A stretch of DNA of 64,000 nt. Source: Escherichia phage vB_ESM-pEJ01. The notes beneath the pieces were generated by a model that was not told the DNA's origin, did not search any database, and was given only the letters and a program-made list of their open reading frames with translations. Each line of letters opens with the position of its first letter. Within the stretch, counting starts at the first letter, position 1. Below, one piece after another: positions 1 through 64,000 of the stretch. Location of the stretch: sequence record OP114734.1. One strand, given 5' to 3'. The position numbers and the translations under genes were made by a program.

Positions 1-200
1 GTATCATCTTTAGAGAATCCGAAGACCTTAGACGGAATATCTTCAATTGCTACTCCCGCGACTTCTGCATTACGCGCTTGGCAATAATGCAACTCTAAGT
101 TATCGAGATAGCGACCGCCTAATTTCTCCATATCATCCCAGCATTTCCAGTAACCTACTTTATTTGCAATCGCTAACACCTTGCTGTTTTCGTTGTTCAT
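1..200 (-). CDS. hypothetical protein, 5' part only (continues past window start)
   Basis: ATG at 200..198 with AAGGAG 9 nt upstream; frame open to position 1 (MNNENSKVLAIANKVGYWKC...). Confidence 0.45.
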   Translation of the reverse strand, partial: MNNENSKVLAIANKVGYWKCWDDMEKLGGRYLDNLELHYCQARNAEVAGVAIEDIPSKVFGFSKDD

Positions 201-266
201 CTTTGATTCTCCTTTTGTTTGGTATGGGAGTATGTTACTACTCCCTTGTTCTGGTGTCAATAGACT

Positions 267-473
267 TTATTCGATTATTTCAAATTTTGCTACCGGATCA
301 CCGTTTCGTTTGGTTGCAGTAAGTTGTTGTTTGTCAAAGTAAAACCAAATATAGTCACCATGAACTACATCAAATGTGTTTCCGCTATTGTCCGTGAATA
401 AATCAACATCATAATCACACCCAACACTAAAGCTATAATTGATGTGATCGGTTTCAATGCAACGTACTTTCAT
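267..473 (-). CDS. hypothetical protein (68 aa)
   Basis: Track ORF 267..533 trimmed to internal ATG (MKVRCIETDH...) preceded by AAGGAG. Confidence 0.45.
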   Translation of the reverse strand: MKVRCIETDHINYSFSVGCDYDVDLFTDNSGNTFDVVHGDYIWFYFDKQQLTATKRNGDPVAKFEIIE

Positions 474-545
474 TTTTGAATCTCCTTTTTGTTTCACTGT
501 GTGTATTATGCAATGCTGGATTATGGAAGTCAAACAACTTTTTAA

Positions 546-577
546 AATAAAAAAAAGCCGACCACAAGGATCGGCTT
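546..577 (-). terminator. rho-independent terminator
   Basis: Minus strand AGCCGA-loop-TCGGCT hairpin followed by a T8 run, 10 nt downstream of the stop of ORF 587..982. Confidence 0.6.
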
Positions 578-586
578 AATAATCAG

Positions 587-982
587 TTACTTACTAAATT
601 TCTTTTTGGCTTCGTCTACTGCATGAGATGCTAGTACCGCTGCCGCATGTGCACTTTTATCTGTGTTGCAGAGAACACCCAGATAAACATCACGCCAAAG
701 TTTAATCATCTCATAGATCATATCAATATCATTTTCTTGTTTGTTGGCGATGCTATTCGTTGTTATCTGGTAAGGTAACGGCTTTATCTGTACTGGTTCC
801 GCCATCGGGCTAATCGGTTTCGGATCAGTCATAATAGGTGCTGTTGTGGGTGGTGTTTTCCATACGTCATTATTCCACGGTTTAATCGTTGTATCGTAAA
901 GTTTATAAGGATTTTTGTCTGGATCAACCATCCATGCATGATGGATACCTAAACCATTTGAAGTGATGCGTCGTTCATTCAT
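587..982 (-). CDS. hypothetical protein (131 aa)
   Basis: Long minus-strand ORF in the gene 52-proximal block. Confidence 0.45.
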   Translation of the reverse strand: MNERRITSNGLGIHHAWMVDPDKNPYKLYDTTIKPWNNDVWKTPPTTAPIMTDPKPISPMAEPVQIKPLPYQITTNSIANKQENDIDMIYEMIKLWRDVYLGVLCNTDKSAHAAAVLASHAVDEAKKKFSK

Positions 983-1187
983 GTTTTACCCCCTCTGATA
1001 ATTCTTTCATCAAGCTGTCGATCTTTGCTCTGTGTTCTGGCGTGTTTGTCATCTCTGCTAATTTGCTCAGAGATTCACTGGTGATCCGGTTGGATTCTTC
1101 CAGTGTTTCAACGACAATTGGAACAATCTTTTTATTGTTGTACAGAAATGCAATATAACCGTCTTCTGGATATTCTTTCATAATCAA
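975..1187 (-). CDS. hypothetical protein (70 aa)
   Basis: ORF whose ends overlap neighbours by a few nt, typical phage packing. Confidence 0.4.
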   Translation of the reverse strand: MIMKEYPEDGYIAFLYNNKKIVPIVVETLEESNRITSESLSKLAEMTNTPEHRAKIDSLMKELSEGVKHE

Positions 1188-2545
1188 CCCTTCTTAAGTT
1201 CTTTAAGATCTTTCTTATATTCCTTCATTGCGGTCGTCTTTGTCCAATACTCATATTCACTATGATGTTTCTCGGCATCTTTGACCAGTCGATCATACTC
1301 TTCTTGAGTAACGCTATACAATGGCATAGAAACTAGCTTATCGGCGTATGGACGCAGTTTTTCATGTCCATTGATGGATTGCATTACCTCGTCCTTTTTC
1401 TTTCCCTGTAGCTCGATTTCGCCCTTAATTACGCGATCGATAAATTCGGCTTTAGCCATTGCATAATTGTATGCTTCCAGCGTTTCCGCTTGCATCAATT
1501 CAATGCGTTTATCGACATACCCTAATCGGATTTCGACGAATCGACGGATCAGATCGCTCGCTTTCTCGAATACTTCTACTAAACCACGTTCGTTAACTAC
1601 TACGATATTCTGGGCTACTAACTGCGTTAGTTTAAAATCCTTCATGATTTGCTCATGTCGAGCGGATTCATCTTCGCTTTTGAAATAATCGCGTTTCAGT
1701 GTTACTTCAAATCTGAATCCGTCCTTAGAGCAACGGTCATTATACGATACAATCAGATCTTTTTCTTCCAGTGCATCCAGTACCGCTACATATTCTTCAC
1801 GGTCGAACTTATAAGGAACTTCTGATATTGTCAGTTTAGTCTTGCCGTTTAGTTCATATGTACCCTCAAGAATCACACCATCGCGATCATCTCGCGGGAT
1901 AACTTTACCTGTGAATTTCGGGAATTGAACACTAGGTTCTTTATCCAGTTTTCCGGTAAGTGCTAGCTCTGTGCATTCAATAAGGCTTTCCAGTGAATGC
2001 GGTAAAATGTCAGTTTTATACCCTGTAGCAATACCACTAATACCATTAGCCAATACCATTGGCACAACTGGCAAGTAGAAAGCTGGCGGGATGTGTTCCA
2101 GATCTTCGTGCTTAGGTGCGCAATTCATATCTTTATAGATTTTAAAGAAGTTTTCATGCACACGAGCAAAGATATAACGTGCCGCACCTGCTTTCTGGAC
2201 TAAACGCGATCCGAAGTTACCTTGACCGTCAAGCAGTGGAGTATTATTGCTCCATGTATTCGCCATGAGTGATCCGGCTTCTACGGCATTAGTTTCGCCG
2301 TGGTGATAACCCAACTCGGCAACACCAGATCCAATATCTGCCATCTTACGGAATTTCTTACGGTCGCCTTTACTCTTTTGAAGTGCGCACTCCATAACAA
2401 AGCGTTGCACTGGTTTAAGCCCATCCACTAATTGAGGAATCCCGCGTTCCTCGGCAGAATAGATCGCATATTCCTTAGCTTCATTATGTACAATGCTTTC
2501 AAGGCTGCGGTAAGTAACTGATTTATTCATCTTCACCTCATACAC
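1184..2545 (-). CDS. 52: DNA topoisomerase II medium subunit (GyrA-like, T4 gp52 homologue)
   Basis: Motifs DGLKPVQRFV and LLDGQGNFGS characteristic of type IIA topoisomerase A subunit; size matches T4 gp52; true start may be MNKSV.. at ~2530. Confidence 0.9.
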   Translation of the reverse strand: MYEVKMNKSVTYRSLESIVHNEAKEYAIYSAEERGIPQLVDGLKPVQRFVMECALQKSKGDRKKFRKMADIGSGVAELGYHHGETNAVEAGSLMANTWSNNTPLLDGQGNFGSRLVQKAGAARYIFARVHENFFKIYKDMNCAPKHEDLEHIPPAFYLPVVPMVLANGISGIATGYKTDILPHSLESLIECTELALTGKLDKEPSVQFPKFTGKVIPRDDRDGVILEGTYELNGKTKLTISEVPYKFDREEYVAVLDALEEKDLIVSYNDRCSKDGFRFEVTLKRDYFKSEDESARHEQIMKDFKLTQLVAQNIVVVNERGLVEVFEKASDLIRRFVEIRLGYVDKRIELMQAETLEAYNYAMAKAEFIDRVIKGEIELQGKKKDEVMQSINGHEKLRPYADKLVSMPLYSVTQEEYDRLVKDAEKHHSEYEYWTKTTAMKEYKKDLKELKKG

Positions 2546-2900
2546 GCTTACAAATCACATTCTTTACTTTATCAGATTTATCAGCCCAATCCAATAGCCA
2601 TTTTAACGGAAGGATTGAAACAATAAACGGGGCAGCAATCAAAGCAAACATGATACACCGGATAATCAGGAAAGTGCAAGTAACAAAGCTAGCGATACTG
2701 ATCCCGACAAAACAAAATACCATAGAAAACAGAGTAATGATATAGAAAGGCCAGAATACCCACTCCCGCATCTTAACGCCTTTGTATTCCCTGAATTGCT
2801 TAAAATCTACAAACAACTCTCGGATAGACGCGTACAGGACCGAAAAATCATCTTTCATTGCTCTGAATGAGCAATCTTCTATTTTAGAATGACCTAGCAT
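2538..2900 (-). CDS. hypothetical membrane protein
   Basis: Two long hydrophobic segments (IITLFSMVFCFVGISIASFV, IMFALIAAPFIVSIL). Confidence 0.4.
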   Translation of the reverse strand: MLGHSKIEDCSFRAMKDDFSVLYASIRELFVDFKQFREYKGVKMREWVFWPFYIITLFSMVFCFVGISIASFVTCTFLIIRCIMFALIAAPFIVSILPLKWLLDWADKSDKVKNVICKRV

Positions 2901-2902
2901 TA

Positions 2903-3196
2903 TTAACCGCCTTTCATCATTGATACTGGAATTGTTTTCTGATTTGTGTATAATTGGCCTACTTCAATTTTTTCTTGAATCACCACGACGTTACAATATC
3001 CACTGTCTTTAAGTTTTCTGATAATGACTCGCTTTTGTTCGTCGGTGATAGGATTGACTGTTCTCACCAATTCACCGCAAATAATAGCACCATCTTTACA
3101 ATTACCAGTAACTTTCATGCTACGACCGTGAACAACAACCACGTCACCGTAAATCACATTTTCGTCGTCGTATTTGGTAATAACCGTGACCGTCAT
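2903..3196 (-). CDS. hypothetical protein (97 aa)
   Basis: ORF with GAGGGAA RBS before ATG at 3196. Confidence 0.45.
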   Translation of the reverse strand: MTVTVITKYDDENVIYGDVVVVHGRSMKVTGNCKDGAIICGELVRTVNPITDEQKRVIIRKLKDSGYCNVVVIQEKIEVGQLYTNQKTIPVSMMKGG

Positions 3197-3210
3197 AATG
3201 TATTCCCTCT

Positions 3211-3235
3211 AAGAAAGGCCGCGCAAAGCGGCCTA
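3211..3235 (-). terminator. rho-independent terminator
   Basis: GGCCGC-gcaaa-GCGGCC hairpin followed by TTTCTT on minus strand, between ORFs 3242..3574 and 2903..3196. Confidence 0.5.
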
Positions 3236-3241
3236 TGTTGA

Positions 3242-3574
3242 TTATTGTTCTACAGTATAACCGTTGTTTTCAAGCCATGCAATAACAATCTTTTCGCCAA
3301 TTTCATCGAGCATTTCATCAGCGCCATATTCTTTAATGAAAGTCGATGGATCATTATTGCTTACTACGTGCTGGATCACAACATGTTCAGGAATTGCGTC
3401 TAGTAGTTCGCTATGATCATACTCATTAACGATATCTTCAACACTAACATTATTAACCAAATCAACATCATCCATAGTCACAGTAACGCGACCGGACGGA
3501 CGCAATGAATATTGGCTACTTTCAACTTCAACATGTGCACTTTCGCAAGTAACTTTCATATCAACCATAATCAA
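3242..3574 (-). CDS. hypothetical acidic protein (110 aa)
   Basis: ORF immediately downstream of rIIB. Confidence 0.45.
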   Translation of the reverse strand: MIMVDMKVTCESAHVEVESSQYSLRPSGRVTVTMDDVDLVNNVSVEDIVNEYDHSELLDAIPEHVVIQHVVSNNDPSTFIKEYGADEMLDEIGEKIVIAWLENNGYTVEQ

Positions 3575-3582
3575 TTCCTCTG

Positions 3583-4584
3583 TTAGTAATGGCTAAAACC
3601 TTCGGTCACATCTTCAACCACATAGTAACGATGACAGCGCATTTTGGCATTTGCATAATCTTTCGGGATACTTACAACGTGACGCGGATCAACTTTGCAT
3701 TTAATGATTCGGCCTCGTCCACCGCCATAGTGCGGAATATAGTGTTTCGCTGCAACGTGGAGGCCATTAGAGCAAGTGCGATCATCATCTGGGTCCACGT
3801 CTTTACGCTTCATTTTAACCGTGCGACCTGGGCTATTATCAAACGTATGCGTAAAGAAATCTTTATAATCAACATCAACACGTTTCCATGCATAGAAACA
3901 ACCATCTTCCACGATCTCAATGTCGTTGTGCTCTAAGAAGTCAAATAGACGATCTACGGCCTTACGGCTAGGGTTTTTCTTGCACTTCTCAAAGAAGTTA
4001 AGATAGTGCGTATATGGCTTATTCTCTTTAATCGACTCCACAACTCGACGAGTCAGATTATTATCAAGAACAATATTATGATAATACACAATACCATTTT
4101 CGATACGGAAAGCGCCGTGATAATATACTTCAACCGCTTTCTTAATGTCAATCAGCGTAATAGCTTTGATGAAATCATTATGTTTAATCGCTTCCAGTGC
4201 TTCCTTAAAGTTAACATGTGATGGATCAGCAGTATAAACAATGTCACCACATGTAATAGTAATAAACTTAGTTGAGGCTATGGCTACGATTTTTGAGGAA
4301 GTAGTCACGGGCTTTTTTGCGCGTTCACCGCCTTTTCCTTTACTGGTTTTACGGCGTGCTTTACGTTTTTCTAGTGCCTTGCGGCCTTCCGCTACTGCGT
4401 CTTTCTGAATCAGTAATACACGGGAAGCAGTGCGACGAGATACACCAAATGCTGCCGCAAGTGCTTCGCGGGTAGTAAACTTACCTTCGCCCCACTGTTT
4501 AGCCAGTTTGATTTGTTTCGCAGAATCCAGACATTGAACGTTACGGTCAGAGACGGTGATTTTTGCTTTAGTCATAGTATTCAT
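3583..4584 (-). CDS. rIIB: rIIB protein
   Basis: Position directly downstream of rIIA; conserved C-terminal blocks FDNSPG..VKM and DVVSIP..DYANAKMR recalled from T4 rIIB; N-terminal HTH-like segment. Confidence 0.8.
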   Translation of the reverse strand: MNTMTKAKITVSDRNVQCLDSAKQIKLAKQWGEGKFTTREALAAAFGVSRRTASRVLLIQKDAVAEGRKALEKRKARRKTSKGKGGERAKKPVTTSSKIVAIASTKFITITCGDIVYTADPSHVNFKEALEAIKHNDFIKAITLIDIKKAVEVYYHGAFRIENGIVYYHNIVLDNNLTRRVVESIKENKPYTHYLNFFEKCKKNPSRKAVDRLFDFLEHNDIEIVEDGCFYAWKRVDVDYKDFFTHTFDNSPGRTVKMKRKDVDPDDDRTCSNGLHVAAKHYIPHYGGGRGRIIKCKVDPRHVVSIPKDYANAKMRCHRYYVVEDVTEGFSHY

Positions 4585-4637
4585 TCCTCTATTAGTTGGG
4601 CGACTATCGCCGCCCGATTCACATCATTATACCAGAA

Positions 4638-4769
4638 TTATTTTGCTTCGACAACCTTGCGGATTGTGCGGTCTGATACATTATAGATTCGTGCCAGTTC
4701 GCCTTTAGTCAAACCGCGAGCGTATTGTTTACGGATGGTTTCTTTCTGGATGGCGGTCAGTTTAGTCAT
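4638..4769 (-). CDS. small helix-turn-helix protein (43 aa), not in ORF track
   Basis: ATG 5 nt after a GAGGTG RBS that directly follows the rIIA stop; translation MTKLTAIQKETIRKQYARGLTKGELARIYNVSDRTIRKVVEAK has a classic HTH. Confidence 0.5.
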   Translation of the reverse strand: MTKLTAIQKETIRKQYARGLTKGELARIYNVSDRTIRKVVEAK

Positions 4770-4780
4770 AATATCACCTC

Positions 4781-6889
4781 TTAAAATTTAACATTCTTAA
4801 CCAGTTTCATAAAGTCTTGTGCGCGTTTGTCATTATGCAGAATACGATACCAGTTATCGACAATATCATACAGTAACGGGCTATTCTCTTTAAACTTCGC
4901 ACAAACTGCTTTAATTCGTTCGTTTGCTACCGTGAATTTTTCATCACAAATCTTTTTAGTTTCTTCGTCCATAACCCAACGAGTACGAAGGAGTAACTTG
5001 GAAACCTCTTTATTATAATGACGACCGTACAGTCTGTCAATAAATTCTGGAACACAGCGTTCTAGTTCATCGTCATGAAACAACATAGTGATCACACCCA
5101 GATATTCGCCATACCCCAGATGATTGGTCTTAACCTTCTTAGCCAGACCAGCCAGCTTACCGCGAACAAATTCTAGCGCACATTCCAATTGTTCGTCAAC
5201 GAGATATTTTTGTGTCTCGTTTCGAGTAATAATATACTTTGTTACCCCGAAGTAGTCAAGCGCCGTGTGTAATGTATTTTCACTATGGATCGATTTACGA
5301 CTACGGCTTTCGAATGCATCACCTACGCGGAACATGTGCAAGCCTGATAACTCGCGAATCTCTGCCGCTTTCATGTGATGGCTGGTTTTATGCCAACTGT
5401 CACCAATCTTTTCCATGATATACACGTTAGGCAGCTTGGGAGTAGCTTCACGTTGTGTACGCTCGGTCTTCTCCGGTTTAACTGCTTTAGCACGCAGATC
5501 ATCGGCCTCAGACACTTTAATCACGGTCATTTCAGAATCATCATAATACTGTTTGATGTACTCGAAAGTCTCCATATGTTTTTCGTTGCGCTGACGGAAC
5601 ACAAGTACCTTTTTATTGATGCCGTATTCCTGGACCATACCGTTAAGAGTCAGTGCACGCAGTTTCGGTTTATCGGTATCATCAATAAGACACGTAATAT
5701 CTTCTTTATGCATCCATACAAAATGCGTAATGTTGTATTGACTGCTAACGAAAGCAGGGCGCAATTTACTGATTGTGTGACGAGTACGATACAGAGTATA
5801 CACCTGACCTTCTACGTCATTAGGCGAATCTTTACCCGCATTCACAAACTTATTATAGATTGCTACCGGATCATCCCACTGCCCGATCTTACCCATCTTG
5901 CTAATAATATTGCGTTGAGTCGATGAATACTCGCTCATAAATTGCGCAAGTTTACGCTCTGTTTTAATGTTGGCGATCTTCTCTTTAACCTTTTCCAACA
6001 TCATTTCATTGATTTCTGCAATGCGTTTTTCGATGTTCGCTTTAGTCTCAATTGACAAGTGAACTTCTTCACGCGATGGCATCAGGTCCAGATCACCCAA
6101 CTCAAAATTAATGTAAATGGTCTGGTGCTGGCGGTTTACAGCTTCTAACCATGTTCCGCGAACATATTCATACGGGATCGGGTACTGGATCTTACCCATG
6201 ATTGCATATACCACATAGGAATCGTTATCACGCCCATTACAAACATAATAATTATCAAAGCTAGGGAAATAATTAATTTCGATTGCATTGATATTAGGTT
6301 TGTGTTCCCCAAAATGACGCAGTACAAACTGTGCTTCTCGATGCCATGTCTGAATATCTTTCTCTTTCACCGGAATAGTGATTTTCAGACCATTGTCTTC
6401 ATAGGTCGGTTCGTCGAAAATCTGCACCATTTTAGGCATAGAGTTTTGCACAAATGCCGTAAAGCCATAAGCGCGACCATTGTAATAGTTTACGATTGTA
6501 AAGGTGTCAGTGTAGCTATAAGCAGATTTCGCACCTAAACCAAAAGATCCGATATAATCATTAGTCTGGTCTTTGGTTGATTCAAAGTAAACCGTAAACA
6601 GTTGTTCTAATTCTTTCTTAGACGGAATACCAGTACCATAATCACGCACAGAAAAATACGGTTCGATTGCAGTCGGTAAATGAATATCAAACGGACGATC
6701 TAAGGTTCCTGCTTCTTTGTGAGTGTCGGTAGCATTACATGAATACTCACGGACGCAAGCACGCTCACAATATTGATAAGTGTTCTTAGAAAGCACCATA
6801 AAAGCCTTGCTACTTGCTTTCAGAGAAAAATCAACCGCACCGCTCAAGTCACTGCCAAATACTTCCTCATTATCGATATGCATTTTCAT
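4781..6889 (-). CDS. rIIA: rIIA protein (GHKL/Bergerat-fold ATPase N-terminus)
   Basis: 702 aa; GHKL-type motifs (DYGTGIP, GSFGLGAKSAYSYTDTFT); synteny with rIIB and topoisomerase 39. Confidence 0.85.
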   Translation of the reverse strand: MKMHIDNEEVFGSDLSGAVDFSLKASSKAFMVLSKNTYQYCERACVREYSCNATDTHKEAGTLDRPFDIHLPTAIEPYFSVRDYGTGIPSKKELEQLFTVYFESTKDQTNDYIGSFGLGAKSAYSYTDTFTIVNYYNGRAYGFTAFVQNSMPKMVQIFDEPTYEDNGLKITIPVKEKDIQTWHREAQFVLRHFGEHKPNINAIEINYFPSFDNYYVCNGRDNDSYVVYAIMGKIQYPIPYEYVRGTWLEAVNRQHQTIYINFELGDLDLMPSREEVHLSIETKANIEKRIAEINEMMLEKVKEKIANIKTERKLAQFMSEYSSTQRNIISKMGKIGQWDDPVAIYNKFVNAGKDSPNDVEGQVYTLYRTRHTISKLRPAFVSSQYNITHFVWMHKEDITCLIDDTDKPKLRALTLNGMVQEYGINKKVLVFRQRNEKHMETFEYIKQYYDDSEMTVIKVSEADDLRAKAVKPEKTERTQREATPKLPNVYIMEKIGDSWHKTSHHMKAAEIRELSGLHMFRVGDAFESRSRKSIHSENTLHTALDYFGVTKYIITRNETQKYLVDEQLECALEFVRGKLAGLAKKVKTNHLGYGEYLGVITMLFHDDELERCVPEFIDRLYGRHYNKEVSKLLLRTRWVMDEETKKICDEKFTVANERIKAVCAKFKENSPLLYDIVDNWYRILHNDKRAQDFMKLVKNVKF

Positions 6890-6903
6890 AATATAATCCT
6901 CAC

Positions 6904-7161
6904 TTAATTAAAATCTTCTTCGTCCATCTCTGCGTAGATTACATCCCACGCCCATAAATCAATAAACGCATTATATGTCACGGTGCAATCGTTGTCAATC
7001 ACTTCTTTCGCATATTTCTTGATGTTTTCGTAGGAAACTTGCGGATCAATTTTGTGTTTACGAAGGTGTGCATATTCATACCTCAAACATTTCATAAACA
7101 GGTTCATCGATTTCTTTTCTCGATGACACTTGGCGATCAGAAAATCAAAACTTCGACTCAT
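6904..7161 (-). CDS. hypothetical protein (rIIA.1 position)
   Basis: ORF between rIIA and the topoisomerase gene. Confidence 0.4.
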   Translation of the reverse strand: MSRSFDFLIAKCHREKKSMNLFMKCLRYEYAHLRKHKIDPQVSYENIKKYAKEVIDNDCTVTYNAFIDLWAWDVIYAEMDEEDFN

Positions 7162-7171
7162 TTTCTACTCC

Positions 7172-7366
7172 TTATACATTTTCAATCACCCATTGCAGAT
7201 GGGCTTCTGCGTCAACCAGTTCAGCGCGGCTTTTCTCTAAGCACTTGCTGTATTCTTTACGTTCCCAATCAGCAATTTCGTTTTTCAGGACTTCTTCATA
7301 GTAAGCAATTACGCCTTTCAGGTCTGAAACTTTACGGCTTGCCAGTTCGATGTAATGGTTACGCAT
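7172..7366 (-). CDS. hypothetical protein (64 aa)
   Basis: ORF downstream of a PeSL-like promoter. Confidence 0.4.
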   Translation of the reverse strand: MRNHYIELASRKVSDLKGVIAYYEEVLKNEIADWERKEYSKCLEKSRAELVDAEAHLQWVIENV

Positions 7367-7535
7367 TTTGATTCTCCTTTGTTACTAGATAACGAATTTG
7401 GTCTTGCATTGCGATCAGTTCCCAGCGTGCTACTTTCATCATGGAAACCGACTCTTTGAACATAATATTAGCCTTTTCCTTATTCCCTGTCAAGTAGATT
7501 TCTGCAATTTTCACAAAATTTTTGAGTTTCTTCAT
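7359..7535 (-). CDS. possible small ORF (58 aa), weak RBS
   Basis: Untracked ORF MKKLKNFVKIAEIYL...; no clear SD, so tentative. Confidence 0.2.
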   Translation of the reverse strand: MKKLKNFVKIAEIYLTGNKEKANIMFKESVSMMKVARWELIAMQDQIRYLVTKENQNA

Positions 7536-7581
7536 TCTTAAACGGTTTCATATAAGTCAACCTTTTGTTTTCGATGGGGAC

Positions 7582-7610
7582 ATTATGATATATCCCCGAT
7601 CCAATGTCAA
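7582..7610 (-). promoter_or_regulatory. early-type promoter cassette (-35 TTGACA, 17-nt spacer, -10 CATAAT) with GGGGA/TCCCC hairpin
   Basis: Minus strand TTGACA at 7610..7605 and CATAAT at 7587..7582; followed by conserved leader CATCGAAAACAAAAGG. Confidence 0.55.
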
Positions 7611-7617
7611 CAGATTT

Positions 7618-7917
7618 TTAATCTTTTTTCAGTGCATCCATTACTCGCTCTGCGATCAGTTCTCGTAAGCACTGATAACCATGATATTTGATGGCAATGT
7701 CACGCAGATCATTAACCAGTTCCCGTACTTCATGGTCTTTCAGATCGTCTCTGTATTTCGATTTAACCGTGTCTTTAGGTGGATTGTGGATAACCTGAAA
7801 ACCTTGTTCTGCAATCACTGCGGCTTCGCGCTGGCGTTCATGTTGTACTGTATTTTTGATCAGGTCTGCTTCCATGAACTTTGCCATACTCATCATCATG
7901 TTATTCTTTTTGCTCAT
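7618..7917 (-). CDS. hypothetical protein (99 aa)
   Basis: Track ORF 7618..7953 trimmed: its first ATG lies inside the promoter -10; internal ATG (MSKKNN..) has GAGGA RBS. Confidence 0.45.
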   Translation of the reverse strand: MSKKNNMMMSMAKFMEADLIKNTVQHERQREAAVIAEQGFQVIHNPPKDTVKSKYRDDLKDHEVRELVNDLRDIAIKYHGYQCLRELIAERVMDALKKD

Positions 7918-7952
7918 TATTAAATCCTCATAAAAGAAAAGGGAGACTCCCA

Positions 7953-7979
7953 TTATAGAGAATCTCCCTTGTATGTCAA
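7953..7979 (-). promoter_or_regulatory. early-type promoter cassette with GGGAGA/TCTCCC hairpin over -10
   Basis: TTGACA at 7979..7974, TATAAT at 7958..7953, 16-nt spacer. Confidence 0.55.
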
Positions 7980-8539
7980 CTAAAATTTAAAGATGCAAAC
8001 TCCCCGTGATGAATTTTTGCATATTCATCATATGCTCTAGCGGCTTCCTCCTGAGTAGCAAACGATCCTATGTATTTTCTGTATCCGTTTATCCTTATTT
8101 GTGCTTGCCACGGTCTTTTGCTAGATCCTTTGCGATGAGTAACACCATTATATATGCTCGTGCACCCGTCCATTTTCTTTTTATTGTACATGTTTTGTTG
8201 TTGTGTTGCCTCCCGTAAATTTGGTGGATTGTTGTTTTCTGGATTCCCGTCTATGTGGTCTATTACCTTAACCTGTGTTCCATATTCAAGAAACCAGACA
8301 ATTCTATGTACAAGATATGTAGATGTTCTCTTTTTAACCTTATTGTAAACATCTATTGCCAAATGACCGTAATTTAACTTTTTTGTTTTTACTTTATCAC
8401 CGACTCGGTAGAAATATCCCTCTGGTAGACCATTAAAAGACGGACTATTTGTTTTGTGATATAGAACACCTTCCGTGTGTTCAAATCTGCGTTTTAATTC
8501 CTCTTGAATTTCAGTATTCCAAAATTTCGCACTTTTCAT
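7976..8539 (-). CDS. HNH homing endonuclease with C-terminal AP2 DNA-binding domain
   Basis: HNH_3 motif VDHIDGNPENNNPPNLREAT; AP2-like YNGVTHRKGSSKRPWQAQIRINGYRKYIGSFATQEEAARAYD; free-standing between rIIA.1 block and topoisomerase gene. Confidence 0.8.
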   Translation of the reverse strand: MKSAKFWNTEIQEELKRRFEHTEGVLYHKTNSPSFNGLPEGYFYRVGDKVKTKKLNYGHLAIDVYNKVKKRTSTYLVHRIVWFLEYGTQVKVIDHIDGNPENNNPPNLREATQQQNMYNKKKMDGCTSIYNGVTHRKGSSKRPWQAQIRINGYRKYIGSFATQEEAARAYDEYAKIHHGEFASLNFS

Positions 8540-8540
8540 A

Positions 8541-17502: not shown

Positions 17503-18138
17503 TCAAGCGAACGTAGAAAGCAAATGTTTTGTTTCTTTCAGTTGTCTTTCAAGATCTTTGCGTTTCTCTTTAAGTTGCATTTTAGCATTATTTCGCTCTC
17601 TTGAAACCTCTCTATCAATGCTCTTAGTCCAATTATCAATATCAGAATAAGTTGGCATACCCAATTCTAAGCCTAATGCGGTTGGATACAGGGTAACAGT
17701 CCATAAACCGCTAATCTTCTTAAATAGGTCGGGGTGTAGTGTACTATCTACATCTTCCGGTGTCAACTCTTTTTCTTCTTTCAGTGGTGGGATCTCGTCA
17801 TATGGTTCCAGTGCATTTACTTTAATATCAGATACCTCATCAAAGAATCCGCGTACATCCGCAGGAAATACACAAGCAATTTCCCAACCGTGGTCACGCA
17901 GAGAAGTAATATTTTTCACTCCCCCACCATGTGTGATGATTGATGTGACATTGCCATCAAGGTCCACCGAATTTACGAGAAATGGCTTATCGTCTGTCAG
18001 ATCATTATAAAACTGTGCTTCGGCTGTAGTCATCTCCAGAAACAGATCTCGGATCGGACGACCATCAGGTGCGTTACCTTCCTTGAGAGTATAAAAACGA
18101 CTTACGATCCATTTTGGCGGTAAAGCATTAGCGATCAT
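17503..18138 (-). CDS. hypothetical protein (211 aa) with C-terminal coiled coil
   Basis: ORF; RBS AGGAGA. Confidence 0.45.
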   Translation of the reverse strand: MIANALPPKWIVSRFYTLKEGNAPDGRPIRDLFLEMTTAEAQFYNDLTDDKPFLVNSVDLDGNVTSIITHGGGVKNITSLRDHGWEIACVFPADVRGFFDEVSDIKVNALEPYDEIPPLKEEKELTPEDVDSTLHPDLFKKISGLWTVTLYPTALGLELGMPTYSDIDNWTKSIDREVSRERNNAKMQLKEKRKDLERQLKETKHLLSTFA

Positions 18139-18162
18139 GTTATATCTCCTATCAAATCATTC

Positions 18163-18184
18163 ACCAGCGCCCCGCAGGGCGCAT
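18163..18184. other. GC-rich stem-loop GCGCCC-cgca-GGGCGC between genes 41 and downstream ORF
   Basis: Perfect 6-bp stem; no T-run on the transcribed strand, so probably a processing or regulatory structure rather than a terminator. Confidence 0.3.
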
Positions 18185-18188
18185 TTTA

Positions 18189-19601
18189 TTAGAAAGTCAT
18201 GTTATTTGCTAGCTCGTCGAGTTTTTCTCGTTTCTCGGCTTGCTGTGCGCTTTGTGGTTTAACTTGTGCATTCTCCTGATCTGCGATCTGGTTTGGTACT
18301 TCATACCAACGCTGATTGCCTTTTTTCACACCAACGTTAAACCGTGAATAATAGTTCTTATCACCGTAACGAGACTTGATCTGCTTCATGAGTTGGACGC
18401 CCATTTTAGCCAGGTCTTCGGTTTCGATAACACCCAACATAAAGTCGGCAGTAGCCGGAAGACCTGCCGATTCAGCGGTATCACTCATGTTAAGGTCGGA
18501 AGCATCCCAACCCGCGCGGGTAGTCTGTGCCGCAGTCCAACCAACAACATCCCACTTAACAAAAAATCCTCGCAGTTCTTCCGCAATCGCCTTAACTAGT
18601 GTGTAACTATTTTCAGAGTATACACGCAAGCGAGACGATGCGCAAATCCCAAGATAGTCAACAATCACAACATCAGGTTTAAACTGTTTCTTGAGTCGCA
18701 ATTCATTCATTAACGCCTCAAAGTGATTGGAGTTCGCGCCACCAGTCGGATACTGCTTGATCATCAATTTTCCAACCGGACGATCTCCGATCTTCTTATT
18801 CTTAACACGCTTCATACGTGCGGAATATTCCGCAAAAGAAACATTACCATTATCCAATTCATCTAATGTAATGTCAAGCAAGTTTGCGTCAATACGTTTG
18901 GCTACGACATGCTCTGCCATCTCCATTGAGATATACAATACATCATAACCACATTCCATATAATCCGCAGCAAGAGAACACAGTCCAAGCGATTTGCCAA
19001 CGTTTACACCAGCAAGCAACACGTTTAGCGTTTTTCTTTCCGCCCCTCCTTTCGTGATTTTATTCAACATCGGCAGCTTAAATGGGATCTTATTCGCCTT
19101 AGTCTGATATAACAGGAATCGTTTTTCAAAGTCATTAAACCAGTCATGACCTACATCAGAATCAAACGTAATGGATAGTGCTTCCTGCATAATTTCAGGA
19201 ATAGCGCCCTCACTAGGCAATTTCTTATTCTGTTTCTCTTTTGGTAGTTGTGCGTTCGCCTGAATCTCTAGCGCCCGTGACATTGCATTGTACATAGCAC
19301 GGTCACGAATAAATTTTTCGGTTTCCTTCATTAACCAATCAAGGTCTTCCGGTGTATTCTCCAGCGAATCGAGAAGAGTTTTAGCCCCTTCATATGTTGT
19401 CTGATTGCCTCTCTCCTTGTCTAAAGCAATCTGTAATGCAGTTGGCGTAGGAATATTGGAATATTCGTCTACGTGCTTTTTAATCAGCTTATAAATCAGT
19501 TTTTCTTCGTCTTCGGTGAAGTAGTCCGCTTTAAGGTGAGGCCATACATTCGTAAAGAATGCGCCATTGTAAATCAACTGTGAAAAGATAGTTTTAATCA
19601 T
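18189..19601 (-). CDS. 41: replicative DNA helicase (DnaB-like, T4 gp41 homologue)
   Basis: 470 aa; Walker A LLAGVNVGKS, Walker B VVIVDYLG, typical DnaB C-terminal RecA fold. Confidence 0.9.
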   Translation of the reverse strand: MIKTIFSQLIYNGAFFTNVWPHLKADYFTEDEEKLIYKLIKKHVDEYSNIPTPTALQIALDKERGNQTTYEGAKTLLDSLENTPEDLDWLMKETEKFIRDRAMYNAMSRALEIQANAQLPKEKQNKKLPSEGAIPEIMQEALSITFDSDVGHDWFNDFEKRFLLYQTKANKIPFKLPMLNKITKGGAERKTLNVLLAGVNVGKSLGLCSLAADYMECGYDVLYISMEMAEHVVAKRIDANLLDITLDELDNGNVSFAEYSARMKRVKNKKIGDRPVGKLMIKQYPTGGANSNHFEALMNELRLKKQFKPDVVIVDYLGICASSRLRVYSENSYTLVKAIAEELRGFFVKWDVVGWTAAQTTRAGWDASDLNMSDTAESAGLPATADFMLGVIETEDLAKMGVQLMKQIKSRYGDKNYYSRFNVGVKKGNQRWYEVPNQIADQENAQVKPQSAQQAEKREKLDELANNMTF

Positions 19602-19915
19602 ACGTAGCCCCCAACTACACGCATAACAAAGGTCTTGAGTTTATACCAGAAAGTTTCTTTTTTCAACTTTTCTTCTGCTTCTTTGATCTGCGCGGTTAAC
19701 GCCTTAATGACGTGTGGATATACCACATCACGATCTGACGGCGTGGAGTAGTCGACCACAATACCTTTAGTGTCTGGATCGTATTCAACATTATGAATAT
19801 AGACAATATGATGTTCTCCCTCTTCATCAACAATTATCAGTTCCTGAATAACTGTCTTCATTGCTTCTTGAATCAAGCTGTGTGCTTCTTCTAAACTTGT
19901 TGGTTTCTTATCCAT
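19598..19915 (-). CDS. hypothetical protein (T4 gene 40 position)
   Basis: ORF between 41 and uvsX; GAGAGGA RBS. Confidence 0.4.
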   Translation of the reverse strand: MDKKPTSLEEAHSLIQEAMKTVIQELIIVDEEGEHHIVYIHNVEYDPDTKGIVVDYSTPSDRDVVYPHVIKALTAQIKEAEEKLKKETFWYKLKTFVMRVVGGYV

Positions 19916-19941
19916 AATATAATCCTCTCAGTCAAAATATC

Positions 19942-19970
19942 ATTTTACTACTTTAATTATTCTATGTCAA
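19942..19970 (-). promoter_or_regulatory. early-type promoter (-35 TTGACA, 17 nt, -10 TAAAAT)
   Basis: Overlaps stop of HNH gene; feeds ORF 19598..19915. Confidence 0.5.
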
Positions 19971-20706
19971 CAAATTTCCAATTTGGAAAGTCTGGACTCA
20001 TACAACGACGCCGAACGGTTCCGCGCTCGTTTCCTAGTACCTTAGATACTTCCGATACAGATTTATAAATCACACCATCAACAAATACAGCCTTTCGGTC
20101 TTTCCTGTTTTGGTTTTTGCTCTTTTCTCTTCTGGCTTCTACGTTATCCGAATCATTCCATTGTCTCTTTGCTGTCTCTCTGGAAGATATTGCCTTTTGT
20201 TCTTTAACAATATCTTTAACGAGTTGTTCTTGTCCTGTTATCTTCGCCCACACATTAACAGACTGGATAGCATTAGCCTCACTCATTCCCCAGCGTTTGC
20301 CGGATATATTCTTACGACGCACGCGTAGAAATTCGTTAAAGACTTCTTCGCATTGGTGCATATAATCACGAAATCCATATTTCTTAGCCCATGCCTCTTT
20401 AATTGCATCAGACATATTTTCGGCAATACGTCTACGCATCCATGCATACTCCTTATTATTGCGACCGTGACTGGTCATGCACATCATACGCGAAGCCATA
20501 ATAAGACCCACATGTTTAGGATACATTTTAGCTAAAAGTAGATGTGCTGTAAAGTGTTCCTCTGGAGTCAATGGAACGAGATTTTCGTGGTCATCGGTTC
20601 CACCCATACAACGTGGTTTAACGTGATGGATCTCTACATATCCGGTCGGCTTCTCGCGGGTTCTTGCTCGTTCAATCAATTTTTTGTAATGTGCTTTGTA
20701 GTTCAT
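19957..20706 (-). CDS. HNH homing endonuclease with C-terminal DNA-binding module
   Basis: HNH motif YVEIHHVKPRCMGGTDDHENLVPLTPEEHFTAH; start set at MNYKAH with GGAGGA RBS; inserted between uvsX and gene 40/41 block. Confidence 0.75.
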   Translation of the reverse strand: MNYKAHYKKLIERARTREKPTGYVEIHHVKPRCMGGTDDHENLVPLTPEEHFTAHLLLAKMYPKHVGLIMASRMMCMTSHGRNNKEYAWMRRRIAENMSDAIKEAWAKKYGFRDYMHQCEEVFNEFLRVRRKNISGKRWGMSEANAIQSVNVWAKITGQEQLVKDIVKEQKAISSRETAKRQWNDSDNVEARREKSKNQNRKDRKAVFVDGVIYKSVSEVSKVLGNERGTVRRRCMSPDFPNWKFVDIE

Positions 20707-20719
20707 GTGATCCTCCATA

Positions 20720-20744
20720 TGAAAAAGGGGCATAACGCCCCTTA
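20720..20744 (-). terminator. rho-independent terminator after uvsX
   Basis: AAGGGGC-ataac-GCCCCTT hairpin followed by TTTTTC on minus strand. Confidence 0.6.
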
Positions 20745-20757
20745 ACTGTCACTGATA

Positions 20758-21828
20758 TTATGCTAACATATCTTCGATTTCTTTGTCAACTGCTTCGTCG
20801 CTGATAATCTGGCCTAACTGATAATGATCGTTGATTGCTTTCTGGAAGTGCTCATTGGTCAGTAGAGGTTTCCAGAACTCCACACTGTCAGTGTCTTTTG
20901 CACGCACCTTGCGGTCTTCAACTTCCATTTCTCCGGTCTCCTCGTTAAGAATAGCGCGAGAATACCAGCCATTTGATGGTTTAACTACCCAACCCAACTC
21001 CACCGCAAGATCCAGCAATCCAGAATAAGGATCGATGCCACCACTAAACGTTACGCTAATCGGGAACTTTGATCCCTCTCTAACCGTTCGTGATTTCTCG
21101 GCTTTCAGAATAAAGTCATAACCCGTAACCTCGGTTCCTTCTTTCTGCTGGCGACGCCCAATGATGAAAATTTCATTGGAAGAGTAAACGCCACCAGTAC
21201 CGCCACCCATGATATCTTTCGGGTAAAGATCCATTGAGCTATAAACGTGGTTAATCGCAATGCACGGAATATCATTCATGGTCAGATACGGCGTAATCAT
21301 ACGGAACAAGCCTTTAAGTGCTTTAGCTCTCGTCATATCCTGTGCCGATTTCTCATTAATCGCGTCTTCAACTTCTTTTTTACTTGCCAAGTTACCGATT
21401 GAGTCAATAAAGATGATCACTTTATCTTCACGGGTAATTTGCTCAAGCTGGTTCATGATCTCAAATTTAAGTTCTTCGATGTTCTTGATTGGAACGTGCA
21501 CCACTCGATCAGGATCTACACCCATAGATGACAGATACGCGGAAGTAATGCCAAATTCTGAATCAAAGAACAAACAAGCCGCATCTGGATTCTGTTTCAT
21601 GTATGCACTAACACAAGTTAATCCCATGTTTGATTTAAAGTGCTTAGACGGACCAGCAAAGAAAATCAGACCAGATTGAAAGCCTTTTTTAAGATCACCA
21701 GAAAACGCAATATTCAGCATCGGGATCTTAGTGCGAGTATTTGTTTTTTCGTTAAAGAAGCTGGATTTAGACAGTACCGCAGTAGTTTTCAGGGTAGAGT
21801 TCTTTTTCAGTTTTTCCAGTACAGACAT
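20758..21828 (-). CDS. uvsX: UvsX recombinase (RecA-like)
   Basis: 356 aa; Walker A FAGPSKHFKS and RecA-fold core (IFIDSIGNLASKKE). Confidence 0.85.
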   Translation of the reverse strand: MSVLEKLKKNSTLKTTAVLSKSSFFNEKTNTRTKIPMLNIAFSGDLKKGFQSGLIFFAGPSKHFKSNMGLTCVSAYMKQNPDAACLFFDSEFGITSAYLSSMGVDPDRVVHVPIKNIEELKFEIMNQLEQITREDKVIIFIDSIGNLASKKEVEDAINEKSAQDMTRAKALKGLFRMITPYLTMNDIPCIAINHVYSSMDLYPKDIMGGGTGGVYSSNEIFIIGRRQQKEGTEVTGYDFILKAEKSRTVREGSKFPISVTFSGGIDPYSGLLDLAVELGWVVKPSNGWYSRAILNEETGEMEVEDRKVRAKDTDSVEFWKPLLTNEHFQKAINDHYQLGQIISDEAVDKEIEDMLA

Positions 21829-21839
21829 TATTAATACCT

Positions 21840-22067
21840 CTATTCAGTTAATCCGTAATACTTTAATTGCTTCATTGTTATTCGATCTTTGTAGTGCTCT
21901 TGAATTAACTTTTTCATCACATCAACATCGATCGTCACAAATACTTCGTTGCTGTGATTTCCGTGAACTTTCTTGAAATGCTCTATGCCTTCCTCACGTT
22001 CACGTTTAATCTTTTCAATGTCTCTCATAATATATTTCTCACATTGGCGGGTATCGTAACCCAACAC
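21840..22067 (-). CDS. hypothetical protein (75 aa)
   Basis: Only ORF between uvsX and gene 43. Confidence 0.4.
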   Translation of the reverse strand: MLGYDTRQCEKYIMRDIEKIKREREEGIEHFKKVHGNHSNEVFVTIDVDVMKKLIQEHYKDRITMKQLKYYGLTE

Positions 22068-22089
22068 CCGCCATTATACACACTTTATC

Positions 22090-24768
22090 TTAAATGTCAA
22101 ACAGGTCCGTAAGCGATGCCACCTTTTCATATTGCAGCTTTGCAGCCGTGGTAATGTTCTCCAGTGGTTTGACGAAAGTCTTATTAAACAACAAAGGCCA
22201 GTCCAACCACTTCAACACCTCTGATTCAATTTCTGGAGGAATACGAGTACCAGACAACCAACCAAAACAGATTTCTCCAAACGGATTTCGATCTTTAAGC
22301 GGTACAATCATAACCTTCTCGCCTTCACGAATCGGATCTAGTCCGAATTTTCGAGCATTACGATTATAACACAATACACTCTTAACCGCATACGGACAAC
22401 CCTTAATCGGATACCCGTTTGAATCGCTGTATTTCTGTAGGTTGTTTGCAGATGATACCGCAGCAACATCAAGATAGTCAAGTTTTCTAAATTCTTGCTC
22501 AAAAATACCGTAGTATTCCTGCAATGACTCTTCACCTTCCTGCAACATACGGCGAATACATTCTTTCAGTGATTTCTGACATGCTTTAGGGGTGGAGCTA
22601 CGTTGCGTTTCCAAGCCCATGATTTTTAGCTTAGGTTCAGCAAAGCGCGTTCCTTCCATATCCCAAACATTAAGAGCATAACGCTTTTTGCCAGTCCAGA
22701 ATCCACCGATACCCGCAGATTTCAACGGAGGACCAGCAATTGCCTCACGGTCCATAAACATCAAGTGCTCATAGTTGTTCATGTACTCGCATAACTCGCG
22801 ATATCCCTTGTCGATAATAGGTTCCATTCGATGTTTACCGAAATTATCAAGGAAGTCAACAAGTTTTTCGGTATCGTCGAAACGATCTTCCCCGCCAACC
22901 TTATCAACAACATTGTTAACCAGCACATAAACGGAGTCAGTATCACAATAACGAACATATGCAAAATCGGTTGTTCCGCAAAGCTCGTTTAAGTATTCGT
23001 TAATCTTACGCTCAATCCACTGAATTGCAAGCTGACCGAACAGTGTGATCGCACTAGCGTTACGGAGATCATAAAAACGGAATTTAGGATTCCCCAACGC
23101 ACCATAAAGTGAGTTGATCAAAACTTTTCGAGAAAGCTGGTTTGTATTGCACAAGATCGACTCGTCTTTACATTCTTCCAGCAATTTCTCTAAGGTATCT
23201 TTGCTTAATTCAGAAAGCATCGATTTAAACGCTTCATCGAAGTCGTGACGCACTTCAACGCTATAGCTAATGGTTCCCCCATAAACATGATTTTCATCGT
23301 GTAGAATCGCTTTACATAGTTCAGCATTGCGATCACATGCCAACATCATGTTTTTGTACTGCTTACGCTGATCGAATACCTTTTTAATCTCAATCGGTAC
23401 GATACCATGAATATCTTTTCTATACATCCATCCGTTAGGCGAGCAAGAATACTCATCACTCGGACGTGGTGCAGTTTTATTGATATACTCGTGCATCGGT
23501 GCAGCATCAAAAGATCCAGCGATTGTTTCAGGAGAAATATTAACCTGTCGAATAATAGATGGGTACAGACTTGTTAAGTCAAAGCTCATCATCCAACGGT
23601 AAGCATTTGGCACAGGTTCTTTTACAAATGCGCCTGGATACGTCTGCTTAGGCTGTATCTTATTTTCCGGTACTACTTTACCCTCAGCTTTCAGAGATCC
23701 GAAGATAATAGCATCCCATACTTTCATCGGGTTATAAACATGGTTAAATTTAATCTTTGCATAGAAACATAGACTATACACAAGATCGATAAATCCACGC
23801 TTTTTATCAATCGCCAGCACACGATCAACGTCGCCGATGTTATAATCGATGTAAAGTTGATGGTTGTCATCACGCAATTTCTTTAACGGACCATCATAAT
23901 CAACCTTACCGATTCCTGTCTCATATTCAGCAACATAATCTAACGCATATGTTGGTTGAGTCGTAAAGCTAAATTTCTTGTACAGGTCAATATAATCAAG
24001 GCTTTCGATCCCCATGATCGTAAATGCTTCACGCTCGTTGCCAAAATCATCCTGTGAGATTCTGGATTTAATCTTACCGCACGGGCTTAGACGGTTAGCG
24101 GTTCTACTTCCGAACTTATTACTGATACGTTTAATGATATATGGAATATCGAATGTTTCTGTGTTCCAGCCAGTGAAACCAACGGGTCGGTTTTCCTCAA
24201 AGAATCGGATGTATTCTAACAGCAATTCATCTTCTGTGTCATAGACGTTATAAACAACGCGCTCTACAATATCAGGTCGAAGAATAGACTTGCTTGCTTC
24301 CCAGATTTCACCGTTTTTTCCTTTCAAATCAAATACAAAGAAACGATCATGTACGGAATCATAATGCGTAATTGCATCGATAGGATATTTCGCTTCTTCT
24401 GGTTTAGGAAATTCTGGGGCAGTGACCTCAATATCAACCCATGCTACACGGATTTTATTTCGGTCATATCGAATCTCGCCTTTATACGTATCAGACAGAT
24501 AGGAGATGATAAAATCATCCATCCCTAGTGCCTCCTGCCCCATTTCTCCCATCTTTTTACGCCATTTGTTGGCCTCGTTCATAGATGGGAATTTTTTAGC
24601 AATGCAAGGCTTGCCATAGATATCTTTATAATTCGTAACCATACCAGGCGCGGCATGATGAAATAATGTTGGCGTATATTCAACGTAACGCTCTTGTTCT
24701 TGTCCAGCATCATCAATATAACGCTCGTAGATCTTATCACCTACTCGCTCACATGACAGAAAATACAT
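22090..24768 (-). CDS. 43: DNA polymerase (family B, T4 gp43 homologue)
   Basis: Exo and pol motifs (DIEVT, YGDTDS, KKRYA, SLYPSII); start set to ATG MYFLSC.. with GAAGGAG RBS (track start 24798 is GTG inside leader). Confidence 0.9.
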   Translation of the reverse strand: MYFLSCERVGDKIYERYIDDAGQEQERYVEYTPTLFHHAAPGMVTNYKDIYGKPCIAKKFPSMNEANKWRKKMGEMGQEALGMDDFIISYLSDTYKGEIRYDRNKIRVAWVDIEVTAPEFPKPEEAKYPIDAITHYDSVHDRFFVFDLKGKNGEIWEASKSILRPDIVERVVYNVYDTEDELLLEYIRFFEENRPVGFTGWNTETFDIPYIIKRISNKFGSRTANRLSPCGKIKSRISQDDFGNEREAFTIMGIESLDYIDLYKKFSFTTQPTYALDYVAEYETGIGKVDYDGPLKKLRDDNHQLYIDYNIGDVDRVLAIDKKRGFIDLVYSLCFYAKIKFNHVYNPMKVWDAIIFGSLKAEGKVVPENKIQPKQTYPGAFVKEPVPNAYRWMMSFDLTSLYPSIIRQVNISPETIAGSFDAAPMHEYINKTAPRPSDEYSCSPNGWMYRKDIHGIVPIEIKKVFDQRKQYKNMMLACDRNAELCKAILHDENHVYGGTISYSVEVRHDFDEAFKSMLSELSKDTLEKLLEECKDESILCNTNQLSRKVLINSLYGALGNPKFRFYDLRNASAITLFGQLAIQWIERKINEYLNELCGTTDFAYVRYCDTDSVYVLVNNVVDKVGGEDRFDDTEKLVDFLDNFGKHRMEPIIDKGYRELCEYMNNYEHLMFMDREAIAGPPLKSAGIGGFWTGKKRYALNVWDMEGTRFAEPKLKIMGLETQRSSTPKACQKSLKECIRRMLQEGEESLQEYYGIFEQEFRKLDYLDVAAVSSANNLQKYSDSNGYPIKGCPYAVKSVLCYNRNARKFGLDPIREGEKVMIVPLKDRNPFGEICFGWLSGTRIPPEIESEVLKWLDWPLLFNKTFVKPLENITTAAKLQYEKVASLTDLFDI

Positions 24769-24800
24769 AATATAAACTCCTTCATTTACGAAAGACACTC

Positions 24801-24829
24801 ATTATAGGGGAATCGACCTAGTTTGTCAA
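24801..24829 (-). promoter_or_regulatory. promoter upstream of gene 43 (-35 TTGACA, 17 nt, -10 TATAAT) flanked by GGGG/CCCC
   Basis: Minus strand TTGACAaactaggtcgattccccTATAAT. Confidence 0.55.
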
Positions 24830-24850
24830 TACCCCTATCCCATCAGTATC

Positions 24851-25213
24851 TTAGCGTCCGATCTGATATTTCTCGATCAGCGTCCACTCTTCTTTCTGTT
24901 TGAAAGACAGTACACGGAAATTATTAACTTCGGTAGTTTCAAAATCACTATCAATCAGGGTACACAGATTCCACTGCGCCAGAAGTTTTGCAATGTTATT
25001 ACGGCGTAATTCATCTTCCCACGTCATTTTAACACTACGACCATCTAATTTCAACAACTCCTTGAAATGAACGATGTAATAGCGCCCCTTCTTCTGGAGA
25101 ATATGACAAGACTGATACAGTGTCTTGTCTCGATTGTTGGCAATGCCGCAGCGGGTTAAAGTCTCCTTAATTTTAAGGAAGTTTTCAGGACTAATCAAAT
25201 TAATTTCAATCAT
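24851..25213 (-). CDS. regA: translational repressor RegA
   Basis: Near-identical blocks to T4 RegA (TLTRCGIANN, LYQSCHILQKKG, YIVHFKE, NNFRV.SFKQK). Confidence 0.9.
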   Translation of the reverse strand: MIEINLISPENFLKIKETLTRCGIANNRDKTLYQSCHILQKKGRYYIVHFKELLKLDGRSVKMTWEDELRRNNIAKLLAQWNLCTLIDSDFETTEVNNFRVLSFKQKEEWTLIEKYQIGR

Positions 25214-25214
25214 T

Positions 25215-25793
25215 TTACCACCTTTCTATAATCTTTTTAAGTCGTTTCCTTTCTGTCTGATTCTTAGTAACACCCGCCAAAAGTTCATCGGTCGCATACG
25301 GTTTAATGTGCTTCAATAACTTGTCCATATATCCCTTTTCATTAGCCAAATCGAGATAAAACCGGGCGTCATCCATATTTACACAATATGCTTTCGCCAC
25401 TGCCATTAAAACCAATTTTTGGTCCAATTCTTCTGTTAGTTTAGCCCATTTACCGTATCGTTTCCCCTTAGAAATACTCTGTAAGAGATAATCAAAATGC
25501 ATTTGATCTGGGAGGCCATGACCGATTAAATTCATCACATACGCGCTATATAGGCAATCTGCGTGCTGGGAAAGAGCGGTGTTAATCCATCTCTGGTTAT
25601 ATGCAGAATTGTTTCCCACATTAACGCGCTGTTTATCTAAGGTGATATGATCCATCAGAGCAAATAATGCATTGTCGGTTTTCTCGGTGAATGTATCCGC
25701 TAATTCAGACACCTTTTCCCAATCACGAGAACGCCATGCAATTTCATGCTCGTTTAATTGTGTATCATCTTCACCGAAAAATTGACCTAACAT
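25215..25793 (-). CDS. 62: clamp loader small subunit (T4 gp62 homologue)
   Basis: 192 aa, position between 44 and regA. Confidence 0.8.
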   Translation of the reverse strand: MLGQFFGEDDTQLNEHEIAWRSRDWEKVSELADTFTEKTDNALFALMDHITLDKQRVNVGNNSAYNQRWINTALSQHADCLYSAYVMNLIGHGLPDQMHFDYLLQSISKGKRYGKWAKLTEELDQKLVLMAVAKAYCVNMDDARFYLDLANEKGYMDKLLKHIKPYATDELLAGVTKNQTERKRLKKIIERW

Positions 25794-26782
25794 TATACGA
25801 ACTCCAATTCAACCATTAATTGCATTAACAAAAAGACAATGTGAATCTCTTTATCAGCCGCGTGCGCAAACATCTGATTATTTTCACCGATAATCTCGGT
25901 CAGACGAATAATAGAAGCTGGCTTAACTTGAGTATACAACTCATTATAAAGTTTCTTGACAAATTGAGCGTATGTATTGGTATAGCGTGGTGCGAGTTTA
26001 CGCACATTAGCAAACTGTTTAGTTTTAAGTGCTTCCACCACATCGGTTACTTCGGTATTGCTACTTTCGATAACCATGCTCAATACGCCAGCATCAATTT
26101 TACCATGTTTAGCGTAGCGGTCCAAAAGTTTCATTACGCGTCGGAAGTCTGGGAAGTTCTGCTTAACCAATTCCGCTAATACGCGCATTTCTTCTACTGG
26201 CACACCTTCTTTATCAAGAATTGCTTTACACCGGACGATCATTTCTTTCATCATGCGAAGCTGATCATCTTTAGTCGGAGATCCAAACGTGATGGGGTCA
26301 AATCGAGATCGTAACGCTGGGATAATACCTTCTAGATCGTTTGCTGTGATAATGAATGTCACGTTGTTTGAGTATGCCTCAGAGAAACTACGCAAGTGTC
26401 TTTGAGCATCAGCTAGCCCCGCTCGGTCATACTCATCGATAATAACAACTTTGCCTTTTTCTCGTTTTTCTTCATCGAGTGATACACTCTGCGCAAAGCG
26501 TGTAATCTCATCGCGGATAAAATCAATCTTACAATCTGCGCCGTTAACAAACAGATAATCAACACCCACATCTTCGCAAAGCGCCTTAGCAACGGTTGTT
26601 TTACCAGTACCCGGCGATGGGCTATGCAGTATCATAGAAGGGATTCGGCCTTGCTTAACAATCTGCGCGAAGATCTTTTTATCTGCTTCCGGCAGAATAC
26701 ATTCAGAAATTGATTTCGGACGGTATTTCTGTTCCCACTGAAACTCATTTTCATTAACACTCAGCATATAATCACCTCTCAC
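25793..26782 (-). CDS. 44: clamp loader large subunit (AAA+, T4 gp44 homologue)
   Basis: Walker A SPSPGTGKTT, Walker B VVIIDEYD, SRC-like SRF motif. Confidence 0.9.
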   Translation of the reverse strand: MRGDYMLSVNENEFQWEQKYRPKSISECILPEADKKIFAQIVKQGRIPSMILHSPSPGTGKTTVAKALCEDVGVDYLFVNGADCKIDFIRDEITRFAQSVSLDEEKREKGKVVIIDEYDRAGLADAQRHLRSFSEAYSNNVTFIITANDLEGIIPALRSRFDPITFGSPTKDDQLRMMKEMIVRCKAILDKEGVPVEEMRVLAELVKQNFPDFRRVMKLLDRYAKHGKIDAGVLSMVIESSNTEVTDVVEALKTKQFANVRKLAPRYTNTYAQFVKKLYNELYTQVKPASIIRLTEIIGENNQMFAHAADKEIHIVFLLMQLMVELEFV

Positions 26783-26832
26783 AAATTACATCATTAAAAC
26801 GGGGAGTATTTACACTCCCCACAAACATTATA

Positions 26833-27522
26833 TTAGTCGGTGTAGCTGGAGTCAAGGTCACACGCGATCATATAAGATACGGTTTCACTTGCCAGCCATA
26901 CAGCCTTACGGCGAGTGAAGCTCAGTTTGTAATCGCCGAAGTCAGTAGCAACCAGTTTCATGTTATCTTTACGAATAAAGAAATGGAAGTCTGCGGTTCC
27001 GGTATATTCGCCCATATCAAGACAAAACATCTCATTCGGATTATTTTTGTCAATCTCTTCCCAGCCTTTGATCATCAGACGACCATCAATCGGAAGAAAT
27101 TCAAGGCGATCCACTTTAAGCTGATTGCTCATTTTCATAAGCTGTTTCAGATCGTCGTTGCTCAGTTCGTAATCTACATCGCTTGCAGGTGGAGTAACTC
27201 GGCCTTTCGGTGATACGATAGCAGCAGCACTAGCACCAGGATAATTAATTTTCAGACGATCATTAGACACACGAATGTTTCCGGTGCGGTCATCAACCGT
27301 AATATCTGCTTCATCGCCTACCAGATTCAGAATACCCAGGAAAGAGTTAAGATCATAGATCCCAATTTCGTGTTCCAGTTCTTGATTCAGAGTCGCTTCA
27401 CCATATACAACGTTTGTCATGTTTTTGGTGATCAGGACGTTTCCTTTTTTCAGGATGATACCTGGGTTAATAGCGGAAAAGTTTTTCAGGGTAGCAATGG
27501 TTTCTTTAGTCAGTTTCATCAA
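26833..27522 (-). CDS. 45: sliding clamp (T4 gp45 homologue)
   Basis: 229 aa; N-terminus KLTKETIATLKNFSAINPGIIL parallels T4 gp45. Confidence 0.85.
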   Translation of the reverse strand: MMKLTKETIATLKNFSAINPGIILKKGNVLITKNMTNVVYGEATLNQELEHEIGIYDLNSFLGILNLVGDEADITVDDRTGNIRVSNDRLKINYPGASAAAIVSPKGRVTPPASDVDYELSNDDLKQLMKMSNQLKVDRLEFLPIDGRLMIKGWEEIDKNNPNEMFCLDMGEYTGTADFHFFIRKDNMKLVATDFGDYKLSFTRRKAVWLASETVSYMIACDLDSSYTD

Positions 27523-27549
27523 ATCACCTTTATCATGTTAATCAATTAA

Positions 27550-27948
27550 TTACGGGTTTACTGCGTGTTCGTTACGAATCTTGAGCATTTTGTTTTGAAA
27601 GTTTTCCGCAGCTTGCTCATCAATAGCATGAGTATACTTAAATCCAATGTATGCTGTCAAGTATTGTTGCAGAGCATAGACAGTAACAGGATTCTTTGCG
27701 GTCTTCTTGCCTTCGAGATATATCAGATCACCACGAACATCAAACGCAAGTTTACGACGAATCACATTATCAACAAACTCATCAACAACAAAATGCCAAA
27801 TGTTGCTATCGGTTCCAATATCAAAATTAATCACAAATCCTTGTTTGACATAATCAAACGGTATCGGGAATAGTTTATAGTCAAGTTCGATAAACATTAA
27901 TTGTTCTTTTAGGCTCATACGTTTCATTCTATCACTTCCCATCAGCAA
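27550..27948 (-). CDS. hypothetical protein (rpbA position, RNA polymerase-binding protein-like)
   Basis: Positional equivalence only. Confidence 0.35.
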   Translation of the reverse strand: MLMGSDRMKRMSLKEQLMFIELDYKLFPIPFDYVKQGFVINFDIGTDSNIWHFVVDEFVDNVIRRKLAFDVRGDLIYLEGKKTAKNPVTVYALQQYLTAYIGFKYTHAIDEQAAENFQNKMLKIRNEHAVNP

Positions 27949-28324
27949 TTGCGATCAGACGAGTTACTACTACGCTAGCGGCTTCAATCAGCAGTTCATC
28001 AGTGTCAATCTGATAACCTTTTTCGAGAATATCTTTACCTCGAATAGTTTTAGCGCCTTTAGCAATTGAATCATCGTAATACTTGCGCATTGCAGCGATC
28101 CATTCTTTTTGCACCATATCATCAATATGCGCGTACAGTTCAAAGCGTGCTTGCTGCGGGATAACCTTCATTTTAGCTTTCTCGCTTTCTGGCATTTGTA
28201 GTACCCACGCTTTACGGATCTTGTTCATTGCTCGGTCAAATTCGAGGCTGGTTTTCTTGTTCTGAATGTCTGCTACAGTAATTTTAGCCAGGTTTGCGGA
28301 AGTAGTCATAATATTAATCTCCAA
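27932..28324 (-). CDS. hypothetical protein (130 aa)
   Basis: ORF. Confidence 0.4.
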   Translation of the reverse strand: MEINIMTTSANLAKITVADIQNKKTSLEFDRAMNKIRKAWVLQMPESEKAKMKVIPQQARFELYAHIDDMVQKEWIAAMRKYYDDSIAKGAKTIRGKDILEKGYQIDTDELLIEAASVVVTRLIAIADGK

Positions 28325-28339
28325 AATAAAATCAGTATA

Positions 28340-28570
28340 TCACGTTCTAAAGTTTGTTGCAACCCCAGCATCAGGGTAATCAAGTTTATCAAAGTTGGGG
28401 ACCAGCATAAACTCATGATGACGACAAGACAACATTTTTGTTATGTCTGCATCGCTGTATATGCTGTTTTTCATATCCCCCATACTAACTACATATTCTT
28501 CACCGGAATATAGATTGATTAAGGTATACAATTCTAACTCCGGCTGCGTTACTCTGTCAAATGTTAACAT
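28340..28570 (-). CDS. hypothetical protein (76 aa)
   Basis: ORF. Confidence 0.35.
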   Translation of the reverse strand: MLTFDRVTQPELELYTLINLYSGEEYVVSMGDMKNSIYSDADITKMLSCRHHEFMLVPNFDKLDYPDAGVATNFRT

Positions 28571-30254
28571 TCATTTCAGTGAATCGCCCACGTTTAACCA
28601 TCTTGAGATGACGGCTAAAATCATCAGGGTTATGGTCACGATGGCTGATAATATACACGTTATCATCTAACTTGTCAATGATGGAATCAAGTGCTTTTAC
28701 GCCTTGAACGTCCGTAGCCCCATCATAAATTTCGTCGAGTACCAACAAAGAAATATTAGTACCAGATACTTTACCAGCAACATCACGCCATGTAAAGAGC
28801 ATCGCAAGGTCAATACGTGCCTTTTCGCCTTGACTGAACGATGTATACGAAAACGATTCACGCCCCCGTGATTTGATTGTTTCGTTAAACTCTTCATCTA
28901 GCGTAAAGATATAATCCGCTTCCATGATATCAAGATAATACGCAATCCGATCATTGAAATATGGAATATATTTCTTGACGATAGACGCCTTAACACCGGA
29001 ATCCTTCAACATTTCTGTTACAAATCCACGGTGATATTTTTCAAGAACTAGCTTTGATTTTTCATTAGTAATCTCTACCAGTTCGTGTTCCAGTTTAGCA
29101 AGTTCTTCGGAATTGTCAACCCTTTCTTTTTGTAATTCCTGAATTGCTTTCTGGATCTGTTTAGCCCGACCTACAGATGCCGTTAAATTCGCTCTCTGTG
29201 ACTCTATAGCGCGTTTAATTTCCAAGACCTTAGTTTGTGCTGTCTGGAAAGAATTGGCTTTCTCTGCGTATTCTACGCGTTTCTCGTCAATCAGAGACAG
29301 TTTATGTTCCGCTTGTGCTTTTTGTTCGCGTACAGCCTGATCATTACCCTGAATGATCGGTTGTGTGCACGTAGGACAGATCCCGCCTTTCTCATGCATA
29401 TGAATAACACGGTCAAAGTTCTGGATCTGCGCACCAATCTGTGCGATAGCCGTATTAATTTTAGCCAATGCCGCGCTAGGATCTTCCGGCATAACAACAG
29501 CCAATAGCTCATCGGTCAAGCGCGTTTCTTCGGCTTTAAACGCTTTAGCTGATTCTACTTCTTTCTCGTACATATTCTGCAAACGCTGTAGATTCTCGGC
29601 ACTCGCCTTGCTAGCGTCTTCTATGTACTTTTTATGAGTGTTGATTTGTTGCTGAACGTGATTAGCTTTCATTTCCTGCATTTGGATATTCTGGGTAATC
29701 TCGCGCACATACGCTTTATTCAGTTTATCCATTTCGCCTAGCGTAGCAATATCAAGCAAATCCTCAACCAGTTTACGGCGACCCGCTGCCGGAAGACTCA
29801 TAAACGGAACATAACCAGCAGTACCTAAAACAACGATCTGTTTAAAGCTGGCTAGGTTCATGCCTATGATACCTTCAAAATATTCCTGAAAGTCTTTGGT
29901 GCTTGCGCTCTCGTCGATCTTTTGACCGTCGCGATGCACTTCGAATACTTCCGGTTTTTGACCACGTTTGATATAAAACTCTTTCCCGTCCAGTTCAAAC
30001 CAGACTTCGACTAACAGTTTCTTTTTGTTGACGCTGTTAATCAATTGGCCTTTCTTGATACTACGAAACGGTTTACCGAACAACACAAAGCAAAGCGCCT
30101 CGATCATTGTTGATTTACCAGCACCGTTAACACCAGTGATTAGTGTCTTTTTGAATCCGTCTAGCTGAATCTCAACAGGTTCAGCACCCACGCTCATTAT
30201 ATTTTGATAGCGCAAGGTTTTAAAATTTAACTTTGCCATTAATCCACTCCGCAA
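28557..30254 (-). CDS. 46: recombination endonuclease subunit (Rad50/SbcC-like, T4 gp46 homologue)
   Basis: Walker A GVNGAGKST, long coiled coil with CPTC zinc hook, signature SGGE-like FSQGEK and D-loop LVLDE. Confidence 0.9.
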   Translation of the reverse strand: MRSGLMAKLNFKTLRYQNIMSVGAEPVEIQLDGFKKTLITGVNGAGKSTMIEALCFVLFGKPFRSIKKGQLINSVNKKKLLVEVWFELDGKEFYIKRGQKPEVFEVHRDGQKIDESASTKDFQEYFEGIIGMNLASFKQIVVLGTAGYVPFMSLPAAGRRKLVEDLLDIATLGEMDKLNKAYVREITQNIQMQEMKANHVQQQINTHKKYIEDASKASAENLQRLQNMYEKEVESAKAFKAEETRLTDELLAVVMPEDPSAALAKINTAIAQIGAQIQNFDRVIHMHEKGGICPTCTQPIIQGNDQAVREQKAQAEHKLSLIDEKRVEYAEKANSFQTAQTKVLEIKRAIESQRANLTASVGRAKQIQKAIQELQKERVDNSEELAKLEHELVEITNEKSKLVLEKYHRGFVTEMLKDSGVKASIVKKYIPYFNDRIAYYLDIMEADYIFTLDEEFNETIKSRGRESFSYTSFSQGEKARIDLAMLFTWRDVAGKVSGTNISLLVLDEIYDGATDVQGVKALDSIIDKLDDNVYIISHRDHNPDDFSRHLKMVKRGRFTEMNVNI

Positions 30255-30483
30255 TCACACATTCCATAATATTAAATGCTAACACATCTTCATCAATATT
30301 GTAAACACTTGCCGCCTTCACTTTAACTAATGTGTCTCTGCGATCTGGCAACATGATCACATAATCCAGTGTCGCAGGATCATATGTCATAAAGGGATCA
30401 ACATAAATCCCTTTATTCAATGCCAGATATTCGCGAAGACCTTCTATAACCCTGTGTCTAAGGTAGGTCATCGATAGAATCAT
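30220..30483 (-). CDS. hypothetical protein (87 aa)
   Basis: ORF. Confidence 0.4.
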   Translation of the reverse strand: MILSMTYLRHRVIEGLREYLALNKGIYVDPFMTYDPATLDYVIMLPDRRDTLVKVKAASVYNIDEDVLAFNIMECVIAEWINGKVKF

Positions 30484-31076
30484 TTTAGTTTATGTTCCTC
30501 TAAAAATTCTTCAATTTCACCTTGCAGGTCTTCCGCTTGTTGTTCCAGAATATCGCGAAATTCACCTACAGTCAAGCGATAATCACACTTCACCAGTCGA
30601 TGTGGGAGAATATACCCTTTATACATCGTCTCTGACGCTTCCAGGAATACCCCACTATGCATGACAGAGATCCAACCTGTTAGCGTCAATGGAGTATTCG
30701 GAAAATAATACTTGCTGGATTGTTTCCACTGGACGAAAGCACCATATACAATCGGATTATATTCACCAACCACACTCTTAATAATGGATTCTACTTTGTC
30801 TTTTACAAAGTCGCCAATGCCCATAGTCACCATCAACTCTTGTGGGTGAATCACTTTAAGGTAACGACGGTAGCCGTCATCATACCACAGCTTAACCACT
30901 GGATGGCCCCACATTTTAGCAATACGCGCTTTCAGATAACCATAGATCGGATTCTTGTAATATGATTGTTTTATTGTGTATGCGTGCACCAATTCAATAA
31001 AATATTCCATTGCTATCGAATCAGGATCAGCCGCGACCATAGTCGTATTCATAATATGTTCCTCGTTCAATTTCAT
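30480..31076 (-). CDS. hypothetical protein (198 aa)
   Basis: ORF. Confidence 0.45.
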   Translation of the reverse strand: MKLNEEHIMNTTMVAADPDSIAMEYFIELVHAYTIKQSYYKNPIYGYLKARIAKMWGHPVVKLWYDDGYRRYLKVIHPQELMVTMGIGDFVKDKVESIIKSVVGEYNPIVYGAFVQWKQSSKYYFPNTPLTLTGWISVMHSGVFLEASETMYKGYILPHRLVKCDYRLTVGEFRDILEQQAEDLQGEIEEFLEEHKLK

Positions 31077-31347
31077 ATTGTTTCAGGTCTTCTAAAAGTT
31101 CATCCACTGCTTGTTTCAGCACATGACGCAGCGTAAAGTAATAGCTTTCATCAAATTCTATTTCCGCGCGAGGAATAGAGCGAAACTTACACTTAACAGT
31201 AGTATCGGTGAGTCGCTTTTCGACCATCATCCGAACTTCTTCATGCTCTTTGGAATACCATACATCAACGGAGATTCCCTTACGGCGAGCGAACATAGGC
31301 AACGCTGCATTAAATTCCATTACTTTTTGTGTAAGTGTTTTCATCAT
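31027..31347 (-). CDS. hypothetical protein (106 aa)
   Basis: ORF. Confidence 0.4.
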   Translation of the reverse strand: MMKTLTQKVMEFNAALPMFARRKGISVDVWYSKEHEEVRMMVEKRLTDTTVKCKFRSIPRAEIEFDESYYFTLRHVLKQAVDELLEDLKQYEIERGTYYEYDYGRG

Positions 31348-31604
31348 ACAGACCCCATAGATCCACGCGCAATAACATTCTGGGTAATATCAGCAACCTT
31401 ACGGGATACGATGTTTGTTAGCCCCTCTTTGGTGATATTTTCACGATCAAATGGGATTTCGTCATGAGTCCACAAACCATAGTTAGACCGAAATGATAGC
31501 ATATACTGACCATCTCGCACAACCTCAAATACATGGATCTTAGTGAATTTCGATAAACCTTCGTTGATTTCTTTCAGTGCATTAGTAATCATAACAACCT
31601 CCAA
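31344..31604 (-). CDS. hypothetical protein (86 aa)
   Basis: ORF downstream of promoter 31617..31645. Confidence 0.4.
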   Translation of the reverse strand: MEVVMITNALKEINEGLSKFTKIHVFEVVRDGQYMLSFRSNYGLWTHDEIPFDRENITKEGLTNIVSRKVADITQNVIARGSMGSV

Positions 31605-31616
31605 TCAATTTTTAGA

Positions 31617-31645
31617 GAGTATAACGGGGATTTCTCCCCGCGTCA
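31617..31645 (-). promoter_or_regulatory. promoter cassette (-35 TTGACG, 17 nt spacer = GGGGA/TCCCC hairpin, -10 TATACT)
   Basis: Directly after gene 47 stop. Confidence 0.5.
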
Positions 31646-31646
31646 A

Positions 31647-32672
31647 CTAACTTTTTGCGTTATTTACTTCGGCTAAAAGTTCATCAGAAATACGCTTGAC
31701 CGCCGCAAGTTCTTCCGGTTCTAGGTTTTGTTCTTCCAGATATTCATAGACCATCTGAATAGTGCTTTTAACTTCAATAACACCTGTTTCCTGTGATGCG
31801 CTACTCTCCAGTTTATGGACCACCTTTAGCTTGTGTACAACGGCCTCTAACGCGCTTTCTAACTTAGTTAACCCATTATCAGCGACCGTTGCGATAAGAC
31901 GCACACTAAGCCCTTTAAAGCGTTCGACATCGATTTTATCGTCTGACGGGTAAGTGATACGCACATGATAAGTTTTGTCATTCTGAATAAACTCTTTTTT
32001 GTGTGTATCGGTATCGAATACCCAAAAACCACGCGGATCGTTTTCGTCACCCGCCGTTAGTGTGTATGGTGTACCAATATACGTTACGTTACCGCCATCA
32101 CTGATAGTATGAAAGTGACCCGAAAACACTTCACGGTATTTCTTGAGGAAGTCCGCGCTATAACCTTCGGATTTTAGCCCTTTATAGAAATAGTAACCGG
32201 ACAATTCCCAATGGCCTACACAATATTCGCTGAATGAGTTTTGAATAAACTCTAAAATCTCTGATTTATTGTCATCACAAAACCACGGGAACAGATCAAA
32301 TGATACACCATCAAAGGTAACTGTTTCCGGTTTATCGATAACCTTAATGCAATCATACTGGCTTAACACTTCACGCGGTGCGTTAGGCTGGATCTTGTTT
32401 CGTTTAAACATATCATGATTCCCGACCGTGGTATAACAAGTAATATCAGCCTCTTCCAGTAACGGGATGACCTTAGTACGGTTAAATTTCATGGTTTCAT
32501 GGGTAATTGCTTTTCGGCAATCAAACCAATCCCCTGTTTGAATCCATGTCTTAATATTATGCTCTTTGGAGTATTCAACCGCTTTCTTGATGGTATCAAG
32601 AATATACTCATGCACCCACGGATCATCGCCACCGATACCAGTATGCAGATCACCTAAAAGCAAAATTTTCAT
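31647..32672 (-). CDS. 47: recombination endonuclease subunit (Mre11/SbcD-like, T4 gp47 homologue)
   Basis: Calcineurin-like phosphoesterase motifs (GDLH, GDWFD, GNHD, GHFH). Confidence 0.9.
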   Translation of the reverse strand: MKILLLGDLHTGIGGDDPWVHEYILDTIKKAVEYSKEHNIKTWIQTGDWFDCRKAITHETMKFNRTKVIPLLEEADITCYTTVGNHDMFKRNKIQPNAPREVLSQYDCIKVIDKPETVTFDGVSFDLFPWFCDDNKSEILEFIQNSFSEYCVGHWELSGYYFYKGLKSEGYSADFLKKYREVFSGHFHTISDGGNVTYIGTPYTLTAGDENDPRGFWVFDTDTHKKEFIQNDKTYHVRITYPSDDKIDVERFKGLSVRLIATVADNGLTKLESALEAVVHKLKVVHKLESSASQETGVIEVKSTIQMVYEYLEEQNLEPEELAAVKRISDELLAEVNNAKS

Positions 32673-32713
32673 AGTCTCTTCCTCTCTTCGTTTTCGATGC
32701 TCTCACTATATCA

Positions 32714-32741
32714 CAGAAAAATAAAAAGGGAAACCCCTTTC
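32714..32741 (-). terminator. rho-independent terminator
   Basis: AAAGGG-gttt-CCCTTT hairpin followed by TTTTTATTTTT. Confidence 0.55.
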
Positions 32742-32762
32742 AGAGTCTCCCTTATAAAGCCA

Positions 32763-33050
32763 TTACAGCATACTTAATACCGTTTGCCGTGTACTAATCC
32801 ACATAGCAGAAAGCAGTTCTGGCGTGTGTGGCTGTTTGTAGATATCACGTAATTTTCCGATAGCGTAGATATACGCATCACGATTATCATCGATGATAGC
32901 TTGTTCAGCCCACCGCTTAAGGCGTGCAATCTCTCGCGAGTTCTTACGCAAGATCTTTTCCGCTTTCTTAGCGGCTTTAGCCTCTAGTTCTGCTTGTACT
33001 TTGTCTACTTCATTCACTGCAATCTGGTCATGCTGTTCATCGTAAGTCAT
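32763..33050 (-). CDS. hypothetical protein (95 aa)
   Basis: ORF. Confidence 0.4.
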   Translation of the reverse strand: MTYDEQHDQIAVNEVDKVQAELEAKAAKKAEKILRKNSREIARLKRWAEQAIIDDNRDAYIYAIGKLRDIYKQPHTPELLSAMWISTRQTVLSML

Positions 33051-33051
33051 G

Positions 33052-33285
33052 TTATTTTCCTTCTGGGATATAGTCGATGATTAAAGAAAATTCATCTTCT
33101 GATACATTATAGCTATGTGAGATTGTACCCGTAAAGACCTCAAGATCCGGTGATTTGATATTGCACGGATCGATAATCACCGGAACGCCGCAATCTCTCA
33201 AAAATAATTTGGCGAAATACGGCACGAGGTCAGTTTCAAACTCTGCTTCTTCCAGCAAACGGGAAATGTTAATTTTCAATCTCAT
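33052..33285 (-). CDS. hypothetical protein (77 aa)
   Basis: ORF. Confidence 0.4.
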
Positions 33286-33802
33286 AAAATTGGTCCAGGC
33301 TAGGCAATTCCTCGGTCAATACATCTTCAACCTTTGGCGCTTTCGGTTTATTGACCGATTCCTCGTAGTTGTTGATTTTATCGTAAATGTCCTGTATGAA
33401 TGCCTCATCAGCAATCTGGCACATATCAGCGTCGCGTTCGTCATATACATGATGCACAAAATATTTGTATTTTGCGGCTGTCGCTGTTCTCTCTTTTTTA
33501 ATGCGCTGTACAAAAGCATTAAAGCACGCTTGCGTGATGTAAGCATGAGGATTTTTATACTTTGTCTCGTCAAAATTAATCAAACCCTTGACCGCCGCTT
33601 CGATTCCGTCGTCGATCATTTCTTCGCGCCATGTTTGACTATAACCAGAAAAGTTAAAACGACGTGATAGATTTTTAGAGATTTGCATAATTGCTAGGCC
33701 GATTTGATCGCTCATTGGAACTTGCCGACCTTCTGCTGCAATTTGTTGTTTCCAACGGCAAATTTCTTCGTAAAGCTCTTTATTGTTTACATAATCAGAC
33801 AC
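33269..33802 (-). CDS. 55: late-transcription sigma factor (T4 gp55 homologue)
   Basis: Long identical blocks to T4 gp55 ([43 protein letters not shown]). Confidence 0.9.
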
Positions 33803-33842
33803 TTCGCACCCTCGCTATTATTTAGGAAATAACCCTTTCGGG

Positions 33843-35312
33843 CTATTCCCCATTGCCATTATACTTTCTTTGCTTAGTTATCCACACTCTAACCATCTCT
33901 ACTGATTCACCGTCAGACGGATCAAGAGTTTTTCCTTTTTTCTTCATGCGGTACTTAAATCCGTTAAATCTTGCATTCTCTTGCTCGTTAAAGTCGAACA
34001 TCTTTTTAAATGATTTTCGCCCTTTACGCTCACCACATTCTAGCGGAATCATTCGGTCTGTTATTACATTGGCATTAGGTAGAAACGTTTTTAGATAATC
34101 CACCAACGCCCAATCAGGAACATATAGATTAACATTCTCCTTGCTCTCGTTGTCTCTCAGGTTACAACGCAAACATAATTGAAATGCTGGTTCCAGATAA
34201 TCAGACACATGACGCGCTTTCAAAAACTCATTTGTCGGGAGATCACAACTATTAGCAAGACCTTTTAAAATATCAATCTCCCATCGTTGAGGGTTAAAGC
34301 TGAACATCACAGCAACATTTTTATGATGAATGTAAGAGTTAAGACCATAAGATCCGTAAGGTATCCGCTCACCAATACCATTTGTACACGCTTCACGGTC
34401 CCGATTCACGGTATAAATGAAGTCATCACCACATTCATTTTTAACCATATCAACAAGACGTTCAAAGGTATTGTTTGTTTCTGACTGGTGACGCGACCAT
34501 CGTTCGGAGTCCGTCATGAGGATGATATTAACTCTATCTGTATTTTTATACTCTTTGAAATATAGTCGGGATTCTAGCGCACTCGGAACAAAATCGCAAT
34601 TTTCATAGTATCGTAGATACTTCCCGCTATATGTATCAAAGAGATTTGCACATGCTATCGTAACCTTTTTAAAGTCTCCCCACGTACCGTGTTTGTTATC
34701 GTTCAAGAAAACAATTTTCGACCCGTTCTTCCGGTGTCCTTCGTTATGTTTTACCATAACGTTGATTTTCTTCTCTAATAACGCCTCATAAAGCCCTCTA
34801 AGAGAAGAATCGATCATATCAGTACCATCCTTTGCACTTTCTATCTTTTCTTTGATAGCGGCCTTCTCAGAGTCTTTTAGAACTAAGTTCTGTAGGCATT
34901 CCGATTCGTCGGCGATTGGTTCGCAATGCTTCGTGATAAGTTCAAGATTAGACTTAAACGGATACTCATTAAATTCAACCAGTTGAGGAACTTCATCAAT
35001 GTAAAGAGCATATTCACCAAACATTTTTGAACGTTCCATATTAGATAACGCTGTATGTGTAATGAATATCACATCAGCACCATCTTTAACTGATTGCATT
35101 ATCGACGCTTGCACTGTCTTAAGGCTTCTTAGTCTTGTGCTATCAATCAAGACAGCACGACCGCCCATTCTTTTAAACTTATTGTAAGATTGTTCACTTA
35201 AAACACGAGATGGCGAAGCAATAACCGCTTTTTCTTTTGTCTCTAGGACGTGGGAAAGTATAGCATCAGTTTTCCCCGCCGCTGGCAATGCGATTAATGT
35301 TTCAATCTTCAT
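33843..35312 (-). CDS. P-loop NTPase, helicase-like (function unknown)
   Basis: 489 aa; Walker A ALPAAGKTDA at N-terminus, DEVPQ (DExx) ~100 aa later; no further helicase motifs recognised. Confidence 0.45.
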   Translation of the reverse strand: MKIETLIALPAAGKTDAILSHVLETKEKAVIASPSRVLSEQSYNKFKRMGGRAVLIDSTRLRSLKTVQASIMQSVKDGADVIFITHTALSNMERSKMFGEYALYIDEVPQLVEFNEYPFKSNLELITKHCEPIADESECLQNLVLKDSEKAAIKEKIESAKDGTDMIDSSLRGLYEALLEKKINVMVKHNEGHRKNGSKIVFLNDNKHGTWGDFKKVTIACANLFDTYSGKYLRYYENCDFVPSALESRLYFKEYKNTDRVNIILMTDSERWSRHQSETNNTFERLVDMVKNECGDDFIYTVNRDREACTNGIGERIPYGSYGLNSYIHHKNVAVMFSFNPQRWEIDILKGLANSCDLPTNEFLKARHVSDYLEPAFQLCLRCNLRDNESKENVNLYVPDWALVDYLKTFLPNANVITDRMIPLECGERKGRKSFKKMFDFNEQENARFNGFKYRMKKKGKTLDPSDGESVEMVRVWITKQRKYNGNGE

Positions 35313-35617
35313 TAGAAACCCTTACGTCGTGCTTTCTGGCATTTCTTGATCATTTTATCAGAAATTTCGCGCTTAGGTGCAATCTCTTTCACACCGAAAG
35401 CACTAATGCCAAATTCAGAGAGAATATATTCAACTAACAATTCACGCACACGCGCTTTACCGATATTCACGCCGTTATTTTTCAGATATGTCTGACCTTC
35501 GACTTGCATCAGATCTAAATCTGCGTCGGTAATATTGATTTCTTCCATGCGCCCAAATCGAGAATAAACCATGTGTGCGATTGCATTGTGTACTAACATA
35601 ATATATTCCTCACTCAA
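35312..35617 (-). CDS. hypothetical protein (101 aa)
   Basis: ORF. Confidence 0.4.
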   Translation of the reverse strand: MSEEYIMLVHNAIAHMVYSRFGRMEEINITDADLDLMQVEGQTYLKNNGVNIGKARVRELLVEYILSEFGISAFGVKEIAPKREISDKMIKKCQKARRKGF

Positions 35618-35620
35618 GAA

Positions 35621-35779
35621 TTACTTAATGATACTTACTTTACCAGATCCGTGACAATGAGCGCAACACCCATCACCACGCAATCCTGTTCCGTTACAGT
35701 GTTTACACTTCTTCAACGGTAAAGCCATTATAGCAAATAAAGCAATAATGAATACCGAAACTAAATTCTCAATAATCAT
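35621..35779 (-). CDS. small membrane-anchored DnaJ-type zinc-finger protein (52 aa), not in ORF track
   Basis: MIIENLVSVFIIALFAIMAL TM helix then CKHCNGTG...CAHCHGSG (two CxxCxGxG repeats); GAGGG RBS. Confidence 0.4.
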   Translation of the reverse strand: MIIENLVSVFIIALFAIMALPLKKCKHCNGTGLRGDGCCAHCHGSGKVSIIK

Positions 35780-36038
35780 AAATCGCCCTCAGTTCTTTAT
35801 AGCCTCCAATGTGCTCGTTGTCAATGAATATCTGGGGGTATACAAACCGGAGGCTCTTTGAGTTTAGCCTCCCCGCCAGTTCTTCAATCATATCACGGTC
35901 GGGAATAATGTCAACCCCGACCTGCTTGAATACTGGTTTAAGTGTATACGGAATACCCAGATCATCCAGTAGCTTCATTGCACTAATACAACCATAACAA
36001 TGATAAGCCTCTTTCGGTATACCGTATATCTCGATCAT
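35769..36038 (-). CDS. glutaredoxin-like protein (NrdH-type)
   Basis: CYGC redox motif near N-terminus, thioredoxin-fold length (89 aa), in nrd cluster. Confidence 0.65.
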   Translation of the reverse strand: MIEIYGIPKEAYHCYGCISAMKLLDDLGIPYTLKPVFKQVGVDIIPDRDMIEELAGRLNSKSLRFVYPQIFIDNEHIGGYKELRAIYDY

Positions 36039-36535
36039 TTCTCAGCCTTTAATCTTTCTAGTTCTTCTTCCAGTTCCTTGATCCGTTGGTCGCGTTCAAA
36101 GTCACGCTGTAACTTAGTGGCGAATACTCGTTTAAACTGATTGTAATCATCGATTTTAAACACTTCTTCTTCGCCATAGCGACGCACAGAAACTTCGTAG
36201 TTATTGAAGAATTGTTGCATCATTGCTTCGGATGATAGTTCTGCTGATACTACTTTAAAATATTGATCTTCTGTAGGCGAAAACCAATTACAAGCATAAA
36301 GATAAACCTTTTCATTGTCTGGACACTGGTAAGCCTTACCATCGATTTCAATCACAGAAACATATTCAGGTATACTAGATGAATCAATAGCTAAGACTTT
36401 AAACGCACGGTCCCCGATAAACTCGGAGATCACACGATTCGCATCACTGGTTGCAAATGCTTTACGCGCTTGTTCGTTTTTCCACTGATAGGTCATACCA
36501 ACAACAAACATATTACCATCCTCGCTCTTTACCAA
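36035..36535 (-). CDS. paralogous-family protein, array 1 member D
   Basis: Shares FKV..ID..G.V..IEIDG.Y module and coiled-coil tail with neighbours. Confidence 0.5.
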   Translation of the reverse strand: MVKSEDGNMFVVGMTYQWKNEQARKAFATSDANRVISEFIGDRAFKVLAIDSSSIPEYVSVIEIDGKAYQCPDNEKVYLYACNWFSPTEDQYFKVVSAELSSEAMMQQFFNNYEVSVRRYGEEEVFKIDDYNQFKRVFATKLQRDFERDQRIKELEEELERLKAEK

Positions 36536-37337
36536 TCAAAAATTCAACTTCACGACGTTTAATGTCTTCTTGAAGGTCTTTAATCTTCTGGCGATCTTGC
36601 ATGATTTCATCCATCTTGTCAAGTGCCGCAATGAAATCATCGAAACGTTCAAAGGTTTTACCTTCATTTGCTTCGCCAAATTTAACCATTGTCAGGCCGT
36701 AACGACTACTAAACAGACGTTTCAACTGTCCAACGATTTTAGAATCAGTGGTTATAACTTCCAATTCTTCTACTTCACGAAAGAATTTTCTATCAGAATC
36801 AATAAACCAGCTAGTTCCTTTATGGTCTCTATCTTCGGTTGCGCTCATTAGAGTATGGTCTTTACCATCAATTTCAATTACATCAATTTGCCCACATGGA
36901 CTAACATTTTTAACAGTAAAAGGTCTATAATTTATTGCTCGTGCAATAACATAATTAAGGTTAGATACGTTTTCAGCATAATGGCAGAAGTCGGTCATAG
37001 CATTCGCATCTTTCCAAGTATAAGTTTTACCAACTTCCCATTTCTGGGGAACTTCTTCAACTTCACGAAAGAATTTTCTATCGAATGGACTAAAGAAATA
37101 TGTTGCCGTCCAAATGTCTTTTCCTGTAGCAGTTTTCGCCGTATGATAAACACCGTCTAGCTCTATTGCATAAATCCAACCGTTACCATCGATCTCGATG
37201 ATGGTAAATGGCTTGTCACCAATAGCTGCACTAATATCGCTGTTAAGTGGAGAAAGAACACCTTCTCCGTTAGTAATAAACTCAGTTTTAGCGTTTTCGT
37301 CTTTCCAGGTGTAAGTTTTACCAATTTCCCATTTCAT
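36513..37337 (-). CDS. paralogous-family protein, array 1 member C (internal domain duplication)
   Basis: Contains KWE(I/V)GKTYTWKD...DRKFFREVEE twice. Confidence 0.5.
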   Translation of the reverse strand: MKWEIGKTYTWKDENAKTEFITNGEGVLSPLNSDISAAIGDKPFTIIEIDGNGWIYAIELDGVYHTAKTATGKDIWTATYFFSPFDRKFFREVEEVPQKWEVGKTYTWKDANAMTDFCHYAENVSNLNYVIARAINYRPFTVKNVSPCGQIDVIEIDGKDHTLMSATEDRDHKGTSWFIDSDRKFFREVEELEVITTDSKIVGQLKRLFSSRYGLTMVKFGEANEGKTFERFDDFIAALDKMDEIMQDRQKIKDLQEDIKRREVEFLIGKERGW

Positions 37338-37349
37338 AATATATTCCCC

Positions 37350-37832
37350 TTAACCGATTTTATCAAGTTCGTTTAATGCTTTCTCTGCTTCCTGTATAGC
37401 TTGCACCCTTTCCGGCATTTTGTCAAGAAAATCTTTCAACTCTTCAAAACTGGAGATATGACGCAAGGCGTTAGCACCGATAGCCGCATGTGATTTGCAT
37501 TCAAAGCGGATTTTATAATTATCCATCGCCAACTTGAGAAGATCAATTAATTTAGATTCTTCTGGAATAATAATAATTTCTTCAAATCTGCTACGGTCAT
37601 GATCCAGAAACCAACAAGATAGACCTACATCGGTTGAACTCATATAAGTTCCATCATGAAGATAAACAGATCGCACGTATCCTTTTTTCGCATCAACCGA
37701 CGCAACTTTAAACGGTAATCGCAGATATTTCAAATAATCAACATCATACCATTTAAAAAATTGGTTTGCATCTTTTACATCTTTCCACGCATAGGTCTTA
37801 CCAACTTCCCATTTCATAATATCATCTCTCAT
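37350..37832 (-). CDS. paralogous-family protein, array 1 member B
   Basis: MKWEVGKTYAWKD N-terminus; start probably at 37817. Confidence 0.5.
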   Translation of the reverse strand: MRDDIMKWEVGKTYAWKDVKDANQFFKWYDVDYLKYLRLPFKVASVDAKKGYVRSVYLHDGTYMSSTDVGLSCWFLDHDRSRFEEIIIIPEESKLIDLLKLAMDNYKIRFECKSHAAIGANALRHISSFEELKDFLDKMPERVQAIQEAEKALNELDKIG

Positions 37833-38358
37833 TTTTGATACGTGATTCTAATTGGATCATACGGTCGCGCGTTTGTTTGTATTCTCGGATAGCACCGATC
37901 CGGCTAGGCATACCATCCAGTACGCTCTTAATACCTTCTAGGGTAGTAATTTTGGCAATGCTATTATGTAACCCCATCTTATCGATCAACTGAATGTCGT
38001 AGGCTTCCATAAGCAGACCCAGACGTTCTAAAGTTAGGTCTTCTTCTTTTTCTTTCGATTCTGGAATCTTAGGTTCAATAGTAACTTCGGTAAAGAAACG
38101 ACGCTCACCAGCCCAAAACCACACACCATAACAATTGATAGAAGATTCTTTTAACGTCATCGGCTCGGTATCTTCACCGATAATGGTAATTTCACTAACA
38201 TCACCATCAGCATCAAGTGCTTCTACCTTAAACGAACGACCGTTCAACAGGTCAATAATCATACTGTTAATGGATGACGAAAATTTAGTCAGTTCAGCTT
38301 TTGATATTTCACACTTAATGTTGTAGATCTTACCTACTTCCCATTCCATAATAATCAC
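37822..38358 (-). CDS. paralogous-family protein, array 1 member A
   Basis: MEWEVGKIY..., ERRFFTEV motif, coiled-coil tail. Confidence 0.5.
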   Translation of the reverse strand: MIIMEWEVGKIYNIKCEISKAELTKFSSSINSMIIDLLNGRSFKVEALDADGDVSEITIIGEDTEPMTLKESSINCYGVWFWAGERRFFTEVTIEPKIPESKEKEEDLTLERLGLLMEAYDIQLIDKMGLHNSIAKITTLEGIKSVLDGMPSRIGAIREYKQTRDRMIQLESRIKNER

Positions 38359-38359
38359 C

Positions 38360-38869
38360 TCAAATAATTTTCACTGGAATACTATTAACAATCTTGTATT
38401 GTACTTGATTGTCAGACCCCCGCCACGGCTTCTTCGTTGGCATATCTTTAATATAACGCCCATCGATGAACATGTCAACTGATTCTACAATTTTTCTTTG
38501 CTCATCATTCAATTGGTCAAGGGTATAACCAGACCATAGCCAAATATCTTTATTTGGCATCCATGATTTTACTTCATCGATGATCCGCTGTACACCCTTT
38601 AAATTGCGTTTATACAGTGGATCGCCACCTAAGAATGTTAGCCCCTGAATAAAATCAGGTCTAAGCAGGTCCAGAATCAATCCCATTGTATCATCGGTGA
38701 ATGGTTCCCCGTTCTTAGGATTGAGTAGGCTAGCATTAAAGCAACCATCACATGCGTGTGAACATCCGGTAACGTAAAGGGAGACTCTCACTCCCTCACC
38801 GTTAACCATATCACAATCTTTAATATCGGCATAGCGTAGTTTGCCGTATGTATCAGAACTCATATTCAA
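38360..38869 (-). CDS. nrdG: anaerobic ribonucleotide reductase activating protein (radical SAM)
   Basis: CSHACDGC cluster (CxxxCxxC), size ~T4 NrdG. Confidence 0.85.
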   Translation of the reverse strand: MNMSSDTYGKLRYADIKDCDMVNGEGVRVSLYVTGCSHACDGCFNASLLNPKNGEPFTDDTMGLILDLLRPDFIQGLTFLGGDPLYKRNLKGVQRIIDEVKSWMPNKDIWLWSGYTLDQLNDEQRKIVESVDMFIDGRYIKDMPTKKPWRGSDNQVQYKIVNSIPVKII

Positions 38870-39080
38870 TTACCCCGAACTCGTTTACAATCTGCGCTTT
38901 ATAGTAACCACCGCGAGATGCTAATAGATAAGCTGGGCTTAGGTATTCGTATTCACGGATTTCTACTTGTGCGTTTTCAGTTTCCCAAATCAGTAAAGTC
39001 CACATATTTGATTCTCCTGTAAAGTTGTATCTCGTCTTGATGAATATAGTATAGGGGATCTCGCGATCCCCGTCAAGCAT
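38853..39080 (-). CDS. hypothetical protein (75 aa)
   Basis: ORF. Confidence 0.4.
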   Translation of the reverse strand: MLDGDREIPYTIFIKTRYNFTGESNMWTLLIWETENAQVEIREYEYLSPAYLLASRGGYYKAQIVNEFGVIEYEF

Positions 39081-39629
39081 TTATTTTAAATTTTTTCGAA
39101 TGTATTCAGACCATTCCTTCCCTGTCATTTCGGACCCGTTCTGGAAACTGAAATATTCATACGGCATCGAGTCAAGATAAAACAGGATCATACATCGCGC
39201 CATATAATACCAATCACGATTAAAGTAAACTACGTTATCACCAGTACCATCAACCCCTTTATCATAACCATCGCGGGTACGGGCGACCCATTGAATAGTA
39301 TCATTTTTCTCGCGGATCGTAACAGGTTCCCAATATCCAGCACATCCAGCATGACCACACGAACAAGTCAGGAAATATTGACCTTTTGCTTTGTTGTCAT
39401 CCCATTCACGATGGATTGGTTCGATCTCGTGAAACAGTGCTAAGCAATCATGATTATGCAACACTGGCTTACCATCAATCAATGCATGGAATGTATACAA
39501 ACGACCAGTAGACAAATAGCTATCCTCACGCTCAACCAGTTCAATAGCAATCTTTTTAGCTCGTTCTTTGTGTCGTTGTGCTTTACGCTTACGGTTTAAT
39601 GATTTCATATTCACCTCACACATTATCAA
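39081..39629 (-). CDS. hypothetical protein with Cys/His cluster (182 aa)
   Basis: CSCGHAGCAGY motif. Confidence 0.4.
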   Translation of the reverse strand: MIMCEVNMKSLNRKRKAQRHKERAKKIAIELVEREDSYLSTGRLYTFHALIDGKPVLHNHDCLALFHEIEPIHREWDDNKAKGQYFLTCSCGHAGCAGYWEPVTIREKNDTIQWVARTRDGYDKGVDGTGDNVVYFNRDWYYMARCMILFYLDSMPYEYFSFQNGSEMTGKEWSEYIRKNLK

Positions 39630-40036
39630 AGGTCGCGATATAGTACATTATGAAAATGAGAACTTGCATTACCAATATTGTAGATAATAAATTCTTCATC
39701 CGGCGCTTGCGCTACAAATTGAGTATGAGCAACCGCCACAACCTTAAAAATACGATCCGTGATCTTGTGTTTAATTTCGGCTCCTACTTCCATAGGAACA
39801 TATTCATGTGTTTCTGTTTCAGTCGCAAAACAGCCATCTTCTTCATAAGCACGAACAAATCGATCGCAATCAGTACGCTTAACAAATTCAAGAGTATACA
39901 ATTCTCGTGAATTGTCGGTATAGACTAATACAGAATTATTCTGATAGCGAATCACATACAGGTTATTATCATCGTCAATTACGCAAAAGCTACGGATTTG
40001 TGTTCCTTCGCCTTTACTCCAGCAGATATTAACCAC
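39626..40036 (-). CDS. hypothetical protein (136 aa, GTG start)
   Basis: AGAGGA RBS before GTG; overlaps ORF 39979..40173. Confidence 0.4.
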   Translation of the reverse strand: MVNICWSKGEGTQIRSFCVIDDDNNLYVIRYQNNSVLVYTDNSRELYTLEFVKRTDCDRFVRAYEEDGCFATETETHEYVPMEVGAEIKHKITDRIFKVVAVAHTQFVAQAPDEEFIIYNIGNASSHFHNVLYRDL

Positions 40037-40173
40037 AGTTCCTCTAATAAAAAACTTTCCTTTAAATTAAAACTAGCCAATGTGCTAGCGTGCATTTTAA
40101 CAACAACACCATCGCCAATTTCCAGTTTACGAAGTTTAACTTCTTTGCTCAGTACACAAAACATCATCATCAT
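39979..40173 (-). CDS. hypothetical protein (64 aa)
   Basis: Has its own PeSL-like promoter and conserved leader CACATCGAAAACAACGAGAGGA before ATG. Confidence 0.4.
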   Translation of the reverse strand: MMMMFCVLSKEVKLRKLEIGDGVVVKMHASTLASFNLKESFLLEELWLISAGVKAKEHKSVAFA

Positions 40174-40202
40174 GTTGTCCTCTCGTTGTTTTCGATGTGA
40201 GC

Positions 40203-40230
40203 ATTATACATTAGCTAATCATGTTGTCAA
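40203..40230 (-). promoter_or_regulatory. early-type promoter (-35 TTGACA, 16 nt, -10 TATAAT)
   Basis: Immediately after nrdD terminator. Confidence 0.5.
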
Positions 40231-40240
40231 CACCCCAAAA

Positions 40241-40268
40241 CGAAAAAGCCGACCCTTTCGGATCGGCT
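40241..40268 (-). terminator. rho-independent terminator after nrdD
   Basis: AGCCGATCC-gaaagg-GTCGGCT hairpin followed by TTTTTCG. Confidence 0.6.
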
Positions 40269-40273
40269 GAAAT

Positions 40274-42136
40274 TTACATGTGCTTAACGCGGTTTACCAT
40301 CTCGGAGTGTTTCCCGTGGTTAAATGGACGCAGATCAACAGATCCAAGATATCCACTAACGCGACGGATAACATTCATCTTTTCCAGATTGTCATTGCCG
40401 CAATCAGGACAAACAAAACCAGACTCGGTTGCTCTCATTTCCTTAGTAGATCCGCATACATGACATACATCAGAAGGAGTATTAACACCGAAGTAGTGCA
40501 ATTTATCCATTGCATAGTCTACTACAGTTTCAAGACCTTTCAGGTTGTTTTTCATGTCTGGGAACTCAACATAAGAGATCATGCCACCGGACGCCAGCCA
40601 GTGATAATCTTTCTCAAAGTCGATTTTCTCAAATGGAGTGACTTTCCGGTCTACGTCAAGGTGGAATGAGTTGGTGTACCAGTCTTTATCGGTAGCACCC
40701 TTAACAATACCAAATTTCTCTCTGTCCAGTCGATTAAATCGATAGCAAAGACTCTCGGCTGGCGTACCGTAAAGACTAAACCCAAGTCCGGTTTCGTCCT
40801 TCCATTTTTCAGTATAATGACGCAAGATCTTAAGAATATGTTTACCGTATCGCTGCGCATCTTCCGAATCAAACGGATGAACACCAAACAGGACGCTCAA
40901 TACCTCATGTAAACCAATATATCCAAGAGAGATACTAGCGCGACCATCTTTCAACACTTCCAAAATTTCATCGTTTTGATGAATACGGAAAAATGCACCT
41001 TCGGTATACAGTACAGGAGCAACATTGGCTTTAGCCCCTTTTAAAGCGTCTACGCGACTCATAAGCGCATCAAAACAAATAGGCAGACGATTCGCTAGCT
41101 CTTGTTCGAATAGCTCAATTCTGCGCATTACAGACTCTTTACCAGCACGACGCGCGGCAATAAGGGCAATACGCGGAAGATTCAGAGTCACAACACCTAA
41201 GTTATTACGTCCGTCTAATACTTCTTCGCCTTTCTCATTATGCCACACACCCAGGAAGCTACGACAACCCATCGGGCTAACCGGAACACTAGATCCAGTG
41301 ATGCTACGGTTATTCTTCGCAGAGATATAATCAGGGTAAAGACGCTTACTCGAACATTCCAATGCAAGTTGCTTAATGTCGTAGTTCGGATCTTCCGGTT
41401 TAAGGTTTAATCCTTCTTCTAAGAACATCACCAGCTTAGGAAACACCGGAGTTATACCGTCTTTACCTAAACCTTTAGTTCGAACTTTCAGGATCGCTTT
41501 CTGAATCAGTTTTTCTTCCCAGCTAGTACCCATACCAAAGGTTAAAGTCACAAAAGGCGTTTGACCGTTGGTGGAGAACAAAGTGTTGATTTCATATTCC
41601 AACGCTTGATACCCGTCTAAAGTTTCTTTTTCTGTCTTCTCTTGTGCATAGAGAGTATCAGCTTTGATTCCGTAGGTTTCGGCATCAGCAAGGTGTTTAT
41701 GATATGTTTTCTCAACGTATGGCGCTAAAACCTGATCGATGTTTGCGATTGTGGTCCCGCCATATTGATGACTTGCCACCTGTGCGATAATTTGAGCGGT
41801 TACAGCACAAGCAACGCCGATTGATTTCGGACTTTCGATTTGTGCGCTACCCAATTTAAAACCATTCTCTAACATGTCTTTGAGATTAACAAGACAGCAG
41901 TTAGTAAACGGCATAGCGGGTGCATAATCCATATCATGATAATGAATGTCACCGTCTACATGCGCTTTATAGATGTGCTCAGGTAACACGGTTTTAGCAA
42001 TCTGTTTAGACACAGCACCAGCAATCAGATCTCGACGTGTCGGGAATGTTCGCGCGTCTTTGTTCGCGTTCTCTTTGCTTACTTCGTTTTCTTTACCCGT
42101 TGCGATCTCTGTAATGTCTTTGATTAGTTTTTCCAT
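40274..42136 (-). CDS. nrdD: anaerobic ribonucleoside-triphosphate reductase
   Basis: 620 aa; C-terminal glycyl radical motif RRVSGYLG and zinc ribbon CHVCG..CPDCG. Confidence 0.9.
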   Translation of the reverse strand: MEKLIKDITEIATGKENEVSKENANKDARTFPTRRDLIAGAVSKQIAKTVLPEHIYKAHVDGDIHYHDMDYAPAMPFTNCCLVNLKDMLENGFKLGSAQIESPKSIGVACAVTAQIIAQVASHQYGGTTIANIDQVLAPYVEKTYHKHLADAETYGIKADTLYAQEKTEKETLDGYQALEYEINTLFSTNGQTPFVTLTFGMGTSWEEKLIQKAILKVRTKGLGKDGITPVFPKLVMFLEEGLNLKPEDPNYDIKQLALECSSKRLYPDYISAKNNRSITGSSVPVSPMGCRSFLGVWHNEKGEEVLDGRNNLGVVTLNLPRIALIAARRAGKESVMRRIELFEQELANRLPICFDALMSRVDALKGAKANVAPVLYTEGAFFRIHQNDEILEVLKDGRASISLGYIGLHEVLSVLFGVHPFDSEDAQRYGKHILKILRHYTEKWKDETGLGFSLYGTPAESLCYRFNRLDREKFGIVKGATDKDWYTNSFHLDVDRKVTPFEKIDFEKDYHWLASGGMISYVEFPDMKNNLKGLETVVDYAMDKLHYFGVNTPSDVCHVCGSTKEMRATESGFVCPDCGNDNLEKMNVIRRVSGYLGSVDLRPFNHGKHSEMVNRVKHM

Positions 42137-42180
42137 TGTATCACCTATGAAAAAGCGGGATTTCTCCCGCTCGTTGATAG

Positions 42181-42675
42181 TTATTTTACCAGTTCTGCTA
42201 ATTCTTTTTCTTTAGCTTCTAGTTCAGCTTTAAGCTGTTTAATCTCTTGTCGCTTCTTATTAGCGGCTTCTTGCTTACTATTTCGGATAACCTGATCTAG
42301 ATACAACTCCCAATCCTGAATATTTTTGATAATGTAACCGTCAACATTAATTGGTCGGAGATTCAGTACAGCTTCCAGTTTAGTTGCAAAAACTTTAATT
42401 GCTGGTGTGAAGTATTCATACTCGTTATCTTCAAACCAATAACCTAGACTTGCATTCTCAATACGAAGATGAAGTTTAAGATCAAGGTCTTTATCTTCGG
42501 TGTAAAGATCTTTCACCTGACCCAGCGAACTAACAACAACTTTAAAACGAATTTTATCTACACCACCAAACACATCAGTAAGTATACCAGCAATTGAGCT
42601 ATTAGCGCAAGATTGGTCGCTGAATGCGTCAAGGTTTTCTTTAGTTACAGTATACCAAACATCTTGTACCCACAT
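42181..42675 (-). CDS. paralogous-family protein, array 2 member H
   Basis: IRFKVVVSSLGQV module and K/E coiled-coil tail. Confidence 0.45.
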   Translation of the reverse strand: MWVQDVWYTVTKENLDAFSDQSCANSSIAGILTDVFGGVDKIRFKVVVSSLGQVKDLYTEDKDLDLKLHLRIENASLGYWFEDNEYEYFTPAIKVFATKLEAVLNLRPINVDGYIIKNIQDWELYLDQVIRNSKQEAANKKRQEIKQLKAELEAKEKELAELVK

Positions 42676-42705
42676 AATATAATCCTCTCATTGTTAAGTG
42701 GGAGT

Positions 42706-42733
42706 ATTATAGCATACTCCCTTCGCATGTCAA
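42706..42733 (-). promoter_or_regulatory. promoter cassette with GGGAGTA/TACTCCC hairpin over -10
   Basis: TTGACA 42733..42728, TATAAT 42711..42706. Confidence 0.55.
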
Positions 42734-43908
42734 GCACTAACTTTTTTCTTTACTGCTTTCACCTTCTGGCGAATTGCTCGAATCTCTTCGATCTCTTTTT
42801 CAGTCTCTTTAACAATTTCTTTGCGATTCTGAATATCTGTATCTAGATTATCATCAAGTTTAGGCAGCATGTCAATCAAGAACTTTTTAAAGTCTTTCAG
42901 GTTTCGGATAACAGCACCTTCACCCATTACCGCCACGCCTACACCATCCGGCAGATCACCAAACAGCTTAACCAGTTCAGACAGATGATCATGATCTTCT
43001 AGTGCTTCTTCCGGTTCAGATGGCAGTTCAACAAAGTTATAACGTTCATCATTGCTGATCAAGTGATACCAGCAAAGCCCGAAAGATTTCGGTGTATATT
43101 CTACACCATCAATTTCAACCGCGTCAACACTTCCATAATCATCTACTTTAGTTACCTTAAATCCTTGTCCCAGCTTTTGAACAATTTCAACAACATGACT
43201 TGATACAGTTTCAGCGGTAAACCAATATGGCAAATTATGCTGATTTGGTTTGTAGCGTTCACCTACTTTAAATCTCTGACCATCCGCTTGCATAGAATGA
43301 AATTGTTGTTTCGTGATTTCCGCGAAGTATTCAAATTCGCTACCGTCAAACAAGCAATTCCATTGATCACAAAAACGATCTGCCTTAACAGTTTCACCTT
43401 TCGCGGTGATCATGGTAGCTGATCCGTGCAATTCTTCTTCAACTAAAAAGCCATATTCGACAAAATCAACAAGTTTCATAGCTTCTTTGTGATCTGGATC
43501 ATGCTCTCCCCAGAATCGCTTAAATTCTTGCAAACCTTCTGGGGTAAACGAATAACATTTACCTTTTTCAAAGTAAGTCGGCATTGCATCCTCTTTCTTG
43601 TTCATCGCTTCGTATGCCTCTTTTGAGATACGTTTAAAGAATTTACGCTCATCGTGCATAATCATAGTAGCCCAATAATAAACGATATCCTCAGCGGAAT
43701 AAACTACATCTCCAGCTTCAATAGTAATAACATGACCGTGGTCATCTTTTTCTAATACTTTAAAGCCCTTTTCTACGATTTCAGCAACCCGAATATGACC
43801 ACGGCGCGAAGCATCGGTCAGAATAATTGAATAGCGAGAAAAGTCTAGAAACTCATCTTTACCGCCTTCACGGAATGCATAGTAATGACCTTCAAAGAAT
43901 TTAGCCAT
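42730..43908 (-). CDS. paralogous-family protein, array 2 member G (three module copies)
   Basis: GFKVLEKDDHGHVITIEAGD.., GFKVTKVDDYGSVDAVEIDG.., ERKFFKRIS. Confidence 0.5.
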   Translation of the reverse strand: MAKFFEGHYYAFREGGKDEFLDFSRYSIILTDASRRGHIRVAEIVEKGFKVLEKDDHGHVITIEAGDVVYSAEDIVYYWATMIMHDERKFFKRISKEAYEAMNKKEDAMPTYFEKGKCYSFTPEGLQEFKRFWGEHDPDHKEAMKLVDFVEYGFLVEEELHGSATMITAKGETVKADRFCDQWNCLFDGSEFEYFAEITKQQFHSMQADGQRFKVGERYKPNQHNLPYWFTAETVSSHVVEIVQKLGQGFKVTKVDDYGSVDAVEIDGVEYTPKSFGLCWYHLISNDERYNFVELPSEPEEALEDHDHLSELVKLFGDLPDGVGVAVMGEGAVIRNLKDFKKFLIDMLPKLDDNLDTDIQNRKEIVKETEKEIEEIRAIRQKVKAVKKKVSA

Positions 43909-43939
43909 AATATAATCCTCTCGTTGTTTAGACGGGAGT

Positions 43940-43968
43940 ATCTTACTACTCCCGTTTCATCATGTCAA
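43940..43968 (-). promoter_or_regulatory. promoter cassette with GGGAGTA/TACTCCC hairpin over -10
   Basis: TTGACA 43968..43963, 17 nt, TAAGAT 43945..43940. Confidence 0.55.
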
Positions 43969-44549
43969 GCGTTAAATGACTTTTGGATCTCTTTCAGTTC
44001 AGCTACTTTATCGGCGCTGAATTTAGCGTAGGTATCATGTCGAATAATTTCACTTTCAAGAAAGGTTTCCAGCCGAGATCTATTTTCAATAAGGAACTCT
44101 TTCAGGTCTTCTGCGTTCTTGATAAAGATTTTATTGTCGGTAATGTCATCTTCAATCGCAAAGGAGATAGAGCGAACTTTACCAAACAAGTTAATCAAAT
44201 CTTCCAGTGATTCTTCTTTCTTAACTGGTTTCATTTCTTCAAACTGCTTTTTAGTGATGCGTTTAAAGTATTTGCGCTCGCTTGCGTCAATCATGATTGA
44301 CGCGCCCTCATAATCATGAGTTTCTACCAAATATACTTTACCCATAACATTAACCGTAAGAACTTTAAAGCCCTTGTGAAGCACACCATACAGGAACGTG
44401 TTATGTTGTGGATAGCGTTTAACAAATTCCTCTGCGGACTCAGCATTACGGAAAGTGTAATAACGACCTCGTTCAAAAACAGCATCATTTGAAGACTTAG
44501 CCGGATACAATTTATACGTTTTCTGTACCATAATATAATCCTCTATCAT
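43965..44549 (-). CDS. paralogous-family protein, array 2 member F
   Basis: GFKVLTVNVMGKVYLVE..ERKYFKRIT. Confidence 0.5.
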   Translation of the reverse strand: MIEDYIMVQKTYKLYPAKSSNDAVFERGRYYTFRNAESAEEFVKRYPQHNTFLYGVLHKGFKVLTVNVMGKVYLVETHDYEGASIMIDASERKYFKRITKKQFEEMKPVKKEESLEDLINLFGKVRSISFAIEDDITDNKIFIKNAEDLKEFLIENRSRLETFLESEIIRHDTYAKFSADKVAELKEIQKSFNA

Positions 44550-44818
44550 TTCACTAATTGAACAGCACGGAACAGAATGCGCTCACACGGAAGCAGCATA
44601 AATTCCCAACGCGGATCAAAGTCTTTAGCGGTGTATGTTTTCCCATCAACCGAGATTTCACTTACATAACCAACAGGTGACACTTTAAGAACAGTAAACC
44701 CATTCTTGATGACTTCGTAGGTATCTTTCACCCCTTCGTATTCATCATCTAAGAAGTCTTTATGTGCTTGCTCAGATTTAAAAACATAGGCAACACCGGA
44801 TTTAAACATCTTACGCAT
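44546..44818 (-). CDS. paralogous-family protein, array 2 member E (single module)
   Basis: GFTVLKVSPVGYVSEISVDGKTY; track start 44878 lies in promoter, ATG MRKMF has AAGGAG. Confidence 0.5.
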   Translation of the reverse strand: MRKMFKSGVAYVFKSEQAHKDFLDDEYEGVKDTYEVIKNGFTVLKVSPVGYVSEISVDGKTYTAKDFDPRWEFMLLPCERILFRAVQLVK

Positions 44819-44849
44819 TGTTGATTCTCCTTCTTGATTAGATGGGAGT

Positions 44850-44878
44850 ATTTTACTACTCCCATTTCTTATTGTCAA
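44850..44878 (-). promoter_or_regulatory. promoter cassette with GGGAGTA/TACTCCC hairpin
   Basis: TTGACA 44878..44873, 17 nt, TAAAAT 44855..44850. Confidence 0.55.
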
Positions 44879-44881
44879 CTA

Positions 44882-45355
44882 CTATCTTAATCTTTGTATA
44901 AATTGTTTCTTATACTTCTTCGTGATCTCTTCTCTTGTATCAGCGTCACAATAATCGAAACCTTCTGCGTCCATAATAGCAACCATCTCCGCGCGTGTCA
45001 AGCGTGAAAATCGTTTTACTTTATCAACAGCATATTGAGGATGTAAATGATTGTTGGTGTAGTCTCCTTTGATGTAATTAACATAGTTTGTAGCCCAAAC
45101 AACGAAATCAGCACCTAAAGCACCAACACCAAACCGTTTAAAGTCTCCGGTCAACGATCCTTCTAGGCGGTTGCAACACGAATGAAGCAATCCCCTTACG
45201 CGGCCTTGCCCTTTCCCATCTAGATCGTGGTCGTGGTCAAGATGGTTTTTGCTCATATCCTCAAAAAGTGGCAATTGACAAAGGGGGCAAATGCCCCCCT
45301 GTTTTTCGAATAGTTCTTGTTTGTACTCTTTAGCACTCTTAGCAGTCAGTAACAT
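44882..45355 (-). CDS. 49: endonuclease VII (Holliday junction resolvase, T4 gp49 homologue)
   Basis: Blocks HLDHDH, G.VRGLL, FSRL parallel T4 endo VII; start at MLLTAKS. Confidence 0.8.
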   Translation of the reverse strand: MLLTAKSAKEYKQELFEKQGGICPLCQLPLFEDMSKNHLDHDHDLDGKGQGRVRGLLHSCCNRLEGSLTGDFKRFGVGALGADFVVWATNYVNYIKGDYTNNHLHPQYAVDKVKRFSRLTRAEMVAIMDAEGFDYCDADTREEITKKYKKQFIQRLR

Positions 45356-45379
45356 AAATTCACCCTCCAAAGAAGGTAT

Positions 45380-45673
45380 TTAACCATTAATCTTGTTTTT
45401 GACTACAAAGGATCTGAACTCATCAAAACCACCTATATAATCACCATTATAGAAAATCTGCGGCATGGTGGCAATAACTTCTACCCCTGCGCGATCCTGA
45501 ATGTCGGCAATGATAGAATCAATCTTTACCGGACGACCGTTTTCGTCTACACCATCATTAACCGGAATGTAGATGTAAGGGATCTTACGCGATTCACAAA
45601 GGCGCTTTGCATTCTGGCAATACTTACAGTTGTAACCTTCAAAACCAAAAATTTCTACCATGTTATACCTCAT
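45380..45673 (-). CDS. nrdC: glutaredoxin (NrdC-like)
   Basis: CKYC active site, TMPQIF..G..IGGFD block as in T4 NrdC. Confidence 0.75.
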   Translation of the reverse strand: MRYNMVEIFGFEGYNCKYCQNAKRLCESRKIPYIYIPVNDGVDENGRPVKIDSIIADIQDRAGVEVIATMPQIFYNGDYIGGFDEFRSFVVKNKING

Positions 45674-46418
45674 TCAGTTCTATATCAAGTTCATTTTCAA
45701 TAATATAGGCATTAACTGCCCGTGCCGCATCATCTTCTGTGTCAAATCTTCCTATATACACACCGCGAACTTTAGCACCGTAATTACCTTGTTTTGGTAC
45801 TTTGTAAACGTATCTATGACGGGAACTTGCTGCTTTTTGGAGCTTCTTGCCATATTCAGACTTTGCATATTCTATATCATCAATCTCGTTTATACAAGAC
45901 CTATCACCAAAATGTTTCAACGCTGCAAGATTATATGCATAAGCCGCACCGATCTCGGAGGGAAAATATCCTAAATGTATAGACTTCCCATCCAACATTA
46001 TTGCACCAGTCCAATAACCTTTATTCTTATTAAACGACACACCTTTATACTTCGAATATGTTTTGCATTTGGTCTTGCTCATATTCATATTATTTTGTTT
46101 GCTTGTCGTCTCTCTAAGGTTTTCAATGCGGCTATTATAACGATCTCGGTCTTTATGATCTATATACTTAGGACAATGACCATGAAACATATGATAGATA
46201 ACACGGTGCATACGTTCGTATCGCTCGCCAGTCCATACAATACGATACCCATCGGGGGTATCACTTCCAGCTAATCCGTTTATAACACCTTTTCGGTGCG
46301 GGTGAATCTTCCACCTAAGAAAACCATCATCATAATAAAACCGTGAATGATATAAATCATACAAACGTTTATCTTCTGGAGTCTTGTGTATAACCTCATA
46401 TTTTAACATTGGTGACAT
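45663..46418 (-). CDS. HNH homing endonuclease with two AP2 domains
   Basis: IDHKDRDRYNSRIENLRETT (HNH_3); YKGVSFNKNKGYWTGAI and YGAKVRGVYIGRFDTEDDAARA (AP2). Confidence 0.8.
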   Translation of the reverse strand: MSPMLKYEVIHKTPEDKRLYDLYHSRFYYDDGFLRWKIHPHRKGVINGLAGSDTPDGYRIVWTGERYERMHRVIYHMFHGHCPKYIDHKDRDRYNSRIENLRETTSKQNNMNMSKTKCKTYSKYKGVSFNKNKGYWTGAIMLDGKSIHLGYFPSEIGAAYAYNLAALKHFGDRSCINEIDDIEYAKSEYGKKLQKAASSRHRYVYKVPKQGNYGAKVRGVYIGRFDTEDDAARAVNAYIIENELDIELNEV

Positions 46419-47211
46419 AAACTTCCTTAGTATCGGATTTTTTACCCCCGCTACGGTCTAAACAATATGTTTTATCCAGTTCAACAACAGAAATATCATT
46501 ACGTTCGATAAAATCAAGCAAATGGTTGTTAACTTTCCCTTTGTGGTGAGTAACATTGCTTAATCCAAACTTAGTACCGCTAGACATTAATGATTCTATC
46601 CACATGTAGAATTTAATCTCTTCTTCTTCACTCCAGAACTTATTATATTCTGCCGACGTGATCCAATATGGCGGATCAAGGAAAACGAAATCACCTGGCA
46701 AGATCTCGATCTCATCATAACGACCAGACGTAAAACTGATTCGACCGTCTTTGTTTTCTTCCTTAAAATTCAGGACACGCTCTACCGCGTTTTCGTTAAA
46801 AGTCCGTCGGCCAAAATTAGCATTAAATTCGCCCTTCCGGTTGTGGCGGTTAATGTTGCTAAAACTATGCTGAATCAACACAAACAGCGATAACGGATCT
46901 GGATTCTCGTTATACTTCTTACGGAATGTCATGTAAGCGTCTTTATCTTCGCGAGACAAACCATTTTCGGCAATAATACGCTTGATCGTAGAAACCGGAT
47001 CAGGACACTCGTCAATCGCTTTGTACGCGTCAATTAAGCGGTGATCATAGTCATTAGCCAGCACATCCCCTTCGACGTACAGAGACACGCTCAAGCCGCC
47101 ACAGAAGGCATCAACAAAGCGGTTATAGTGCTTAGGGAAATACTTACTAACACTTGGCAATAACTTTTCCTTATTCCCAGTATAGGGAATTAAACCTAAT
47201 GCTTTCTTCAT
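46396..47211 (-). CDS. dam: DNA adenine methyltransferase (Dam)
   Basis: FVDAFCGGLSV SAM-binding motif and DPPY catalytic motif; blocks match T4 Dam. Confidence 0.85.
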   Translation of the reverse strand: MKKALGLIPYTGNKEKLLPSVSKYFPKHYNRFVDAFCGGLSVSLYVEGDVLANDYDHRLIDAYKAIDECPDPVSTIKRIIAENGLSREDKDAYMTFRKKYNENPDPLSLFVLIQHSFSNINRHNRKGEFNANFGRRTFNENAVERVLNFKEENKDGRISFTSGRYDEIEILPGDFVFLDPPYWITSAEYNKFWSEEEEIKFYMWIESLMSSGTKFGLSNVTHHKGKVNNHLLDFIERNDISVVELDKTYCLDRSGGKKSDTKEVYVTNVKI

Positions 47212-47642
47212 TATCCCTTCCTCAAATAAGTTCGCTCAATCTCTACCAGTTCGAAAAATTCTTGCCAATCACACGGAAAATTGCAGTTTCCGAAATGATC
47301 CTCTTTGTAAAGTTCTTTACCGGATGGCAGCTTAATATCTGTTACGCTGTAGTATCCACAACAATCGCAATCACCCTCTGTATATTCTGTTTTAGTCGGA
47401 ATATCCATCATTGCCAGATACAAAGGTACATCGTCTTGCTCAAAGTTCATGTAACCTTCATGGTCGAATGAAACAAAGTTATCATCACCACCGAAAGGGA
47501 TATAATGGTCATAATCTGTTACAGGTTGACCGTGTAATTCCCATTCTACAATTTTAACATTACCGCTAAACTTGATACCCATAATGTCAACAAGAAAATG
47601 AGTATCGTCAATGTAAATCTTACTAGGAGTTGGATAAACCAT
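47211..47642 (-). CDS. hypothetical Cys-rich protein (143 aa)
   Basis: GDCDCCGYY...GNCNFPCD. Confidence 0.4.
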   Translation of the reverse strand: MVYPTPSKIYIDDTHFLVDIMGIKFSGNVKIVEWELHGQPVTDYDHYIPFGGDDNFVSFDHEGYMNFEQDDVPLYLAMMDIPTKTEYTEGDCDCCGYYSVTDIKLPSGKELYKEDHFGNCNFPCDWQEFFELVEIERTYLRKG

Positions 47643-47652
47643 TATATAATCC

Positions 47653-47949
47653 TCATATCTCAGAGAATAGAATCTCTGTTAATCGCACTGACTGCTCTCT
47701 GAATGTTAGCGTATACTCGAAAGGAAAGTCAACACCTAATTTCAAAAGAGAATAGCCTACCGCCTCTTTATGCTTATCAGTTAGGGCGATCCTAACCAAT
47801 TCCCGTTGAATCTCTTTAGGCGGTGAATGGATAGTAACACGGGTATCATGTAATGTCCAGTCACCATTTCGAATTAAGATTAACGGTTTATCGTCATTGA
47901 AGATCACCGACCCCTTTCCGGTCGGTGAGTGTTTTATACTAATCATCAA
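47653..47949 (-). CDS. hypothetical protein (98 aa)
   Basis: ORF. Confidence 0.4.
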   Translation of the reverse strand: MMISIKHSPTGKGSVIFNDDKPLILIRNGDWTLHDTRVTIHSPPKEIQRELVRIALTDKHKEAVGYSLLKLGVDFPFEYTLTFREQSVRLTEILFSEI

Positions 47950-48160
47950 ATTCTAAGAAATATTCTGGAACGATATACCCGTTAAAGTCATTGCACTTAT
48001 AAAAATGTGGTGCATTTAATGCTGGATGAGCATTAGTAAAGAGTTTACCCTCTAGAAACAGAATGTAATTAATAGGTCTAATACCTACAGAATCAGGGTC
48101 TAAACCTTTTTCTTTCAGTTCAGCCAGCGTTAAAACTCGTCCAGATCGTAACTTAGCCAT
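47939..48160 (-). CDS. hypothetical protein (73 aa)
   Basis: ORF. Confidence 0.35.
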   Translation of the reverse strand: MAKLRSGRVLTLAELKEKGLDPDSVGIRPINYILFLEGKLFTNAHPALNAPHFYKCNDFNGYIVPEYFLEFDD

Positions 48161-48446
48161 GATTTACCCCTAATTCATCAAGATTATGTCGCAGCATTTC
48201 AGAGTATTTTTCTACTTCCTTGATCTTAGTGTGGATCTCCACGATCTCATCTTCACTATCAGATAGTTTAATGGCAATCGCGAGCGTGCTTTTACCAGCT
48301 TTCATAGTCTCTTTCCGTTCAACCAATAGATCCGCGTGTTTCAATAGCAATTCCTCACGTCGAACATAAGCGACGGTCAAAGCCTCATCAGCGATTTCTA
48401 AAGCATTTTCAGCGACACCAACAACCATTTTACGAGTAGACAGCAT
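48153..48446 (-). CDS. hypothetical protein (97 aa)
   Basis: ORF. Confidence 0.4.
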   Translation of the reverse strand: MLSTRKMVVGVAENALEIADEALTVAYVRREELLLKHADLLVERKETMKAGKSTLAIAIKLSDSEDEIVEIHTKIKEVEKYSEMLRHNLDELGVNHG

Positions 48447-48460
48447 AAATTCACCTCACA

Positions 48461-48769
48461 TTATTTCACGTTAACGCCGTTATCAATCCAGCCGACGCTA
48501 TTTGGTTTAACAGTTTTACCATAGGATGCATACTTAATCAAGCATGGTTTAACATTGTTATCAAATCTTCCTAAGCGTACTCCCAAATCAGGAATATCCA
48601 TGTATGCGGCTTTATATCCCCATGTACCGTATTCAGAATCAATCTCAACCGGACGGCCTTTAAAAGCATACACTACACCGTGACGGTCAACGATAACATA
48701 GCGATAGCCAGCCGGAAGATACACAGTTTCGCCGTAAACTTTAACTGGAGTAGCAGAAGAGATAAACAT
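48461..48769 (-). CDS. hypothetical protein (102 aa)
   Basis: Track start 48805 lies in promoter -10; ATG MFISSATP preceded by conserved leader and GAGGA. Confidence 0.45.
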   Translation of the reverse strand: MFISSATPVKVYGETVYLPAGYRYVIVDRHGVVYAFKGRPVEIDSEYGTWGYKAAYMDIPDLGVRLGRFDNNVKPCLIKYASYGKTVKPNSVGWIDNGVNVK

Positions 48770-48803
48770 AATATAATCCTCACATCGTTCATTTGATGCG
48801 GTC

Positions 48804-48832
48804 ATTATATGATAACCGCATTTTCATGTCAA
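48804..48832 (-). promoter_or_regulatory. early-type promoter (-35 TTGACA, 17 nt, -10 TATAAT)
   Basis: Minus strand TTGACA 48832..48827, TATAAT 48809..48804. Confidence 0.5.
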
Positions 48833-48839
48833 CAGTTTT

Positions 48840-49148
48840 TTAAAAATCTTCTTCCGGTTTATATCGACCGTCATCGACTGGTTTTGGACTGAATCCTTTA
48901 TGCGTGCGCGGCTTCGCTTCCGGTTTACCAGCAATCATCAAACCAAAACATTTCATTCCCTTATAACACATAACAATATCAACCACGGTCCACGTTATAG
49001 GCCATACGATTGCAGCAATACAAAATGCTCCTGTATCGACCTCTTTGGTGTCCTTGTCGAATCTGGCGTACAAGCAGAATACTAGATACGAGATCATTGC
49101 ACCAGTAGTCCAGATATAAAGCACATTAACAATATCTTGTGTTGTCAC
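48840..49148 (-). CDS. hypothetical membrane protein (GTG start)
   Basis: GGAGGA 5 nt before GTG at 49148; two TM helices; track ORF 48840..49262 overlaps upstream gene. Confidence 0.4.
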   Translation of the reverse strand: MTTQDIVNVLYIWTTGAMISYLVFCLYARFDKDTKEVDTGAFCIAAIVWPITWTVVDIVMCYKGMKCFGLMIAGKPEAKPRTHKGFSPKPVDDGRYKPEEDF

Positions 49149-49158
49149 ATTATCCTCC

Positions 49159-49437
49159 TTACATGTCTTGCAGTGCATAAAAGCATTTTTCTTCATAGTC
49201 ATAGAAAATGTCAAAGTATGCTTTTTCCACATACTCGCCATTAATCCAAGCGGCAGTAACAATCAGAGTGGTCCAGGTAGATCCGCTCTCAACGGTAAAG
49301 GTTTTAATACCCAGCTTCGCTGCCAAGTCGAACGCAAACCGGACGCAACCACGACAGGAAGTGATGTTGGAAGTTTTGATTTTAAAGCCACCGCGAGTTT
49401 TAGAAATTTCTACTTTAGCGAAAGACAGGTTGCTCAT
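49159..49437 (-). CDS. hypothetical protein (92 aa)
   Basis: AAGGAG RBS; downstream of promoter 49480..49508. Confidence 0.45.
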   Translation of the reverse strand: MSNLSFAKVEISKTRGGFKIKTSNITSCRGCVRFAFDLAAKLGIKTFTVESGSTWTTLIVTAAWINGEYVEKAYFDIFYDYEEKCFYALQDM

Positions 49438-49479
49438 TTTGATTCTCCTTAAGAAAGTGTGTTTCGTTTTGATGTGTGT

Positions 49480-49508
49480 AGTATAGGGGATACGTGATCC
49501 CCTGTCAA
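49480..49508 (-). promoter_or_regulatory. promoter cassette; spacer is a perfect GGGGATCACGTATCCCC hairpin
   Basis: TTGACA 49508..49503, 17 nt, TATACT 49485..49480. Confidence 0.55.
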
Positions 49509-49516
49509 CAATTTTT

Positions 49517-49846
49517 TTATGATTTTAGTGAATTAACCACTACATCAAAATGATGTACAGAGCACACCTTACGAAACACATATTCATCATGTTTCGGAAT
49601 CGCCCCCAACCGCTTTATTTCGCTCGCTGACACGATAAACCGTTTATCAGGTGCATTTACCTTATATGCTTCAACAACGCACGGAAAACGCGTTTTAGAG
49701 AGTTCGGGATAGTTTTCTGACTCCATCAGGACAATGAATACCCTATTACATTGATTGTAGAATCCGGTTTTTGATTTCATCAAGTTTTCTTCTCTGTGAA
49801 ATTCGTGCAATCTTCCTTTCATGATTTCGTTGGTTCCTGTCTTCAT
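49517..49846 (-). CDS. hypothetical protein (start uncertain)
   Basis: ORF overlapping 49746..50087 at its 5' end. Confidence 0.35.
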   Translation of the reverse strand: MKTGTNEIMKGRLHEFHREENLMKSKTGFYNQCNRVFIVLMESENYPELSKTRFPCVVEAYKVNAPDKRFIVSASEIKRLGAIPKHDEYVFRKVCSVHHFDVVVNSLKS

Positions 49847-50087
49847 AGTCTACCCACTCAACAAGATCTTTACCTAACTCGAAAGCCCATTCTCGGTCCT
49901 GCTTTACGTTTTGTAGGTATGGACTTTCCGACACTCGACGAAGTGATCCTGTCGTAACAAGAATGATCCCAGGAATGTTCGGATGTTCCTTTCCATATAC
50001 AATGGGACGCGAGTCACTATCAATACCCTGTAAGAAGGTGTATCCTGAATCACTTAGGATCATATACATTTTCATTTCATCCATCAC
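49746..50087 (-). CDS. hypothetical protein (113 aa)
   Basis: ORF. Confidence 0.4.
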   Translation of the reverse strand: MMDEMKMYMILSDSGYTFLQGIDSDSRPIVYGKEHPNIPGIILVTTGSLRRVSESPYLQNVKQDREWAFELGKDLVEWVDYEDRNQRNHERKIARISQRRKLDEIKNRILQSM

Positions 50088-50344
50088 AGTTTCCTCAACC
50101 AGTTATTAAAGCGAGTAAACCATGATGCTTTTCGTGCTTCTTTTACTTTATATGCACGCAAACCACTGAAACACCATTCATAATCATCACTGAAACATGA
50201 TTCAACAGGAACACCCGCATTTCGTAGTTCTCTGGTCTTTATCATAAAAAATCCTTGACATAAGGGGCGACCTTCAACAATGATAGGAAGTTTAACTTTT
50301 TCCATGAAAGTATACCCAGCACGGTCAATAATTTCAATCTTCAT
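50084..50344 (-). CDS. hypothetical protein (86 aa)
   Basis: ORF. Confidence 0.4.
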   Translation of the reverse strand: MKIEIIDRAGYTFMEKVKLPIIVEGRPLCQGFFMIKTRELRNAGVPVESCFSDDYEWCFSGLRAYKVKEARKASWFTRFNNWLRKL

Positions 50345-50588
50345 TTACATTATCTCCATAGATCTTTCCAGCAATATCAATTTCACCAGCGCGAACATCT
50401 AGGATAAGATGCGGTAGGTGTATGCAGTTTTCCCACCCCACTCGCTTCATTTCTGAAACAGTGACGTAAGCCCATCCGTTCGCTGTAATAAAGTCTACTT
50501 CAACCTTGAGAGGAAAGCAAGACTTTTCTATGTCTTCAAATCCGATAATGTGTTTTGTCGTTGAATATGGAATATATCCGGTGATCAT
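50334..50588 (-). CDS. hypothetical protein (84 aa)
   Basis: ORF. Confidence 0.4.
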   Translation of the reverse strand: MITGYIPYSTTKHIIGFEDIEKSCFPLKVEVDFITANGWAYVTVSEMKRVGWENCIHLPHLILDVRAGEIDIAGKIYGDNVNED

Positions 50589-51046
50589 TTTGTGATCTCC
50601 TTATACTCAACACACCATAAGCAGGTAGCCCATGATAAACGCTCATAACGCTGGCAGAAATCGGACCATAGATATTGTGCACCGTTCGGCATAGTTGAAA
50701 TATGCGTTTTCTCTCCAACTTTCACGAAAGAAGTATTCGATTTTGTGATCTCGACCGGAGTATATCCGAAAGCGGGTTCCAACTCAACATCTGAACTAAA
50801 TGCCAATTTAACAGAATTTGTTTTTCTGACCGCTGTCCGGTTTCCTTCTGGGTACAGCACAGCAGGTTTAGCGCCTAAGCGGATAAACTCAGTATTTTTA
50901 ATGAACAGAATATCATGATAACCGTCATATTCCGACACTTCCATAGTAACAGGAAAATCGATATGTGCTAAACCTGGTAGATCTCGCATATCATGAAATG
51001 TAGCCATAATCTTTTTCATTCTATATTCCTCACTCTTCTGTTTCAT
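50585..51046 (-). CDS. hypothetical protein (153 aa)
   Basis: ORF. Confidence 0.4.
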   Translation of the reverse strand: MKQKSEEYRMKKIMATFHDMRDLPGLAHIDFPVTMEVSEYDGYHDILFIKNTEFIRLGAKPAVLYPEGNRTAVRKTNSVKLAFSSDVELEPAFGYTPVEITKSNTSFVKVGEKTHISTMPNGAQYLWSDFCQRYERLSWATCLWCVEYKEITK

Positions 51047-51266
51047 TTCTTTTATATGGTACTATAACAGGATTAATACAGCAAGCACCAATTACGTTAT
51101 GAGCACCACAATTTAAACATTTATAGTCATGGAACTTATTAAGGAATCGACCAAACTCATAGCCGACTAACGCCGCATGTACTTGAGTCTCGATCTCATC
51201 CATATCAGCCAATGTTTTAACCTTCATAATATAATCCTCAAATTGTAGTTTTGCGAAGATGGTCAT
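51030..51266 (-). CDS. hypothetical Cys-containing protein (78 aa)
   Basis: ORF with CLNCGAHNVIGACC. Confidence 0.4.
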   Translation of the reverse strand: MTIFAKLQFEDYIMKVKTLADMDEIETQVHAALVGYEFGRFLNKFHDYKCLNCGAHNVIGACCINPVIVPYKRNETEE

Positions 51267-51528
51267 TACATGCTTTTAATGCATCGGTCGCGGTGTCATA
51301 GCGAGTATTATCATAGCACCAATAACCATCTGTCAACTGATAAATTAATCCATCCTTTTTAGCTTCGATGAAAGACAATTCTTTGAAAGTTTCTACTTTC
51401 TTTGCTGATACTCCACGGTCACGGCGCTTATAGAGTTTAGCCAAAATGCGTTCAGCTTGTTCCTCTTTATCGCCAGACAGATCCCAGATGATGTTTCTGA
51501 TATGCTTGATTAATTGTTCAGTGGTCAT
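51238..51528 (-). CDS. hypothetical protein (96 aa)
   Basis: ORF downstream of promoter 51558..51585. Confidence 0.4.
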   Translation of the reverse strand: MTTEQLIKHIRNIIWDLSGDKEEQAERILAKLYKRRDRGVSAKKVETFKELSFIEAKKDGLIYQLTDGYWCYDNTRYDTATDALKACNDHLRKTTI

Positions 51529-51557
51529 ATTTGATTATCCTTAGTTGGTATGCGTGC

Positions 51558-51585
51558 ATTATAGCATTGTGATTATCTTTGTCAA
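51558..51585 (-). promoter_or_regulatory. early-type promoter (-35 TTGACA, 16 nt, -10 TATAAT)
   Basis: Follows terminator 51590..51624. Confidence 0.5.
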
Positions 51586-51589
51586 CACC

Positions 51590-51624
51590 CAAAAACAAAA
51601 AAGGCTACCCCGAAGGATAGCCCA
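51590..51624 (-). terminator. rho-independent terminator after glycine-rich gene
   Basis: GGGCTATCC-ttcg-GGGTAGCC hairpin followed by TTTTTTGTTTTT. Confidence 0.6.
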
Positions 51625-51629
51625 TAAAA

Positions 51630-52406
51630 TTACACGCGAGCACCGTAGATCGTGCCTACTTTATCCCAGCGTGGAGCATTACCAGTAACAGCCTTACCAG
51701 CAGCACCGCCGTTATATTCTGTACCGTTACCTTGAGTATTACATCTTCCTCCAGCAGCACCGACATTACCACCCGAACCGCCTGTATATGCACTAAGAGA
51801 CCCCTCACCAACAGATCCTTTACCAGGAGCGGAAATAGTACCAGCAGTTGCACCGGAACTCATATGAGAGGAAGACCCACCAGCACCGAATGGGCGACCA
51901 CCGCCGCCGCCAAATACTAGTCGACCCCTGTTACCGCCGCCACCGCCGCCACCGCCGCCAGCGATAGCACCGTTATTTGTAATTCGTAGACGTGTACCGA
52001 TAGCGTTATTGATTGCGTTTCCACCAGCAGCGCCAGCAGCGTTACTACCACCATTACCCCCACGTCCGTAGACAGTCACATCGGAGTTGATGATCAGTGT
52101 TACATACTCGTTTGTTAACGAGCTAGGGAAGTCAAGACAAGGAACGCCAGTAGATTGGGAAACAATATTACCTGTGATAGTAATTACTACAGGAGTAGAT
52201 CCTTGTGCTTTCATCCAGTTAATAAGAGTGTCTTTATTGTAAGAGTTACTAGCACCAATGCTATAATGAATCTCTTTAGAGCGTCCGACCATTGCCGACA
52301 TATACGCCGGACGACCTAAGCGTACAGCTTGCATTGCGGCGCTCATCCACCGTTGACCAGTCTCGGACACAGCAGATGATCCTACCCATCCAGAAGATAT
52401 TGCCAT
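51630..52406 (-). CDS. glycine-rich protein (258 aa), function unknown
   Basis: C-terminal 150 aa ~45% Gly with G9 and G5 runs; N-terminal ~110 aa ordinary. Confidence 0.5.
   Translation of the reverse strand: MAISSGWVGSSAVSETGQRWMSAAMQAVRLGRPAYMSAMVGRSKEIHYSIGASNSYNKDTLINWMKAQGSTPVVITITGNIVSQSTGVPCLDFPSSLTNEYVTLIINSDVTVYGRGGNGGSNAAGAAGGNAINNAIGTRLRITNNGAIAGGGGGGGGGNRGRLVFGGGGGRPFGAGGSSSHMSSGATAGTISAPGKGSVGEGSLSAYTGGSGGNVGAAGGRCNTQGNGTEYNGGAAGKAVTGNAPRWDKVGTIYGARV
51890..51962 (-). repeat. (GGC/GGT)n trinucleotide tract encoding poly-Gly
   Basis: Plus strand ccgccgccaccgccgccaccgccgcca and neighbouring ccgccgccgcc. Confidence 0.7.
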
Positions 52407-52460
52407 AAAATTTCCTCACAAGAAAAGCCCCATTTAAGGGGCATTGATTGATAATATTAC

Positions 52461-52682
52461 TTAGATGATCTCTGCTTCACCATTCAGGAAGAAAGACCAT
52501 GTTTTGTTAGGATAGCGAAGCGCCCATGATTCAGCGGTTTTAACACCAGCTTCGAACAATTGACGGCTGGTTACTTTCGCCATACCATCTTCAATGTCAA
52601 CGTTTTCAATAATCATCGGGTACTTAGCGCCACGCATGAAACCGAAGCCAGCGGAAGATTTGATAATTTTAACAGTTGCCAT
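52461..52682 (-). CDS. hypothetical protein (73 aa)
   Basis: Start set at MATVKII (ATG 52682) downstream of promoter 52723..52751. Confidence 0.4.
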   Translation of the reverse strand: MATVKIIKSSAGFGFMRGAKYPMIIENVDIEDGMAKVTSRQLFEAGVKTAESWALRYPNKTWSFFLNGEAEII

Positions 52683-52722
52683 TTTGATTCTCCTAGAAAG
52701 TGTATCTCGTTTCGATGGGTAT

Positions 52723-52751
52723 ATTATGCAATAACACCGGATCGCTGTCAA
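52723..52751 (-). promoter_or_regulatory. early-type promoter (-35 TTGACA, 17 nt, -10 CATAAT)
   Basis: Minus strand TTGACA 52751..52746. Confidence 0.5.
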
Positions 52752-52771
52752 CACTTTCTAAGAAAAAATTT

Positions 52772-53056
52772 TTAAACTAATCGAATATAGCCCAGAATTT
52801 CAGCACCTTTAGCCAAACCTAAAACTTCCCATTCAAGGTCGCCGTATTCGTAATTTGCAACCATCAACTGACCATTTTTCATGCAGCATTCATGAGAGAA
52901 AATTTGCCCCGCATAAACCACGATAGTAATAAACTTTCCTGATTCTGGAGGTATGGAAGACAAAGCGACCATATGACCATTCAGCTTAGTCACCAGTGAT
53001 GGAACAATAAAATTCGGGCTTACCTGAATACCTTTAAATTCGTTTGTGTCTTTCAT
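52772..53056 (-). CDS. hypothetical protein (94 aa)
   Basis: ORF. Confidence 0.4.
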   Translation of the reverse strand: MKDTNEFKGIQVSPNFIVPSLVTKLNGHMVALSSIPPESGKFITIVVYAGQIFSHECCMKNGQLMVANYEYGDLEWEVLGLAKGAEILGYIRLV

Positions 53057-53403
53057 GCCAGACCTCGCAAAACACTAATAGCATAATCATGCTGGTTATT
53101 CATAATATCAATTGCATTGTGATAACGAGCTAAACCATCAAGGATAAATTCTTGTTTATCCTGTTTCAGTTTGGTATCACGCGCAGCCATAAGAGCATCA
53201 AGAACAGGTCCAAAGTGATTATCTAATTCATCTTCGGTTGCAATGTTTCCTATTGCCTCGTCGATCCGTGATTCTAATGCTTGCTTTTCGTTGATCACTT
53301 GCTGGGTATATTCCAACACATCAAGAATATCGCGGGTAACGTCGCCATGATAAGGTATTCCCGCATGAAGATGATCAATTAATCGCTGAATATCAATGTT
53401 CAT
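53053..53403 (-). CDS. hypothetical protein (116 aa)
   Basis: ORF. Confidence 0.4.
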   Translation of the reverse strand: MNIDIQRLIDHLHAGIPYHGDVTRDILDVLEYTQQVINEKQALESRIDEAIGNIATEDELDNHFGPVLDALMAARDTKLKQDKQEFILDGLARYHNAIDIMNNQHDYAISVLRGLA

Positions 53404-53738
53404 TTGTAACCCTCCTCTGAAAGCACATCCCAGATCGTTGAGTCAAGGTGCATTAAATTCCACATAATAGAGTCATAACTACCGAAGCCAGAAGTAAAAA
53501 TTACATCACACTGGCGATAGGTCTTATGAAAATCGGTGGCTGTCTCTGCATCAATCGGCATATCGTCACCTGAAAGCACCAGACATTTAAGAATCATAAC
53601 TCTGTTAGCCGTTGGCGCTTGCTTAGTCTTTTCAGCATATTTTTCGATGATCTGTTTTGCCTTTTCTTCTTTGATACGTCCAGACCAAATCCGGTTTCGG
53701 TATTGATTCATAATAATTTCAATCACATCATTTTGCAT
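53400..53738 (-). CDS. hypothetical protein (112 aa)
   Basis: ORF. Confidence 0.4.
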   Translation of the reverse strand: MQNDVIEIIMNQYRNRIWSGRIKEEKAKQIIEKYAEKTKQAPTANRVMILKCLVLSGDDMPIDAETATDFHKTYRQCDVIFTSGFGSYDSIMWNLMHLDSTIWDVLSEEGYK

Positions 53739-53937
53739 TCTTCACGGTCTCCATAATTGTTTTGTAAGCCAGCTTAAGATGATCACCGAAAAACTTTGCA
53801 GTGTTACCCTTCGGATCGCGGAGCATGGTTTCTACGATCTCATCGGCAGTAACAATTTCTCCTTTCTTTGCTGCATGTTCTACCATATACTTCAAAGTTT
53901 CTTCGGAGGCAAGTGCTGCGGCCACTGGATTAATCAT
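53728..53937 (-). CDS. hypothetical protein (69 aa)
   Basis: AAGGAG RBS; first gene after promoter 53967..53995. Confidence 0.4.
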   Translation of the reverse strand: MINPVAAALASEETLKYMVEHAAKKGEIVTADEIVETMLRDPKGNTAKFFGDHLKLAYKTIMETVKNAK

Positions 53938-53966
53938 TTTGATTCTCCTTTGTTGTCGATGTGTGC

Positions 53967-53995
53967 ATTATGCTATACCCTATTCCGGTTGTCAA
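53967..53995 (-). promoter_or_regulatory. early-type promoter (-35 TTGACA, 17 nt, -10 CATAAT)
   Basis: Conserved leader CACACATCGACAACAAAGGAG follows. Confidence 0.5.
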
Positions 53996-54000
53996 CACCT

Positions 54001-54031
54001 AAAAACGAAAAAGCCACCCTTTCGGATGGCT
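54001..54031 (-). terminator. rho-independent terminator
   Basis: GCCATCC-gaaa-GGGTGGC hairpin followed by TTTTTCGTTTTT. Confidence 0.6.
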
Positions 54032-54264
54032 TTTGATTATATTTTATTCACGTCCATTTGTATAGTAGTGTTTGAATCGACCTTTGCTAAACTAGTTAAA
54101 CATAGTAACCAATTCACCATCCCTTTCCAATGATAACCCTTCCTCGTCTTAGACGGGTCTTCCGATTCGGCAGTAATTGAACACGCGAAAGTATGAGGAA
54201 GCCAAATAGTTGTGTTAATGCTAGTATTCTTTTACTTCTGGTATGCATCCCACGGTGACTAACA

Positions 54265-54663
54265 TTAAGACAGTCGAGTGAGTTTATAAATTGTTTTAAA
54301 ACATAGAGCTTTGATATCGTCTAAAACGCTCTGTAACGAGCTATCAACATCATTATAAATCTCACTAGCCATTTGCGTTAACTCTTGCAAATAGGCAATT
54401 TCGCTAATCTCCTTGCGGACGACCAACGTTGGCTGATAACGACCAGTGATCCCAATATTGGTTTCAGTGAAATCATCAACCAATTCTTGCATTTCAAGAT
54501 AGAACTCTTCTAGAGCCTTATGTTTTGCATAAGATCCAGGACCAGTTACCCCAAAATGCGCAGAATGCATATAAGTAACACTCATCAGACATTCACCGAT
54601 AAAGCGGTCAACTTTATTATCTTTTCCCTCTTCGGACGTCTTTCGAAAATCACTGAATTTCAT
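54265..54663 (-). CDS. hypothetical protein, possibly ferritin/Dps-like four-helix bundle
   Basis: Start at MKFSDF (GGAG RBS); segment HSAHFGVTGPGSYAKHKALEEFYLEMQELVDDF loosely resembles Dps HW..G..F...H..LEE motif. Confidence 0.3.
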   Translation of the reverse strand: MKFSDFRKTSEEGKDNKVDRFIGECLMSVTYMHSAHFGVTGPGSYAKHKALEEFYLEMQELVDDFTETNIGITGRYQPTLVVRKEISEIAYLQELTQMASEIYNDVDSSLQSVLDDIKALCFKTIYKLTRLS

Positions 54664-54952
54664 GTTCTCGATTCTCCATATTATGCAACATAACAAACTG
54701 TTGTGCGGCATATTCCCCCATAATAAAACACTGCTTAGAATCCATACATTTACTACGAGCATACATCTTCATAATATGGGCATGAAATTTCTGGCTGGTT
54801 TCAATGGAAGGAGATATTTTGTTTACATATACTATCATTGCACCGTCGAAATAATCAGTAAAGTCACCAGTTGGATCATATTGATCAGCACTGACACTTC
54901 CGACCGCAGTCAAGCATATTGCCGCTGTTAGAGTTTTACGAATAAATGACAT
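54650..54952 (-). CDS. secreted/periplasmic hypothetical protein
   Basis: N-terminal signal peptide MSFIRKTLTAAICLTAVGSVSA. Confidence 0.45.
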   Translation of the reverse strand: MSFIRKTLTAAICLTAVGSVSADQYDPTGDFTDYFDGAMIVYVNKISPSIETSQKFHAHIMKMYARSKCMDSKQCFIMGEYAAQQFVMLHNMENREHEIQ

Positions 54953-55020
54953 AAGTCATTCCCCCAGATTAAAAATATTCAGTTATATTTATAATCTGGG
55001 GCTTTATTTATGATTAACTC

Positions 55021-55617
55021 TTATTTGGTAGTACCGTCAATAAAATGTTTACGGCACACAGAGACATATTTATCCTCTGCACCAACTTCTATTTGAGCAC
55101 CATCGCGAATAACATTACCCTCTTTATCTACACGAAGGACCATTGTTGCTTTCTTGCCACAATGACAAATACCCTTCATTTCGACCAGTTTATCAGCAAA
55201 TGCCATTAATGCCGCAGATCCTTCAAATAGATTGCCCTGAAAGTCGGTGCGAAGGCCATAGCACAGTACAGGGATATTTGCATCATCGACAAGCGCACAC
55301 AAGCCTAAAACATGCTCTTTAGTCATAAATTGGGCTTCATCTACAAATACAGCATCAGGACGCCATCGATCCGGTCTACGCTTACCTAACGATTCACGAT
55401 AAACCAAATCGAAAAGATCATCCGATTCAGTGAAGGTGATCGCTGGAGCACTTAGGCCAATTCGGGAAACAACTTCACTTTCTGAATCTCGATTATCAAT
55501 CGCTGGCTTAAGAATTAATACTCGCATATCACGTTCGGTATAGTTATAAGCACTTTGTAACAGAGAAGTTGATTTGCCAGCGTTCATAGATGCATAGTAG
55601 AAATATAGTTGCGCCAT
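55021..55617 (-). CDS. tk: thymidine kinase
   Basis: Walker A ASMNAGKST, DEAQF, C-terminal zinc ribbon CHCG...CRKH. Confidence 0.85.
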   Translation of the reverse strand: MAQLYFYYASMNAGKSTSLLQSAYNYTERDMRVLILKPAIDNRDSESEVVSRIGLSAPAITFTESDDLFDLVYRESLGKRRPDRWRPDAVFVDEAQFMTKEHVLGLCALVDDANIPVLCYGLRTDFQGNLFEGSAALMAFADKLVEMKGICHCGKKATMVLRVDKEGNVIRDGAQIEVGAEDKYVSVCRKHFIDGTTK

Positions 55618-55910
55618 TAATTAATCTCCAAAAATCCAGCAAGACCTAAACCGATATAAGTCCAGATACAAAGGAAAAAGAAGCAAACACCCATAGCAAA
55701 GATAAATCCGCGTAGTGTCTTTGGATAACCTACCCAATATTCCCGACCATCTTCTAACCGGATCAGCTTATTTCCTTGAGAGTCCATATCAATTACAACA
55801 TGTTTATTTCTGGATTGTAACAGATATTGCTTGACAATCTCAATACCCGCCACAATAACAATAACGAAATTGAAAGTCCACATAACAAGATTAATGATAG
55901 TCTCAAGCAT
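55617..55910 (-). CDS. hypothetical membrane protein
   Basis: Two TM helices. Confidence 0.4.
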   Translation of the reverse strand: MLETIINLVMWTFNFVIVIVAGIEIVKQYLLQSRNKHVVIDMDSQGNKLIRLEDGREYWVGYPKTLRGFIFAMGVCFFFLCIWTYIGLGLAGFLEIN

Positions 55911-56145
55911 TTTCTATCACCTCCACCCAATCAGGTGTTTCCTGAAAGACTCCTTCGCCTTCATGATGGTCGCAACCTTTATTGCTACAATACATCCACC
56001 AATCCCACATTCCCCACGGTAAACGCTGCATATCGTCGTTACAGCAAGTGAAGATGATAGGCCAACCACATCTAACACATCGGCAGTTTTCTTTCATGTG
56101 AGCGGTATTAGGCTTCTTCATAGATGACTCCAATATAATCGACAT
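55903..56145 (-). CDS. hypothetical Cys-rich (zinc-binding) protein
   Basis: CRCVRCG...CC...C..GC. Confidence 0.4.
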   Translation of the reverse strand: MSIILESSMKKPNTAHMKENCRCVRCGWPIIFTCCNDDMQRLPWGMWDWWMYCSNKGCDHHEGEGVFQETPDWVEVIENA

Positions 56146-56348
56146 TTACATTTAGGGCAATGCGGTTCTTTAATATAATACCCGTCTGTCTTTGGAACAC
56201 TAACAGGAGCGGTTTTTATATTGTATTCGGTGAAACAACGAAAACAAGTTACGTTTTCTACAGACTGACGTTTCACCCAATAACCGGAATAGAGGTCATT
56301 TTTATTTGTCATATTCCACCACCACAATGTTAATGTCTGGAGTAGCAA
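56118..56348 (-). CDS. hypothetical zinc-ribbon protein
   Basis: CFRC ... CPKCKC; start probably MTNKND. Confidence 0.4.
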   Translation of the reverse strand: MLLQTLTLWWWNMTNKNDLYSGYWVKRQSVENVTCFRCFTEYNIKTAPVSVPKTDGYYIKEPHCPKCKCRLYWSHL

Positions 56349-56757
56349 TATTAATGATTTCTTCTACACATTCCAACTCAAGGCCACCGATACCGCAACC
56401 GATTTTAGGGATATAGAAAGGCTGTATAGCACCTTCAAAAACATCATTGAGAGTCTCAAATCCTTTCAGGATAGCACCATATTCAGCATTTGGACCCGGT
56501 CGGAATTGGGTATAGAGATTCACCCCGCACCAGTTATAACCATTAACTTGATGCGTCCAGACACTAAACCCACCCAACTTTTCTACCTTACCGCGAGAAG
56601 TTTGCTTGTCAATCTCTAACGCTTGCGGGAACTCTTTCGCGATATCCGCAGCAATACCAGCGCCCATAGTATGAAAACAATTACAACCATGAATTAAATG
56701 ACCGTTTCCTTGTTTAAACAGGGCGATGAGATCGCCCTTTACAGTATCAATAATCAT
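56302..56757 (-). CDS. macro-domain protein (ADP-ribose binding/hydrolase fold)
   Basis: HGCNCFHTMGAGIAADIA and IPKIGCGIGGL match the two glycine-rich ADP-ribose-binding loops of macro domains; 151 aa. Confidence 0.65.
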   Translation of the reverse strand: MIIDTVKGDLIALFKQGNGHLIHGCNCFHTMGAGIAADIAKEFPQALEIDKQTSRGKVEKLGGFSVWTHQVNGYNWCGVNLYTQFRPGPNAEYGAILKGFETLNDVFEGAIQPFYIPKIGCGIGGLELECVEEIINIATPDINIVVVEYDK

Positions 56758-56772
56758 AATATAAACCTCTCA

Positions 56773-57132
56773 TTAGTCACGGGAAGACAACCCAGCCATA
56801 AAACGGCTTAACAGTGTGTCGCGATAAGCAAAGCATAATTGCTTATCAGGGGCAGTATCACACAGGTTACGTTTTGTTTTAGCAAAGCTGGCAATACTCA
56901 GATCCCACGCTCGATTTTTTCGTTTTTCGTCTCGACCTTGTTTGTATGCTTCATCAAGTTCGAGCGCGATAAAATCACTACACATGTTATCATCATCACA
57001 GAAAGTTTTAATGATCTTTTTGTTGATCTCAAATCCTTTGTATTCGAACTTTGGATAAGGGCGCTCATTACTAGCAAGCGAACCAGCAGAGAACATCATA
57101 ACAATCATAGCAATTATTGTCAACTTTTTCAT
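56773..57132 (-). CDS. secreted/periplasmic hypothetical protein
   Basis: Signal peptide MKKLTIIAMIVMMFSAGSLA; 4 Cys. Confidence 0.45.
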   Translation of the reverse strand: MKKLTIIAMIVMMFSAGSLASNERPYPKFEYKGFEINKKIIKTFCDDDNMCSDFIALELDEAYKQGRDEKRKNRAWDLSIASFAKTKRNLCDTAPDKQLCFAYRDTLLSRFMAGLSSRD

Positions 57133-57139
57133 ATATTCC

Positions 57140-57730
57140 TCAATAGCGTTTAGTCTTAAGAATGCCTTTACTCTTTAGATGGTTAGCCTTTTTTAGTACG
57201 TCATCAGCATAACCTAATCCGGCTTTATAGTTCCATCCAGCATTGTAAGAAGCTAGCGCGAGTCGGATATTACCGTTTCGAACATCCAGCCAGTATGCTA
57301 ACTCATCCATCGCGTAGAATGCAGAAACCTCGCGATTCATGATAAAGTTGATAGTCTGGCGATCACTCATTTTAACACCGAGCTTTGCATTTTTCGCTTT
57401 CACCGTTTTAAGGTAATTTTGAAACAATCCATAAGCATGATGATTTTTCTTTGGTGCTAAGTTTGCACCCGCGCTTGATTCTTGCCATGCGATACCCGCC
57501 AGGATGTGGCCTAAACCCTTTCCGTTATAGCGAATATTCGGATGGTCCTTTTTCAACTTACCGCTTTTCTCGAATTGCTCGCCGTATTGATAGGCGAAAT
57601 GTAAATTATCTAGTTGGTGTGCTGTAAAGTTGTCTATCGGCGCTTTTTTGATCGGTGCGCTAGTCGATGCGTGTGTAGCACCAACGGCTAGTGACAGACT
57701 CAATACTATCGCTTTTAGAACTTTTAACAT
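57140..57730 (-). CDS. lytic transglycosylase (SLT domain) with N-terminal signal/SAR-like segment
   Basis: SLT motifs AWQESS, YGLFQ, SYNAGWNY; N-terminus MLKVLKAIVLSLSLAVGATHA rich in small residues. Confidence 0.6.
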   Translation of the reverse strand: MLKVLKAIVLSLSLAVGATHASTSAPIKKAPIDNFTAHQLDNLHFAYQYGEQFEKSGKLKKDHPNIRYNGKGLGHILAGIAWQESSAGANLAPKKNHHAYGLFQNYLKTVKAKNAKLGVKMSDRQTINFIMNREVSAFYAMDELAYWLDVRNGNIRLALASYNAGWNYKAGLGYADDVLKKANHLKSKGILKTKRY

Positions 57731-57815
57731 TAATTTCTCCTGTTTGGCTTAACTTTCTGATTCCATAATATAGCCCTATCACCAGAAAGTCAAGCATTAA
57801 TTTAACCAATTTCCA

Positions 57816-58238
57816 TTATTGGTCTACCTTCAAAACAACCGCCGACATTTTACCCGCCAGTCGTTTTGGATTCTCTATAATCATTCGGCAGCATAGACCG
57901 TGATATGGCTTACCCTCTTCGATTAGATCTACTGTCATCCCGATCCACATGTTACCATCAGTAATTTCTAATCGATTAGGTCGGTCTTCCATTTTCAGGA
58001 AGTCGAAGATCTCCGGCAAACGAGTTTCTATCTTATTGAATAGTTCCATTGTCTTATGTTCATCGATATGACGATCGGTTAGACGGTCGATCATATGCGG
58101 ACTAAAGCGAATGAAAATATACTCACCGTAACCATCATTCAAGCACTTTTCTTTGATCTGCGCATTGGTTTTGCGCATTTCGGTTTCGAAGAATCTACGC
58201 AGCTTACTACGGCGAACATGTACGTTAATTGTTTCCAT
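57816..58238 (-). CDS. regB: RegB-like sequence-specific endoribonuclease
   Basis: RLEITDGNMWIGMTV and LCCRMII..RLAGK parallel T4 RegB; start at METINV. Confidence 0.7.
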   Translation of the reverse strand: METINVHVRRSKLRRFFETEMRKTNAQIKEKCLNDGYGEYIFIRFSPHMIDRLTDRHIDEHKTMELFNKIETRLPEIFDFLKMEDRPNRLEITDGNMWIGMTVDLIEEGKPYHGLCCRMIIENPKRLAGKMSAVVLKVDQ

Positions 58239-58242
58239 TTTA

Positions 58243-58578
58243 TTATCCTTTCTTAAACAAATTGCGAAGCCAGTATACAAACGGGATTTCTTTAAACTTG
58301 AATTTCTCTATAGTTAATTCTTTAGTAGCAAGATGAATACCATAAGCATCATGTGTCACGATATGCCATTTTCTATAGTCCAAATGTGAACAACCGTCTG
58401 GATCTAGGTTAATAAGAGTTTCTCGCTCACTAGGATTATTTTTCCACAATTTTGTAATAGGATCGCACATAATTCGACCTAGCGTACCATGAATAATCTC
58501 ACAACGGTAAAGTTTTCCAGCAGTGAGATAGGCGCACCCGTCATAGTCGGTATAAACAAACACTTCTTTAACACTCAT
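58243..58578 (-). CDS. paralogous small protein (DGC.HL family, two repeats)
   Basis: YDGCAYL and DGCSHLDYRKW; start at MSVKEV after promoter 58607..58635. Confidence 0.45.
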   Translation of the reverse strand: MSVKEVFVYTDYDGCAYLTAGKLYRCEIIHGTLGRIMCDPITKLWKNNPSERETLINLDPDGCSHLDYRKWHIVTHDAYGIHLATKELTIEKFKFKEIPFVYWLRNLFKKG

Positions 58579-58606
58579 TTTAATACTCCTTTGTTTCGAT
58601 GGGGGT

Positions 58607-58635
58607 ATATTACTACCCCCGTTTTGTTGTGTCAA
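58607..58635 (-). promoter_or_regulatory. promoter cassette with GGGGGTA/TACCCCC hairpin over -10
   Basis: TTGACA 58635..58630, 17 nt, TAATAT 58612..58607. Confidence 0.55.
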
Positions 58636-58896
58636 CTACTTTTTCAAGATTTTTTTAATTGCGTTCCAAAGACCTTTATTCTCAGGTTGTTTTGGTTCTT
58701 CGATTAGTGTCCATGTTCGACCGTCTAAGTGTGCACAATTTTTAAGACAAATAAAAATCTGGTGTCCCTTATCATCACGGATATAACCACTATTCGCAAA
58801 TCTTTCATGTGGTGTATATTCATACAGTGTATTTGGTGTAATATACTTGCGGTTACTATAAGGTGTCATCACATACATCATGGTACTAACTCCCAT
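58636..58896 (-). CDS. paralogous small protein (DGC.HL family)
   Basis: YEYTP..GYIRDDKGHQIFICLKNCAHLDGRTW. Confidence 0.45.
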   Translation of the reverse strand: MGVSTMMYVMTPYSNRKYITPNTLYEYTPHERFANSGYIRDDKGHQIFICLKNCAHLDGRTWTLIEEPKQPENKGLWNAIKKILKK

Positions 58897-59072
58897 TTAT
58901 CACCGCGAAGATGAGAACATCCACCATCAAGAAGTATCGTAATACGATAACCTATATCATCTTTGATGTAACCGATTGTCGGTGGATTTTCGTCGTCTCG
59001 TGTCGGGGTAAAATCATACATCTTTCCGGGCGTAATATCTTGTCCTTTATTGCTATTGGTATAAACTTTCAT
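58878..59072 (-). CDS. paralogous small protein (DGC.HL family)
   Basis: YDFTP..GYIKDDIGYRITILLDGGCSHLRGDKW. Confidence 0.45.
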   Translation of the reverse strand: MKVYTNSNKGQDITPGKMYDFTPTRDDENPPTIGYIKDDIGYRITILLDGGCSHLRGDKWELVP

Positions 59073-59093
59073 TTTCTTAATCTCCTATATTAA

Positions 59094-59792
59094 CTAACCA
59101 CGGGTATAGTGTTCCAGAACAACTGTCAGATGAATATATTCTAATAGATCTTTCCAAAAGTCAACATCTGGTTCTTCCGGCATACCGTTTTTCTTTGCCT
59201 CTTCACGCGCGAGTTTAACACGTTCGTAGAGATCTTTCAATTCTTCCCGCACATTATCAAAGGTTCTTTCTCCTAACTTACACGCTAAAATAGAAGAACG
59301 TCGCGCGAGCGGGAATTGTAGATCACCTGTCTGATAGATTTCAAGTAGCTGATAACCAACACGCAGAGCATGAGAAAGATCTTTCCAGTTACTGAAATAC
59401 TTTTCAGATTTGGCTACCTGTTTCTTGAGATAACCAGACAAACCCCACATCCCAACATGATAGAATTTATCGCGATGTGTTCGGATGTATTCCCATTCTC
59501 TGGAGGATTCAATCAACATGTTACTAGGCGCGTGCACCATGTCAATAGCGCCGATATCACCTTTACATGCCAGATTGATAAACCGTTTTAGACTAAACAT
59601 ATTAACGTCAATATCGTCTTTGGTGTTCTTGATACCTTGACCGCTAGTGCTTTGGTCATAGTGTTCTTTCATCGATCCTAAGATAATTTCTTTCGCAGTC
59701 GGAACAAAGATACCACGATAATCTTTATCTGAATTTTCAGTATCAAGGCCGTATAAGTGAGATCCGAAGACCATTTTAACCATTGTATGCAT
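59094..59792 (-). CDS. Pol-beta superfamily nucleotidyltransferase (function unknown)
   Basis: N-terminal FGSHLYGLDTENSDKDYRGIF fits hG[GS]...DhD NTase motif; helical C-terminal domain. Confidence 0.5.
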   Translation of the reverse strand: MHTMVKMVFGSHLYGLDTENSDKDYRGIFVPTAKEIILGSMKEHYDQSTSGQGIKNTKDDIDVNMFSLKRFINLACKGDIGAIDMVHAPSNMLIESSREWEYIRTHRDKFYHVGMWGLSGYLKKQVAKSEKYFSNWKDLSHALRVGYQLLEIYQTGDLQFPLARRSSILACKLGERTFDNVREELKDLYERVKLAREEAKKNGMPEEPDVDFWKDLLEYIHLTVVLEHYTRG

Positions 59793-59810
59793 AATTAAAC
59801 CCTCAGTTGA

Positions 59811-60404
59811 TTAAACGTATTCAGCAACAACATTATGTTTAAAATTACCGCTCCTTTTTGGATTTGGATTTTTCAATCGACTATGTATTAAATTTTTGTT
59901 GTATCCGGTTGCTTTAGACGCTTCGCCAATACTTTGATAAACAACACCATTAACACGAATCGGACGAGACTTATTAAACAGTTTATTCAATCCGGCATCA
60001 TATGCATGGTTTTGGTTTTCTTGCCTCGTTGCGATCTCAAGATTCCAAACACAATTACAAGATTTTACCCCACTTTTATGATTAATTTCAAGACCTTCAC
60101 AATCACCTATAAAGTGTTCAGCAACTAGTCTATGAATATAGCGATATTTCTTACTTTCCCCATCATGCAAGCATACATTATAATAACCATCACCAGCGCG
60201 TTTAGGTCGGAGTAGTTTACCTTTAACACGTTTTATAGTAGGGAACTCACCAAATTGATTTCTCTGGATAAACGGAATCTCGCGGTCTAATGAACGGATT
60301 CGACCATAGTTAGACACTTGATAAAAACTTTCATATCCTTTAATTGGCTTCCATATCTCAGGGATTTCTACACCATCAATAACAACAAGTTTAAATTCTT
60401 CCAT
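59811..60404 (-). CDS. HNH homing endonuclease (NUMOD4-like N-terminus + HNH_3)
   Basis: YQVSNYGRIRSL; HRLVAEHFIGDCEGLEINHKSGVKSCNCVWNLEIATRQENQNH. Confidence 0.8.
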   Translation of the reverse strand: MEEFKLVVIDGVEIPEIWKPIKGYESFYQVSNYGRIRSLDREIPFIQRNQFGEFPTIKRVKGKLLRPKRAGDGYYNVCLHDGESKKYRYIHRLVAEHFIGDCEGLEINHKSGVKSCNCVWNLEIATRQENQNHAYDAGLNKLFNKSRPIRVNGVVYQSIGEASKATGYNKNLIHSRLKNPNPKRSGNFKHNVVAEYV

Positions 60405-60413
60405 ATTTCACCT

Positions 60414-60446
60414 CATAAAAATAAAGCCAACCCTTTCGGATTGGCT
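60414..60446 (-). terminator. rho-independent terminator after GrcA-like gene
   Basis: AGCCAATCC-gaaa-GGGTTGGCT hairpin followed by TTTATTTTTAT. Confidence 0.6.
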
Positions 60447-60452
60447 TGTTGA

Positions 60453-60866
60453 TTACATAGATTCCGTAAAGGTACGGGTGATAATATCAAGTTGTTGTTC
60501 GCGTGTCAAGGCGTTGAAGCGGGTAGCATAACCACTGATTCGAATTGTAAGCTGCGGGTACTTCTCAGGATGTTCAACCGCATCAAGAAGAGTCTCCCGA
60601 CGCAGTACATTCGCGTTGAGATGATGACCCGCGTTACTATTTACCCCGTTATCAATTGCTAAAGGACGGAAGCTAGTTGTGTGCAGTTCCAGCGAATCGA
60701 CGTCTTCTGCGGTGATCACATGATCTTCTGCGAAAGTTTTACTAACAATTACTTTAGCGCCGATCAGTGCTTTCGGTTCGGATACCAGAATCATAGGCGC
60801 GAAATGTCCACCGATAATAGTACCTTTATGCTCACCTTTCATGATTTGAATTGCTTTAAATTCCAT
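60453..60866 (-). CDS. autonomous glycyl radical cofactor (GrcA/YfiD-like, PFL C-terminal domain)
   Basis: C-terminus [44 protein letters not shown] is nearly the GrcA/PflB glycyl-radical signature (RVSGYAVRFNSLT..). Confidence 0.75.
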
Positions 60867-60876
60867 AATTCACCTC

Positions 60877-61002
60877 TTATAGATCAGGACGTTCGTCATT
60901 AATTTTACCAACCAAAACCCCATAGAGTTTATCAGGTTGGACTTTACGATTCTTATTGATTGTAGCACGGAATCGACGAGCCACGCTATCTTTATTTTTC
61001 AT
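60877..61002 (-). CDS. possible basic 41-aa protein, translationally coupled (TAATG)
   Basis: MKNKDSVARRFRATINKNRKVQ...; start overlaps upstream stop; stop sits next to GrcA RBS. Confidence 0.3.
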   Translation of the reverse strand: MKNKDSVARRFRATINKNRKVQPDKLYGVLVGKINDERPDL

Positions 61003-61493
61003 TAGTTGATACCTAAGCCAATGAAAATAGGTTGGTCTTCTACATTACCCATCCCAACACTAAGTCGATTCAATTCTAAAAACTGCAATACGCTGTCAGT
61101 AAATCCGCGCATGGTAGTATCTAGGATAAAAATTGTTTTGTCAAGACTACGACCTCGCCATGTGATCGGATTCAGGAAAGTTCGGATAGACGTACAATCT
61201 ACATTTGAAATATTTACATTTTCACCGCGACCGCGATCTCGGATCGTTTTGGCATGTTCTCGCGTCGTTGAAACGATAAAGACACTATAGCCCTTTCGCG
61301 TATAATGGTCATATAACTTGATTGTAGCGTCTGTATGCCCTGTCTGACGGCCTAAATTGATTGAGACAATGGAATCTAGGTCATCAGCAAAATTGCGTCG
61401 CTTACGGCGTTCTATGATGCCATTTACGGCAGAAATACACGCAGCATAAATCAAATCTTTACTTTCTAATTCTAAATCAATGTCAATATTCAT
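61002..61493 (-). CDS. hypothetical protein (163 aa)
   Basis: ORF. Confidence 0.4.
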   Translation of the reverse strand: MNIDIDLELESKDLIYAACISAVNGIIERRKRRNFADDLDSIVSINLGRQTGHTDATIKLYDHYTRKGYSVFIVSTTREHAKTIRDRGRGENVNISNVDCTSIRTFLNPITWRGRSLDKTIFILDTTMRGFTDSVLQFLELNRLSVGMGNVEDQPIFIGLGIN

Positions 61494-61555
61494 GGTAAAG
61501 TCTCCAGTGAACGGGGAGAGATCCTTAGATTGTCTCCCCGTTGATGGTTAATATT

Positions 61556-62130
61556 TTATTTTGGATCTGGGAAATTCAATAGAGCATATTCTCCATAAAA
61601 TTTCCTAGCTGCATTATCATAAGCGATTGCAGCTTCGATTTCTGTGTCATATTGTCCAAGAACATGTCTTTGTAGGTTGACCATTATACTAGCTCTCCAT
61701 TTCTTACGCAAATCCTTCCTGTTACACTTACTAACACCCTTATACACACTAGAAAACTTTTAGACTTCTTCTTTCTATTATGTTGATTTTGCGCGTCGGT
61801 TGCCTCCATAAGATTTGGAGGATTGTTATTAGCAGGATTACCGTCAATATGATCAATTAATCTAACTTGCGTCCCATGTTCTAGAAACCAAACAACCCTA
61901 TGCACGAATAGATGAACTCTAGGAAGACCGTCATCTCTACTATGCCAAAATCTAAGATGACCATCTTTATTTGTTCTGACTTTAACTAAATCGCCGTGTT
62001 TATATCTACTCCCTAATGGTCGTCCTTTGATAGCTTTACTATCGACTCTATAATATAAGATACCCTCTATATGAGCATATCTAAGTTTTATCTCGTTTTG
62101 TAGGGATTCATCCCAATATTTAAAAGCCAT
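61556..62130 (-). pseudogene. HNH-AP2 homing endonuclease gene disrupted by frameshift
   Basis: HNH part (61684..62130, VHRVVWFLEHGTQVRLIDHIDGNPANNNPPNL) and AP2 part (61556..61747, YKGVSK..AAIAYDNAARKFYGEYA) lie in different frames and overlap by 64 nt; intact paralogue at 7976..8539. Confidence 0.6.
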
Positions 62131-62175
62131 TTTATAATCCTCACAAAGCCAGCGATTAAGCTGGCTTTATTTTAG

Positions 62176-62565
62176 TTATACCGGGTCTGGATATACCTTT
62201 TTATCGAGTTCCATATGCGGTCCGTCTTTAAAAGTAACCCAATCAACACCGCAGATAACAGGAACACCCAATTCTCGACCAGCTTGTTTAAATGCATCAG
62301 CGATCATGCGGTAATATTTCATGTTCCATGTATCCTTATCTTTCGGATACGCTACAACGTCAACCGCGAAACCGTGAAGATGACGAGATTTCATAGTCTT
62401 AGATTTACCTTCCGCAACATATTTCTTTTGCGTTTCTAGACTACGCACACCTTCCGTAATACCAAAATCGACCGGAGTCAGTTCTAATGCACGATGAACG
62501 ACTTTTACCAGGTCTGGATGTACACCAACAAGCCGATCTTTGCTTCTTTGAGATAATTTAAACAT
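62176..62565 (-). CDS. endolysin, L-alanyl-D-glutamate peptidase (peptidase M15-like)
   Basis: Zn-binding H/D/H arrangement SRHLHGFAVDV ... DGPHMEL typical of M15/VanY-type phage endolysins. Confidence 0.7.
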   Translation of the reverse strand: MFKLSQRSKDRLVGVHPDLVKVVHRALELTPVDFGITEGVRSLETQKKYVAEGKSKTMKSRHLHGFAVDVVAYPKDKDTWNMKYYRMIADAFKQAGRELGVPVICGVDWVTFKDGPHMELDKKVYPDPV

Positions 62566-62593
62566 TATTCACCCCCTTTGTGAGTGATAATAT

Positions 62594-62785
62594 TTAGATT
62601 CCTGTGATCCTGCATAGAGTTCTTGTATTAGCACCAATCAGGATCGCATTAACAGCAACCATTCCCCAATCAACCCACGGATCATTATAAATGCTAAATC
62701 CGTTTGCAAGACCAAATACAAGCATTCCGGTACACATACTCAGAGCAATAATCAACATCACGGTAAAACCAAATGCAAATCTCAT
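62594..62785 (-). CDS. small membrane protein (63 aa)
   Basis: Two hydrophobic helices. Confidence 0.4.
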   Translation of the reverse strand: MRFAFGFTVMLIIALSMCTGMLVFGLANGFSIYNDPWVDWGMVAVNAILIGANTRTLCRITGI

Positions 62786-62786
62786 A

Positions 62787-63053
62787 TTATTTTCCTTTTC
62801 TCTGTTTACGTTTATAAAAGTAATACATTACCTCATCTCGTCCGGTGACCCAACATGCTAGGGCGGTAAACAGGTTTACAATTCCCAACACACCTACGGA
62901 TGCGGCGCTATCAACAGACATAGGAACAGTAAAGGCCATAGCTAACATAGCAACGCCACAAATGACATTAAGCACCATTATAATAAGACCGAAGAAAACC
63001 ATTGTCAATCCTCCCAAATAAGAAAACCAACAATCACGCCAGTGATAAGACAT
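62787..63053 (-). CDS. small membrane protein
   Basis: Hydrophobic helices; C-terminal KRKQRKGK. Confidence 0.4.
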   Translation of the reverse strand: MSYHWRDCWFSYLGGLTMVFFGLIIMVLNVICGVAMLAMAFTVPMSVDSAASVGVLGIVNLFTALACWVTGRDEVMYYFYKRKQRKGK

Positions 63054-63196
63054 GATGCGCCGCTAATAAGACAACCCGCGCCAAGTGATTCCCACCAGAT
63101 CAGAGAAGCGACAATAACACAGAATCCCCATACTACCGCAATCACAACATAGGCAAGGGTCGCCCAAAACATATATTTGTTCATAATAAATCCCAT
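63005..63196 (-). CDS. small membrane protein (63 aa)
   Basis: Two TM helices; resembles neighbour 63181..63369. Confidence 0.4.
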   Translation of the reverse strand: MGFIMNKYMFWATLAYVVIAVVWGFCVIVASLIWWESLGAGCLISGASCLITGVIVGFLIWED

Positions 63197-63369
63197 TCAC
63201 CAAACAAATAAGAAAAAAGCCATATCAACAGAAACGAGGCAATTGATCCGGCAAGCAAAATGATATTAGAGAATCCGCCGTCTATCCAGGCGACAAAACA
63301 GAATACGCCAGTATAGAAGCATAAACCCAGTACAAAGCATACTATAAGCAACCATAGACAAAACGCCAT
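63181..63369 (-). CDS. small membrane protein (62 aa)
   Basis: Two TM helices. Confidence 0.4.
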   Translation of the reverse strand: MAFCLWLLIVCFVLGLCFYTGVFCFVAWIDGGFSNIILLAGSIASFLLIWLFSYLFGEWDLL

Positions 63370-63593
63370 AGAAAGCCCTCCAGTGAGCTAATTTAGTGCG
63401 GGTAGTACATTACCCTACCCGTATTGTTAATCATCGCAGAGCTTCTTCTAGCGCGATCCAAAACCATCCACAAACAACGCCCATACAGACAGCTACAAGA
63501 AGATTCATTCTCTCTTTAGGGATCATTGCAATCATAACAACAACCATACAGAAAGCCACATTACCATTGAAGTTAACATTTGTTCAACCATTA

Positions 63594-64000: not shown

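What the first reader, a model, noticed from the sequence alone, without database searches (positions are those of the whole stretch)
4638..4769. Small HTH gene inserted between rIIA and rIIB
A 43-aa ORF with a canonical helix-turn-helix (GLTKGELARIYNVSDRTIRKV) starts 5 nt after a GAGGTG RBS that abuts the rIIA stop codon. In T4, as I recall, rIIA and rIIB are directly adjacent, so this would be an extra small DNA-binding protein in the classical rII locus. It is below the length cut-off of the ORF track.
Basis: partly seen in the sequence, partly recalled or inferred. Interest (0 to 1): 0.5.

Follow-up and report, generated by a model that had tools for sequence, protein, structure and literature searches.

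The report
Free-standing RIIB-type HTH gene in rII locus
A real, strongly conserved 43-codon gene sits between rIIA and rIIB of this RB49-like (Krischvirus) phage and encodes a stand-alone copy of the helix-turn-helix module that RIIB proteins normally carry at their own N-terminus; databases already list it as a hypothetical protein and its function is untested.

Summary
On the minus strand, 4769..4638 encodes a 43-aa protein. Its ATG lies 5 nt after a GAGGTG that abuts the rIIA stop. The window is a Krischvirus (99% to phage kvi). The ORF is already annotated as a hypothetical protein (RB49p274, kvi_140, PHROG 15481).

It is a genuine gene. Five to six divergent metagenomic lineages keep it at 43-45 codons in the same rIIA-ORF-rIIB synteny. 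dN/dS is 0.02-0.33 with synonymous sites near saturation. The protein is 69-86% identical where RIIA is only 36-40%. AlphaFold gives a three-helix HTH (pLDDT 90.7). The protein has pI 10.4.

Its best family match is the N-terminal HTH of RIIB proteins (hhalign 99.1%, E 9e-19; RIIB-N HMM 50 bits, against 26 bits for the best Pfam HTH). The resident RIIB keeps its own, more diverged HTH. A related phage has three tandem copies in RIIB plus the free one. T4, Jiaodavirus, Karamvirus and two sister metagenomic lineages lack the gene.

Most likely it is a small basic DNA-binding subunit or regulator co-expressed with rIIA/rIIB. This role is inferred, not shown. Interest is modest.

The parts
4638..4769 (-). 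43-codon gene (ATG 4769-4767, TAA 4640-4638). It encodes a 4.98-kDa, pI 10.4 three-helix HTH protein (helices 6-18, 22-28, 33-41).
   Evidence: Translation. Annotated as RB49p274 / kvi_140. PHROG 15481, E 3e-34. AF2 pLDDT 90.7. dN/dS 0.02-0.33. Charge and pI.
4775..4780 (-). Shine-Dalgarno GAGGTG, 5 nt before the ATG and directly after the rIIA stop codon (4781-4783).
   Evidence: Sequence. A (T)GAGGTG or GGTGA element 3-5 nt before the ATG is kept in L008, L009, L011, L012 and L016.
4781..6889 (-). rIIA (702 aa). Its stop lies 11 nt before the small gene's ATG.
   Evidence: PHROG 612, E 1e-187. Annotation in kvi and RB49.
5012..5040 (-). Perfect sigma-70-type promoter match (TTGACA-17-TATAAT) inside the 3' end of rIIA, 271 nt upstream of the small gene's ATG. 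It is a candidate internal promoter for the small gene and rIIB.
   Evidence: Scan. A 10-12 of 12 match lies 223-271 nt upstream of the ATG in L016, L012, L011 and L009 although RIIA is only about 40% identical. This is a consensus match only; function is inferred.
4626..4654 (-). Second promoter-like site (TTGTCG-17-TG-n-TATAAT, extended -10) overlapping the last codons and stop of the small gene. It is a candidate rIIB-proximal promoter.
   Evidence: The same TTCTGGTATAAT occurs in L008, and TTGACA-type sites occur just after the ORF in L009 and L012.
4598..4615 (-). GC-rich stem-loop GGGCGGC-GAUA-GUCGCCC between the small gene and rIIB. It lies at about +4..+21 of a transcript from the 4654..4626 promoter and has no T-run.
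   Evidence: Fold -17.9 kcal/mol, z -2.5. A hairpin at the same place but with different stem sequences is found in L008, L009, L011, L012 and L016. No Rfam match.
3583..4575 (-). rIIB (330 aa from the annotated ATG 4575; SD AGAGGA at 4590-4585).
   Evidence: PHROG 609, E 2.5e-106. Annotation. AF2 model pLDDT 86.6.
4405..4539 (-). Resident N-terminal HTH of RIIB (residues about 13-57; helices 18-29, 36-42, 47-56). It is followed by a long helix and a disordered basic linker (residues 81-92). It is a diverged paralogue of the small gene's product.
   Evidence: AF2. Alignment A1, 33% identity to the small protein. RIIB-N HMM 33.5 bits.

Best explanation
The 43-codon ORF is a functional early gene of Krischvirus-like T4 relatives. 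It encodes a minimal, highly basic three-helix HTH protein. This protein is a free-standing member of the HTH module family found at the N-terminus of RIIB proteins.

Shown here: the gene is kept at 43-45 codons with its own Shine-Dalgarno site in at least five divergent lineages. It is under strong purifying selection and is the best-conserved protein of the locus. It is confidently predicted to fold as an HTH. It matches RIIB N-termini better than any curated HTH family. Within the related loci recovered here, it occurs only in rII loci whose RIIB keeps a second, more diverged HTH.

Inferred: it is transcribed with rIIA and from a conserved internal promoter in the rIIA 3' end. It is translated just after rIIA, probably by coupling, since its ATG occupies the position 11 nt after the rIIA stop that the rIIB ATG occupies in T4. 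It binds DNA through the invariant recognition helix S-D-R-T-I-R-K-V-V. It acts in trans as an accessory DNA-contact subunit or regulator of the RIIA (GHKL-ATPase-like) / RIIB system.

The most economical origin is duplication of the rIIB 5' HTH module, followed by fission into a separate cistron. Tandem copies of the module are seen in a related phage whose RIIB has three.
For: Real gene:
- Homologues P0001-P0005 are all 43 aa. L016/L017 carry a 45-aa version.
- The synteny rIIA-ORF-rIIB-...-gp52 is kept in L008, L009-L013 and L016/17.
- Nei-Gojobori dN/dS is 0.02-0.33 with pS 0.47-0.81. Fisher p ranges from 4e-10 to 8e-3.
- Three-nucleotide differences within Krischvirus are all synonymous.
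- The protein is 69-86% identical, where RIIA is 36-40% and RIIB 54-65%.
- The SD is conserved.

Fold:
- AF2 pLDDT is 90.7, with helices 6-18, 22-28 and 33-41.
- Foldseek's best matches are DNA-bound HTH domains of IstA, resolvase, CENP-B and NarL, with TM 0.7-0.8.
- Pfam CENP-B_N scores 26 bits, above its 21.2 cut-off.
- pI is 10.4 and net charge +6.5.

RIIB-N relationship:
- The best non-self tblastn hits in 50,697 phage records are the first 40 residues of full-length RIIB (52% identity).
- In alignment A1 the protein is 40% identical to T4 RIIB and 47% to Jiaodavirus RIIB.
- An HMM of 113 RIIB N-termini, excluding this clade, scores the small proteins at 49-55 bits over its full length. 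The resident Krischvirus-clade RIIB HTHs score 29-33 bits.
- hhalign gives 99.1% probability, E 9e-19.

Module copy number varies: L008 RIIB has three tandem HTHs, and P0066 has two. The window RIIB keeps its own HTH plus a flexible basic linker.

Absence elsewhere: the gene is missing in T4, Jiaodavirus and Karamvirus, and L019 and L021.

Promoter matches.

Literature context: RIIB has been regarded as an HTH transcription factor and RIIA as a GHKL ATPase (PMC7824862). RIIB has been described as a membrane anchor of the replisome (PMC13001434).
Against: - There is no expression, DNA-binding or phenotype data for this ORF. None was found in the literature library.
- I could not find a demonstration that the RIIB N-terminal HTH itself binds DNA.
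- With only about 40 residues, specific common ancestry with RIIB-N cannot be separated cleanly from general HTH similarity. HTH modules of unrelated proteins score nearly as well. Examples are the HNH-endonuclease C-terminus P0024 (48.8 bits with the small-ORF HMM), the T5orf172 protein P0094 (48.2 bits with the RIIB-N HMM), and the free 49-aa P0077 in a non-rII context.
- The resident RIIB HTH of the same genome scores only 2.2 bits with the small-ORF HMM, so any duplication is old.
- No candidate operator was found. The only nearby inverted repeat changes sequence between lineages, while the recognition helix is invariant.
- From my own knowledge, classical T4 genetics (the r1589 fusion, the Crick-Brenner B1 segment) indicates that the RIIB N-terminus is dispensable for growth on lambda lysogens. 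The module's role may therefore lie outside Rex evasion.
Confidence: 0.6

Rival explanations
1. It is an autonomous small transcription regulator of the early programme, unrelated in function to RII. For example, it could be a sigma-70 region-4-like HTH that occupies -35-type elements or the RNA-polymerase flap. That would help switch transcription in phages that lack the T4 MotA/AsiA middle-mode system.
For: - Pfam Sigma70_r4 is the second-best hit (21.1 bits, profile positions 3-39 of 50). ECF-sigma region-4 models also hit. The precomputed Pfam list for P0002 and the L016 homologue includes Sigma70_r4.
- No motA orthologue or middle-promoter consensus was found in RB49, and RB49 is not among the phages listed with AsiA (PMC1524935).
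- The sister lineage L019, which lacks the small gene, carries an AsiA gene a few kb downstream.
- The gene lies in an early, promoter-rich region.
Against: - The Sigma70_r4 score is below the family cut-off of 24.1. Such hits are typical of any three-helix HTH; RIIB N-termini hit the same Pfam families.
- The RIIB-N profile fits about twice as well (50 bits).
- The anti-correlation with AsiA rests on very few, phylogenetically confounded lineages.
- No repeated target motif was identified.
Confidence: 0.2
2. It is a leftover or domesticated DNA-binding domain of a mobile homing-endonuclease-type gene that once inserted between rIIA and rIIB.
For: - The highest single-domain match in the 1.84-billion-protein library is the C-terminal HTH of an HNH-type endonuclease (P0024, 48.8 bits, about 53% identity by eye). 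P0094 is an HTH fused to T5orf172.
- From my own knowledge, T4-like genomes often carry free-standing endonuclease genes between conserved genes.
Against: - There is no room for, or trace of, a nuclease domain. The ATG is 4-11 nt after the rIIA stop, and the stop is followed by 52-70 nt of promoter, hairpin and SD.
- No paralogue exists elsewhere in the window.
- Strong purifying selection, a fixed length and a conserved SD across lineages with about 40% RIIA identity argue for a working gene, not debris.
Confidence: 0.07
3. It is a decoy or shield in the arms race around RIIB. The free HTH would mask or mimic part of RIIB so that host systems that sense RIIB are not triggered, or it would compete with the RIIB of co-infecting phages.
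For: RIIB is the trigger of a bacterial gasdermin/CARD system (PMC10312443) and of Tmn (PMC13001434), so the locus is under defence-driven selection. HTH copy number in the locus is evolutionarily labile.
Against: - The mapped Tmn determinant (D219 of T2 RIIB) lies in the C-terminal domain, not the HTH.
- The extreme conservation of the small protein is the opposite of what arms-race surfaces usually show.
- There is no direct evidence.
Confidence: 0.05
4. It is not an independent product. It would be a chance ORF, a C-terminal extension of RIIA by readthrough or frameshift, or an N-terminal piece joined to RIIB by gene-60-like translational bypass.
For: In the window the ORF ends GCA AAA TAA and rIIB codons 4-5 are GCA AAA, with a hairpin in the 62-nt gap. 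This superficially resembles matched take-off and landing codons.
Against: - A chance ORF is excluded by conservation and dN/dS.
- The rIIA-to-ORF gap is 4, 10 or 11 nt, in different frames in different lineages.
- The GCA AAA match is absent in L011, L012 and L016. rIIB always has its own SD and ATG, and usually a promoter in the gap.
Confidence: 0.02

Closest known systems
N-terminal HTH module of RIIB proteins of T4-like phages (T4 RIIB residues about 5-45, the region encoded by the classical B1 segment)
   Same: Same length and three-helix pattern. Shared motif L-T/x..Q-K..I....G..K..L-A..(F/Y)-(G/N)-V-S-x-(R/D)-T-I-x-(R/K)-V. hhalign probability 99.1%; RIIB-N HMM 50 bits. It starts 11 nt after the rIIA stop, as T4 rIIB does.
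   Different: It is a separate 43-aa polypeptide with its own stop codon, not fused to the RIIB C-terminal domain. It co-exists with a resident, more diverged RIIB HTH (33% identity). It is much more conserved than RIIB itself.
Simple three-helix HTH DNA-binding domains of recombinases and transposases and of CENP-B (Pfam CENP-B_N, HTH_7, HTH_23/28/38; structures 8b4h IstA, 1zr2/1gdt gamma-delta resolvase, 1hlv CENP-B)
   Same: The predicted fold superposes with TM 0.72-0.79 and rmsd 1-2.4 A on the best of these. CENP-B_N scores above its gathering threshold.
   Different: Those domains are parts of large enzymes or two-domain binders. Foldseek E-values are all above 0.1 because the domain is so small. 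No catalytic partner domain is present here.
Sigma-70 region 4 and the T4 AsiA/MotA sigma-appropriation system
   Same: HTH of similar length. There are weak profile hits to Sigma70_r4 and ECF sigma region 4. It occurs in a phage group for which no MotA or AsiA was reported.
   Different: The hits are below the family threshold. There is no similarity to MotA or AsiA themselves. The genomic context is the rII locus, not the motA or asiA loci.
C-terminal HTH modules of phage homing endonucleases (HNH or T5orf172 type)
   Same: About 50% identity over 38 residues to the HTH of P0024. P0094 carries a comparable N-terminal module.
   Different: No nuclease domain is present. It is fixed in one locus across a clade, with no sign of mobility or of paralogues.

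Membership tests
RIIB N-terminal HTH module family | Three-helix helix-turn-helix fold of about 40 residues | tested here: met
   AF2 pLDDT 90.7, helices 6-18, 22-28 and 33-41. The same pattern appears in the window RIIB model (helices 18-29, 36-42, 47-56).
RIIB N-terminal HTH module family | Profile-level sequence similarity to RIIB N-termini exceeding that to other HTH families | tested here: met
   HMM of 113 RIIB N-termini: 49-55 bits. hhalign 99.1%, E 9e-19. Best Pfam HTH 26 bits. Caveat: a few unrelated HTH modules, picked from 1.84 billion proteins for similarity to the ORF, reach 44-48 bits.
RIIB N-terminal HTH module family | Encoded immediately downstream of rIIA | tested here: met
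   The ATG lies 11 nt after the rIIA stop, the same gap as rIIA-rIIB in T4. The gap is 4-11 nt in relatives.
RIIB protein (Pfam Phage_T4_rIIB, PHROG 609) | Covalent linkage to the conserved RIIB C-terminal alpha/beta domain | tested here: not met
   The ORF has its own TAA stop at 4640-4638, followed by a 62-nt gap with a promoter-like site, a hairpin and an SD before rIIB. It is therefore not an RIIB protein, only a relative of one of its modules.
RIIB N-terminal HTH module family | DNA binding by the module | not testable with these tools
   DNA binding is predicted from the fold and from pI 10.4. No experimental data were found for the ORF or for RIIB-N.
Pfam CENP-B_N (psq-type HTH) | Score above the gathering threshold | tested here: met
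   26.0 bits against a cut-off of 21.2, E 7e-6. This identifies a generic HTH class, not a functional assignment.
Sigma-70 region 4 | Score above the gathering threshold, with region 4.1 and 4.2 context inside a sigma factor | tested here: not met
   21.1 bits against a cut-off of 24.1. No other sigma regions are present; the protein is 43 aa.
Homing-endonuclease remnant | Adjacent nuclease domain or its decayed remains | tested here: not met
   The flanks are the rIIA stop (11 nt upstream) and a 62-nt regulatory gap. No paralogue or nuclease motif was found in the window.
Gene-60-type translational bypass | Matched take-off and landing codons and a take-off stem-loop, conserved among relatives | tested here: not met
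   The GCA AAA match occurs in the window only and is absent in L011, L012 and L016. The hairpin starts about 22-26 nt after the stop codon, not at it.

The most novel reading that the evidence does not exclude
The free 43-aa HTH may not be a mere accessory of RII. It could be a sigma-70 region-4-like or RIIB-N-like micro-protein that reprogrammes transcription, or masks RIIB from host sensors, in T4 relatives that lack the MotA/AsiA system. In that case the ancient, near-universal RIIB N-terminal HTH would be a separable regulatory device. This is the 'dispensable' B1 region used by Crick and Brenner. The Krischvirus clade would have released it as its own gene.
Probability: 0.08. Interest if true: 0.75.

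Novelty: new variant of a known kind. Interest (0 to 1): 0.38.

Why it matters
The molecular function of the rII proteins is still unclear some 70 years after Benzer. RIIB is now known to be sensed by at least two bacterial defence systems. The RIIB N-terminal HTH is nearly universal, yet classical genetics suggests it is dispensable for growth on lambda lysogens.

In one clade this module exists as a separate gene that is more conserved than RIIA or RIIB. That offers a clean genetic handle: the module can be deleted, tagged, or supplied in trans without touching the RIIB C-terminal domain. The variable copy number (one to three in RIIB, plus one free) also shows the module is an independently evolving unit.

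For annotation, PHROG 15481 / RB49p274-type 'hypothetical proteins' can be labelled 'RIIB N-terminal-like HTH protein'.

Tried and rejected
- The search for related loci cannot take a 43-aa query. With RIIB as query it found only near-identical Krischvirus contigs in IMG/VR. The metagenome scan gave one near-identical and one remote locus.
- Rfam has no match in 4300-5100.
- PDB sequence searches found nothing for RIIB and only E > 0.2 generic HTH hits for the small protein. Foldseek returned only generic HTH domains with E > 0.1. NCBIfam gave only sub-threshold HTH hits.
- The profile search of 1.84 billion representatives returned mostly unrelated multi-HTH repeat proteins. Only one RIIB relative (P0066) was in the top 150.
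- The contexts of the best free-standing or N-terminal look-alikes are unrelated to rII. P0077 sits next to a nuclease-like gene. P0094 is a T5orf172 protein near a terminase.
- RB43 has no rIIB at the corresponding end of its record, so it was uninformative.
- Recent tandem duplication of the resident rIIB 5' end is rejected: the resident HTH scores 2.2 bits with the small-ORF HMM.
- The hairpin as an operator for the HTH is rejected: stem sequences differ between lineages while the recognition helix is invariant.
- Readthrough or frameshift from rIIA is rejected: the gaps of 4, 10 and 11 nt fall in different frames.
- Gene-60-like bypass into rIIB is rejected: the matched GCA AAA is not conserved.
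- A second copy elsewhere in the window was not found.
- Literature searches found no paper that discusses this ORF. Desplats et al. 2002 on RB49 is not held in the library.

Full report
**Identity of the window and check of the observation**

The region 3400-7000 is 99% identical to Escherichia phage kvi and 98% to RB49, Phi1, JSE and other members of the genus Krischvirus.

On the minus strand, 4769..4638 translates to MTKLTAIQKETIRKQYARGLTKGELARIYNVSDRTIRKVVEAK. The minus-strand sequence shows four features in a row:
- the rIIA stop TAA at 4783-4781
- GAGGTG at 4780-4775
- five spacer bases
- the ATG at 4769

The flanking ORFs are RIIA (4781..6889; PHROG 612, E 1e-187) and RIIB (3583..4575; PHROG 609, E 2.5e-106).

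In T4 the rIIA stop (position 12) and the rIIB start (168903, circularly adjacent) are 11 nt apart with nothing between them. The ORF is therefore extra relative to T4.

It is not new to the databases. It is RB49p274 (NP_891845) in RB49, kvi_140 in kvi, and 'hypothetical protein' in about 58 Krischvirus records. It also has its own PHROG (15481, unknown function).

**Is it a gene?**

A search of 5.8 billion proteins found five clusters. All are 43 aa long and 98, 86, 86, 77 and 69% identical to the window protein.

Their contigs show the same order in each lineage: rIIA, small ORF, rIIB and, where the contig is long enough, the topoisomerase gene 52 (L008, L009-L013). A further lineage was reached through its RIIB (63% identical). 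It has a 45-aa version (L016/L017).

Codon-level comparison gives the following:
- Nei-Gojobori dN/dS is 0.02-0.33.
- The proportion of synonymous differences is 0.47-0.81, which is near saturation.
- Window vs L012 has 21 of 31 synonymous sites changed against 9 of 98 non-synonymous sites (Fisher p 4e-10).

Within Krischvirus, the three-nucleotide differences seen in RB49 and three metagenomic contigs are all silent.

The small protein is 69-86% identical in lineages whose RIIA is only 36-40% identical and whose RIIB is 54-65% identical. It is therefore the most conserved product of the locus.

A (T)GAGGTG or GGTGA Shine-Dalgarno element 3-5 nt before the ATG is kept in all lineages. This is a protein-coding gene under purifying selection.

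**What the protein is**

AlphaFold2, run on the small alignment, gives a confident three-helix bundle. pLDDT is 90.7, with helices at 6-18, 22-28 and 33-41. The protein is 4.98 kDa, has pI 10.4 and a net charge of about +6.5.

Foldseek against the PDB returns only DNA-binding HTH domains, with TM 0.7-0.8 and E > 0.1 as expected for 43 residues. These are the IstA transposase, gamma-delta resolvase, CENP-B and NarL/LuxR.

Pfam gives CENP-B_N at 26 bits (cut-off 21.2), followed by a string of sub-threshold HTH families including Sigma70_r4 at 21 bits. Twenty-eight of 43 positions are invariant among the six distinct homologues. These include the whole turn and recognition helix T-K-G-E-L-A-R-x-Y-N-V-S-D-R-T-I-R-x-V-V-E.

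**Relationship to RIIB**

In 50,697 phage records, the best hits outside Krischvirus are the first 40 residues of full-length RIIB proteins of other T4-like genera. Examples are Jiaodavirus at 52% identity, and Karamvirus, Bp7 and Serratia X20. Annotated regions confirm that these matches lie at the very start of about 303-aa RIIB genes that directly follow rIIA.

In a joint alignment the small protein is 40% identical to the T4 RIIB N-terminus, 47% to Jiaodavirus, 39% to Karamvirus and 33% to the RIIB of its own genome.

I built an HMM from the first 58 residues of 113 RIIB proteins, excluding the Krischvirus clade. Its scores are:
- small proteins: 49-55 bits over the full module
- resident RIIB HTHs of the Krischvirus clade: 29-33 bits

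A profile-profile comparison of the small-protein alignment with 22 diverse RIIB N-termini gives 99.1% probability, E 9e-19. RIIB N-termini hit the same set of generic Pfam HTH families as the small protein.

The AF2 model of the window RIIB shows:
- its own N-terminal HTH (helices 18-29, 36-42, 47-56; pLDDT 96-98)
- a long helix
- a disordered basic linker (residues 81-92)
- the C-terminal alpha/beta domain

The genome therefore has two RIIB-type HTH modules, one free and one fused. The free one is closer to the family consensus: its recognition helix reads RTIRKV against the consensus RTIGRV / DTIRRV, while the fused one reads RTASRV.

The module is evolutionarily mobile within the locus. 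The RIIB of L008 (459 aa) carries three tandem copies in addition to the free gene. A 775-aa RIIB relative carries two.

There is a caveat. The profile search of 1.84 billion representatives shows that this kind of HTH is widespread. A few unrelated modules score nearly as well: the C-terminus of an HNH endonuclease (P0024), a T5orf172 protein (P0094), and a 49-aa protein in a non-rII context (P0077). The resident HTH scores only 2.2 bits with the small-protein HMM. The relationship to RIIB-N is therefore well supported at family level. A recent duplication of the resident 5' end is excluded, and a foreign origin cannot be ruled out.

**Distribution**

The free gene is present in Krischvirus and in at least four further uncultured lineages whose RIIB is 54-65% identical.

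It is absent from T4, Jiaodavirus and Karamvirus, and from two metagenomic sister lineages (L019, RIIB 43% identical; L021). In L019 and L021, rIIA is followed by a terminator-like hairpin with a T-run, then a GTTTAC..TATAAT promoter, then an rIIB with a canonical HTH.

The simplest history is a gain in the ancestor of the Krischvirus-like clade. The ATG of the free gene sits 11 nt after the rIIA stop, exactly where the rIIB ATG sits in T4. I therefore favour duplication of the 5' HTH module followed by fission into a separate cistron. The fission would have come from acquiring a stop codon, a promoter/hairpin spacer and a new SD/ATG. Insertion of a foreign gene is less likely.

**Expression signals (all inferred)**

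A perfect TTGACA-17-TATAAT match lies inside the rIIA 3' end at 5040..5012, 271 nt upstream of the ATG. A 10-12 of 12 match lies 223-271 nt upstream in L016, L012, L011 and L009, despite only about 40% RIIA identity.

A second site with an extended -10 (TTGTCG-17-TGGTATAAT, 4654..4626) overlaps the end of the small gene. It would start a transcript just upstream of a GC-rich hairpin at 4615..4598.

A hairpin occupies this spacer in every lineage, but with different stem sequences and no T-run. It looks like an RNA-level element, perhaps a 5' or 3' stabiliser, rather than an operator. The recognition helix of the HTH is invariant while the stems change. Rfam has no match.

**Mechanism proposed**

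The following parts are shown here:
- It is a conserved, selected gene.
- It has a confident HTH fold and a strongly basic charge.
- It belongs to the RIIB-N family.
- It is exclusively associated with rII loci in this clade.

The following parts are inferred:
- It is made early, together with RIIA, probably by translational coupling.
- It binds DNA through helix 3.
- It acts in trans with the RII proteins.

On sequence grounds, RIIA is a GHKL-type ATPase and RIIB has been regarded as an HTH transcription factor (PMC7824862). RIIB has also been described as the membrane anchor of the replisome (PMC13001434). A free copy of the DNA-contact module could add a second DNA contact or regulate the locus.

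From my own knowledge of classical T4 genetics, the rIIB N-terminus is dispensable for growth on lambda lysogens. The evidence is the r1589 rIIA-rIIB fusion and the B1 segment used for the triplet-code frameshift experiments. The BASEL paper mentions r1589. This fits the idea that the HTH is a separable module whose role lies outside Rex evasion.

**Rivals**

- An autonomous regulator that stands in for the missing MotA/AsiA system. RB49 has no motA or middle-promoter consensus (PMC1524935). L019, which lacks the gene, has asiA nearby. The sigma-region-4 similarity is sub-threshold and generic.
- A domesticated homing-endonuclease HTH. There is no nuclease remnant and the gene is under strong selection.
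- A decoy in the RIIB-sensing arms race. RIIB triggers the gasdermin/CARD and Tmn systems. However, the mapped determinant D219 is C-terminal, and the small protein is hyper-conserved.
- Not an independent product, that is a chance ORF, readthrough or bypass. This is excluded by selection, by variable gap frames and by the non-conserved take-off/landing look-alike.

**Verdict**

The gene is already annotated as a hypothetical protein and belongs to a very common structural class.

What I add is twofold. First, it is a free-standing member of the RIIB N-terminal HTH family, more conserved than RIIA and RIIB. Second, this module varies in copy number within rII loci. That makes it a three-gene variant of a classical two-gene system. 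It is of modest but genuine interest as a handle on the still-unknown function of RIIB's N-terminal module.

Noticed in passing
L008:4685-6064 (ENA ERZ27260015 k141_60519): The RIIB of this Krischvirus-related metagenomic phage is 459 aa. It carries three tandem RIIB-type HTH repeats (about residues 1-44, 56-103 and 144-184; 55, 45 and 39 bits with the RIIB-N HMM) in addition to the free 43-aa gene upstream. P0066, a 775-aa RIIB relative, has two.
   Followed up: partly
window 4598-4615 (minus); L008, L009, L011, L012, L016 spacers: A GC-rich hairpin lies between the small gene and rIIB in every lineage. The stem sequences are unrelated (GGGCGGC, GCGCCUC, ACGUCCUGA, GCGUCCUAUA, GCGUCCC, GCGCCC) and there is no T-run. 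In L009 and L012 the -10 hexamer of a promoter-like site sits in the loop. There is no Rfam match. It is probably an RNA stabiliser or processing element.
   Followed up: partly
window 5012-5040 (minus): A perfect sigma-70 consensus promoter (TTGACA-17-TATAAT) lies inside the rIIA coding sequence. A near-consensus match is kept at 223-271 nt upstream of the small gene in four other lineages, although RIIA protein identity is only about 40%.
   Followed up: partly
window 4309-4347 (minus; RIIB residues 77-89): The Krischvirus-clade RIIB proteins share a basic linker motif, KTSKG(K)GG-x-(R/K)-AKKP, between the HTH/long helix and the C-terminal domain (window, L016, L008). AF2 predicts it to be disordered (pLDDT < 50 for residues 81-92). 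It is absent from T4 RIIB.
   Followed up: no
window 4638-4646 and 4561-4566 (minus): The small gene ends GCA AAA TAA and rIIB codons 4-5 are also GCA AAA. This resembles the matched take-off and landing codons of T4 gene 60 bypassing. It is not conserved in L011, L012 or L016, so it is probably chance.
   Followed up: yes
window 4573-4584 (minus): The longest rIIB ORF starts at ATG 4584 (MNTMTK...), but that ATG lies directly after the AGAGGA Shine-Dalgarno site. The ATG at 4575, 9 nt after the SD, is the likely true start. It is the start used in the RB49 and kvi annotation and gives a 330-aa protein.
   Followed up: yes
L019:3918-4000 and L021:3914-4000: Sister lineages without the small gene have a canonical intrinsic terminator right after rIIA. 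One has a UUCG-loop hairpin GGGGCUUCGGCCCC followed by a T-run. A T4-early-type promoter follows, then rIIB. L019 also carries an AsiA gene about 4 kb downstream of rIIB.
   Followed up: no
L022 (RB43, NC_007023:177500-180500): In RB43 the end of the record, upstream of the rIIA stop that defines the origin, carries ndd and small hypothetical ORFs but no rIIB. rIIA and rIIB are therefore not adjacent in that phage.
   Followed up: no

Follow-up and report, generated by a model that had tools for sequence, protein, structure and literature searches.

Early promoter sites in the window

The window analysed here, 64 kb of the genome of Escherichia phage vB_ESM-pEJ01 (OP114734.1), contains 22 intergenic sites at which TTGAC(A/G/T) is followed by a 16-17 nt spacer and a TAnnnT-type -10 hexamer, all on the minus strand. 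A first-pass annotation had counted at least 17 copies. Its 17 coordinates were all real, each marking the last base (within 2 nt) of a minus-strand -10 hexamer, and an independent scan returned second-hexamer ends at 58607, 53967, 52723, 51558, 49480, 48804, 44850, 43940, 42706 and 40203, identical to the earlier list. TTGACA (TTGACG at 31646), the 16-17 nt spacer and the TAnnnT-type -10 were present at 17/17. Five more sites had been missed, which we name by their -35 coordinate (57793, 39076, 22100, 533 and 260). Half of the 22 sites (11) lie between 40 and 59 kb of the window, among hypothetical ORFs.

The window shares 95-98% DNA identity with RB49, phi1, JSE, GEC-3S and ~55 other genomes. 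By this measure the phage is a Krischvirus, an RB49-like T4-type coliphage, bearing out the RB49-type lineage proposed initially. The suggested resemblance to the promoter-early stem-loops (PeSLs) of such phages was also confirmed. A published PeSL comprises a sigma70-consensus promoter, an AT-rich upstream region, an upstream stop codon, and an SD and start codon, with a stem-loop, often polyG...polyC, in any of five positions that define five subclasses (PMC2839356). Published PeSLs cluster in hyperplastic regions of RB49/phi1-type genomes, 5' of ORFans, and breakpoints of insertions, deletions and replacements between near relatives fall within them. We found here the sigma70 promoter, the AT-rich upstream sequence with its stop, the stem-loop, the SD and start, the genome context and the junctions of that definition; in particular, sites 24829 and 22100 bracket gene 43, as published for PeSLs. 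The window units are very probably PeSLs of RB49/phi1-type phages, genus Krischvirus.

These promoter/hairpin/leader units are real, and are already described and partly tested in RB49 and phi1. It was Arbiol et al. (2010, Genome Biol Evol 2:140, PMC2839356) who gave PeSLs their name and classes in this lineage and tested them in part, and the public GEC-3S genome already carries annotations of the orthologous promoters and terminators. Since PeSLs are known in RB49/phi1 and the window phage is closely related to both, the finding is correct but not new; its main value is confirmation, and it carries little weight as a discovery. The sites are as follows.

58576..58635, minus: PeSL, -10 in loop; hairpin 58620..58601 GGGGGTA/TACCCCC, dG -12.5, core z -5.4; 5' of ORF095 homologue
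57728..57793, minus: early promoter TTGACT-17-TATTAT, weak long-range fold only; 5' of vs.1; outside the earlier list
53935..54034, minus: PeSL, canonical terminator upstream (54034..54009 and T-run); -35 at 53995
52680..52751, minus: promoter and leader of the spacer-hairpin family, hairpin decayed GCGATCCGGTGTTATTG
51526..51623, minus: PeSL, terminator upstream (51623..51602 and T7); downstream of the g38 adhesin gene
49435..49508, minus: PeSL, spacer hairpin GGGGATCACGTATCCCC; near-identical to the tested phi1 PeSL206/205 and 211/210
48767..48832, minus: PeSL, -10 in loop; ten-bp stem ATGCGGTTAT/ATGACCGCAT; G:T to A:T in orthologues
44816..44878, minus: PeSL, -10 in loop, GGGAGTA/TACTCCC, stem-loop 44865..44842; 5' of ORF060; left boundary of a cassette that KFS-EC has lost
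43906..43968, minus: PeSL, -10 in loop; C:G to T:A compensatory stem change in orthologues; 5' of frd.2; right boundary of the cassette that KFS-EC has lost
42673..42733, minus: PeSL, -10 in loop GGGAGTAT/ATACTCCC; upstream stop is the TGA of TTGACA
40171..40268, minus: PeSL, terminator upstream (40268..40247 and T-run); after nrdD
39003..39076, minus: PeSL, spacer hairpin GGGGATCGCGAGATCCCC; outside the earlier list
31590..31646, minus: PeSL, spacer hairpin CGGGGAGAAATCCCCG; -35 is TTGACG
24766..24838, minus: PeSL, hairpin ATAGGGG...CCCCTAT around the -35 and spacer, dG -16.5; 5' of DNA polymerase gene 43
22026..22100, minus: PeSL, hairpin GGCGGGT...ACCCGCC just past the -10; gene 43 3' end; outside the earlier list
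19913..19970, minus: hairpin-free promoter; 5' of gene 40
14931..14995, minus: PeSL, leader hairpin and T7 (14966..14943), 3' arm holds the SD; 5' of modB
14366..14426, minus: hairpin-free promoter; 5' of srd
7915..7979, minus: PeSL, -10 in loop; thirteen-bp stem, then T-rich tail; dG -20.7
7549..7610, minus: PeSL, -10 in loop GGGGATAT/ATGTCCCC, one G:T pair
471..577, minus: PeSL, terminator upstream; left boundary of a one-ORF cassette that RB49 (OZ035808) lacks; beyond the span annotated earlier
198..260, minus: PeSL, -10 in loop, GGGAGTA/TACTCCC; right boundary of the one-ORF cassette that RB49 (OZ035808) lacks; beyond the earlier span

The motif TTGACA-N16-18-TANNNT has 33 matches on the minus strand and none on the plus strand, compared with ~1.3 occurrences expected and a maximum of 5 in 100 second-order Markov simulations. 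An nhmmer profile of all 22 sites, which is circular for its own members, detected no other strong copy on either window strand. The promoter core is nearly invariant among orthologues in eight relatives, the -35 varying in 1/112 columns and the -10 in 2/105. The 20 nt upstream of the promoters are 72% A+T, against 60% window-wide. An upstream stop codon had been said often to overlap the -35; consistent with this, 13/22 sites have a stop within -11 to +7 nt of the first -35 base, and in three cases (43968, 42733 and 7979) the TGA of TTGACA itself serves as the stop. An SD and ATG follow 25-42 nt past the -10 at 21 of the tabulated sites, the ATG at 22100 lying at 44 nt.

The first-pass annotation had also quoted a conserved 20-nt leader. 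That string occurs only once at <=3 mismatches. Position counts anchored on the -10, used in place of the string search, did reveal a looser conserved pattern, namely a discriminator R-C-n-C-n-C followed by A-T-C-n-A-A-A, with single positions common to 11-19 of the 22 sites.

Hairpin positions and conservation

The sites had been described as sharing one architecture, which overstates their uniformity. Of the originally listed sites, 9/17 have a GC-clamped hairpin lying within the spacer or about the -10: the -10 lies in the hairpin loop at seven (58607, 48804, 44850, 43940, 42706, 7953 and 7582), and the hairpin lies in the spacer at two (49480 and 31617). Elsewhere the arrangement differs. 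The hairpin encloses the -35 at 24801 and lies in the leader at 14967, and no convincing hairpin was seen at 52723, 19942 and 14396. Three sites (53967, 51558 and 40203) have instead an upstream terminator with a T-run, so that the claim of many copies right after a terminator comes down to 3/17. Across all 22 sites a stem-loop is present at 18, with the -10 in its loop (8), in the spacer (3), over the -35 (1), upstream (4) or downstream (2), a range of positions in agreement with the five PeSL subclasses that Arbiol (2010) published. The four sites lacking a convincing hairpin, including 52751 where it has seemingly decayed, are taken as plain early promoters, indicating that the hairpin is dispensable for promoter function and the architecture not uniform.

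The 5' arm of every hairpin begins upstream of the predicted +1. The 8 nt following the spacer and -10 hairpins contain 0-2 T at 9/11 sites, with 4 T at 39076 and 6 T at 7979; by the canonical model, most of these hairpins should be weak intrinsic terminators since they have no U-tract behind them. Rfam at gathering thresholds and a tRNA scan over the window found nothing. The sites 26855 and 20789 were also considered as PeSLs and rejected; in each the hairpin lies wholly inside the putative transcript and the -35 inside a gene, and GEC-3S annotates only terminators at these positions.

Stable folds are concentrated at the intergenic promoters. Of these promoters, 11/22 fold at -10 kcal/mol or below; no other motif match does so (0/33; Fisher 6e-6), and among random 39-mers the share is 4.8%. 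In the -10-in-loop hairpins, the seven inner positions are 95-100% paired over 21 distinct sequences, each with 2-4 pair types, whereas pairing in slid registers is mostly far lower, with isolated pairs at 80-100%. Among orthologues in the eight relatives, 5.5% of stem columns vary compared with 41% of loop columns (p = 2e-5); the difference between stem and non-hairpin spacer (5.5% vs 10%) is not significant (p = 0.14). Stem substitutions are mostly wobble-compatible, and one is a complete C:G to T:A compensation. Judged by these comparisons, the hairpins are under selection, their complementarity evidently kept while the stem sequence varies and the loops are free to vary.

Junctions within PeSLs in related phages

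The eight relatives, drawn from an annotated phage collection, were also compared for indels. Four indel or rearrangement junctions fell within PeSLs. Two of these left clean chimeric PeSLs, with loss of window 43968-44834 in KFS-EC and of 233-470 in RB49 OZ035808. In LF73P4 (OZ035795.1, junction at 83,219), a candidate rearrangement breaks at the AT-rich margin of PeSL 49508, and in G37-3 the g38 cassette is swapped, with the junction in the leader of PeSL 51526..51623. A search of IMG/VR with the gp38 protein recovered 7 loci, mostly in other phages, with flanks lacking similarity. In all, 4 of ~9 non-endonuclease events have a junction inside a PeSL, and PeSLs make up ~3% of the window.

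Not all variation follows this route. The window's five largest insertions are HNH homing endonuclease genes, making these elements the source of the largest differences in the same comparison, and several other indels also lie off PeSLs. The hairpin-free promoter 19913..19970 sits within a 788-bp HNH endonuclease insertion that none of the relatives examined has, and another HNH insertion adjoins the -35 of PeSL 7915..7979. The apparent 2-kb insertion in Brandy, beside PeSL 53995, is not a PeSL event; Brandy has an intact 715-aa gene of which a 44-aa remnant is left in the window. PeSL recombination accounts for only part of the plasticity.

Since subfamilies share 60-90 nt of near-identical sequence, efficient homologous recombination could cross over between cassettes, and such a crossover would delete, insert or swap the ORFs they flank. 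Action of the hairpin at the RNA level, or a role as recombination site, was a proposal of the original authors (PMC2839356), and both had been raised again in the first-pass annotation. The chimeric junctions in relatives support its recombination part, and the clean ones, seen in genomes outside the original phi1/RB49 pair, support the idea of modular shuffling.

Proposed function and relation to known systems

Two phi1 PeSLs give experimental grounds for a function. A PeSL206/205 clone yielded ~13,000 Miller units, and the PeSL211/210 stem-loop GGGGATCGGTGATCCCC lowered lacZ expression about as much as rrnB T1 (PMC2839356), a terminator result obtained with one spacer-type stem-loop in a plasmid reporter. 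Window site 49508 has the same spacer-hairpin type as GGGGATCGGTGATCCCC, and its sequence closely matches the copies tested as promoter (206/205) and terminator (211/210). We propose that each cassette supplies a strong host-sigma70 early promoter, with AT-rich upstream sequence, GTTGACA, 16-17 nt, TATAAT and a C-rich discriminator, followed by a short leader, an SD and the start codon (ATG) of the gene downstream, mostly a small, uncharacterised one. A GC-clamped stem-loop is packed into or beside this promoter. As the predicted start lies inside or after the hairpin in every copy, the promoter's own RNA cannot fold it; the hairpin would form only on read-through RNA from the upstream gene, where it may serve as terminator, attenuator or protective 3' end, isolating each small transcription unit. 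The terminator/attenuator step, experimentally shown for one phi1 copy, is inferred for those in the window. Two hairpins score as plus-strand terminators, which raised the idea of antisense termination of late transcripts; this was rejected, that strand of the window containing no TATAAATA late-promoter motif. RNase III processing was set aside, stems of 7-13 bp being too short.

A different history would have ordinary early promoters and terminators squeezed together by genome compaction, with no selected cassette function and crossovers as a passive by-product of short repeats. This is possible, if somewhat doubtful. In its favour, the hairpin occurs in five arrangements and is missing from four promoters, the stop codons overlapping the -35 do show tight packing, the largest indels are homing endonucleases and not PeSL events, and <50 bp of homology suffices for T4-type recombination (PMC2839356). 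However, subfamilies share ~85-90 nt including non-functional leader, which points to entire cassettes having spread and away from promoters having evolved independently, and compaction sits less easily with 4 of ~9 non-endonuclease junctions falling in so small a part of the window. It differs from our explanation solely in whether mobility is selected, and sequence data cannot decide this.

Two further readings concern the hairpin itself. It could tune the promoter, a GC-rich spacer or discriminator setting open-complex lifetime, supercoiling or ppGpp sensitivity, with complementarity secondary. The discriminator is indeed C-rich (R-C-n-C-n-C) at promoters with and without a hairpin, and the 3' arm of the -10-in-loop hairpins is the discriminator itself. 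Yet a purely compositional role does not predict complementarity held while sequence varies (each position showing 2-4 pair types, and one change being compensatory), and hairpins upstream of the -35 or in the leader cannot alter spacer or discriminator properties, making tuning improbable. Alternatively, the -10 and spacer hairpins might act on DNA, as a cruciform or single-strand fold cut or bound by phage nucleases specific for junctions or palindromes (gp49 endonuclease VII, gp46/47). The hairpins would then perhaps not be terminators, and PeSLs would be active, targeted recombination hotspots instead of passive patches of homology. Most such hairpins lack a downstream U-tract and are poor canonical terminators, the inverted repeat is kept through sequence change, genes 49, 46 and 47 are at matching positions in relatives, and the original authors speculated that GGGG...CCCC is the target of a DNA-binding protein (PMC2839356). 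We nevertheless regard action on DNA as very improbable: extrusion is poor for stems of 7-13 bp with loops of 4-6 nt, and the crossovers lie at the AT-rich edge, spacer and leader, none at the hairpin itself. Moreover, the stems tolerate G:T-compatible changes, which suits folding of RNA or of a single strand better than it suits a cruciform, whose opposite strand would bear an A:C mismatch.

Among known systems, the window units stand nearest to the PeSLs of phi1/RB49 (PMC2839356), found in the same genus at orthologous positions, with the same components and gene 43 bracketed in the same way; in both, chimeric PeSLs mark gene gain and loss. We see no essential difference between them, the window representing another isolate at ~97% identity with 22 copies in 64 kb, in which homing endonucleases, and not ORFans flanked by PeSLs, make up the largest insertions. 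PeSL-like motifs of T4/PST and KVP40/nt-1 likewise combine promoter and stem-loop, flank variable genes and mark exchange points (Comeau et al. 2014, PMC4122927), and a composite promoter and stem-loop at exchange points is attributed to T-even internal-protein loci in the account that PMC2839356 gives of Repoila 1994. These analogues have T4-type early promoters and weaker AT-rich stems, whereas the window copies have the sigma70 consensus and GC-clamped stems. In IMG/VR, the exact form TTGACA-N9-GGGAGTAGTAANATACTCCC was found in Krischvirus-like contigs only. A broader likeness links PeSL cassettes to the morons of lambdoid phages and to integron gene cassettes, in which small accessory genes with their own promoter and terminator are gained or lost singly. 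To our knowledge, morons are not thought to move via their regulatory sequences. Integron cassettes depend on attC sites and an integrase dedicated to them, whereas the window cassettes have no associated recombinase and their junctions look like plain homologous crossovers.

Early promoters on the minus strand

In the first-pass annotation, 17 minus-strand sites were said to share a single architecture. Extraction of the minus strand at these coordinates confirmed the promoter part at all 17, with TTGACA (TTGACG at 31646), a spacer of 16-17 nt and a TAnnnT-type -10, of which the listed coordinate was the final base, within 2 nt, at every site. Sites are numbered here by the first T of the -35. 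The motif TTGACA-N16-18-TANNNT was found 33 times on the minus strand of the window and 0 times on the plus strand; chance expectation from 100 second-order Markov simulations was a mean of 1.3 and a maximum of 5. Restriction to intergenic motifs followed by an SD and an ATG defined a set of 22 promoters, comprising the 17 and five extra sites (57793, 39076, 22100, 533 and 260). A profile HMM built from the 22 and scanned over both strands recovered no additional strong copy. A+T content in the 20 nt preceding the -35 exceeded that of the window (72% vs 60%), and G directly preceded TTGAC at 14/22 sites. At 13/22, the stop codon of the upstream gene was no more than a few nt away from the -35, and at three sites this stop was the TGA within TTGACA itself.

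The conserved 20-nt leader described earlier turned out to be a composite, matching only once within 3 mismatches. Actual conservation is looser, consisting of a discriminator R-C-n-C-n-C and then A-T-C-n-A-A-A, single positions of which are common to 11-19 of the 22 sites. Ribosome-binding regions were of two recurrent kinds, AGGAGAATCAAAATG and GAGAGGATTATATTATG (for example, in the leaders at 53937-53965 and 43908-43935). Among tabulated leaders, GGAG (mostly AGGAGAATCAAAATG) was present at 13 sites and GAGG (mostly GAGAGGATTATATTATG) at 6. T4-type RegB cleaves the GGAG motif, and the two early-gene sets might differ in RegB sensitivity. A regB homologue is present in the window.

Position, conservation and proposed role of the hairpins

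The position of the hairpin varies between sites. An inverted repeat in the spacer or across the -10, as first described, was seen at nine of the 17 original sites and not at the other eight.

Hairpin position at the 22 promoters (first T of the -35)
58635, 48832, 44878, 43968, 42733, 7979, 7610, 260; minus; 6-nt loop with most of the -10, 3' arm forming the discriminator
49508, 39076, 31646; minus; hairpin within the spacer
24829; minus; hairpin around the -35
53995, 51585, 40230, 533; minus; canonical terminator with T-run upstream of the -35
14995, 22100; minus; hairpin immediately downstream of the -10
57793, 52751, 19970, 14426; minus; convincing hairpin absent

Site 52751 aligns with the spacer-hairpin family and has lost complementarity; evidently, loss of the hairpin has left its promoter and leader in place.

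The hairpins exceed chance. When the sequence that follows the -35, up to about +7, was folded, 11/22 intergenic promoters reached -10 kcal/mol or lower vs 0/33 other, mostly intragenic, motif matches (Fisher 6e-6); 4.8% of random 39-mers folded at -10 kcal/mol or stronger. Loop-anchored alignment of the eight -10-in-loop hairpins with the orthologous hairpins of eight relatives yielded 21 distinct sequences, in which the inner seven pairs were 95-100% paired with 2-4 pair types each; slid registers gave mostly much lower pairing, with isolated pairs at 80-100%. Variable columns among orthologues numbered 1/112 in the -35, 2/105 in the -10, and 9/163 in stems vs 9/22 in the loop outside the -10 (p = 2e-5). 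Stem substitutions were mainly wobble-compatible (G:T to A:T at 48832 and 7610, A:T to G:T at 44878), and a complete C:G to T:A compensation was found at 43968 in Brandy and KFS-EC. The stem at 43968 is degraded in ECD7.

Sister copies of these elements have strong promoter activity, and one spacer-type stem-loop lowers read-through about as much as rrnB T1 (PMC2839356). In 18/18 hairpin-bearing copies, the 5' arm starts upstream of the predicted +1, and therefore the promoter's own transcript cannot form the hairpin. From this geometry, the hairpin would form only on RNA arriving from upstream. The clearest case is 14995, upstream of modB, where a leader hairpin (14943-14966, minus) with a T7 run holds the SD within its 3' arm, and the neighbouring promoter is predicted to start within its 5' arm; termination or SD masking would there hit read-through RNA only. 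Canonical terminators make up the upstream group of four, and T-rich tails also follow the hairpins at 7979 and 14995. At the other seven -10-in-loop hairpins and the three spacer hairpins, the next 8 nt hold 0-4 T. The least secure step of the proposal is that these ten would terminate transcription instead of pausing it or stabilising 3' ends. It appears very improbable that hairpins devoid of a U-tract serve in targeted recombination at the DNA level. On the plus strand, two -10-in-loop hairpins score as hairpin plus T-tract terminators (58598-58623 and 44840-44867) because such hairpins have A-rich 5' flanks; the late-promoter motif TATAAATA does not occur on the plus strand of the window.

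Crossovers within the promoter cassettes and other differences among relatives

Comparison of the window with phi1, GEC-3S, RB49 (OZ035808), LF73P4, Brandy, KFS-EC, ECD7 and G37-3 revealed four events with a junction inside a promoter-early stem-loop (PeSL) cassette. KFS-EC is devoid of 43968-44834 (ORF059 and ORF060) and carries a single chimeric PeSL joining the upstream flank of 44878 to the leader of 43968; the two ORFs were lost by recombination between two of PeSLs 44878, 43968 and 42733. RB49 (OZ035808) is devoid of 233-470 (one ORF), replaced by a chimera of PeSLs 533 and 260. In G37-3, one spacer-hairpin PeSL (15941-15979 of its locus, L019) stands in place of a terminator-g38-terminator-promoter unit (window 51552-52461), with the junction within the shared leader CATACCAACTAAGG; its hairpin, CGGGGAGAAATCCCCG, is also found at 31646. 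The LF73P4 alignment breaks down completely at 49526, where PeSL 49508 has its AT-rich edge. What follows in LF73P4 is the gp30 ligase, rnlA, nrdB and pseT region, about 80 kb distant in RB49, and a 49508-type PeSL is joined to the gp30 ligase region at about 17219 of the LF73P4 locus L007 (OZ035795.1 position 83219). The junction reflects a large PeSL-mediated rearrangement or else a misassembly at the repeat. PeSL crossovers are real, and over-represented for elements making up roughly 3% of sequence.

In RefSeq relatives, frd.2 and the ORF059 homologue (42730-43908 and 43965-44549, minus) both carry the annotation goF mRNA metabolism modulator; immediately upstream of each is one of three near-identical -10-in-loop PeSLs (44878, 43968, 42733). 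The g38 adhesin gene is placed in the early hyperplastic region as terminator, gene, terminator, promoter.

PeSL crossovers account for only part of the variation among relatives. Pfam assigns the window's five largest insertions, measured against phi1 and RB49, to HNH homing endonuclease genes.

HNH homing-endonuclease ORFs (HNH_3, AP2, NUMOD4 or I-TevI DNA-binding)
7976-8539; minus; adjoins PeSL 7979
19957-20733; minus; adjoins PeSL 19970, missing from every relative examined at that locus
45663-46418; minus
59811-60404; minus
61684-62130; minus

Two alignments each were obtained for the duplicated segment 50169-50359 with phi1, GEC-3S, Brandy and KFS-EC, relatives having an extra paralogous small ORF (ORF073/074 region), a copy-number difference away from any PeSL. 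Near 11.4-11.7 kb the relatives differ in small ORFs, and at 54.1 kb the window has a gene remnant; these too are non-PeSL events. The remnant is a 44-aa ORF (54114-54248, minus), upstream of PeSL 53995, whose start and end match those of a 715-aa gene intact in Brandy (47245-49392 of its locus, L015; weak Ig_3 match), indicating that the window and phi1 hold an internal-deletion remnant.

Relation to the published PeSLs

By megablast against GenBank phages, window segments 40000-56000 and 1-25000 are 95-98% identical over almost their entire length to Escherichia phages ELT3, Sf20, GEC-3S, RB49, JSE, phi1, ECD7 and about 50 more, all of genus Krischvirus (RB49-like T4-type myoviruses). Window position 4781, at the end of rIIA, is equivalent to base 1 in both the phi1 and the RB49 record. 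The window contains the early replication and nucleotide-metabolism region, rIIB through rIIA, with nearly all ORFs on the minus strand and genes including topoisomerase, dda, gene 43, genes 45, 46 and 47, nrdD, g38, tk and regB. An Rfam search of the window returned zero matches and a tRNA scan zero tRNA genes, the latter in agreement with the report of RB49 as lacking tRNA genes (PMC1524935).

For phi1 and RB49, Arbiol et al. reported 52 and 51 PeSLs, respectively. These combine a promoter of sigma70 consensus with AT-rich sequence on its upstream side and a stem-loop, in many cases of polyG and polyC, and are limited by an upstream stop codon and a downstream SD and ATG. The stem-loop position defines five subclasses: between the boxes, over one or the other box, before the -35 or after the -10 (PMC2839356). 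The first-pass identification as PeSLs was borne out, all defining features open to testing at sequence level being present. PeSLs bracket gene 43 in that study (PMC2839356); the window counterparts of this pair are 24829 and 22100. The GEC-3S record carries promoter and terminator annotations at orthologous positions. From phi1, we retrieved for comparison the region with experimentally tested PeSLs: PeSL206/205 reads GTTGACAGGGGATCACCGATCCCCTATACT, the PeSL upstream of ORF210 GTTGACAGGGGATCGGTGATCCCCTTATAAT, and window site 49508 GTTGACAGGGGATCACGTATCCCCTATACT. The promoter of 49508 is common to both phi1 PeSLs, and about 40 nt of its leader to the ORF210 copy. In IMG/VR, the GGGAGTAGTAANATACTCCC form was found only in Krischvirus-like contigs. 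The window sites are the published PeSLs (PMC2839356), a known element correctly recognised in the same lineage that served to define it, and the finding is therefore already known.

What the first reader, a model, noticed from the sequence alone, without database searches (positions are those of the whole stretch)
20758..24768. No beta-glucosyltransferase, dCMP hydroxymethylase (42) or imm between uvsX and gene 43
In T4 the interval between uvsX and gene 43 carries beta-gt, gene 42 and imm. Here it holds a single 75-aa ORF, and no protein in the window resembles a thymidylate-synthase-fold dCMP hydroxymethylase or a glucosyltransferase. A gp56 dCTPase homologue is present, however. Either the hydroxymethylation genes lie elsewhere in the genome or the DNA carries unmodified or differently modified cytosine, as reported for RB49-like phages.
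Basis: partly seen in the sequence, partly recalled or inferred. Interest (0 to 1): 0.4.

Follow-up and report, generated by a model that had tools for sequence, protein, structure and literature searches.

The report
RB49-type phage without cytosine-modification genes
This is a stretch of an RB49-like (Krischvirus) relative of phage T4 that lacks T4's genes for hydroxymethylating and glucosylating cytosine, a long-published trait of this group, and its DNA instead avoids restriction-enzyme sites.

Summary
The window is a Krischvirus (RB49-like) genome segment, 96-99% identical to KFS-EC, RB49 and others. T4 has uvsX-segA-beta-gt-42-imm-imm.1-43. Here only 261 bp separate uvsX from gene 43: a perfect early promoter, a stable hairpin, and one genus-restricted orphan ORF that is more likely 62 aa than 75 aa. 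No ORF in the window matches a thymidylate-synthase fold, glycosyltransferase, TET/JBP or C5-methylase family. The gp56 homologue is present (49% identity to T4). Three complete Krischvirus genomes also lack gp42, alpha-gt, beta-gt, imm, alc, denB, arn and ndd, so the 'genes lie elsewhere' alternative fails. Their only TS-fold gene is a genuine ThyA. Published reviews list these absences, and published experiments show RB49 DNA has no hmC. New here: C/G-containing 6-bp palindromes are strongly depleted (median observed/expected 0.57 in the window, 20 of 50 absent, p=4e-18) but not in T4 (1.01). That fits cytosines exposed to restriction enzymes. A 2026 report says Krischvirus SAP has fully modified cytosine while near-identical TB34 does not. 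Over 45.8 kb, their only differences look like sequencing artefacts, so I suspect a sample mix-up.

The parts
20758..21828 (-). uvsX (RecA-like recombinase), 356 aa
   Evidence: 59.7% identity to T4 UvsX over 350 aa, E=3e-148. The half nearer the homing endonuclease gene (residues ~195-340) is a divergent allele shared with KFS-EC.
21840..22028 (-). Small orphan ORF, probably 62 aa (the mechanical ORF extends to a GTG at 22067, 75 aa); hydrophilic and highly charged, so not Imm-like
   Evidence: No Pfam or NCBIfam hit. phrog_12120 (unknown function, 62 positions) aligns to residues 14-75. Only four homologue clusters, all >=87% identical. Annotated as 62 aa in RB49p025 and KFS-EC gp184.
22046..22072 (-). 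Stable hairpin 18 nt after the gene 43 stop codon (11-bp stem, 5-nt loop)
   Evidence: -21.5 kcal/mol, z=-5.86, 0 of 200 shuffles fold as well. Stem invariant in four genomes. Its role (3' end stabiliser or weak terminator of the gene 43 message) is inferred.
22073..22100 (-). Early-type sigma-70 promoter TTGACA-16-TATAAT straddling the gene 43 stop codon (TAA at 22090-22092)
   Evidence: 12 of 12 consensus matches. The same site is annotated as a hypothetical early promoter in RB49. Invariant in four genomes.
22090..24768 (-). Gene 43 DNA polymerase, 892 aa from the ATG
   Evidence: 55.4% identity to T4 gp43 over 903 aa. Same length as in RB49 and KFS-EC.
24801..24829 (-). Promoter TTGACA-17-TATAAT upstream of gene 43
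   Evidence: 12 of 12 consensus matches.
15003..15521 (-). Gene 56 homologue (all-alpha NTP pyrophosphatase; dCTPase-dUTPase in T4)
   Evidence: 49% identity to T4 gp56 over its full length, E=2.5e-50. Pfam dUTPase_2, phrog_173. Acidic motif blocks conserved.
32673..33268 (-). Site syntenic with T4 alpha-gt (between genes 47 and 55): only two small ORFs (32763-33050, 33052-33285)
   Evidence: T4 has a-gt between 47 and 55. There is no a-gt hit in the window, and the small ORFs have no glycosyltransferase hit.
46396..47208 (-). Dam-type N6-adenine DNA methyltransferase, the only DNA-modification enzyme found in the window
   Evidence: 45% identity to T4 Dam. Pfam MethyltransfD12 E=3e-30; NCBIfam dam 147.8 bits against a cut-off of 114.85.
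19957..20733 (-). Free-standing homing endonuclease gene (HNH plus I-TevI-type DNA-binding domain) between gene 40 and uvsX; flanks the finding but plays no part in base modification
   Evidence: Pfam I-TevI_DNA-bd and HNH. Present in KFS-EC, Sf20 and JEP8; absent from RB49, SAP and TB34.

Best explanation
The window comes from a Krischvirus (RB49-type) phage that replicates with ordinary cytosine. The whole T-even cytosine-replacement module is missing as a lineage trait: dCMP hydroxymethylase gp42, alpha- and beta-glucosyltransferases, and the functions that attack or silence C-containing DNA or protect hmC DNA (Alc, DenB, Arn, Ndd). It is not a local deletion or a relocation. uvsX and gene 43 are joined by a compact 261-bp module: an early promoter overlapping the end of gene 43, a hairpin, and a 62-aa orphan gene. 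The nucleotide-supply genes that do not depend on hmC remain: gp56 in the window, and dCMP deaminase, thymidylate synthase, dNMP kinase and DenA elsewhere in relatives. Inferred, not shown: gp56 works mainly as a dUTPase and, together with Cd and Td, channels dC/dU nucleotides toward dTMP for a 60% A+T genome, rather than emptying the dCTP pool. Shown here: instead of hiding its cytosines, this lineage has purged C/G-containing palindromic restriction sites from its genome. It also encodes a Dam methylase.
For: Identity: 96-99% nucleotide identity to Krischvirus genomes across the window; no tRNA genes, as published for RB49-type genomes (PMC2993671 Table 2). Absence: tblastn of 16 T4 proteins against the window and three complete Krischvirus genomes; Pfam. 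The TS-fold gene in relatives is a true ThyA. The interval is 99% conserved in four genomes. Literature: PMC2993671 Table 4 lists genes 42, alc and denB as absent from RB49-type phages and genes 56 and denA as present. PMC4041780: HpaII and NheI cut RB49 DNA, so no hmC or ghmC. PMC4437046 Table 3: RB49 is unaffected by GmrSD. PMC8056088 and PMC12115623: RB49 has only DenA and gp56 homologues and performs generalized transduction. Sequence-intrinsic evidence: 6-bp palindromes containing C/G have a median observed/expected ratio of 0.57 in the window (20 of 50 absent) and 0.42 in KFS-EC (TCCGGA 0 vs 68 expected, GAATTC 0 vs 45, AAGCTT 1 vs 36). Non-palindromic controls have a median of 1.00 (p=4e-18 and 6e-22). 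T4 shows no depletion (1.01, p=0.2). CCWGG is 0.39 against 1.12 in T4.
Against: Two thirds of this particular genome are unseen and its exact source record was not found. One 2026 paper reports HPLC/MS evidence of fully modified cytosine (5-hmdC, alpha-glucosyl- and alpha-gentiobiosyl-methyl-dC) in the Krischvirus SAP (PMC13390438). The substrate preference of the gp56 homologue is untested; a fully active dCTPase would seem counter-productive for a C-containing genome. Restriction-site avoidance shows long-term exposure of the lineage, not the chemistry of this isolate's DNA. Relatives encode two further methyltransferases of unknown specificity (KFS-EC gp032 and gp079), so site-specific base methylation cannot be excluded.
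Confidence: 0.9

Rival explanations
1. The hydroxymethylase and glucosyltransferase genes exist but sit elsewhere in this phage's genome, outside the 64-kb window.
For: Only about 39% of a ~164-kb genome is visible, and T4-like genomes are mosaic: the nearest relative changes along the window.
Against: Three complete Krischvirus genomes 96-99% identical to the window have no gp42, a-gt or b-gt homologue anywhere. Alc, DenB and Arn, which travel with gene 42 (PMC2993671 Table 4), are also absent. Both canonical T4 sites (uvsX-43 and 47-55) are empty in the window. Strong restriction-site avoidance in the window argues against hypermodified DNA.
Confidence: 0.02
2. Krischvirus phages can hypermodify cytosine through an unknown pathway with no homology to gp42 or the known glucosyltransferases, as reported for phage SAP, and this phage might do so too.
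For: PMC13390438 reports HPLC/MS detection of 5-hmdC and alpha-gentiobiosyl-mdC in SAP DNA, plus BrxU (GmrSD-family) sensitivity, with no explanatory gene found. The SAP uvsX-43 interval is about 97% identical to the window's, 9 differences in 282 bp.
Against: Over 45.8 kb (28% of the genome) SAP and unmodified TB34 differ only in two ways. There are 19 single-base homopolymer deletions in TB34, which is the outlier against SAP, the window, KFS-EC and RB49, and which frameshift uvsX and the essential gene 43. And there are 4 substitutions, all CCWGG in TB34 against CCSGG in SAP, affecting 4 of 25 Dcm sites, a pattern typical of base-calling error at methylated sites (my own knowledge). So no genetic difference is visible that could switch a pathway on or off. 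SAP's modification profile is the same as that of seven T6-like Tequatrovirus phages in the same collection, and the paper's discussion confuses TB34 with TB37. RB49 is experimentally unmodified. The genus shows strong restriction-site avoidance. A sample mix-up is the simpler reading (inference).
Confidence: 0.05
3. Cytosine is not replaced, but the DNA is 'differently modified' by site-specific methylation from phage methyltransferases: Dam at GATC, possibly also N4- or C5-cytosine methylation at particular motifs.
For: A Dam homologue lies in the window. KFS-EC has two more predicted DNA methyltransferases, gp032 (MTS/Eco57I/N6_Mtase-type) and gp079 (phrog_757). PMC8056088 mentions a 'DNA-cytosine methyltransferase' in the RB49 group. 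GATC is not depleted here (observed/expected 1.04 against 0.33 in T4).
Against: No C5-cytosine methylase family hit in the window or in gp032/gp079. HpaII and NheI, described in that paper as sensitive to methylated cytosine, cut RB49 DNA. This would sit on top of the main explanation rather than replace it.
Confidence: 0.25

Closest known systems
Escherichia phage RB49 (NC_005066) and other Krischvirus genomes (KFS-EC, phi1, JSE, GEC-3S)
   Same: Same gene order, with 96-99% nucleotide identity. The uvsX-orphan ORF-gene 43 arrangement is identical, with the same promoter (annotated in RB49). The same presence/absence pattern holds for genes 42, a-gt, b-gt, alc and denB (absent) and genes 56, denA, cd and dam (present). 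No tRNA genes.
   Different: The window carries a homing endonuclease gene between gene 40 and uvsX, with a divergent uvsX 3' half (shared with KFS-EC but not RB49). It also has an extra HNH-AP2 endonuclease gene next to dam. No identical record exists; the nearest relative changes by segment.
Phage T4 (Tequatrovirus) hydroxymethylcytosine/glucosylation system
   Same: Flanking replication and recombination genes are orthologous and collinear (41, 40, uvsX, 43, regA, 62, 44, 45, 46, 47, 55). gp56, Dam, Cd, Td and DenA homologues are retained.
   Different: gp42, a-gt, b-gt, imm, imm.1, segA (at this site), alc, denB, arn and ndd are missing. T4 shows no palindrome avoidance, whereas this phage shows strong avoidance.
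RB43-type phages (Pseudotevenvirus)
   Same: According to the literature they are also T4 relatives of E. coli without gene 42, alc or denB but with gene 56 and denA, and they are also generalized transducers (PMC2993671, PMC8056088, PMC12115623).
   Different: RB43 encodes a C-5 cytosine DNA methylase (PMC1524935 Table 3) and Ndd. No C5-methylase was detected here.

Membership tests
T-even cytosine-replacement system (hmC / glucosyl-hmC DNA) | dCMP hydroxymethylase (gp42): thymidylate-synthase fold with Asp instead of Asn at the base-specifying position | tested here: not met
   No hit in the window (best E=4). No Thymidylat_synt Pfam hit among 98 ORFs. In complete relatives the only TS-fold gene has Asn ('PFNVASY') and passes the NCBIfam thymidylate synthase equivalog TIGR03284.
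T-even cytosine-replacement system (hmC / glucosyl-hmC DNA) | DNA alpha- and/or beta-glucosyltransferase (or TAGT-type transferase) | tested here: not met
   No tblastn hit to T4 a-gt or b-gt at E<0.01 in the window or in three complete genomes. No glycosyltransferase Pfam family among the window ORFs. The T6 TAGT sequence itself was not used as a query.
T-even cytosine-replacement system (hmC / glucosyl-hmC DNA) | dCTPase-dUTPase gp56 | tested here: met
   15003-15521 (-), 49% identity over the full length, E=2.5e-50. Homology only; substrate preference was not tested.
T-even cytosine-replacement system (hmC / glucosyl-hmC DNA) | Functions that discriminate against C-containing DNA or protect hmC DNA (Alc, DenB, Arn) | tested here: not met
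   No hit at E<0.01 in the window or in three complete Krischvirus genomes. This agrees with PMC2993671 Table 4.
T-even cytosine-replacement system (hmC / glucosyl-hmC DNA) | Virion DNA chemically contains hmC or glycosylated hmC in place of C | not testable with these tools
   Published for RB49: no hmC or ghmC by restriction digest (PMC4041780) and resistance to GmrSD (PMC4437046). The contrary report for SAP (PMC13390438) is doubted here.
Krischvirus (RB49-type T4-related phages) | High nucleotide identity and collinearity with RB49 and its relatives | tested here: met
   95-99% identity to about 50-58 Krischvirus records across three window segments.
Krischvirus (RB49-type T4-related phages) | uvsX and gene 43 separated only by a small orphan ORF with an early promoter | tested here: met
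   99% mean column identity of the interval among the window, KFS-EC, RB49 and SAP; RB49 annotation.
Krischvirus (RB49-type T4-related phages) | No tRNA genes (PMC2993671 Table 2; PMC7552041) | tested here: met
   ARAGORN finds 0 tRNA genes in the 64-kb window. This covers the window only.
Restriction-site (palindrome) avoidance as an anti-restriction strategy | Significant depletion of short palindromes relative to a Markov expectation and to non-palindromic controls | tested here: met
   Window: median observed/expected 0.57 against 1.00 for controls, 20 of 50 palindromes absent, p=4e-18. KFS-EC: 0.42, p=6e-22. T4: 1.01, p=0.2.

The most novel reading that the evidence does not exclude
A Krischvirus such as this one can, in some state or stock, replace its cytosines with glycosylated hydroxymethylcytosine using enzymes unrelated to gp42 and the known DNA glucosyltransferases, as claimed for phage SAP in 2026. 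The 'empty' uvsX-43 interval would then hide a truly unknown pathway encoded among the genus's many orphan genes.
Probability: 0.04. Interest if true: 0.85.

Novelty: already known. Interest (0 to 1): 0.1.

Why it matters
The finding itself matters little. That RB49-type phages lack genes 42, alpha-gt/beta-gt, alc and denB, keep genes 56 and denA, and carry unmodified cytosine has been in reviews since at least 2010, and RB49 is routinely used as the unmodified T4-like control. Two by-products may be useful. First, the contrast between strong C/G-palindrome avoidance in Krischvirus and none in T4 gives a quick, sequence-only indicator of whether a T4-like phage exposes its cytosines. Second, the SAP versus TB34 puzzle published in 2026 probably has no genetic basis: the differences I could examine are sequencing artefacts. 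That should prompt re-testing of the stock before anyone searches for a new modification pathway.

Tried and rejected
1. Homologue search for the 75-aa ORF and Pfam, NCBIfam and PHROG scans: only Krischvirus orphans, function unknown. It is not Imm-like: it is hydrophilic with no membrane segment (direct reading of the sequence), and T4 Imm gives no tblastn hit.
2. Considered that the unusual 411-aa 'thymidylate synthase' of KFS-EC might be a disguised hydroxymethylase. Rejected: Asn at the base-specifying position, TS equivalog score, and the ~135-aa insertion sits at a known variable site.
3. Considered that the extra ORFs between endonuclease VII and dam might be modification enzymes. Of the two that KFS-EC lacks, the 251-aa one is an HNH-AP2 homing endonuclease and the 110-aa one has no family hit; the neighbouring ORFs are endonuclease VII and a glutaredoxin.
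4. Tried outgroups to decide which allele is real at the four CCWGG/CCSGG differences between TB34 and SAP. Ambiguous, so the artefact reading rests on the motif specificity and on my own knowledge of base-calling errors at Dcm sites.
5. Looked for the exact source genome in the phage collection. Not found.
6. Looked for prior description of restriction-site avoidance in RB49-type phages. No paper in the held library has both terms. The original RB49 genome paper (PMC135041) is not held.
7. Did not pursue residue-level prediction of gp56 specificity, because I know of no solved structure or specificity determinants for the T4-type enzyme to compare against.


Full report
WHAT THE WINDOW IS. 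All real genes run on the minus strand, and G+C is about 40%. A 6-kb query around the finding matches 58 phage records at 95-99% identity, all RB49-like (genus Krischvirus). The best is KFS-EC at 98.8%; RB49 itself is 96.4%. Other segments of the window have different nearest relatives: kvi and LF73P4 for 1-19.5 kb, ELT3 and PTE-Eco09 for 40-64 kb. No record is identical, so this is a distinct, mosaic Krischvirus isolate. ARAGORN finds no tRNA gene, as published for RB49-type genomes (PMC2993671 Table 2; PMC7552041).

CHECKING THE OBSERVATION. The local gene order is gene 41 (18189-19601), gene 40 (19598-19915), a homing endonuclease gene (19957-20733), uvsX (20758-21828), a small ORF (21840-22067), gene 43 (22090-24768), then regA, 62, 44 and 45. 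In T4 the same stretch reads 41, 40, uvsX, segA, b-gt, 42, imm, imm.1, 43. Here only 261 bp separate uvsX from gene 43.

Those 261 bp contain three things. The first is a perfect TTGACA-16-TATAAT promoter at 22100->22073 that straddles the gene 43 stop codon; the same site is annotated as a hypothetical early promoter in RB49. The second is a stable hairpin at 22072-22046 (-21.5 kcal/mol, z=-5.9). The third is the small ORF. The 75-aa reading starts at a GTG that lies inside the hairpin and at about the transcription start of that promoter. The 62-aa reading from the ATG at 22028 agrees with the RB49 and KFS-EC annotations and with the 62-position PHROG profile, which aligns only to residues 14-75. 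The protein has no Pfam or NCBIfam match, and its only homologues are >=87% identical, so it is a genus-restricted orphan. It is hydrophilic and highly charged, so it does not resemble the membrane protein Imm. The whole interval has 99% mean column identity among the window, KFS-EC, RB49 and SAP.

NO TS-FOLD OR GLYCOSYLTRANSFERASE PROTEIN IN THE WINDOW. tblastn with T4 gp42, b-gt, a-gt, imm, imm.1, alc, denB, arn and ndd finds nothing significant in the window. I built a set of 117 non-overlapping ORFs covering 95% of the window and scanned 98 of them against Pfam. The other 19 are replication and recombination genes identified by T4 homology and relatives' annotation. There is no Thymidylat_synt, glycosyltransferase, TET/JBP or C5-methylase hit. 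The site syntenic with T4 a-gt, between genes 47 and 55, holds only two small ORFs. The gp56 homologue is real: 15003-15521, 49% identical to T4 gp56 end to end, with the acidic motif blocks conserved. A Dam homologue lies at 46396-47208.

ARE THE GENES ELSEWHERE? The unseen two thirds of this genome cannot be read, so I used complete relatives. In KFS-EC, LF73P4 and RB49 (three full genomes) the pattern is the same: b-gt, a-gt, imm, imm.1, alc, denB, arn and ndd are absent, while gp56, dam, denA and cd are present. T4 gp42 gives one weak hit (E about 7e-4), which lies inside the annotated thymidylate synthase gene. That protein reads 'GNPFNVASYALL'. It has Asn at the base-specifying position, as in T4 Td ('LPFNIASYATL'), where T4 gp42 has 'FRNDYAW'. 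It scores 279 bits on the NCBIfam thymidylate synthase equivalog TIGR03284 (cut-off 108). The meaning of Asn versus Asp at this position is from my own knowledge of the TS and dCMP hydroxymethylase structures. So it is a genuine ThyA with a ~135-aa insertion, not a hydroxymethylase.

WHAT IS ALREADY PUBLISHED. Petrov et al. 2010 (PMC2993671, Table 4) list gene 42, and with it alc and denB, in T-even, JS98, RB69, CC31, Acinetobacter and some Aeromonas phages but not in the RB49 type. [quoted passage not shown] Yaung et al. 2014 (PMC4041780) state that RB49 lacks the hydroxymethylase and beta-glucosyltransferase. They show by digestion that HpaII and NheI cut RB49 DNA but not T4 or T4 gt DNA. 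He et al. 2015 (PMC4437046, Table 3) list RB49 as 'no 5hmC' and unaffected by GmrSD. Nikulin et al. 2021 (PMC8056088) and a 2025 paper (PMC12115623) note that RB49-group phages keep only DenA and gp56 homologues and perform generalized transduction. The finding, including the gp56 'however', is therefore established knowledge.

A SEQUENCE-ONLY TEST OF EXPOSED CYTOSINES. While comparing genomes I noticed that CCWGG and CCSGG are depleted here but not in T4. I then tested all 6-bp palindromes against a maximal-order Markov expectation, with non-palindromic 6-mers as controls. In the window, palindromes containing C/G have a median observed/expected ratio of 0.57, and 20 of 50 are absent. Non-palindromes have a median of 1.00, with 1.7% below 0.5 (Mann-Whitney p=4e-18). 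In KFS-EC the median is 0.42, and 13 palindromes with 8-68 expected copies have none (TCCGGA 0 vs 68, GAATTC 0 vs 45, AGCGCT 0 vs 32, CCGCGG 0 vs 26); AAGCTT has 1 vs 36. AT-only palindromes are not depleted (0.9). In 60 kb of T4 the median is 1.01, none is absent, and p=0.2. A lineage whose cytosines were shielded by glucosyl-hmC would have no reason to purge these sites, and T4 has not. This supports canonical, restriction-exposed DNA for the lineage. It is evidence about evolutionary history, not a chemical assay of this isolate.

HOW IT MOST LIKELY WORKS. Shown: the cytosine-replacement module and its companions are absent; the supply genes gp56, Cd, Td, dNMP kinase and DenA remain (the last four outside the window, in relatives); the phage relies on site avoidance and encodes Dam. 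Inferred from the established T4 dNTP pathway: without gp42, the gp56 homologue is kept as the phage's dUTPase. Any dCTP/dCDP hydrolysis feeds dCMP deaminase and thymidylate synthase to enrich dTTP for a 60% A+T genome. Its divergence from T4 (49% identity) is similar to that of Dam (45%), DenA (50%), Cd (55%), gp43 (55%) and UvsX (60%), so nothing suggests decay. Its substrate preference is untested.

THE 2026 COMPLICATION. [quoted passage not shown] TB34, 99.96% identical to it, has canonical cytosine, and no responsible gene or SNP was found. I compared the two records over 45.8 kb, 28% of the genome, including the uvsX-43 interval. All 19 indel differences are single-base shortenings of homopolymer runs in TB34. 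At every one that could be checked, SAP, the window, KFS-EC and RB49 agree against TB34. These indels split uvsX and the essential gene 43 into two CDSs each in the TB34 record, and the TB34 record's shortened gene 45 CDS and split gene 47 fit the same cause. They are therefore assembly errors. The only substitutions are four sites, each CCWGG in TB34 and CCSGG in SAP, affecting 4 of 25 Dcm motifs. That motif specificity looks like residual base-calling error at methylated sites (my own knowledge). Outgroups could not show which allele is true. So no real genetic difference is visible.

SAP's modification profile is the same as that of seven T6-like Tequatrovirus phages in the same collection. 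The paper's discussion also once calls the unmodified variant 'TB37', which is one of those Tequatroviruses. My inference is that the DNA analysed chemically was not the DNA sequenced. This is not proven. I leave a small probability (about 4-5%) for a truly unknown pathway.

VERDICT. It is already known and of low interest. It lies no distance from a known kind: this is the textbook genotype of RB49-type phages.

Noticed in passing
window 19957-20733 (-) and uvsX 20758-~21245: A free-standing homing endonuclease gene (HNH plus I-TevI-type DNA-binding domain) sits between gene 40 and uvsX in the window, KFS-EC, Sf20 and JEP8, but not in RB49, SAP or TB34. The adjacent half of uvsX (residues ~195-340) is a divergent allele in the window and KFS-EC ('HVYSSMDLYPKDIM...' where RB49, SAP and T4 have 'HTYETQEMFSKTVM...'), while residues 1-194 are nearly identical. 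This looks like endonuclease-linked co-conversion or a cleavage-immune target allele.
   Followed up: partly
whole window; KFS-EC genome (L003-L006); T4 (L002, L007, L008): Strong avoidance of C/G-containing 6-bp palindromes and of CCNGG and GGCC in Krischvirus, with no avoidance in T4. AT-only palindromes are not avoided. GATC behaves the opposite way: observed/expected 1.04 here against 0.33 in T4, although both phages encode Dam.
   Followed up: yes
L010+L012 (SAP, OZ034687.1 101510-147323) vs L011+L013 (TB34, OX001802.1): The TB34 record carries about 19 single-base homopolymer deletions per 45.8 kb that frameshift at least uvsX and gene 43 (gene 45 and gene 47 CDSs also look affected). 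The only substitutions between TB34 and SAP are four CCWGG<->CCSGG sites. The published 'modified versus unmodified' pair therefore shows no real genetic difference in this sample.
   Followed up: partly
window 7976-8539, 45663-46418, and two ORFs within 55.9-64 kb: Several HNH_3 + AP2-domain homing endonuclease genes. The one at 45663-46418, between nrdC and dam, is absent from KFS-EC.
   Followed up: partly
L004 31526-32761 (KFS-EC gp123, outside the window): Thymidylate synthase of 411 aa, against 286 aa in T4. It has an in-frame insertion of about 135 aa between the 'WR' motif and the 'DPxSRR' motif, at the site where some bacterial TS enzymes carry a smaller insert. The catalytic motifs are intact.
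   Followed up: partly
window 22046-22072 (-): A very stable hairpin (-21.5 kcal/mol, z=-5.9) lies 18 nt after the gene 43 stop codon and overlaps the start region of the next transcript. It has no U-tract. The stem is invariant and the loop variable among four genomes.
   Followed up: partly
L003 18934-19773 and L004 10988-11659 (KFS-EC gp032 and gp079, outside the window): Two further predicted DNA methyltransferases of unknown specificity in Krischvirus. gp032 has MTS/Eco57I/N6_Mtase-type hits. gp079 matches only phrog_757. Neither matches a C5-cytosine methylase family.
   Followed up: partly
window 33843-35312 (-): A conserved 489-aa protein of unknown function with a weak DEAD-box helicase N-terminal match (phrog_2467), sitting next to gene 55 where T4 has other genes.
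   Followed up: no

What the first reader, a model, noticed from the sequence alone, without database searches (positions are those of the whole stretch)
33843..35312. Uncharacterised 489-aa P-loop NTPase upstream of sigma factor gene 55
An N-terminal Walker A (ALPAAGKT) and a DEVPQ Walker B/DExx box suggest an SF2-like or AAA-like NTPase, but no further helicase motifs are recognisable and the C-terminal 300 aa have no obvious match. It occupies the position where T4 carries small 55.x ORFs.
Basis: seen in the sequence. Interest (0 to 1): 0.5.

Follow-up and report, generated by a model that had tools for sequence, protein, structure and literature searches.

The report
Orphan SF2 helicase in RB49-type phage
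The 489-aa ORF is a real, conserved but untested helicase-type ATPase of RB49-like and other non-T-even T4-type phages, from a large phage and mobile-element helicase family whose longer members carry a DNA primase domain, so it is an unstudied accessory DNA-metabolism gene and not a new kind of system.

Summary
An ATG ORF at 33843..35312 (-) encodes 489 aa with ALPAAGKT and DEVPQ, just upstream of gene 55, in an RB49-type phage (99.8% identical to RB49 NP_891615, annotated "hypothetical protein").

K14, D106-E107, G323-x-N325 and Q378-x3-R382-x3-R386 are invariant or nearly so in 142 distant relatives. The family is large (1331 cluster representatives; PHROG 2467, function unknown). About 40% of the relatives sampled carry a C-terminal extension. 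The modelled example has a primase-polymerase fold, and its DxD-type motif recurs in most extensions. Several relatives sit beside integrase and AlpA genes.

In phages the gene is usually coupled to a gp55.2 homologue (in T4, a DNA-binding topoisomerase I inhibitor). The pair stays together in RB43-type genomes where gene 55 is not adjacent. T-even phages lack the gene.

Most likely role: an accessory ATP-driven DNA helicase or translocase in replication or recombination. No activity has been tested. A 2018 paper probably flagged this family already. Moderate interest.

The parts
33843..35312 (-). 489-aa ORF (plus stop codon): divergent SF2 helicase-type ATPase, orthologue of RB49p044 / NP_891615
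35268..35291 (-). Motif I / Walker A, residues 8-15 (ALPAAGKT). G13, K14 and T15 are invariant.
   Evidence: K in 128 of 128 aligned distant representatives
34986..34997 (-). Motif II / Walker B, residues 106-109 (DEVP)
   Evidence: DE in 141/142, P in 123/142
34668..34982 (-). Insertion of ~105 aa in RecA domain 1, between motif II and the motif III-like TIAxAN (residues 111-215). This is the position of the Arch domain in XPD/DinG.
   Evidence: Secondary structure of the model. XPD/DinG alignments cover 317-368 residues against about 240-260 for other two-domain SF2 hits. The region is collinear with the long relatives.
34644..34667 (-). Motif III-like strand and loop, residues 216-223 (VTIACAN)
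34113..34550 (-). RecA-like domain 2, about residues 255-400, with motif IV (FIYTVN, 298-303), motif V (G323-L-N325) and motif VI (Q378-x3-R382-x3-R386), ending in the conserved VPD (398-400)
   Evidence: G323, N325, Q378, R382 and R386 in 142/142
33846..34112 (-). C-terminal basic alpha-helical tail, residues 401-489. It is partly conserved in the linker of the long relatives. A nucleic-acid-binding role is inferred only.
   Evidence: weak non-significant wHTH-like match
35312..35617 (-). Upstream, translationally coupled gp55.2 homologue (101 aa, DUF7570). [quoted passage not shown]
   Evidence: PMC4396842; the pairing is conserved in other phages
33269..33802 (-). Downstream gene 55 (late sigma factor). 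It is a positional neighbour and not part of the conserved module.

Best explanation
The ORF encodes a catalytically competent superfamily 2 (SF2) helicase-type ATPase. It has two RecA-like domains, an XPD/DinG-like insertion after motif II, no Fe-S cluster, and a basic helical tail.

It belongs to a large, experimentally untouched family of phage and mobile-element helicases. Many longer members of that family carry a C-terminal extension. The modelled example has an archaeo-eukaryotic primase-polymerase (AEP) fold, and several long members lie next to integrase and AlpA genes in integrative elements.

In RB49-type and other non-T-even T4-like phages only the motor is present. It is usually co-transcribed and translationally coupled with a gp55.2 homologue, which in T4 is a DNA-binding topoisomerase I inhibitor.

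Most likely it uses ATP to translocate on or unwind DNA as a non-essential accessory factor. It would act on replication or recombination intermediates (forks, D-loops or R-loops) alongside the standard gp41, Dda and UvsW helicases.

Shown here: the fold, the motifs, the size of the family, the domain fusion and the gene linkage. Inferred: DNA as the substrate, unwinding as opposed to mere translocation, 5'-3' polarity by analogy with XPD/DinG, and any cooperation with gp55.2.
For: - Sequence: Pfam DEAD scores 27.4 bits over residues 11-130 against a cut-off of 26. A profile of 96 family members hits many SF2 helicases in the PDB, best E = 6e-8.
- Catalytic residues: K14, D106, E107, G323, N325, Q378, R382 and R386 are invariant across 96-142 relatives that are no more than 50% identical to each other.
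- Family size: 1331 cluster representatives at E <= 1e-3. Of 146 examined, 80 are core only and 60 have a C-terminal extension.
- Context of long forms: they lie in int / HTH_17-or-AlpA / gene arrangements. Twenty of 65 alphaproteobacterial loci have a tyrosine integrase within 6 kb.
- Homology to long forms: collinear over residues 1-416, BLASTP 4e-19.
- Linkage to gp55.2: overlapping or adjacent in RB49-, RB43-, Proteus- and Morganella-type phages. This holds in RB43, where the pair sits upstream of gene 34 and not gene 55.
- Precedent: SF2-primase fusions acting as replicative helicases (N15 and PY54 RepA, PAU gp68; PMC4889955). Kazlauskas et al. predicted a novel virus/plasmid helicase family with members in 'some T4-like phages' (PMC5862659, section 17).
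Against: - There are no biochemical or genetic data for any family member.
- The phage protein lacks the primase domain. The phage already has gp41, gp61 and Dda in the same window, so a replicative role is not required.
- T-even phages do without this gene although they keep 55.2 (1092 records against 243). The gp55.2 link is therefore not obligatory.
- Similarity to XPD/DinG is moderate (TM 0.4-0.53, 8-15% identity). I could not check residue by residue whether the insertion is homologous to the Arch domain.
- Some SF2 domains fused to AEPs, such as IEE, hydrolyse ATP but do not unwind (PMC9943667).
- Only about 30% of the bacterial loci show a nearby integrase, and several contexts are uninformative.
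Confidence: 0.6

Rival explanations
1. It is a non-unwinding SF2 motor: a dsDNA translocase, protein-displacement factor or end-synapsis factor, or a counter-defence or superinfection-exclusion ATPase. On this view it is not a helicase of phage DNA metabolism.
For: The SF2 domain of the AEP-helicase fusion IEE hydrolyses ATP but does not unwind. It stabilises DNA complexes instead (PMC9943667). The gene is accessory and patchily distributed among T4-like phages, as is typical of host-interaction genes. Long relatives lie in islands that also carry restriction, Mrr and other defence-type cargo.
Against: There is no significant PADLOC match (only a weak sub-threshold one, E 0.009). No nuclease, methylase or sensor domain is present in the protein. 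The defence-type neighbours are ordinary island cargo and are not conserved partners. The conserved partners are a DNA-binding protein (gp55.2) in phages and a primase domain in mobile elements.
Confidence: 0.17
2. It is a dedicated replication-initiator or origin-opening helicase, analogous to herpesvirus UL9 or to the helicase-primase of integrative elements. It would give non-T-even T4-like phages an initiation route that T4 lacks, possibly helped by gp55.2-dependent negative supercoiling.
For: Long relatives occupy the replication-protein slot after int and alpA and are fused to a primase-polymerase. Kazlauskas et al. note UL9-like similarity for the related pVOG9714. There is a basic helical C-terminal tail. 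The gene is linked to a topoisomerase I inhibitor.
Against: No Pfam Herpes_ori_bp match appears even at E <= 10. There are no iterons or notable repeats around the gene. No recognisable sequence-specific DNA-binding domain is present. The phage has the full T4-type replisome and recombination-dependent replication genes.
Confidence: 0.1
3. It is an RNA helicase or RNA chaperone of the DEAD-box type that acts on phage transcripts.
Against: No Q motif is possible, because Walker A starts at residue 8. Motif II is DEVP, motif III is CAN and motif VI is QxxxRxxxR, in place of DEAD, SAT and HRIGRTGR. The best full-length structural matches are the DNA helicases XPD and DinG. Relatives are fused to DNA primase-polymerases.
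Confidence: 0.08
4. It is an inactive relic of a captured mobile-element replication gene and has no enzymatic function.
For: It lacks the primase half found in many relatives. T-even phages have lost the gene.
Against: All catalytic residues are invariant across phage genera at only 31-43% overall identity. The full length is conserved in 237 of 243 phage records.
Confidence: 0.03

Closest known systems
XPD/Rad3/DinG/CasDinG helicases (SF2, 5'-3' DNA helicases)
   Different: There is no 4-Cys Fe-S domain between motifs Ia and II: only about 60 residues lie there and none is a conserved Cys. Motif II is DEVP and not DEAH. Motifs V and VI are unusual (GxN; QxxxRxxxR). Sequence identity is only 8-15% and TM only 0.4-0.53. 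No Pfam DEAD_2 or Helicase_C_2 match was found. Polarity is unknown.
[quoted passage not shown] 2018, PMC5862659)
   Same: The paper describes uncharacterised proteins of 'some T4-like phages' with only remote SF2 similarity, whose homologous domains are fused to AEP primases of mobile elements. That is the pattern found here.
   Different: I could not verify that RB49p044 is in pVOG1685, because the alignment is a figure that is not held as text. In the paper the helicase domain is C-terminal to an All3500-type AEP. Most fusions found here have the opposite order, with the helicase N-terminal and the AEP C-terminal.
SF2 helicase-primase replication proteins (N15/PY54 RepA, phage PAU gp68) and IEE (AEP + SF2 helicase-like domain)
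   Same: In these proteins an SF2 motor is physically coupled to a primase or primase-polymerase in phages and mobile elements (PMC4889955, PMC9943667). The long relatives of the window protein have the same logic.
   Different: The window protein has no primase domain. The domain order in its relatives is reversed. The IEE helicase domain is RadD-like and did not unwind DNA in vitro.
T4 UvsW (SF2 RNA-DNA / branch-migration helicase)
   Same: It is an SF2 protein of about 500 aa encoded by T4-type phages.

Membership tests
Superfamily 2 helicases/translocases | Two tandem RecA-like domains | tested here: met
   AF2 model with pLDDT 87.8. Two-domain alignments to XPD, DinG, HsdR, Mfd and Ino80.
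Superfamily 2 helicases/translocases | Motif I (GKT/S) and motif II (DExx) conserved | tested here: met
   G13-K14-T15 and D106-E107 are invariant in 42 close homologues. In 142 distant homologues D106-E107 are in 141 and K14 in all 128 where the column is aligned.
Superfamily 2 helicases/translocases | Motif VI arginine finger(s) in domain 2 | tested here: met
   Q378, R382 and R386 are present in 142/142. The spacing Qx3Rx3R is atypical.
Superfamily 2 helicases/translocases | Significant sequence-profile similarity to SF2 families | tested here: met
   Pfam DEAD 27.4 bits against a cut-off of 26. The family profile matches PDB SF2 helicases down to E = 6e-8.
Superfamily 2 helicases/translocases | Nucleic-acid-dependent NTPase or unwinding activity | not testable with these tools
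   Needs biochemistry.
DEAD-box RNA helicases | Q motif upstream of motif I; DEAD; SAT; HRIGRTGR | tested here: not met
   Walker A starts at residue 8, so there is no room for a Q motif. Motif II is DEVP, motif III is CAN, motif VI is QLCLRCNLR.
XPD/Rad3/DinG family | 4Fe-4S cluster domain (four Cys) between motifs Ia and II | tested here: not met
   Only C130 and C380 are conserved cysteines. There are none between residues 43 and 105. CasDinG and some DinG proteins also lack the cluster.
XPD/Rad3/DinG family | Arch domain inserted in helicase domain 1 between motifs II and III | tested here: inconclusive
   A ~105-aa insertion (residues 111-215) lies at that position. XPD/DinG give the longest structural alignments. 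The tools give no residue-level superposition of the insertion.
XPD/Rad3/DinG family | DEAH box and the family-specific sequence profile | tested here: not met
   Motif II is DEVP. No Pfam DEAD_2, Helicase_C_2 or ResIII hit for the window protein at E <= 10.
XPD/Rad3/DinG family | 5'-3' translocation polarity on ssDNA | not testable with these tools
   Needs helicase assays.
T4 UvsW | Sequence or full-length structural similarity to UvsW | tested here: not met
AEP-associated virus/plasmid helicases (pVOG1685/9714 sensu Kazlauskas 2018) | Homologous helicase domains fused to AEP primase-polymerases in mobile elements | tested here: met
AEP-associated virus/plasmid helicases (pVOG1685/9714 sensu Kazlauskas 2018) | The window protein or RB49p044 is listed in pVOG1685 or pVOG9714 | not tested
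   The pVOG tables are not available here, and supplementary figure S5D is an image.
Bifunctional primase-helicase replication proteins | A primase (AEP or DnaG) domain in the same polypeptide | tested here: not met
   The 489-aa protein ends after the basic tail, with no AEP motifs and no extra domain.

The most novel reading that the evidence does not exclude
The gp55.2-like protein and this helicase form a two-gene module that sets up or resolves negatively supercoiled, R-loop or D-loop structures to start phage DNA replication. In effect it would be a UL9-like or island-type initiator helicase borrowed from integrative elements. That would give non-T-even T4-like phages an initiation pathway absent from T4.
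Probability: 0.1. Interest if true: 0.65.

Novelty: new variant of a known kind. Interest (0 to 1): 0.35.

Why it matters
T4-type phages are the reference system for phage DNA replication and recombination, and their helicases (gp41, Dda, UvsW) are textbook enzymes. A fourth helicase-type motor, conserved across at least 240 sequenced non-T-even relatives (Krischvirus, Pseudotevenvirus, Biquartavirus, Roskildevirus and others), has never been studied.

It belongs to a family with more than 1300 sequence clusters, which apparently supplies the motor half of helicase-primase replication proteins of integrative elements. That family has no characterised member. One biochemical study would annotate thousands of 'hypothetical' or generic 'DEAD/DEAH box helicase family' genes.

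Such a study would also clarify how an XPD/DinG-like architecture works without an Fe-S cluster. The conserved coupling to gp55.2 offers a testable link between DNA topology control and helicase action during infection.

The practical value is modest. The gene is probably non-essential, and the general kind of protein is familiar.

Tried and rejected
- NCBIfam gave no hit and PADLOC only a weak sub-threshold match (RTasSLATT, E 0.009), so no known defence or curated bacterial family applies.
- Single-sequence and 42-sequence profile searches of PDB sequences found nothing. Only the 96-sequence family profile reached SF2 helicases.
- The AAA+ reading was rejected, because the fold is two RecA-like domains.
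- UvsW identity was rejected.
- Origin-like repeats or iterons around the gene: only short chance-level repeats were found.
- The promoter and terminator scan was not above the shuffled expectation: 11 sites against 8.0 +/- 2.7 expected. One strong sigma-70-like site lies inside nrdH.
- The 'DprA-like' neighbour in Aeromonas phages has no Pfam support, only a PHROG name, so I did not use it as evidence.
- The 1219-aa gene downstream in RB43 is the gp34 tail fibre and not a replication partner.
- The AFDB50 fold library was unavailable.
- A genome scan with A3 failed for lack of conserved blocks. I repeated it with the alphaproteobacterial subfamily A4, so its taxonomic spread is biased by the query.
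- Literature searches for PHROG 2467 and for RB49-specific work on this gene found nothing.

Full report
**Observation.** The window is from an RB49-type phage (Krischvirus). The ORF at 33843..35312 (-) starts with ATG, encodes 489 aa and is 99.8% identical to RB49 NP_891615.1 (RB49p044, 'hypothetical protein'). Gene 55 (177 aa, 33269..33802) starts 40 nt downstream. The ATG overlaps the TAA of the upstream 101-aa ORF (TAATG) and is preceded by AAGG. The same minus-strand block carries gp46, gp47, gp55, nrdH and nrdG. Further along it carries gp43, UvsX, gp41, a Dda-type SF1 helicase and the topoisomerase subunits. The ORF is therefore an extra helicase-like gene and not a replacement for a standard one.

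**Sequence classification.** Pfam gives only DEAD (PF00270) at 27.4 bits, against a gathering cut-off of 26, over residues 11-130. PHROGs places the whole protein in phrog_2467, 'unknown function' (E = 1.4e-174). NCBIfam gives nothing, PADLOC gives only a weak sub-threshold match (RTasSLATT, E 0.009), and single-sequence or close-family profile searches of PDB sequences give nothing.

In the phage collection 243 records hold a homologue, and 237 cover at least 80% of the protein. All Escherichia-phage matches are RB49-like at 95% identity or more. The rest are 24-42% identical, almost all 34-42%, and come from phages of Aeromonas, Cronobacter, Enterobacter, Citrobacter, Klebsiella, Serratia, Proteus, Morganella and Erwinia. 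T4, T2, T6, RB69-type and related phages lack the gene.

**Conserved residues.** An alignment of 42 clusters (31-74% identity) shows invariant residues at these positions:
- P10, G13, K14, T15: motif I.
- S33 and, nearly invariant, S35, R36 and Q41: 'PSRxLSxQ', resembling motif Ia.
- T85: motif Ib/Ic.
- D106, E107, P109: motif II.
- T218 and N223: 'TIAxAN', motif III-like.
- Y300, N303, R306: 'FIYTxNxxR', motif IV.
- G323 and N325: motif V.
- N340 and P341.
- F377, Q378, L379, C380, R382, R386: motif VI-like.
- V398, P399, D400.

**Structure.** AlphaFold2 on this alignment gave a confident model (mean pLDDT 87.8, pTM 0.76). Residues 1-110 and 216-250 form a RecA-like domain. Residues 111-215 are an inserted alpha/beta module directly after motif II. 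Residues about 255-400 form a second RecA-like domain. Residues 401-489 form a basic, mostly helical tail.

I infer that the extra ~100 aligned residues are the insertion matched to the Arch domain, which in XPD also lies between motifs II and III. That placement comes from my own knowledge of the family. I could not inspect a residue-level superposition.

The Fe-S domain of XPD/DinG is absent. Only about 60 residues separate motifs Ia and II, and no cysteine is conserved there.

**The wider family.** A profile search of 1.84 billion cluster representatives found 1331 relatives at E <= 1e-3 and 765 at E <= 1e-10. Of the best 146, 80 are core only (about 450-600 aa), 60 have a C-terminal extension of more than 200 aa, and 2 have an N-terminal extension.

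Across 142 near-full-length representatives, G323, N325, Q378, R382 and R386 are present in all 142. D106 and E107 are present in 141. K14 is present in every one of the 128 sequences in which that column is aligned (14 show a gap there). N303 is in 135 and D400 in 131. Conservation of this kind indicates an active ATPase with a family-specific signature: GK[TS] ... DExP ... GxN ... Qx3Rx3R ... D. A 96-member profile now reaches many SF2 helicases in the PDB by sequence (Mss116 E = 6e-8, the reverse gyrase helicase domain, NS3, UvrB, XPB, RecG, PriA, Mfd), all through motifs I-Ib. SF2 membership is secure. Membership of any characterised SF2 family is not.

**The long relatives.** The C-terminal extension has no Pfam or PDB sequence match. 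It does carry a conserved hhhD[FNIV][DE]xG motif, in many cases followed about 35-40 residues later by [YF]R[VI]xxP. The D-x-[DE] motif is present in 77 of 95 long proteins overall and in 42 of the 61 extensions among the representatives.

Homology with the phage protein is collinear over residues 1-416, including the insertion (BLASTP 4e-19 to an 806-aa member).

Gene context supports a link to mobile elements, though not in every case:
- Two metagenomic contigs and one MAG contig show a P4-type integrase, then a small HTH_17 or AlpA gene, then this gene. In P4-like islands this position is typically held by the replication (primase-helicase) gene, a point from my own knowledge that I did not test here.
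- Another contig has a divergent integrase next door.
- Other contigs show resolvase, RepA-like and PolB-exonuclease neighbours, or are uninformative.
- In 72 alphaproteobacterial genome loci, 65 carry an ORF that the T4-type profile detects. Twenty of those have a tyrosine-integrase-like ORF within 6 kb.

**Phage context.** The upstream ORF (35312..35617) is a DUF7570 protein, 42% identical to gp55.2 of RB14 (E = 2e-11). T4 gp55.2 binds DNA, specifically blocks relaxation of negative supercoils by E. coli topoisomerase I, and improves phage fitness (PMC4396842).

Among 33 phage loci, a gp55.2 homologue lies on the same strand directly upstream or overlapping in the RB49, RB43, Proteus and Morganella types. 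It lies within 2.3 kb in the Aeromonas 31/25 and Cronus/Serratia types. Single-sequence search failed to find it in six loci, and in at least some of those the records themselves annotate a 55.2 gene.

In RB43-type genomes the pair has moved away from gene 55 and sits upstream of the gene 34 tail fibre, yet stays together with a 4-nt overlap. The pair behaves as a module. The link is not obligatory, however: gp55.2 occurs in 1092 phage records, including the T-evens that lack the helicase.

**Interpretation.** The protein is best read as an ATP-driven DNA motor. The evidence is that its catalytic residues are intact, its nearest structural relatives are DNA helicases, its own relatives are fused to DNA primase-polymerases, and its conserved phage partner is a DNA-binding topology modulator.

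I think it most likely acts as an accessory helicase or translocase on replication or recombination intermediates. It was probably acquired from, or shared with, the replication modules of integrative elements. DNA as substrate, unwinding, 5'-3' polarity and cooperation with gp55.2 are all inferences.

The rivals are these:
- A non-unwinding translocase or a host-interaction factor. The IEE precedent (PMC9943667) shows that AEP-linked SF2 domains need not unwind.
- A UL9-like initiator. This is suggested by the island context and by Kazlauskas et al., but there is no Herpes_ori_bp match and there are no iterons.
- An RNA helicase. The motifs and the fusion partners contradict this.
- A dead relic. 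The conservation contradicts this.

**Comparison with the literature.** Kazlauskas et al. (2018, PMC5862659, section 17) reported that some All3500-family AEPs carry C-terminal domains with only remote SF2 similarity. Their closest homologues are uncharacterised proteins of 'some T4-like phages' and of SPbeta (pVOG1685 and pVOG9714). [quoted passage not shown] This is very probably the same family, although I could not verify the pVOG membership.

What this analysis adds:
- The complete SF2 core and its invariant signature.
- The XPD/DinG-like architecture without an Fe-S cluster.
- The predominance of the reverse fusion order (helicase then AEP).
- The integrase/AlpA context.
- The conserved gp55.2-helicase gene pair.
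- The absence of the gene from T-even phages.

I found no experimental work on any member.

**Verdict.** Interest is moderate at 0.35. The main value would lie in giving the family its first biochemical characterisation and in testing the possible link to DNA topology control.

Noticed in passing
window 36035-38358 (-): Four consecutive ORFs (166, 274, 160 and 178 aa; RB49p048-051, 'hypothetical') form a paralogue array. They share a ~95-aa N-terminal module (KWEVGKTYxWKD...F.V...D..G...IDG...WF..DR.FF.EV), which is duplicated inside the 274-aa ORF. BLASTP between two members gives 5e-13. There is no Pfam family.
   Followed up: partly
window 35621-35779 (-): A 52-aa ORF lies between nrdH and the gp55.2 homologue. 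It has a hydrophobic N-terminus and a CxxC...CxxC zinc-knuckle-like C-terminus, with only weak sub-threshold DnaJ_CXXCXGXG-type matches.
   Followed up: no
window 35887-35914 (-): A near-consensus sigma-70-type promoter (TTGACA, 16-nt spacer, TG, TATGAT; 11 of 12 positions match) lies inside the nrdH coding region. It could drive early transcription of the 52-aa ORF, the 55.2 homologue and the helicase gene. The scan as a whole was not above the shuffled expectation.
   Followed up: no
window 32673-32762, compared with L001 8641-9195: This phage lacks the HNH-AP2 homing endonuclease gene (RB49p040) that RB49 carries between a-gt.4 and gene 47. Here the DUF2654 ORF is followed directly by gene 47.
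   Followed up: no
L008 8168-12445, L045 2401-7392, L044 46-4626: Bacterial relatives of about 800 aa are fusions with an SF2 helicase N-terminal and an AEP primase-polymerase C-terminal, located just after P4-type integrase and AlpA/HTH_17 genes. This domain order is the reverse of IEE and All3500-type AEP-helicase proteins, and no Pfam model covers the AEP part. In L045 the protein is only 463 aa and is followed by a separate 258-aa ORF and DUF927 genes, which may be a split version.
   Followed up: partly
L003 3693-5428 (RB43), L026-L029, L035, L038: In RB43-type phages the gp55.2-like gene and the helicase gene have moved as a unit to just upstream of gene 34 (long tail fibre proximal subunit), away from gene 55.
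   Followed up: partly
L002 3441-4004 (Aeromonas phage 31) and related Aeromonas phages: The gene overlapping the helicase start here is annotated 'DprA-like DNA recombination-mediator protein' (phrog_768) in place of gp55.2. It has no Pfam match, so the name is unverified. A repeat element (31repeatA) separates the helicase gene from gene 55.
   Followed up: no
L005 4908-7196 (Agrobacterium jumbo phage Atu_ph07): A 762-aa member of the same PHROG (2467) occurs in a 490-kb jumbo phage, with about 240 extra C-terminal residues of unknown nature.
   Followed up: no
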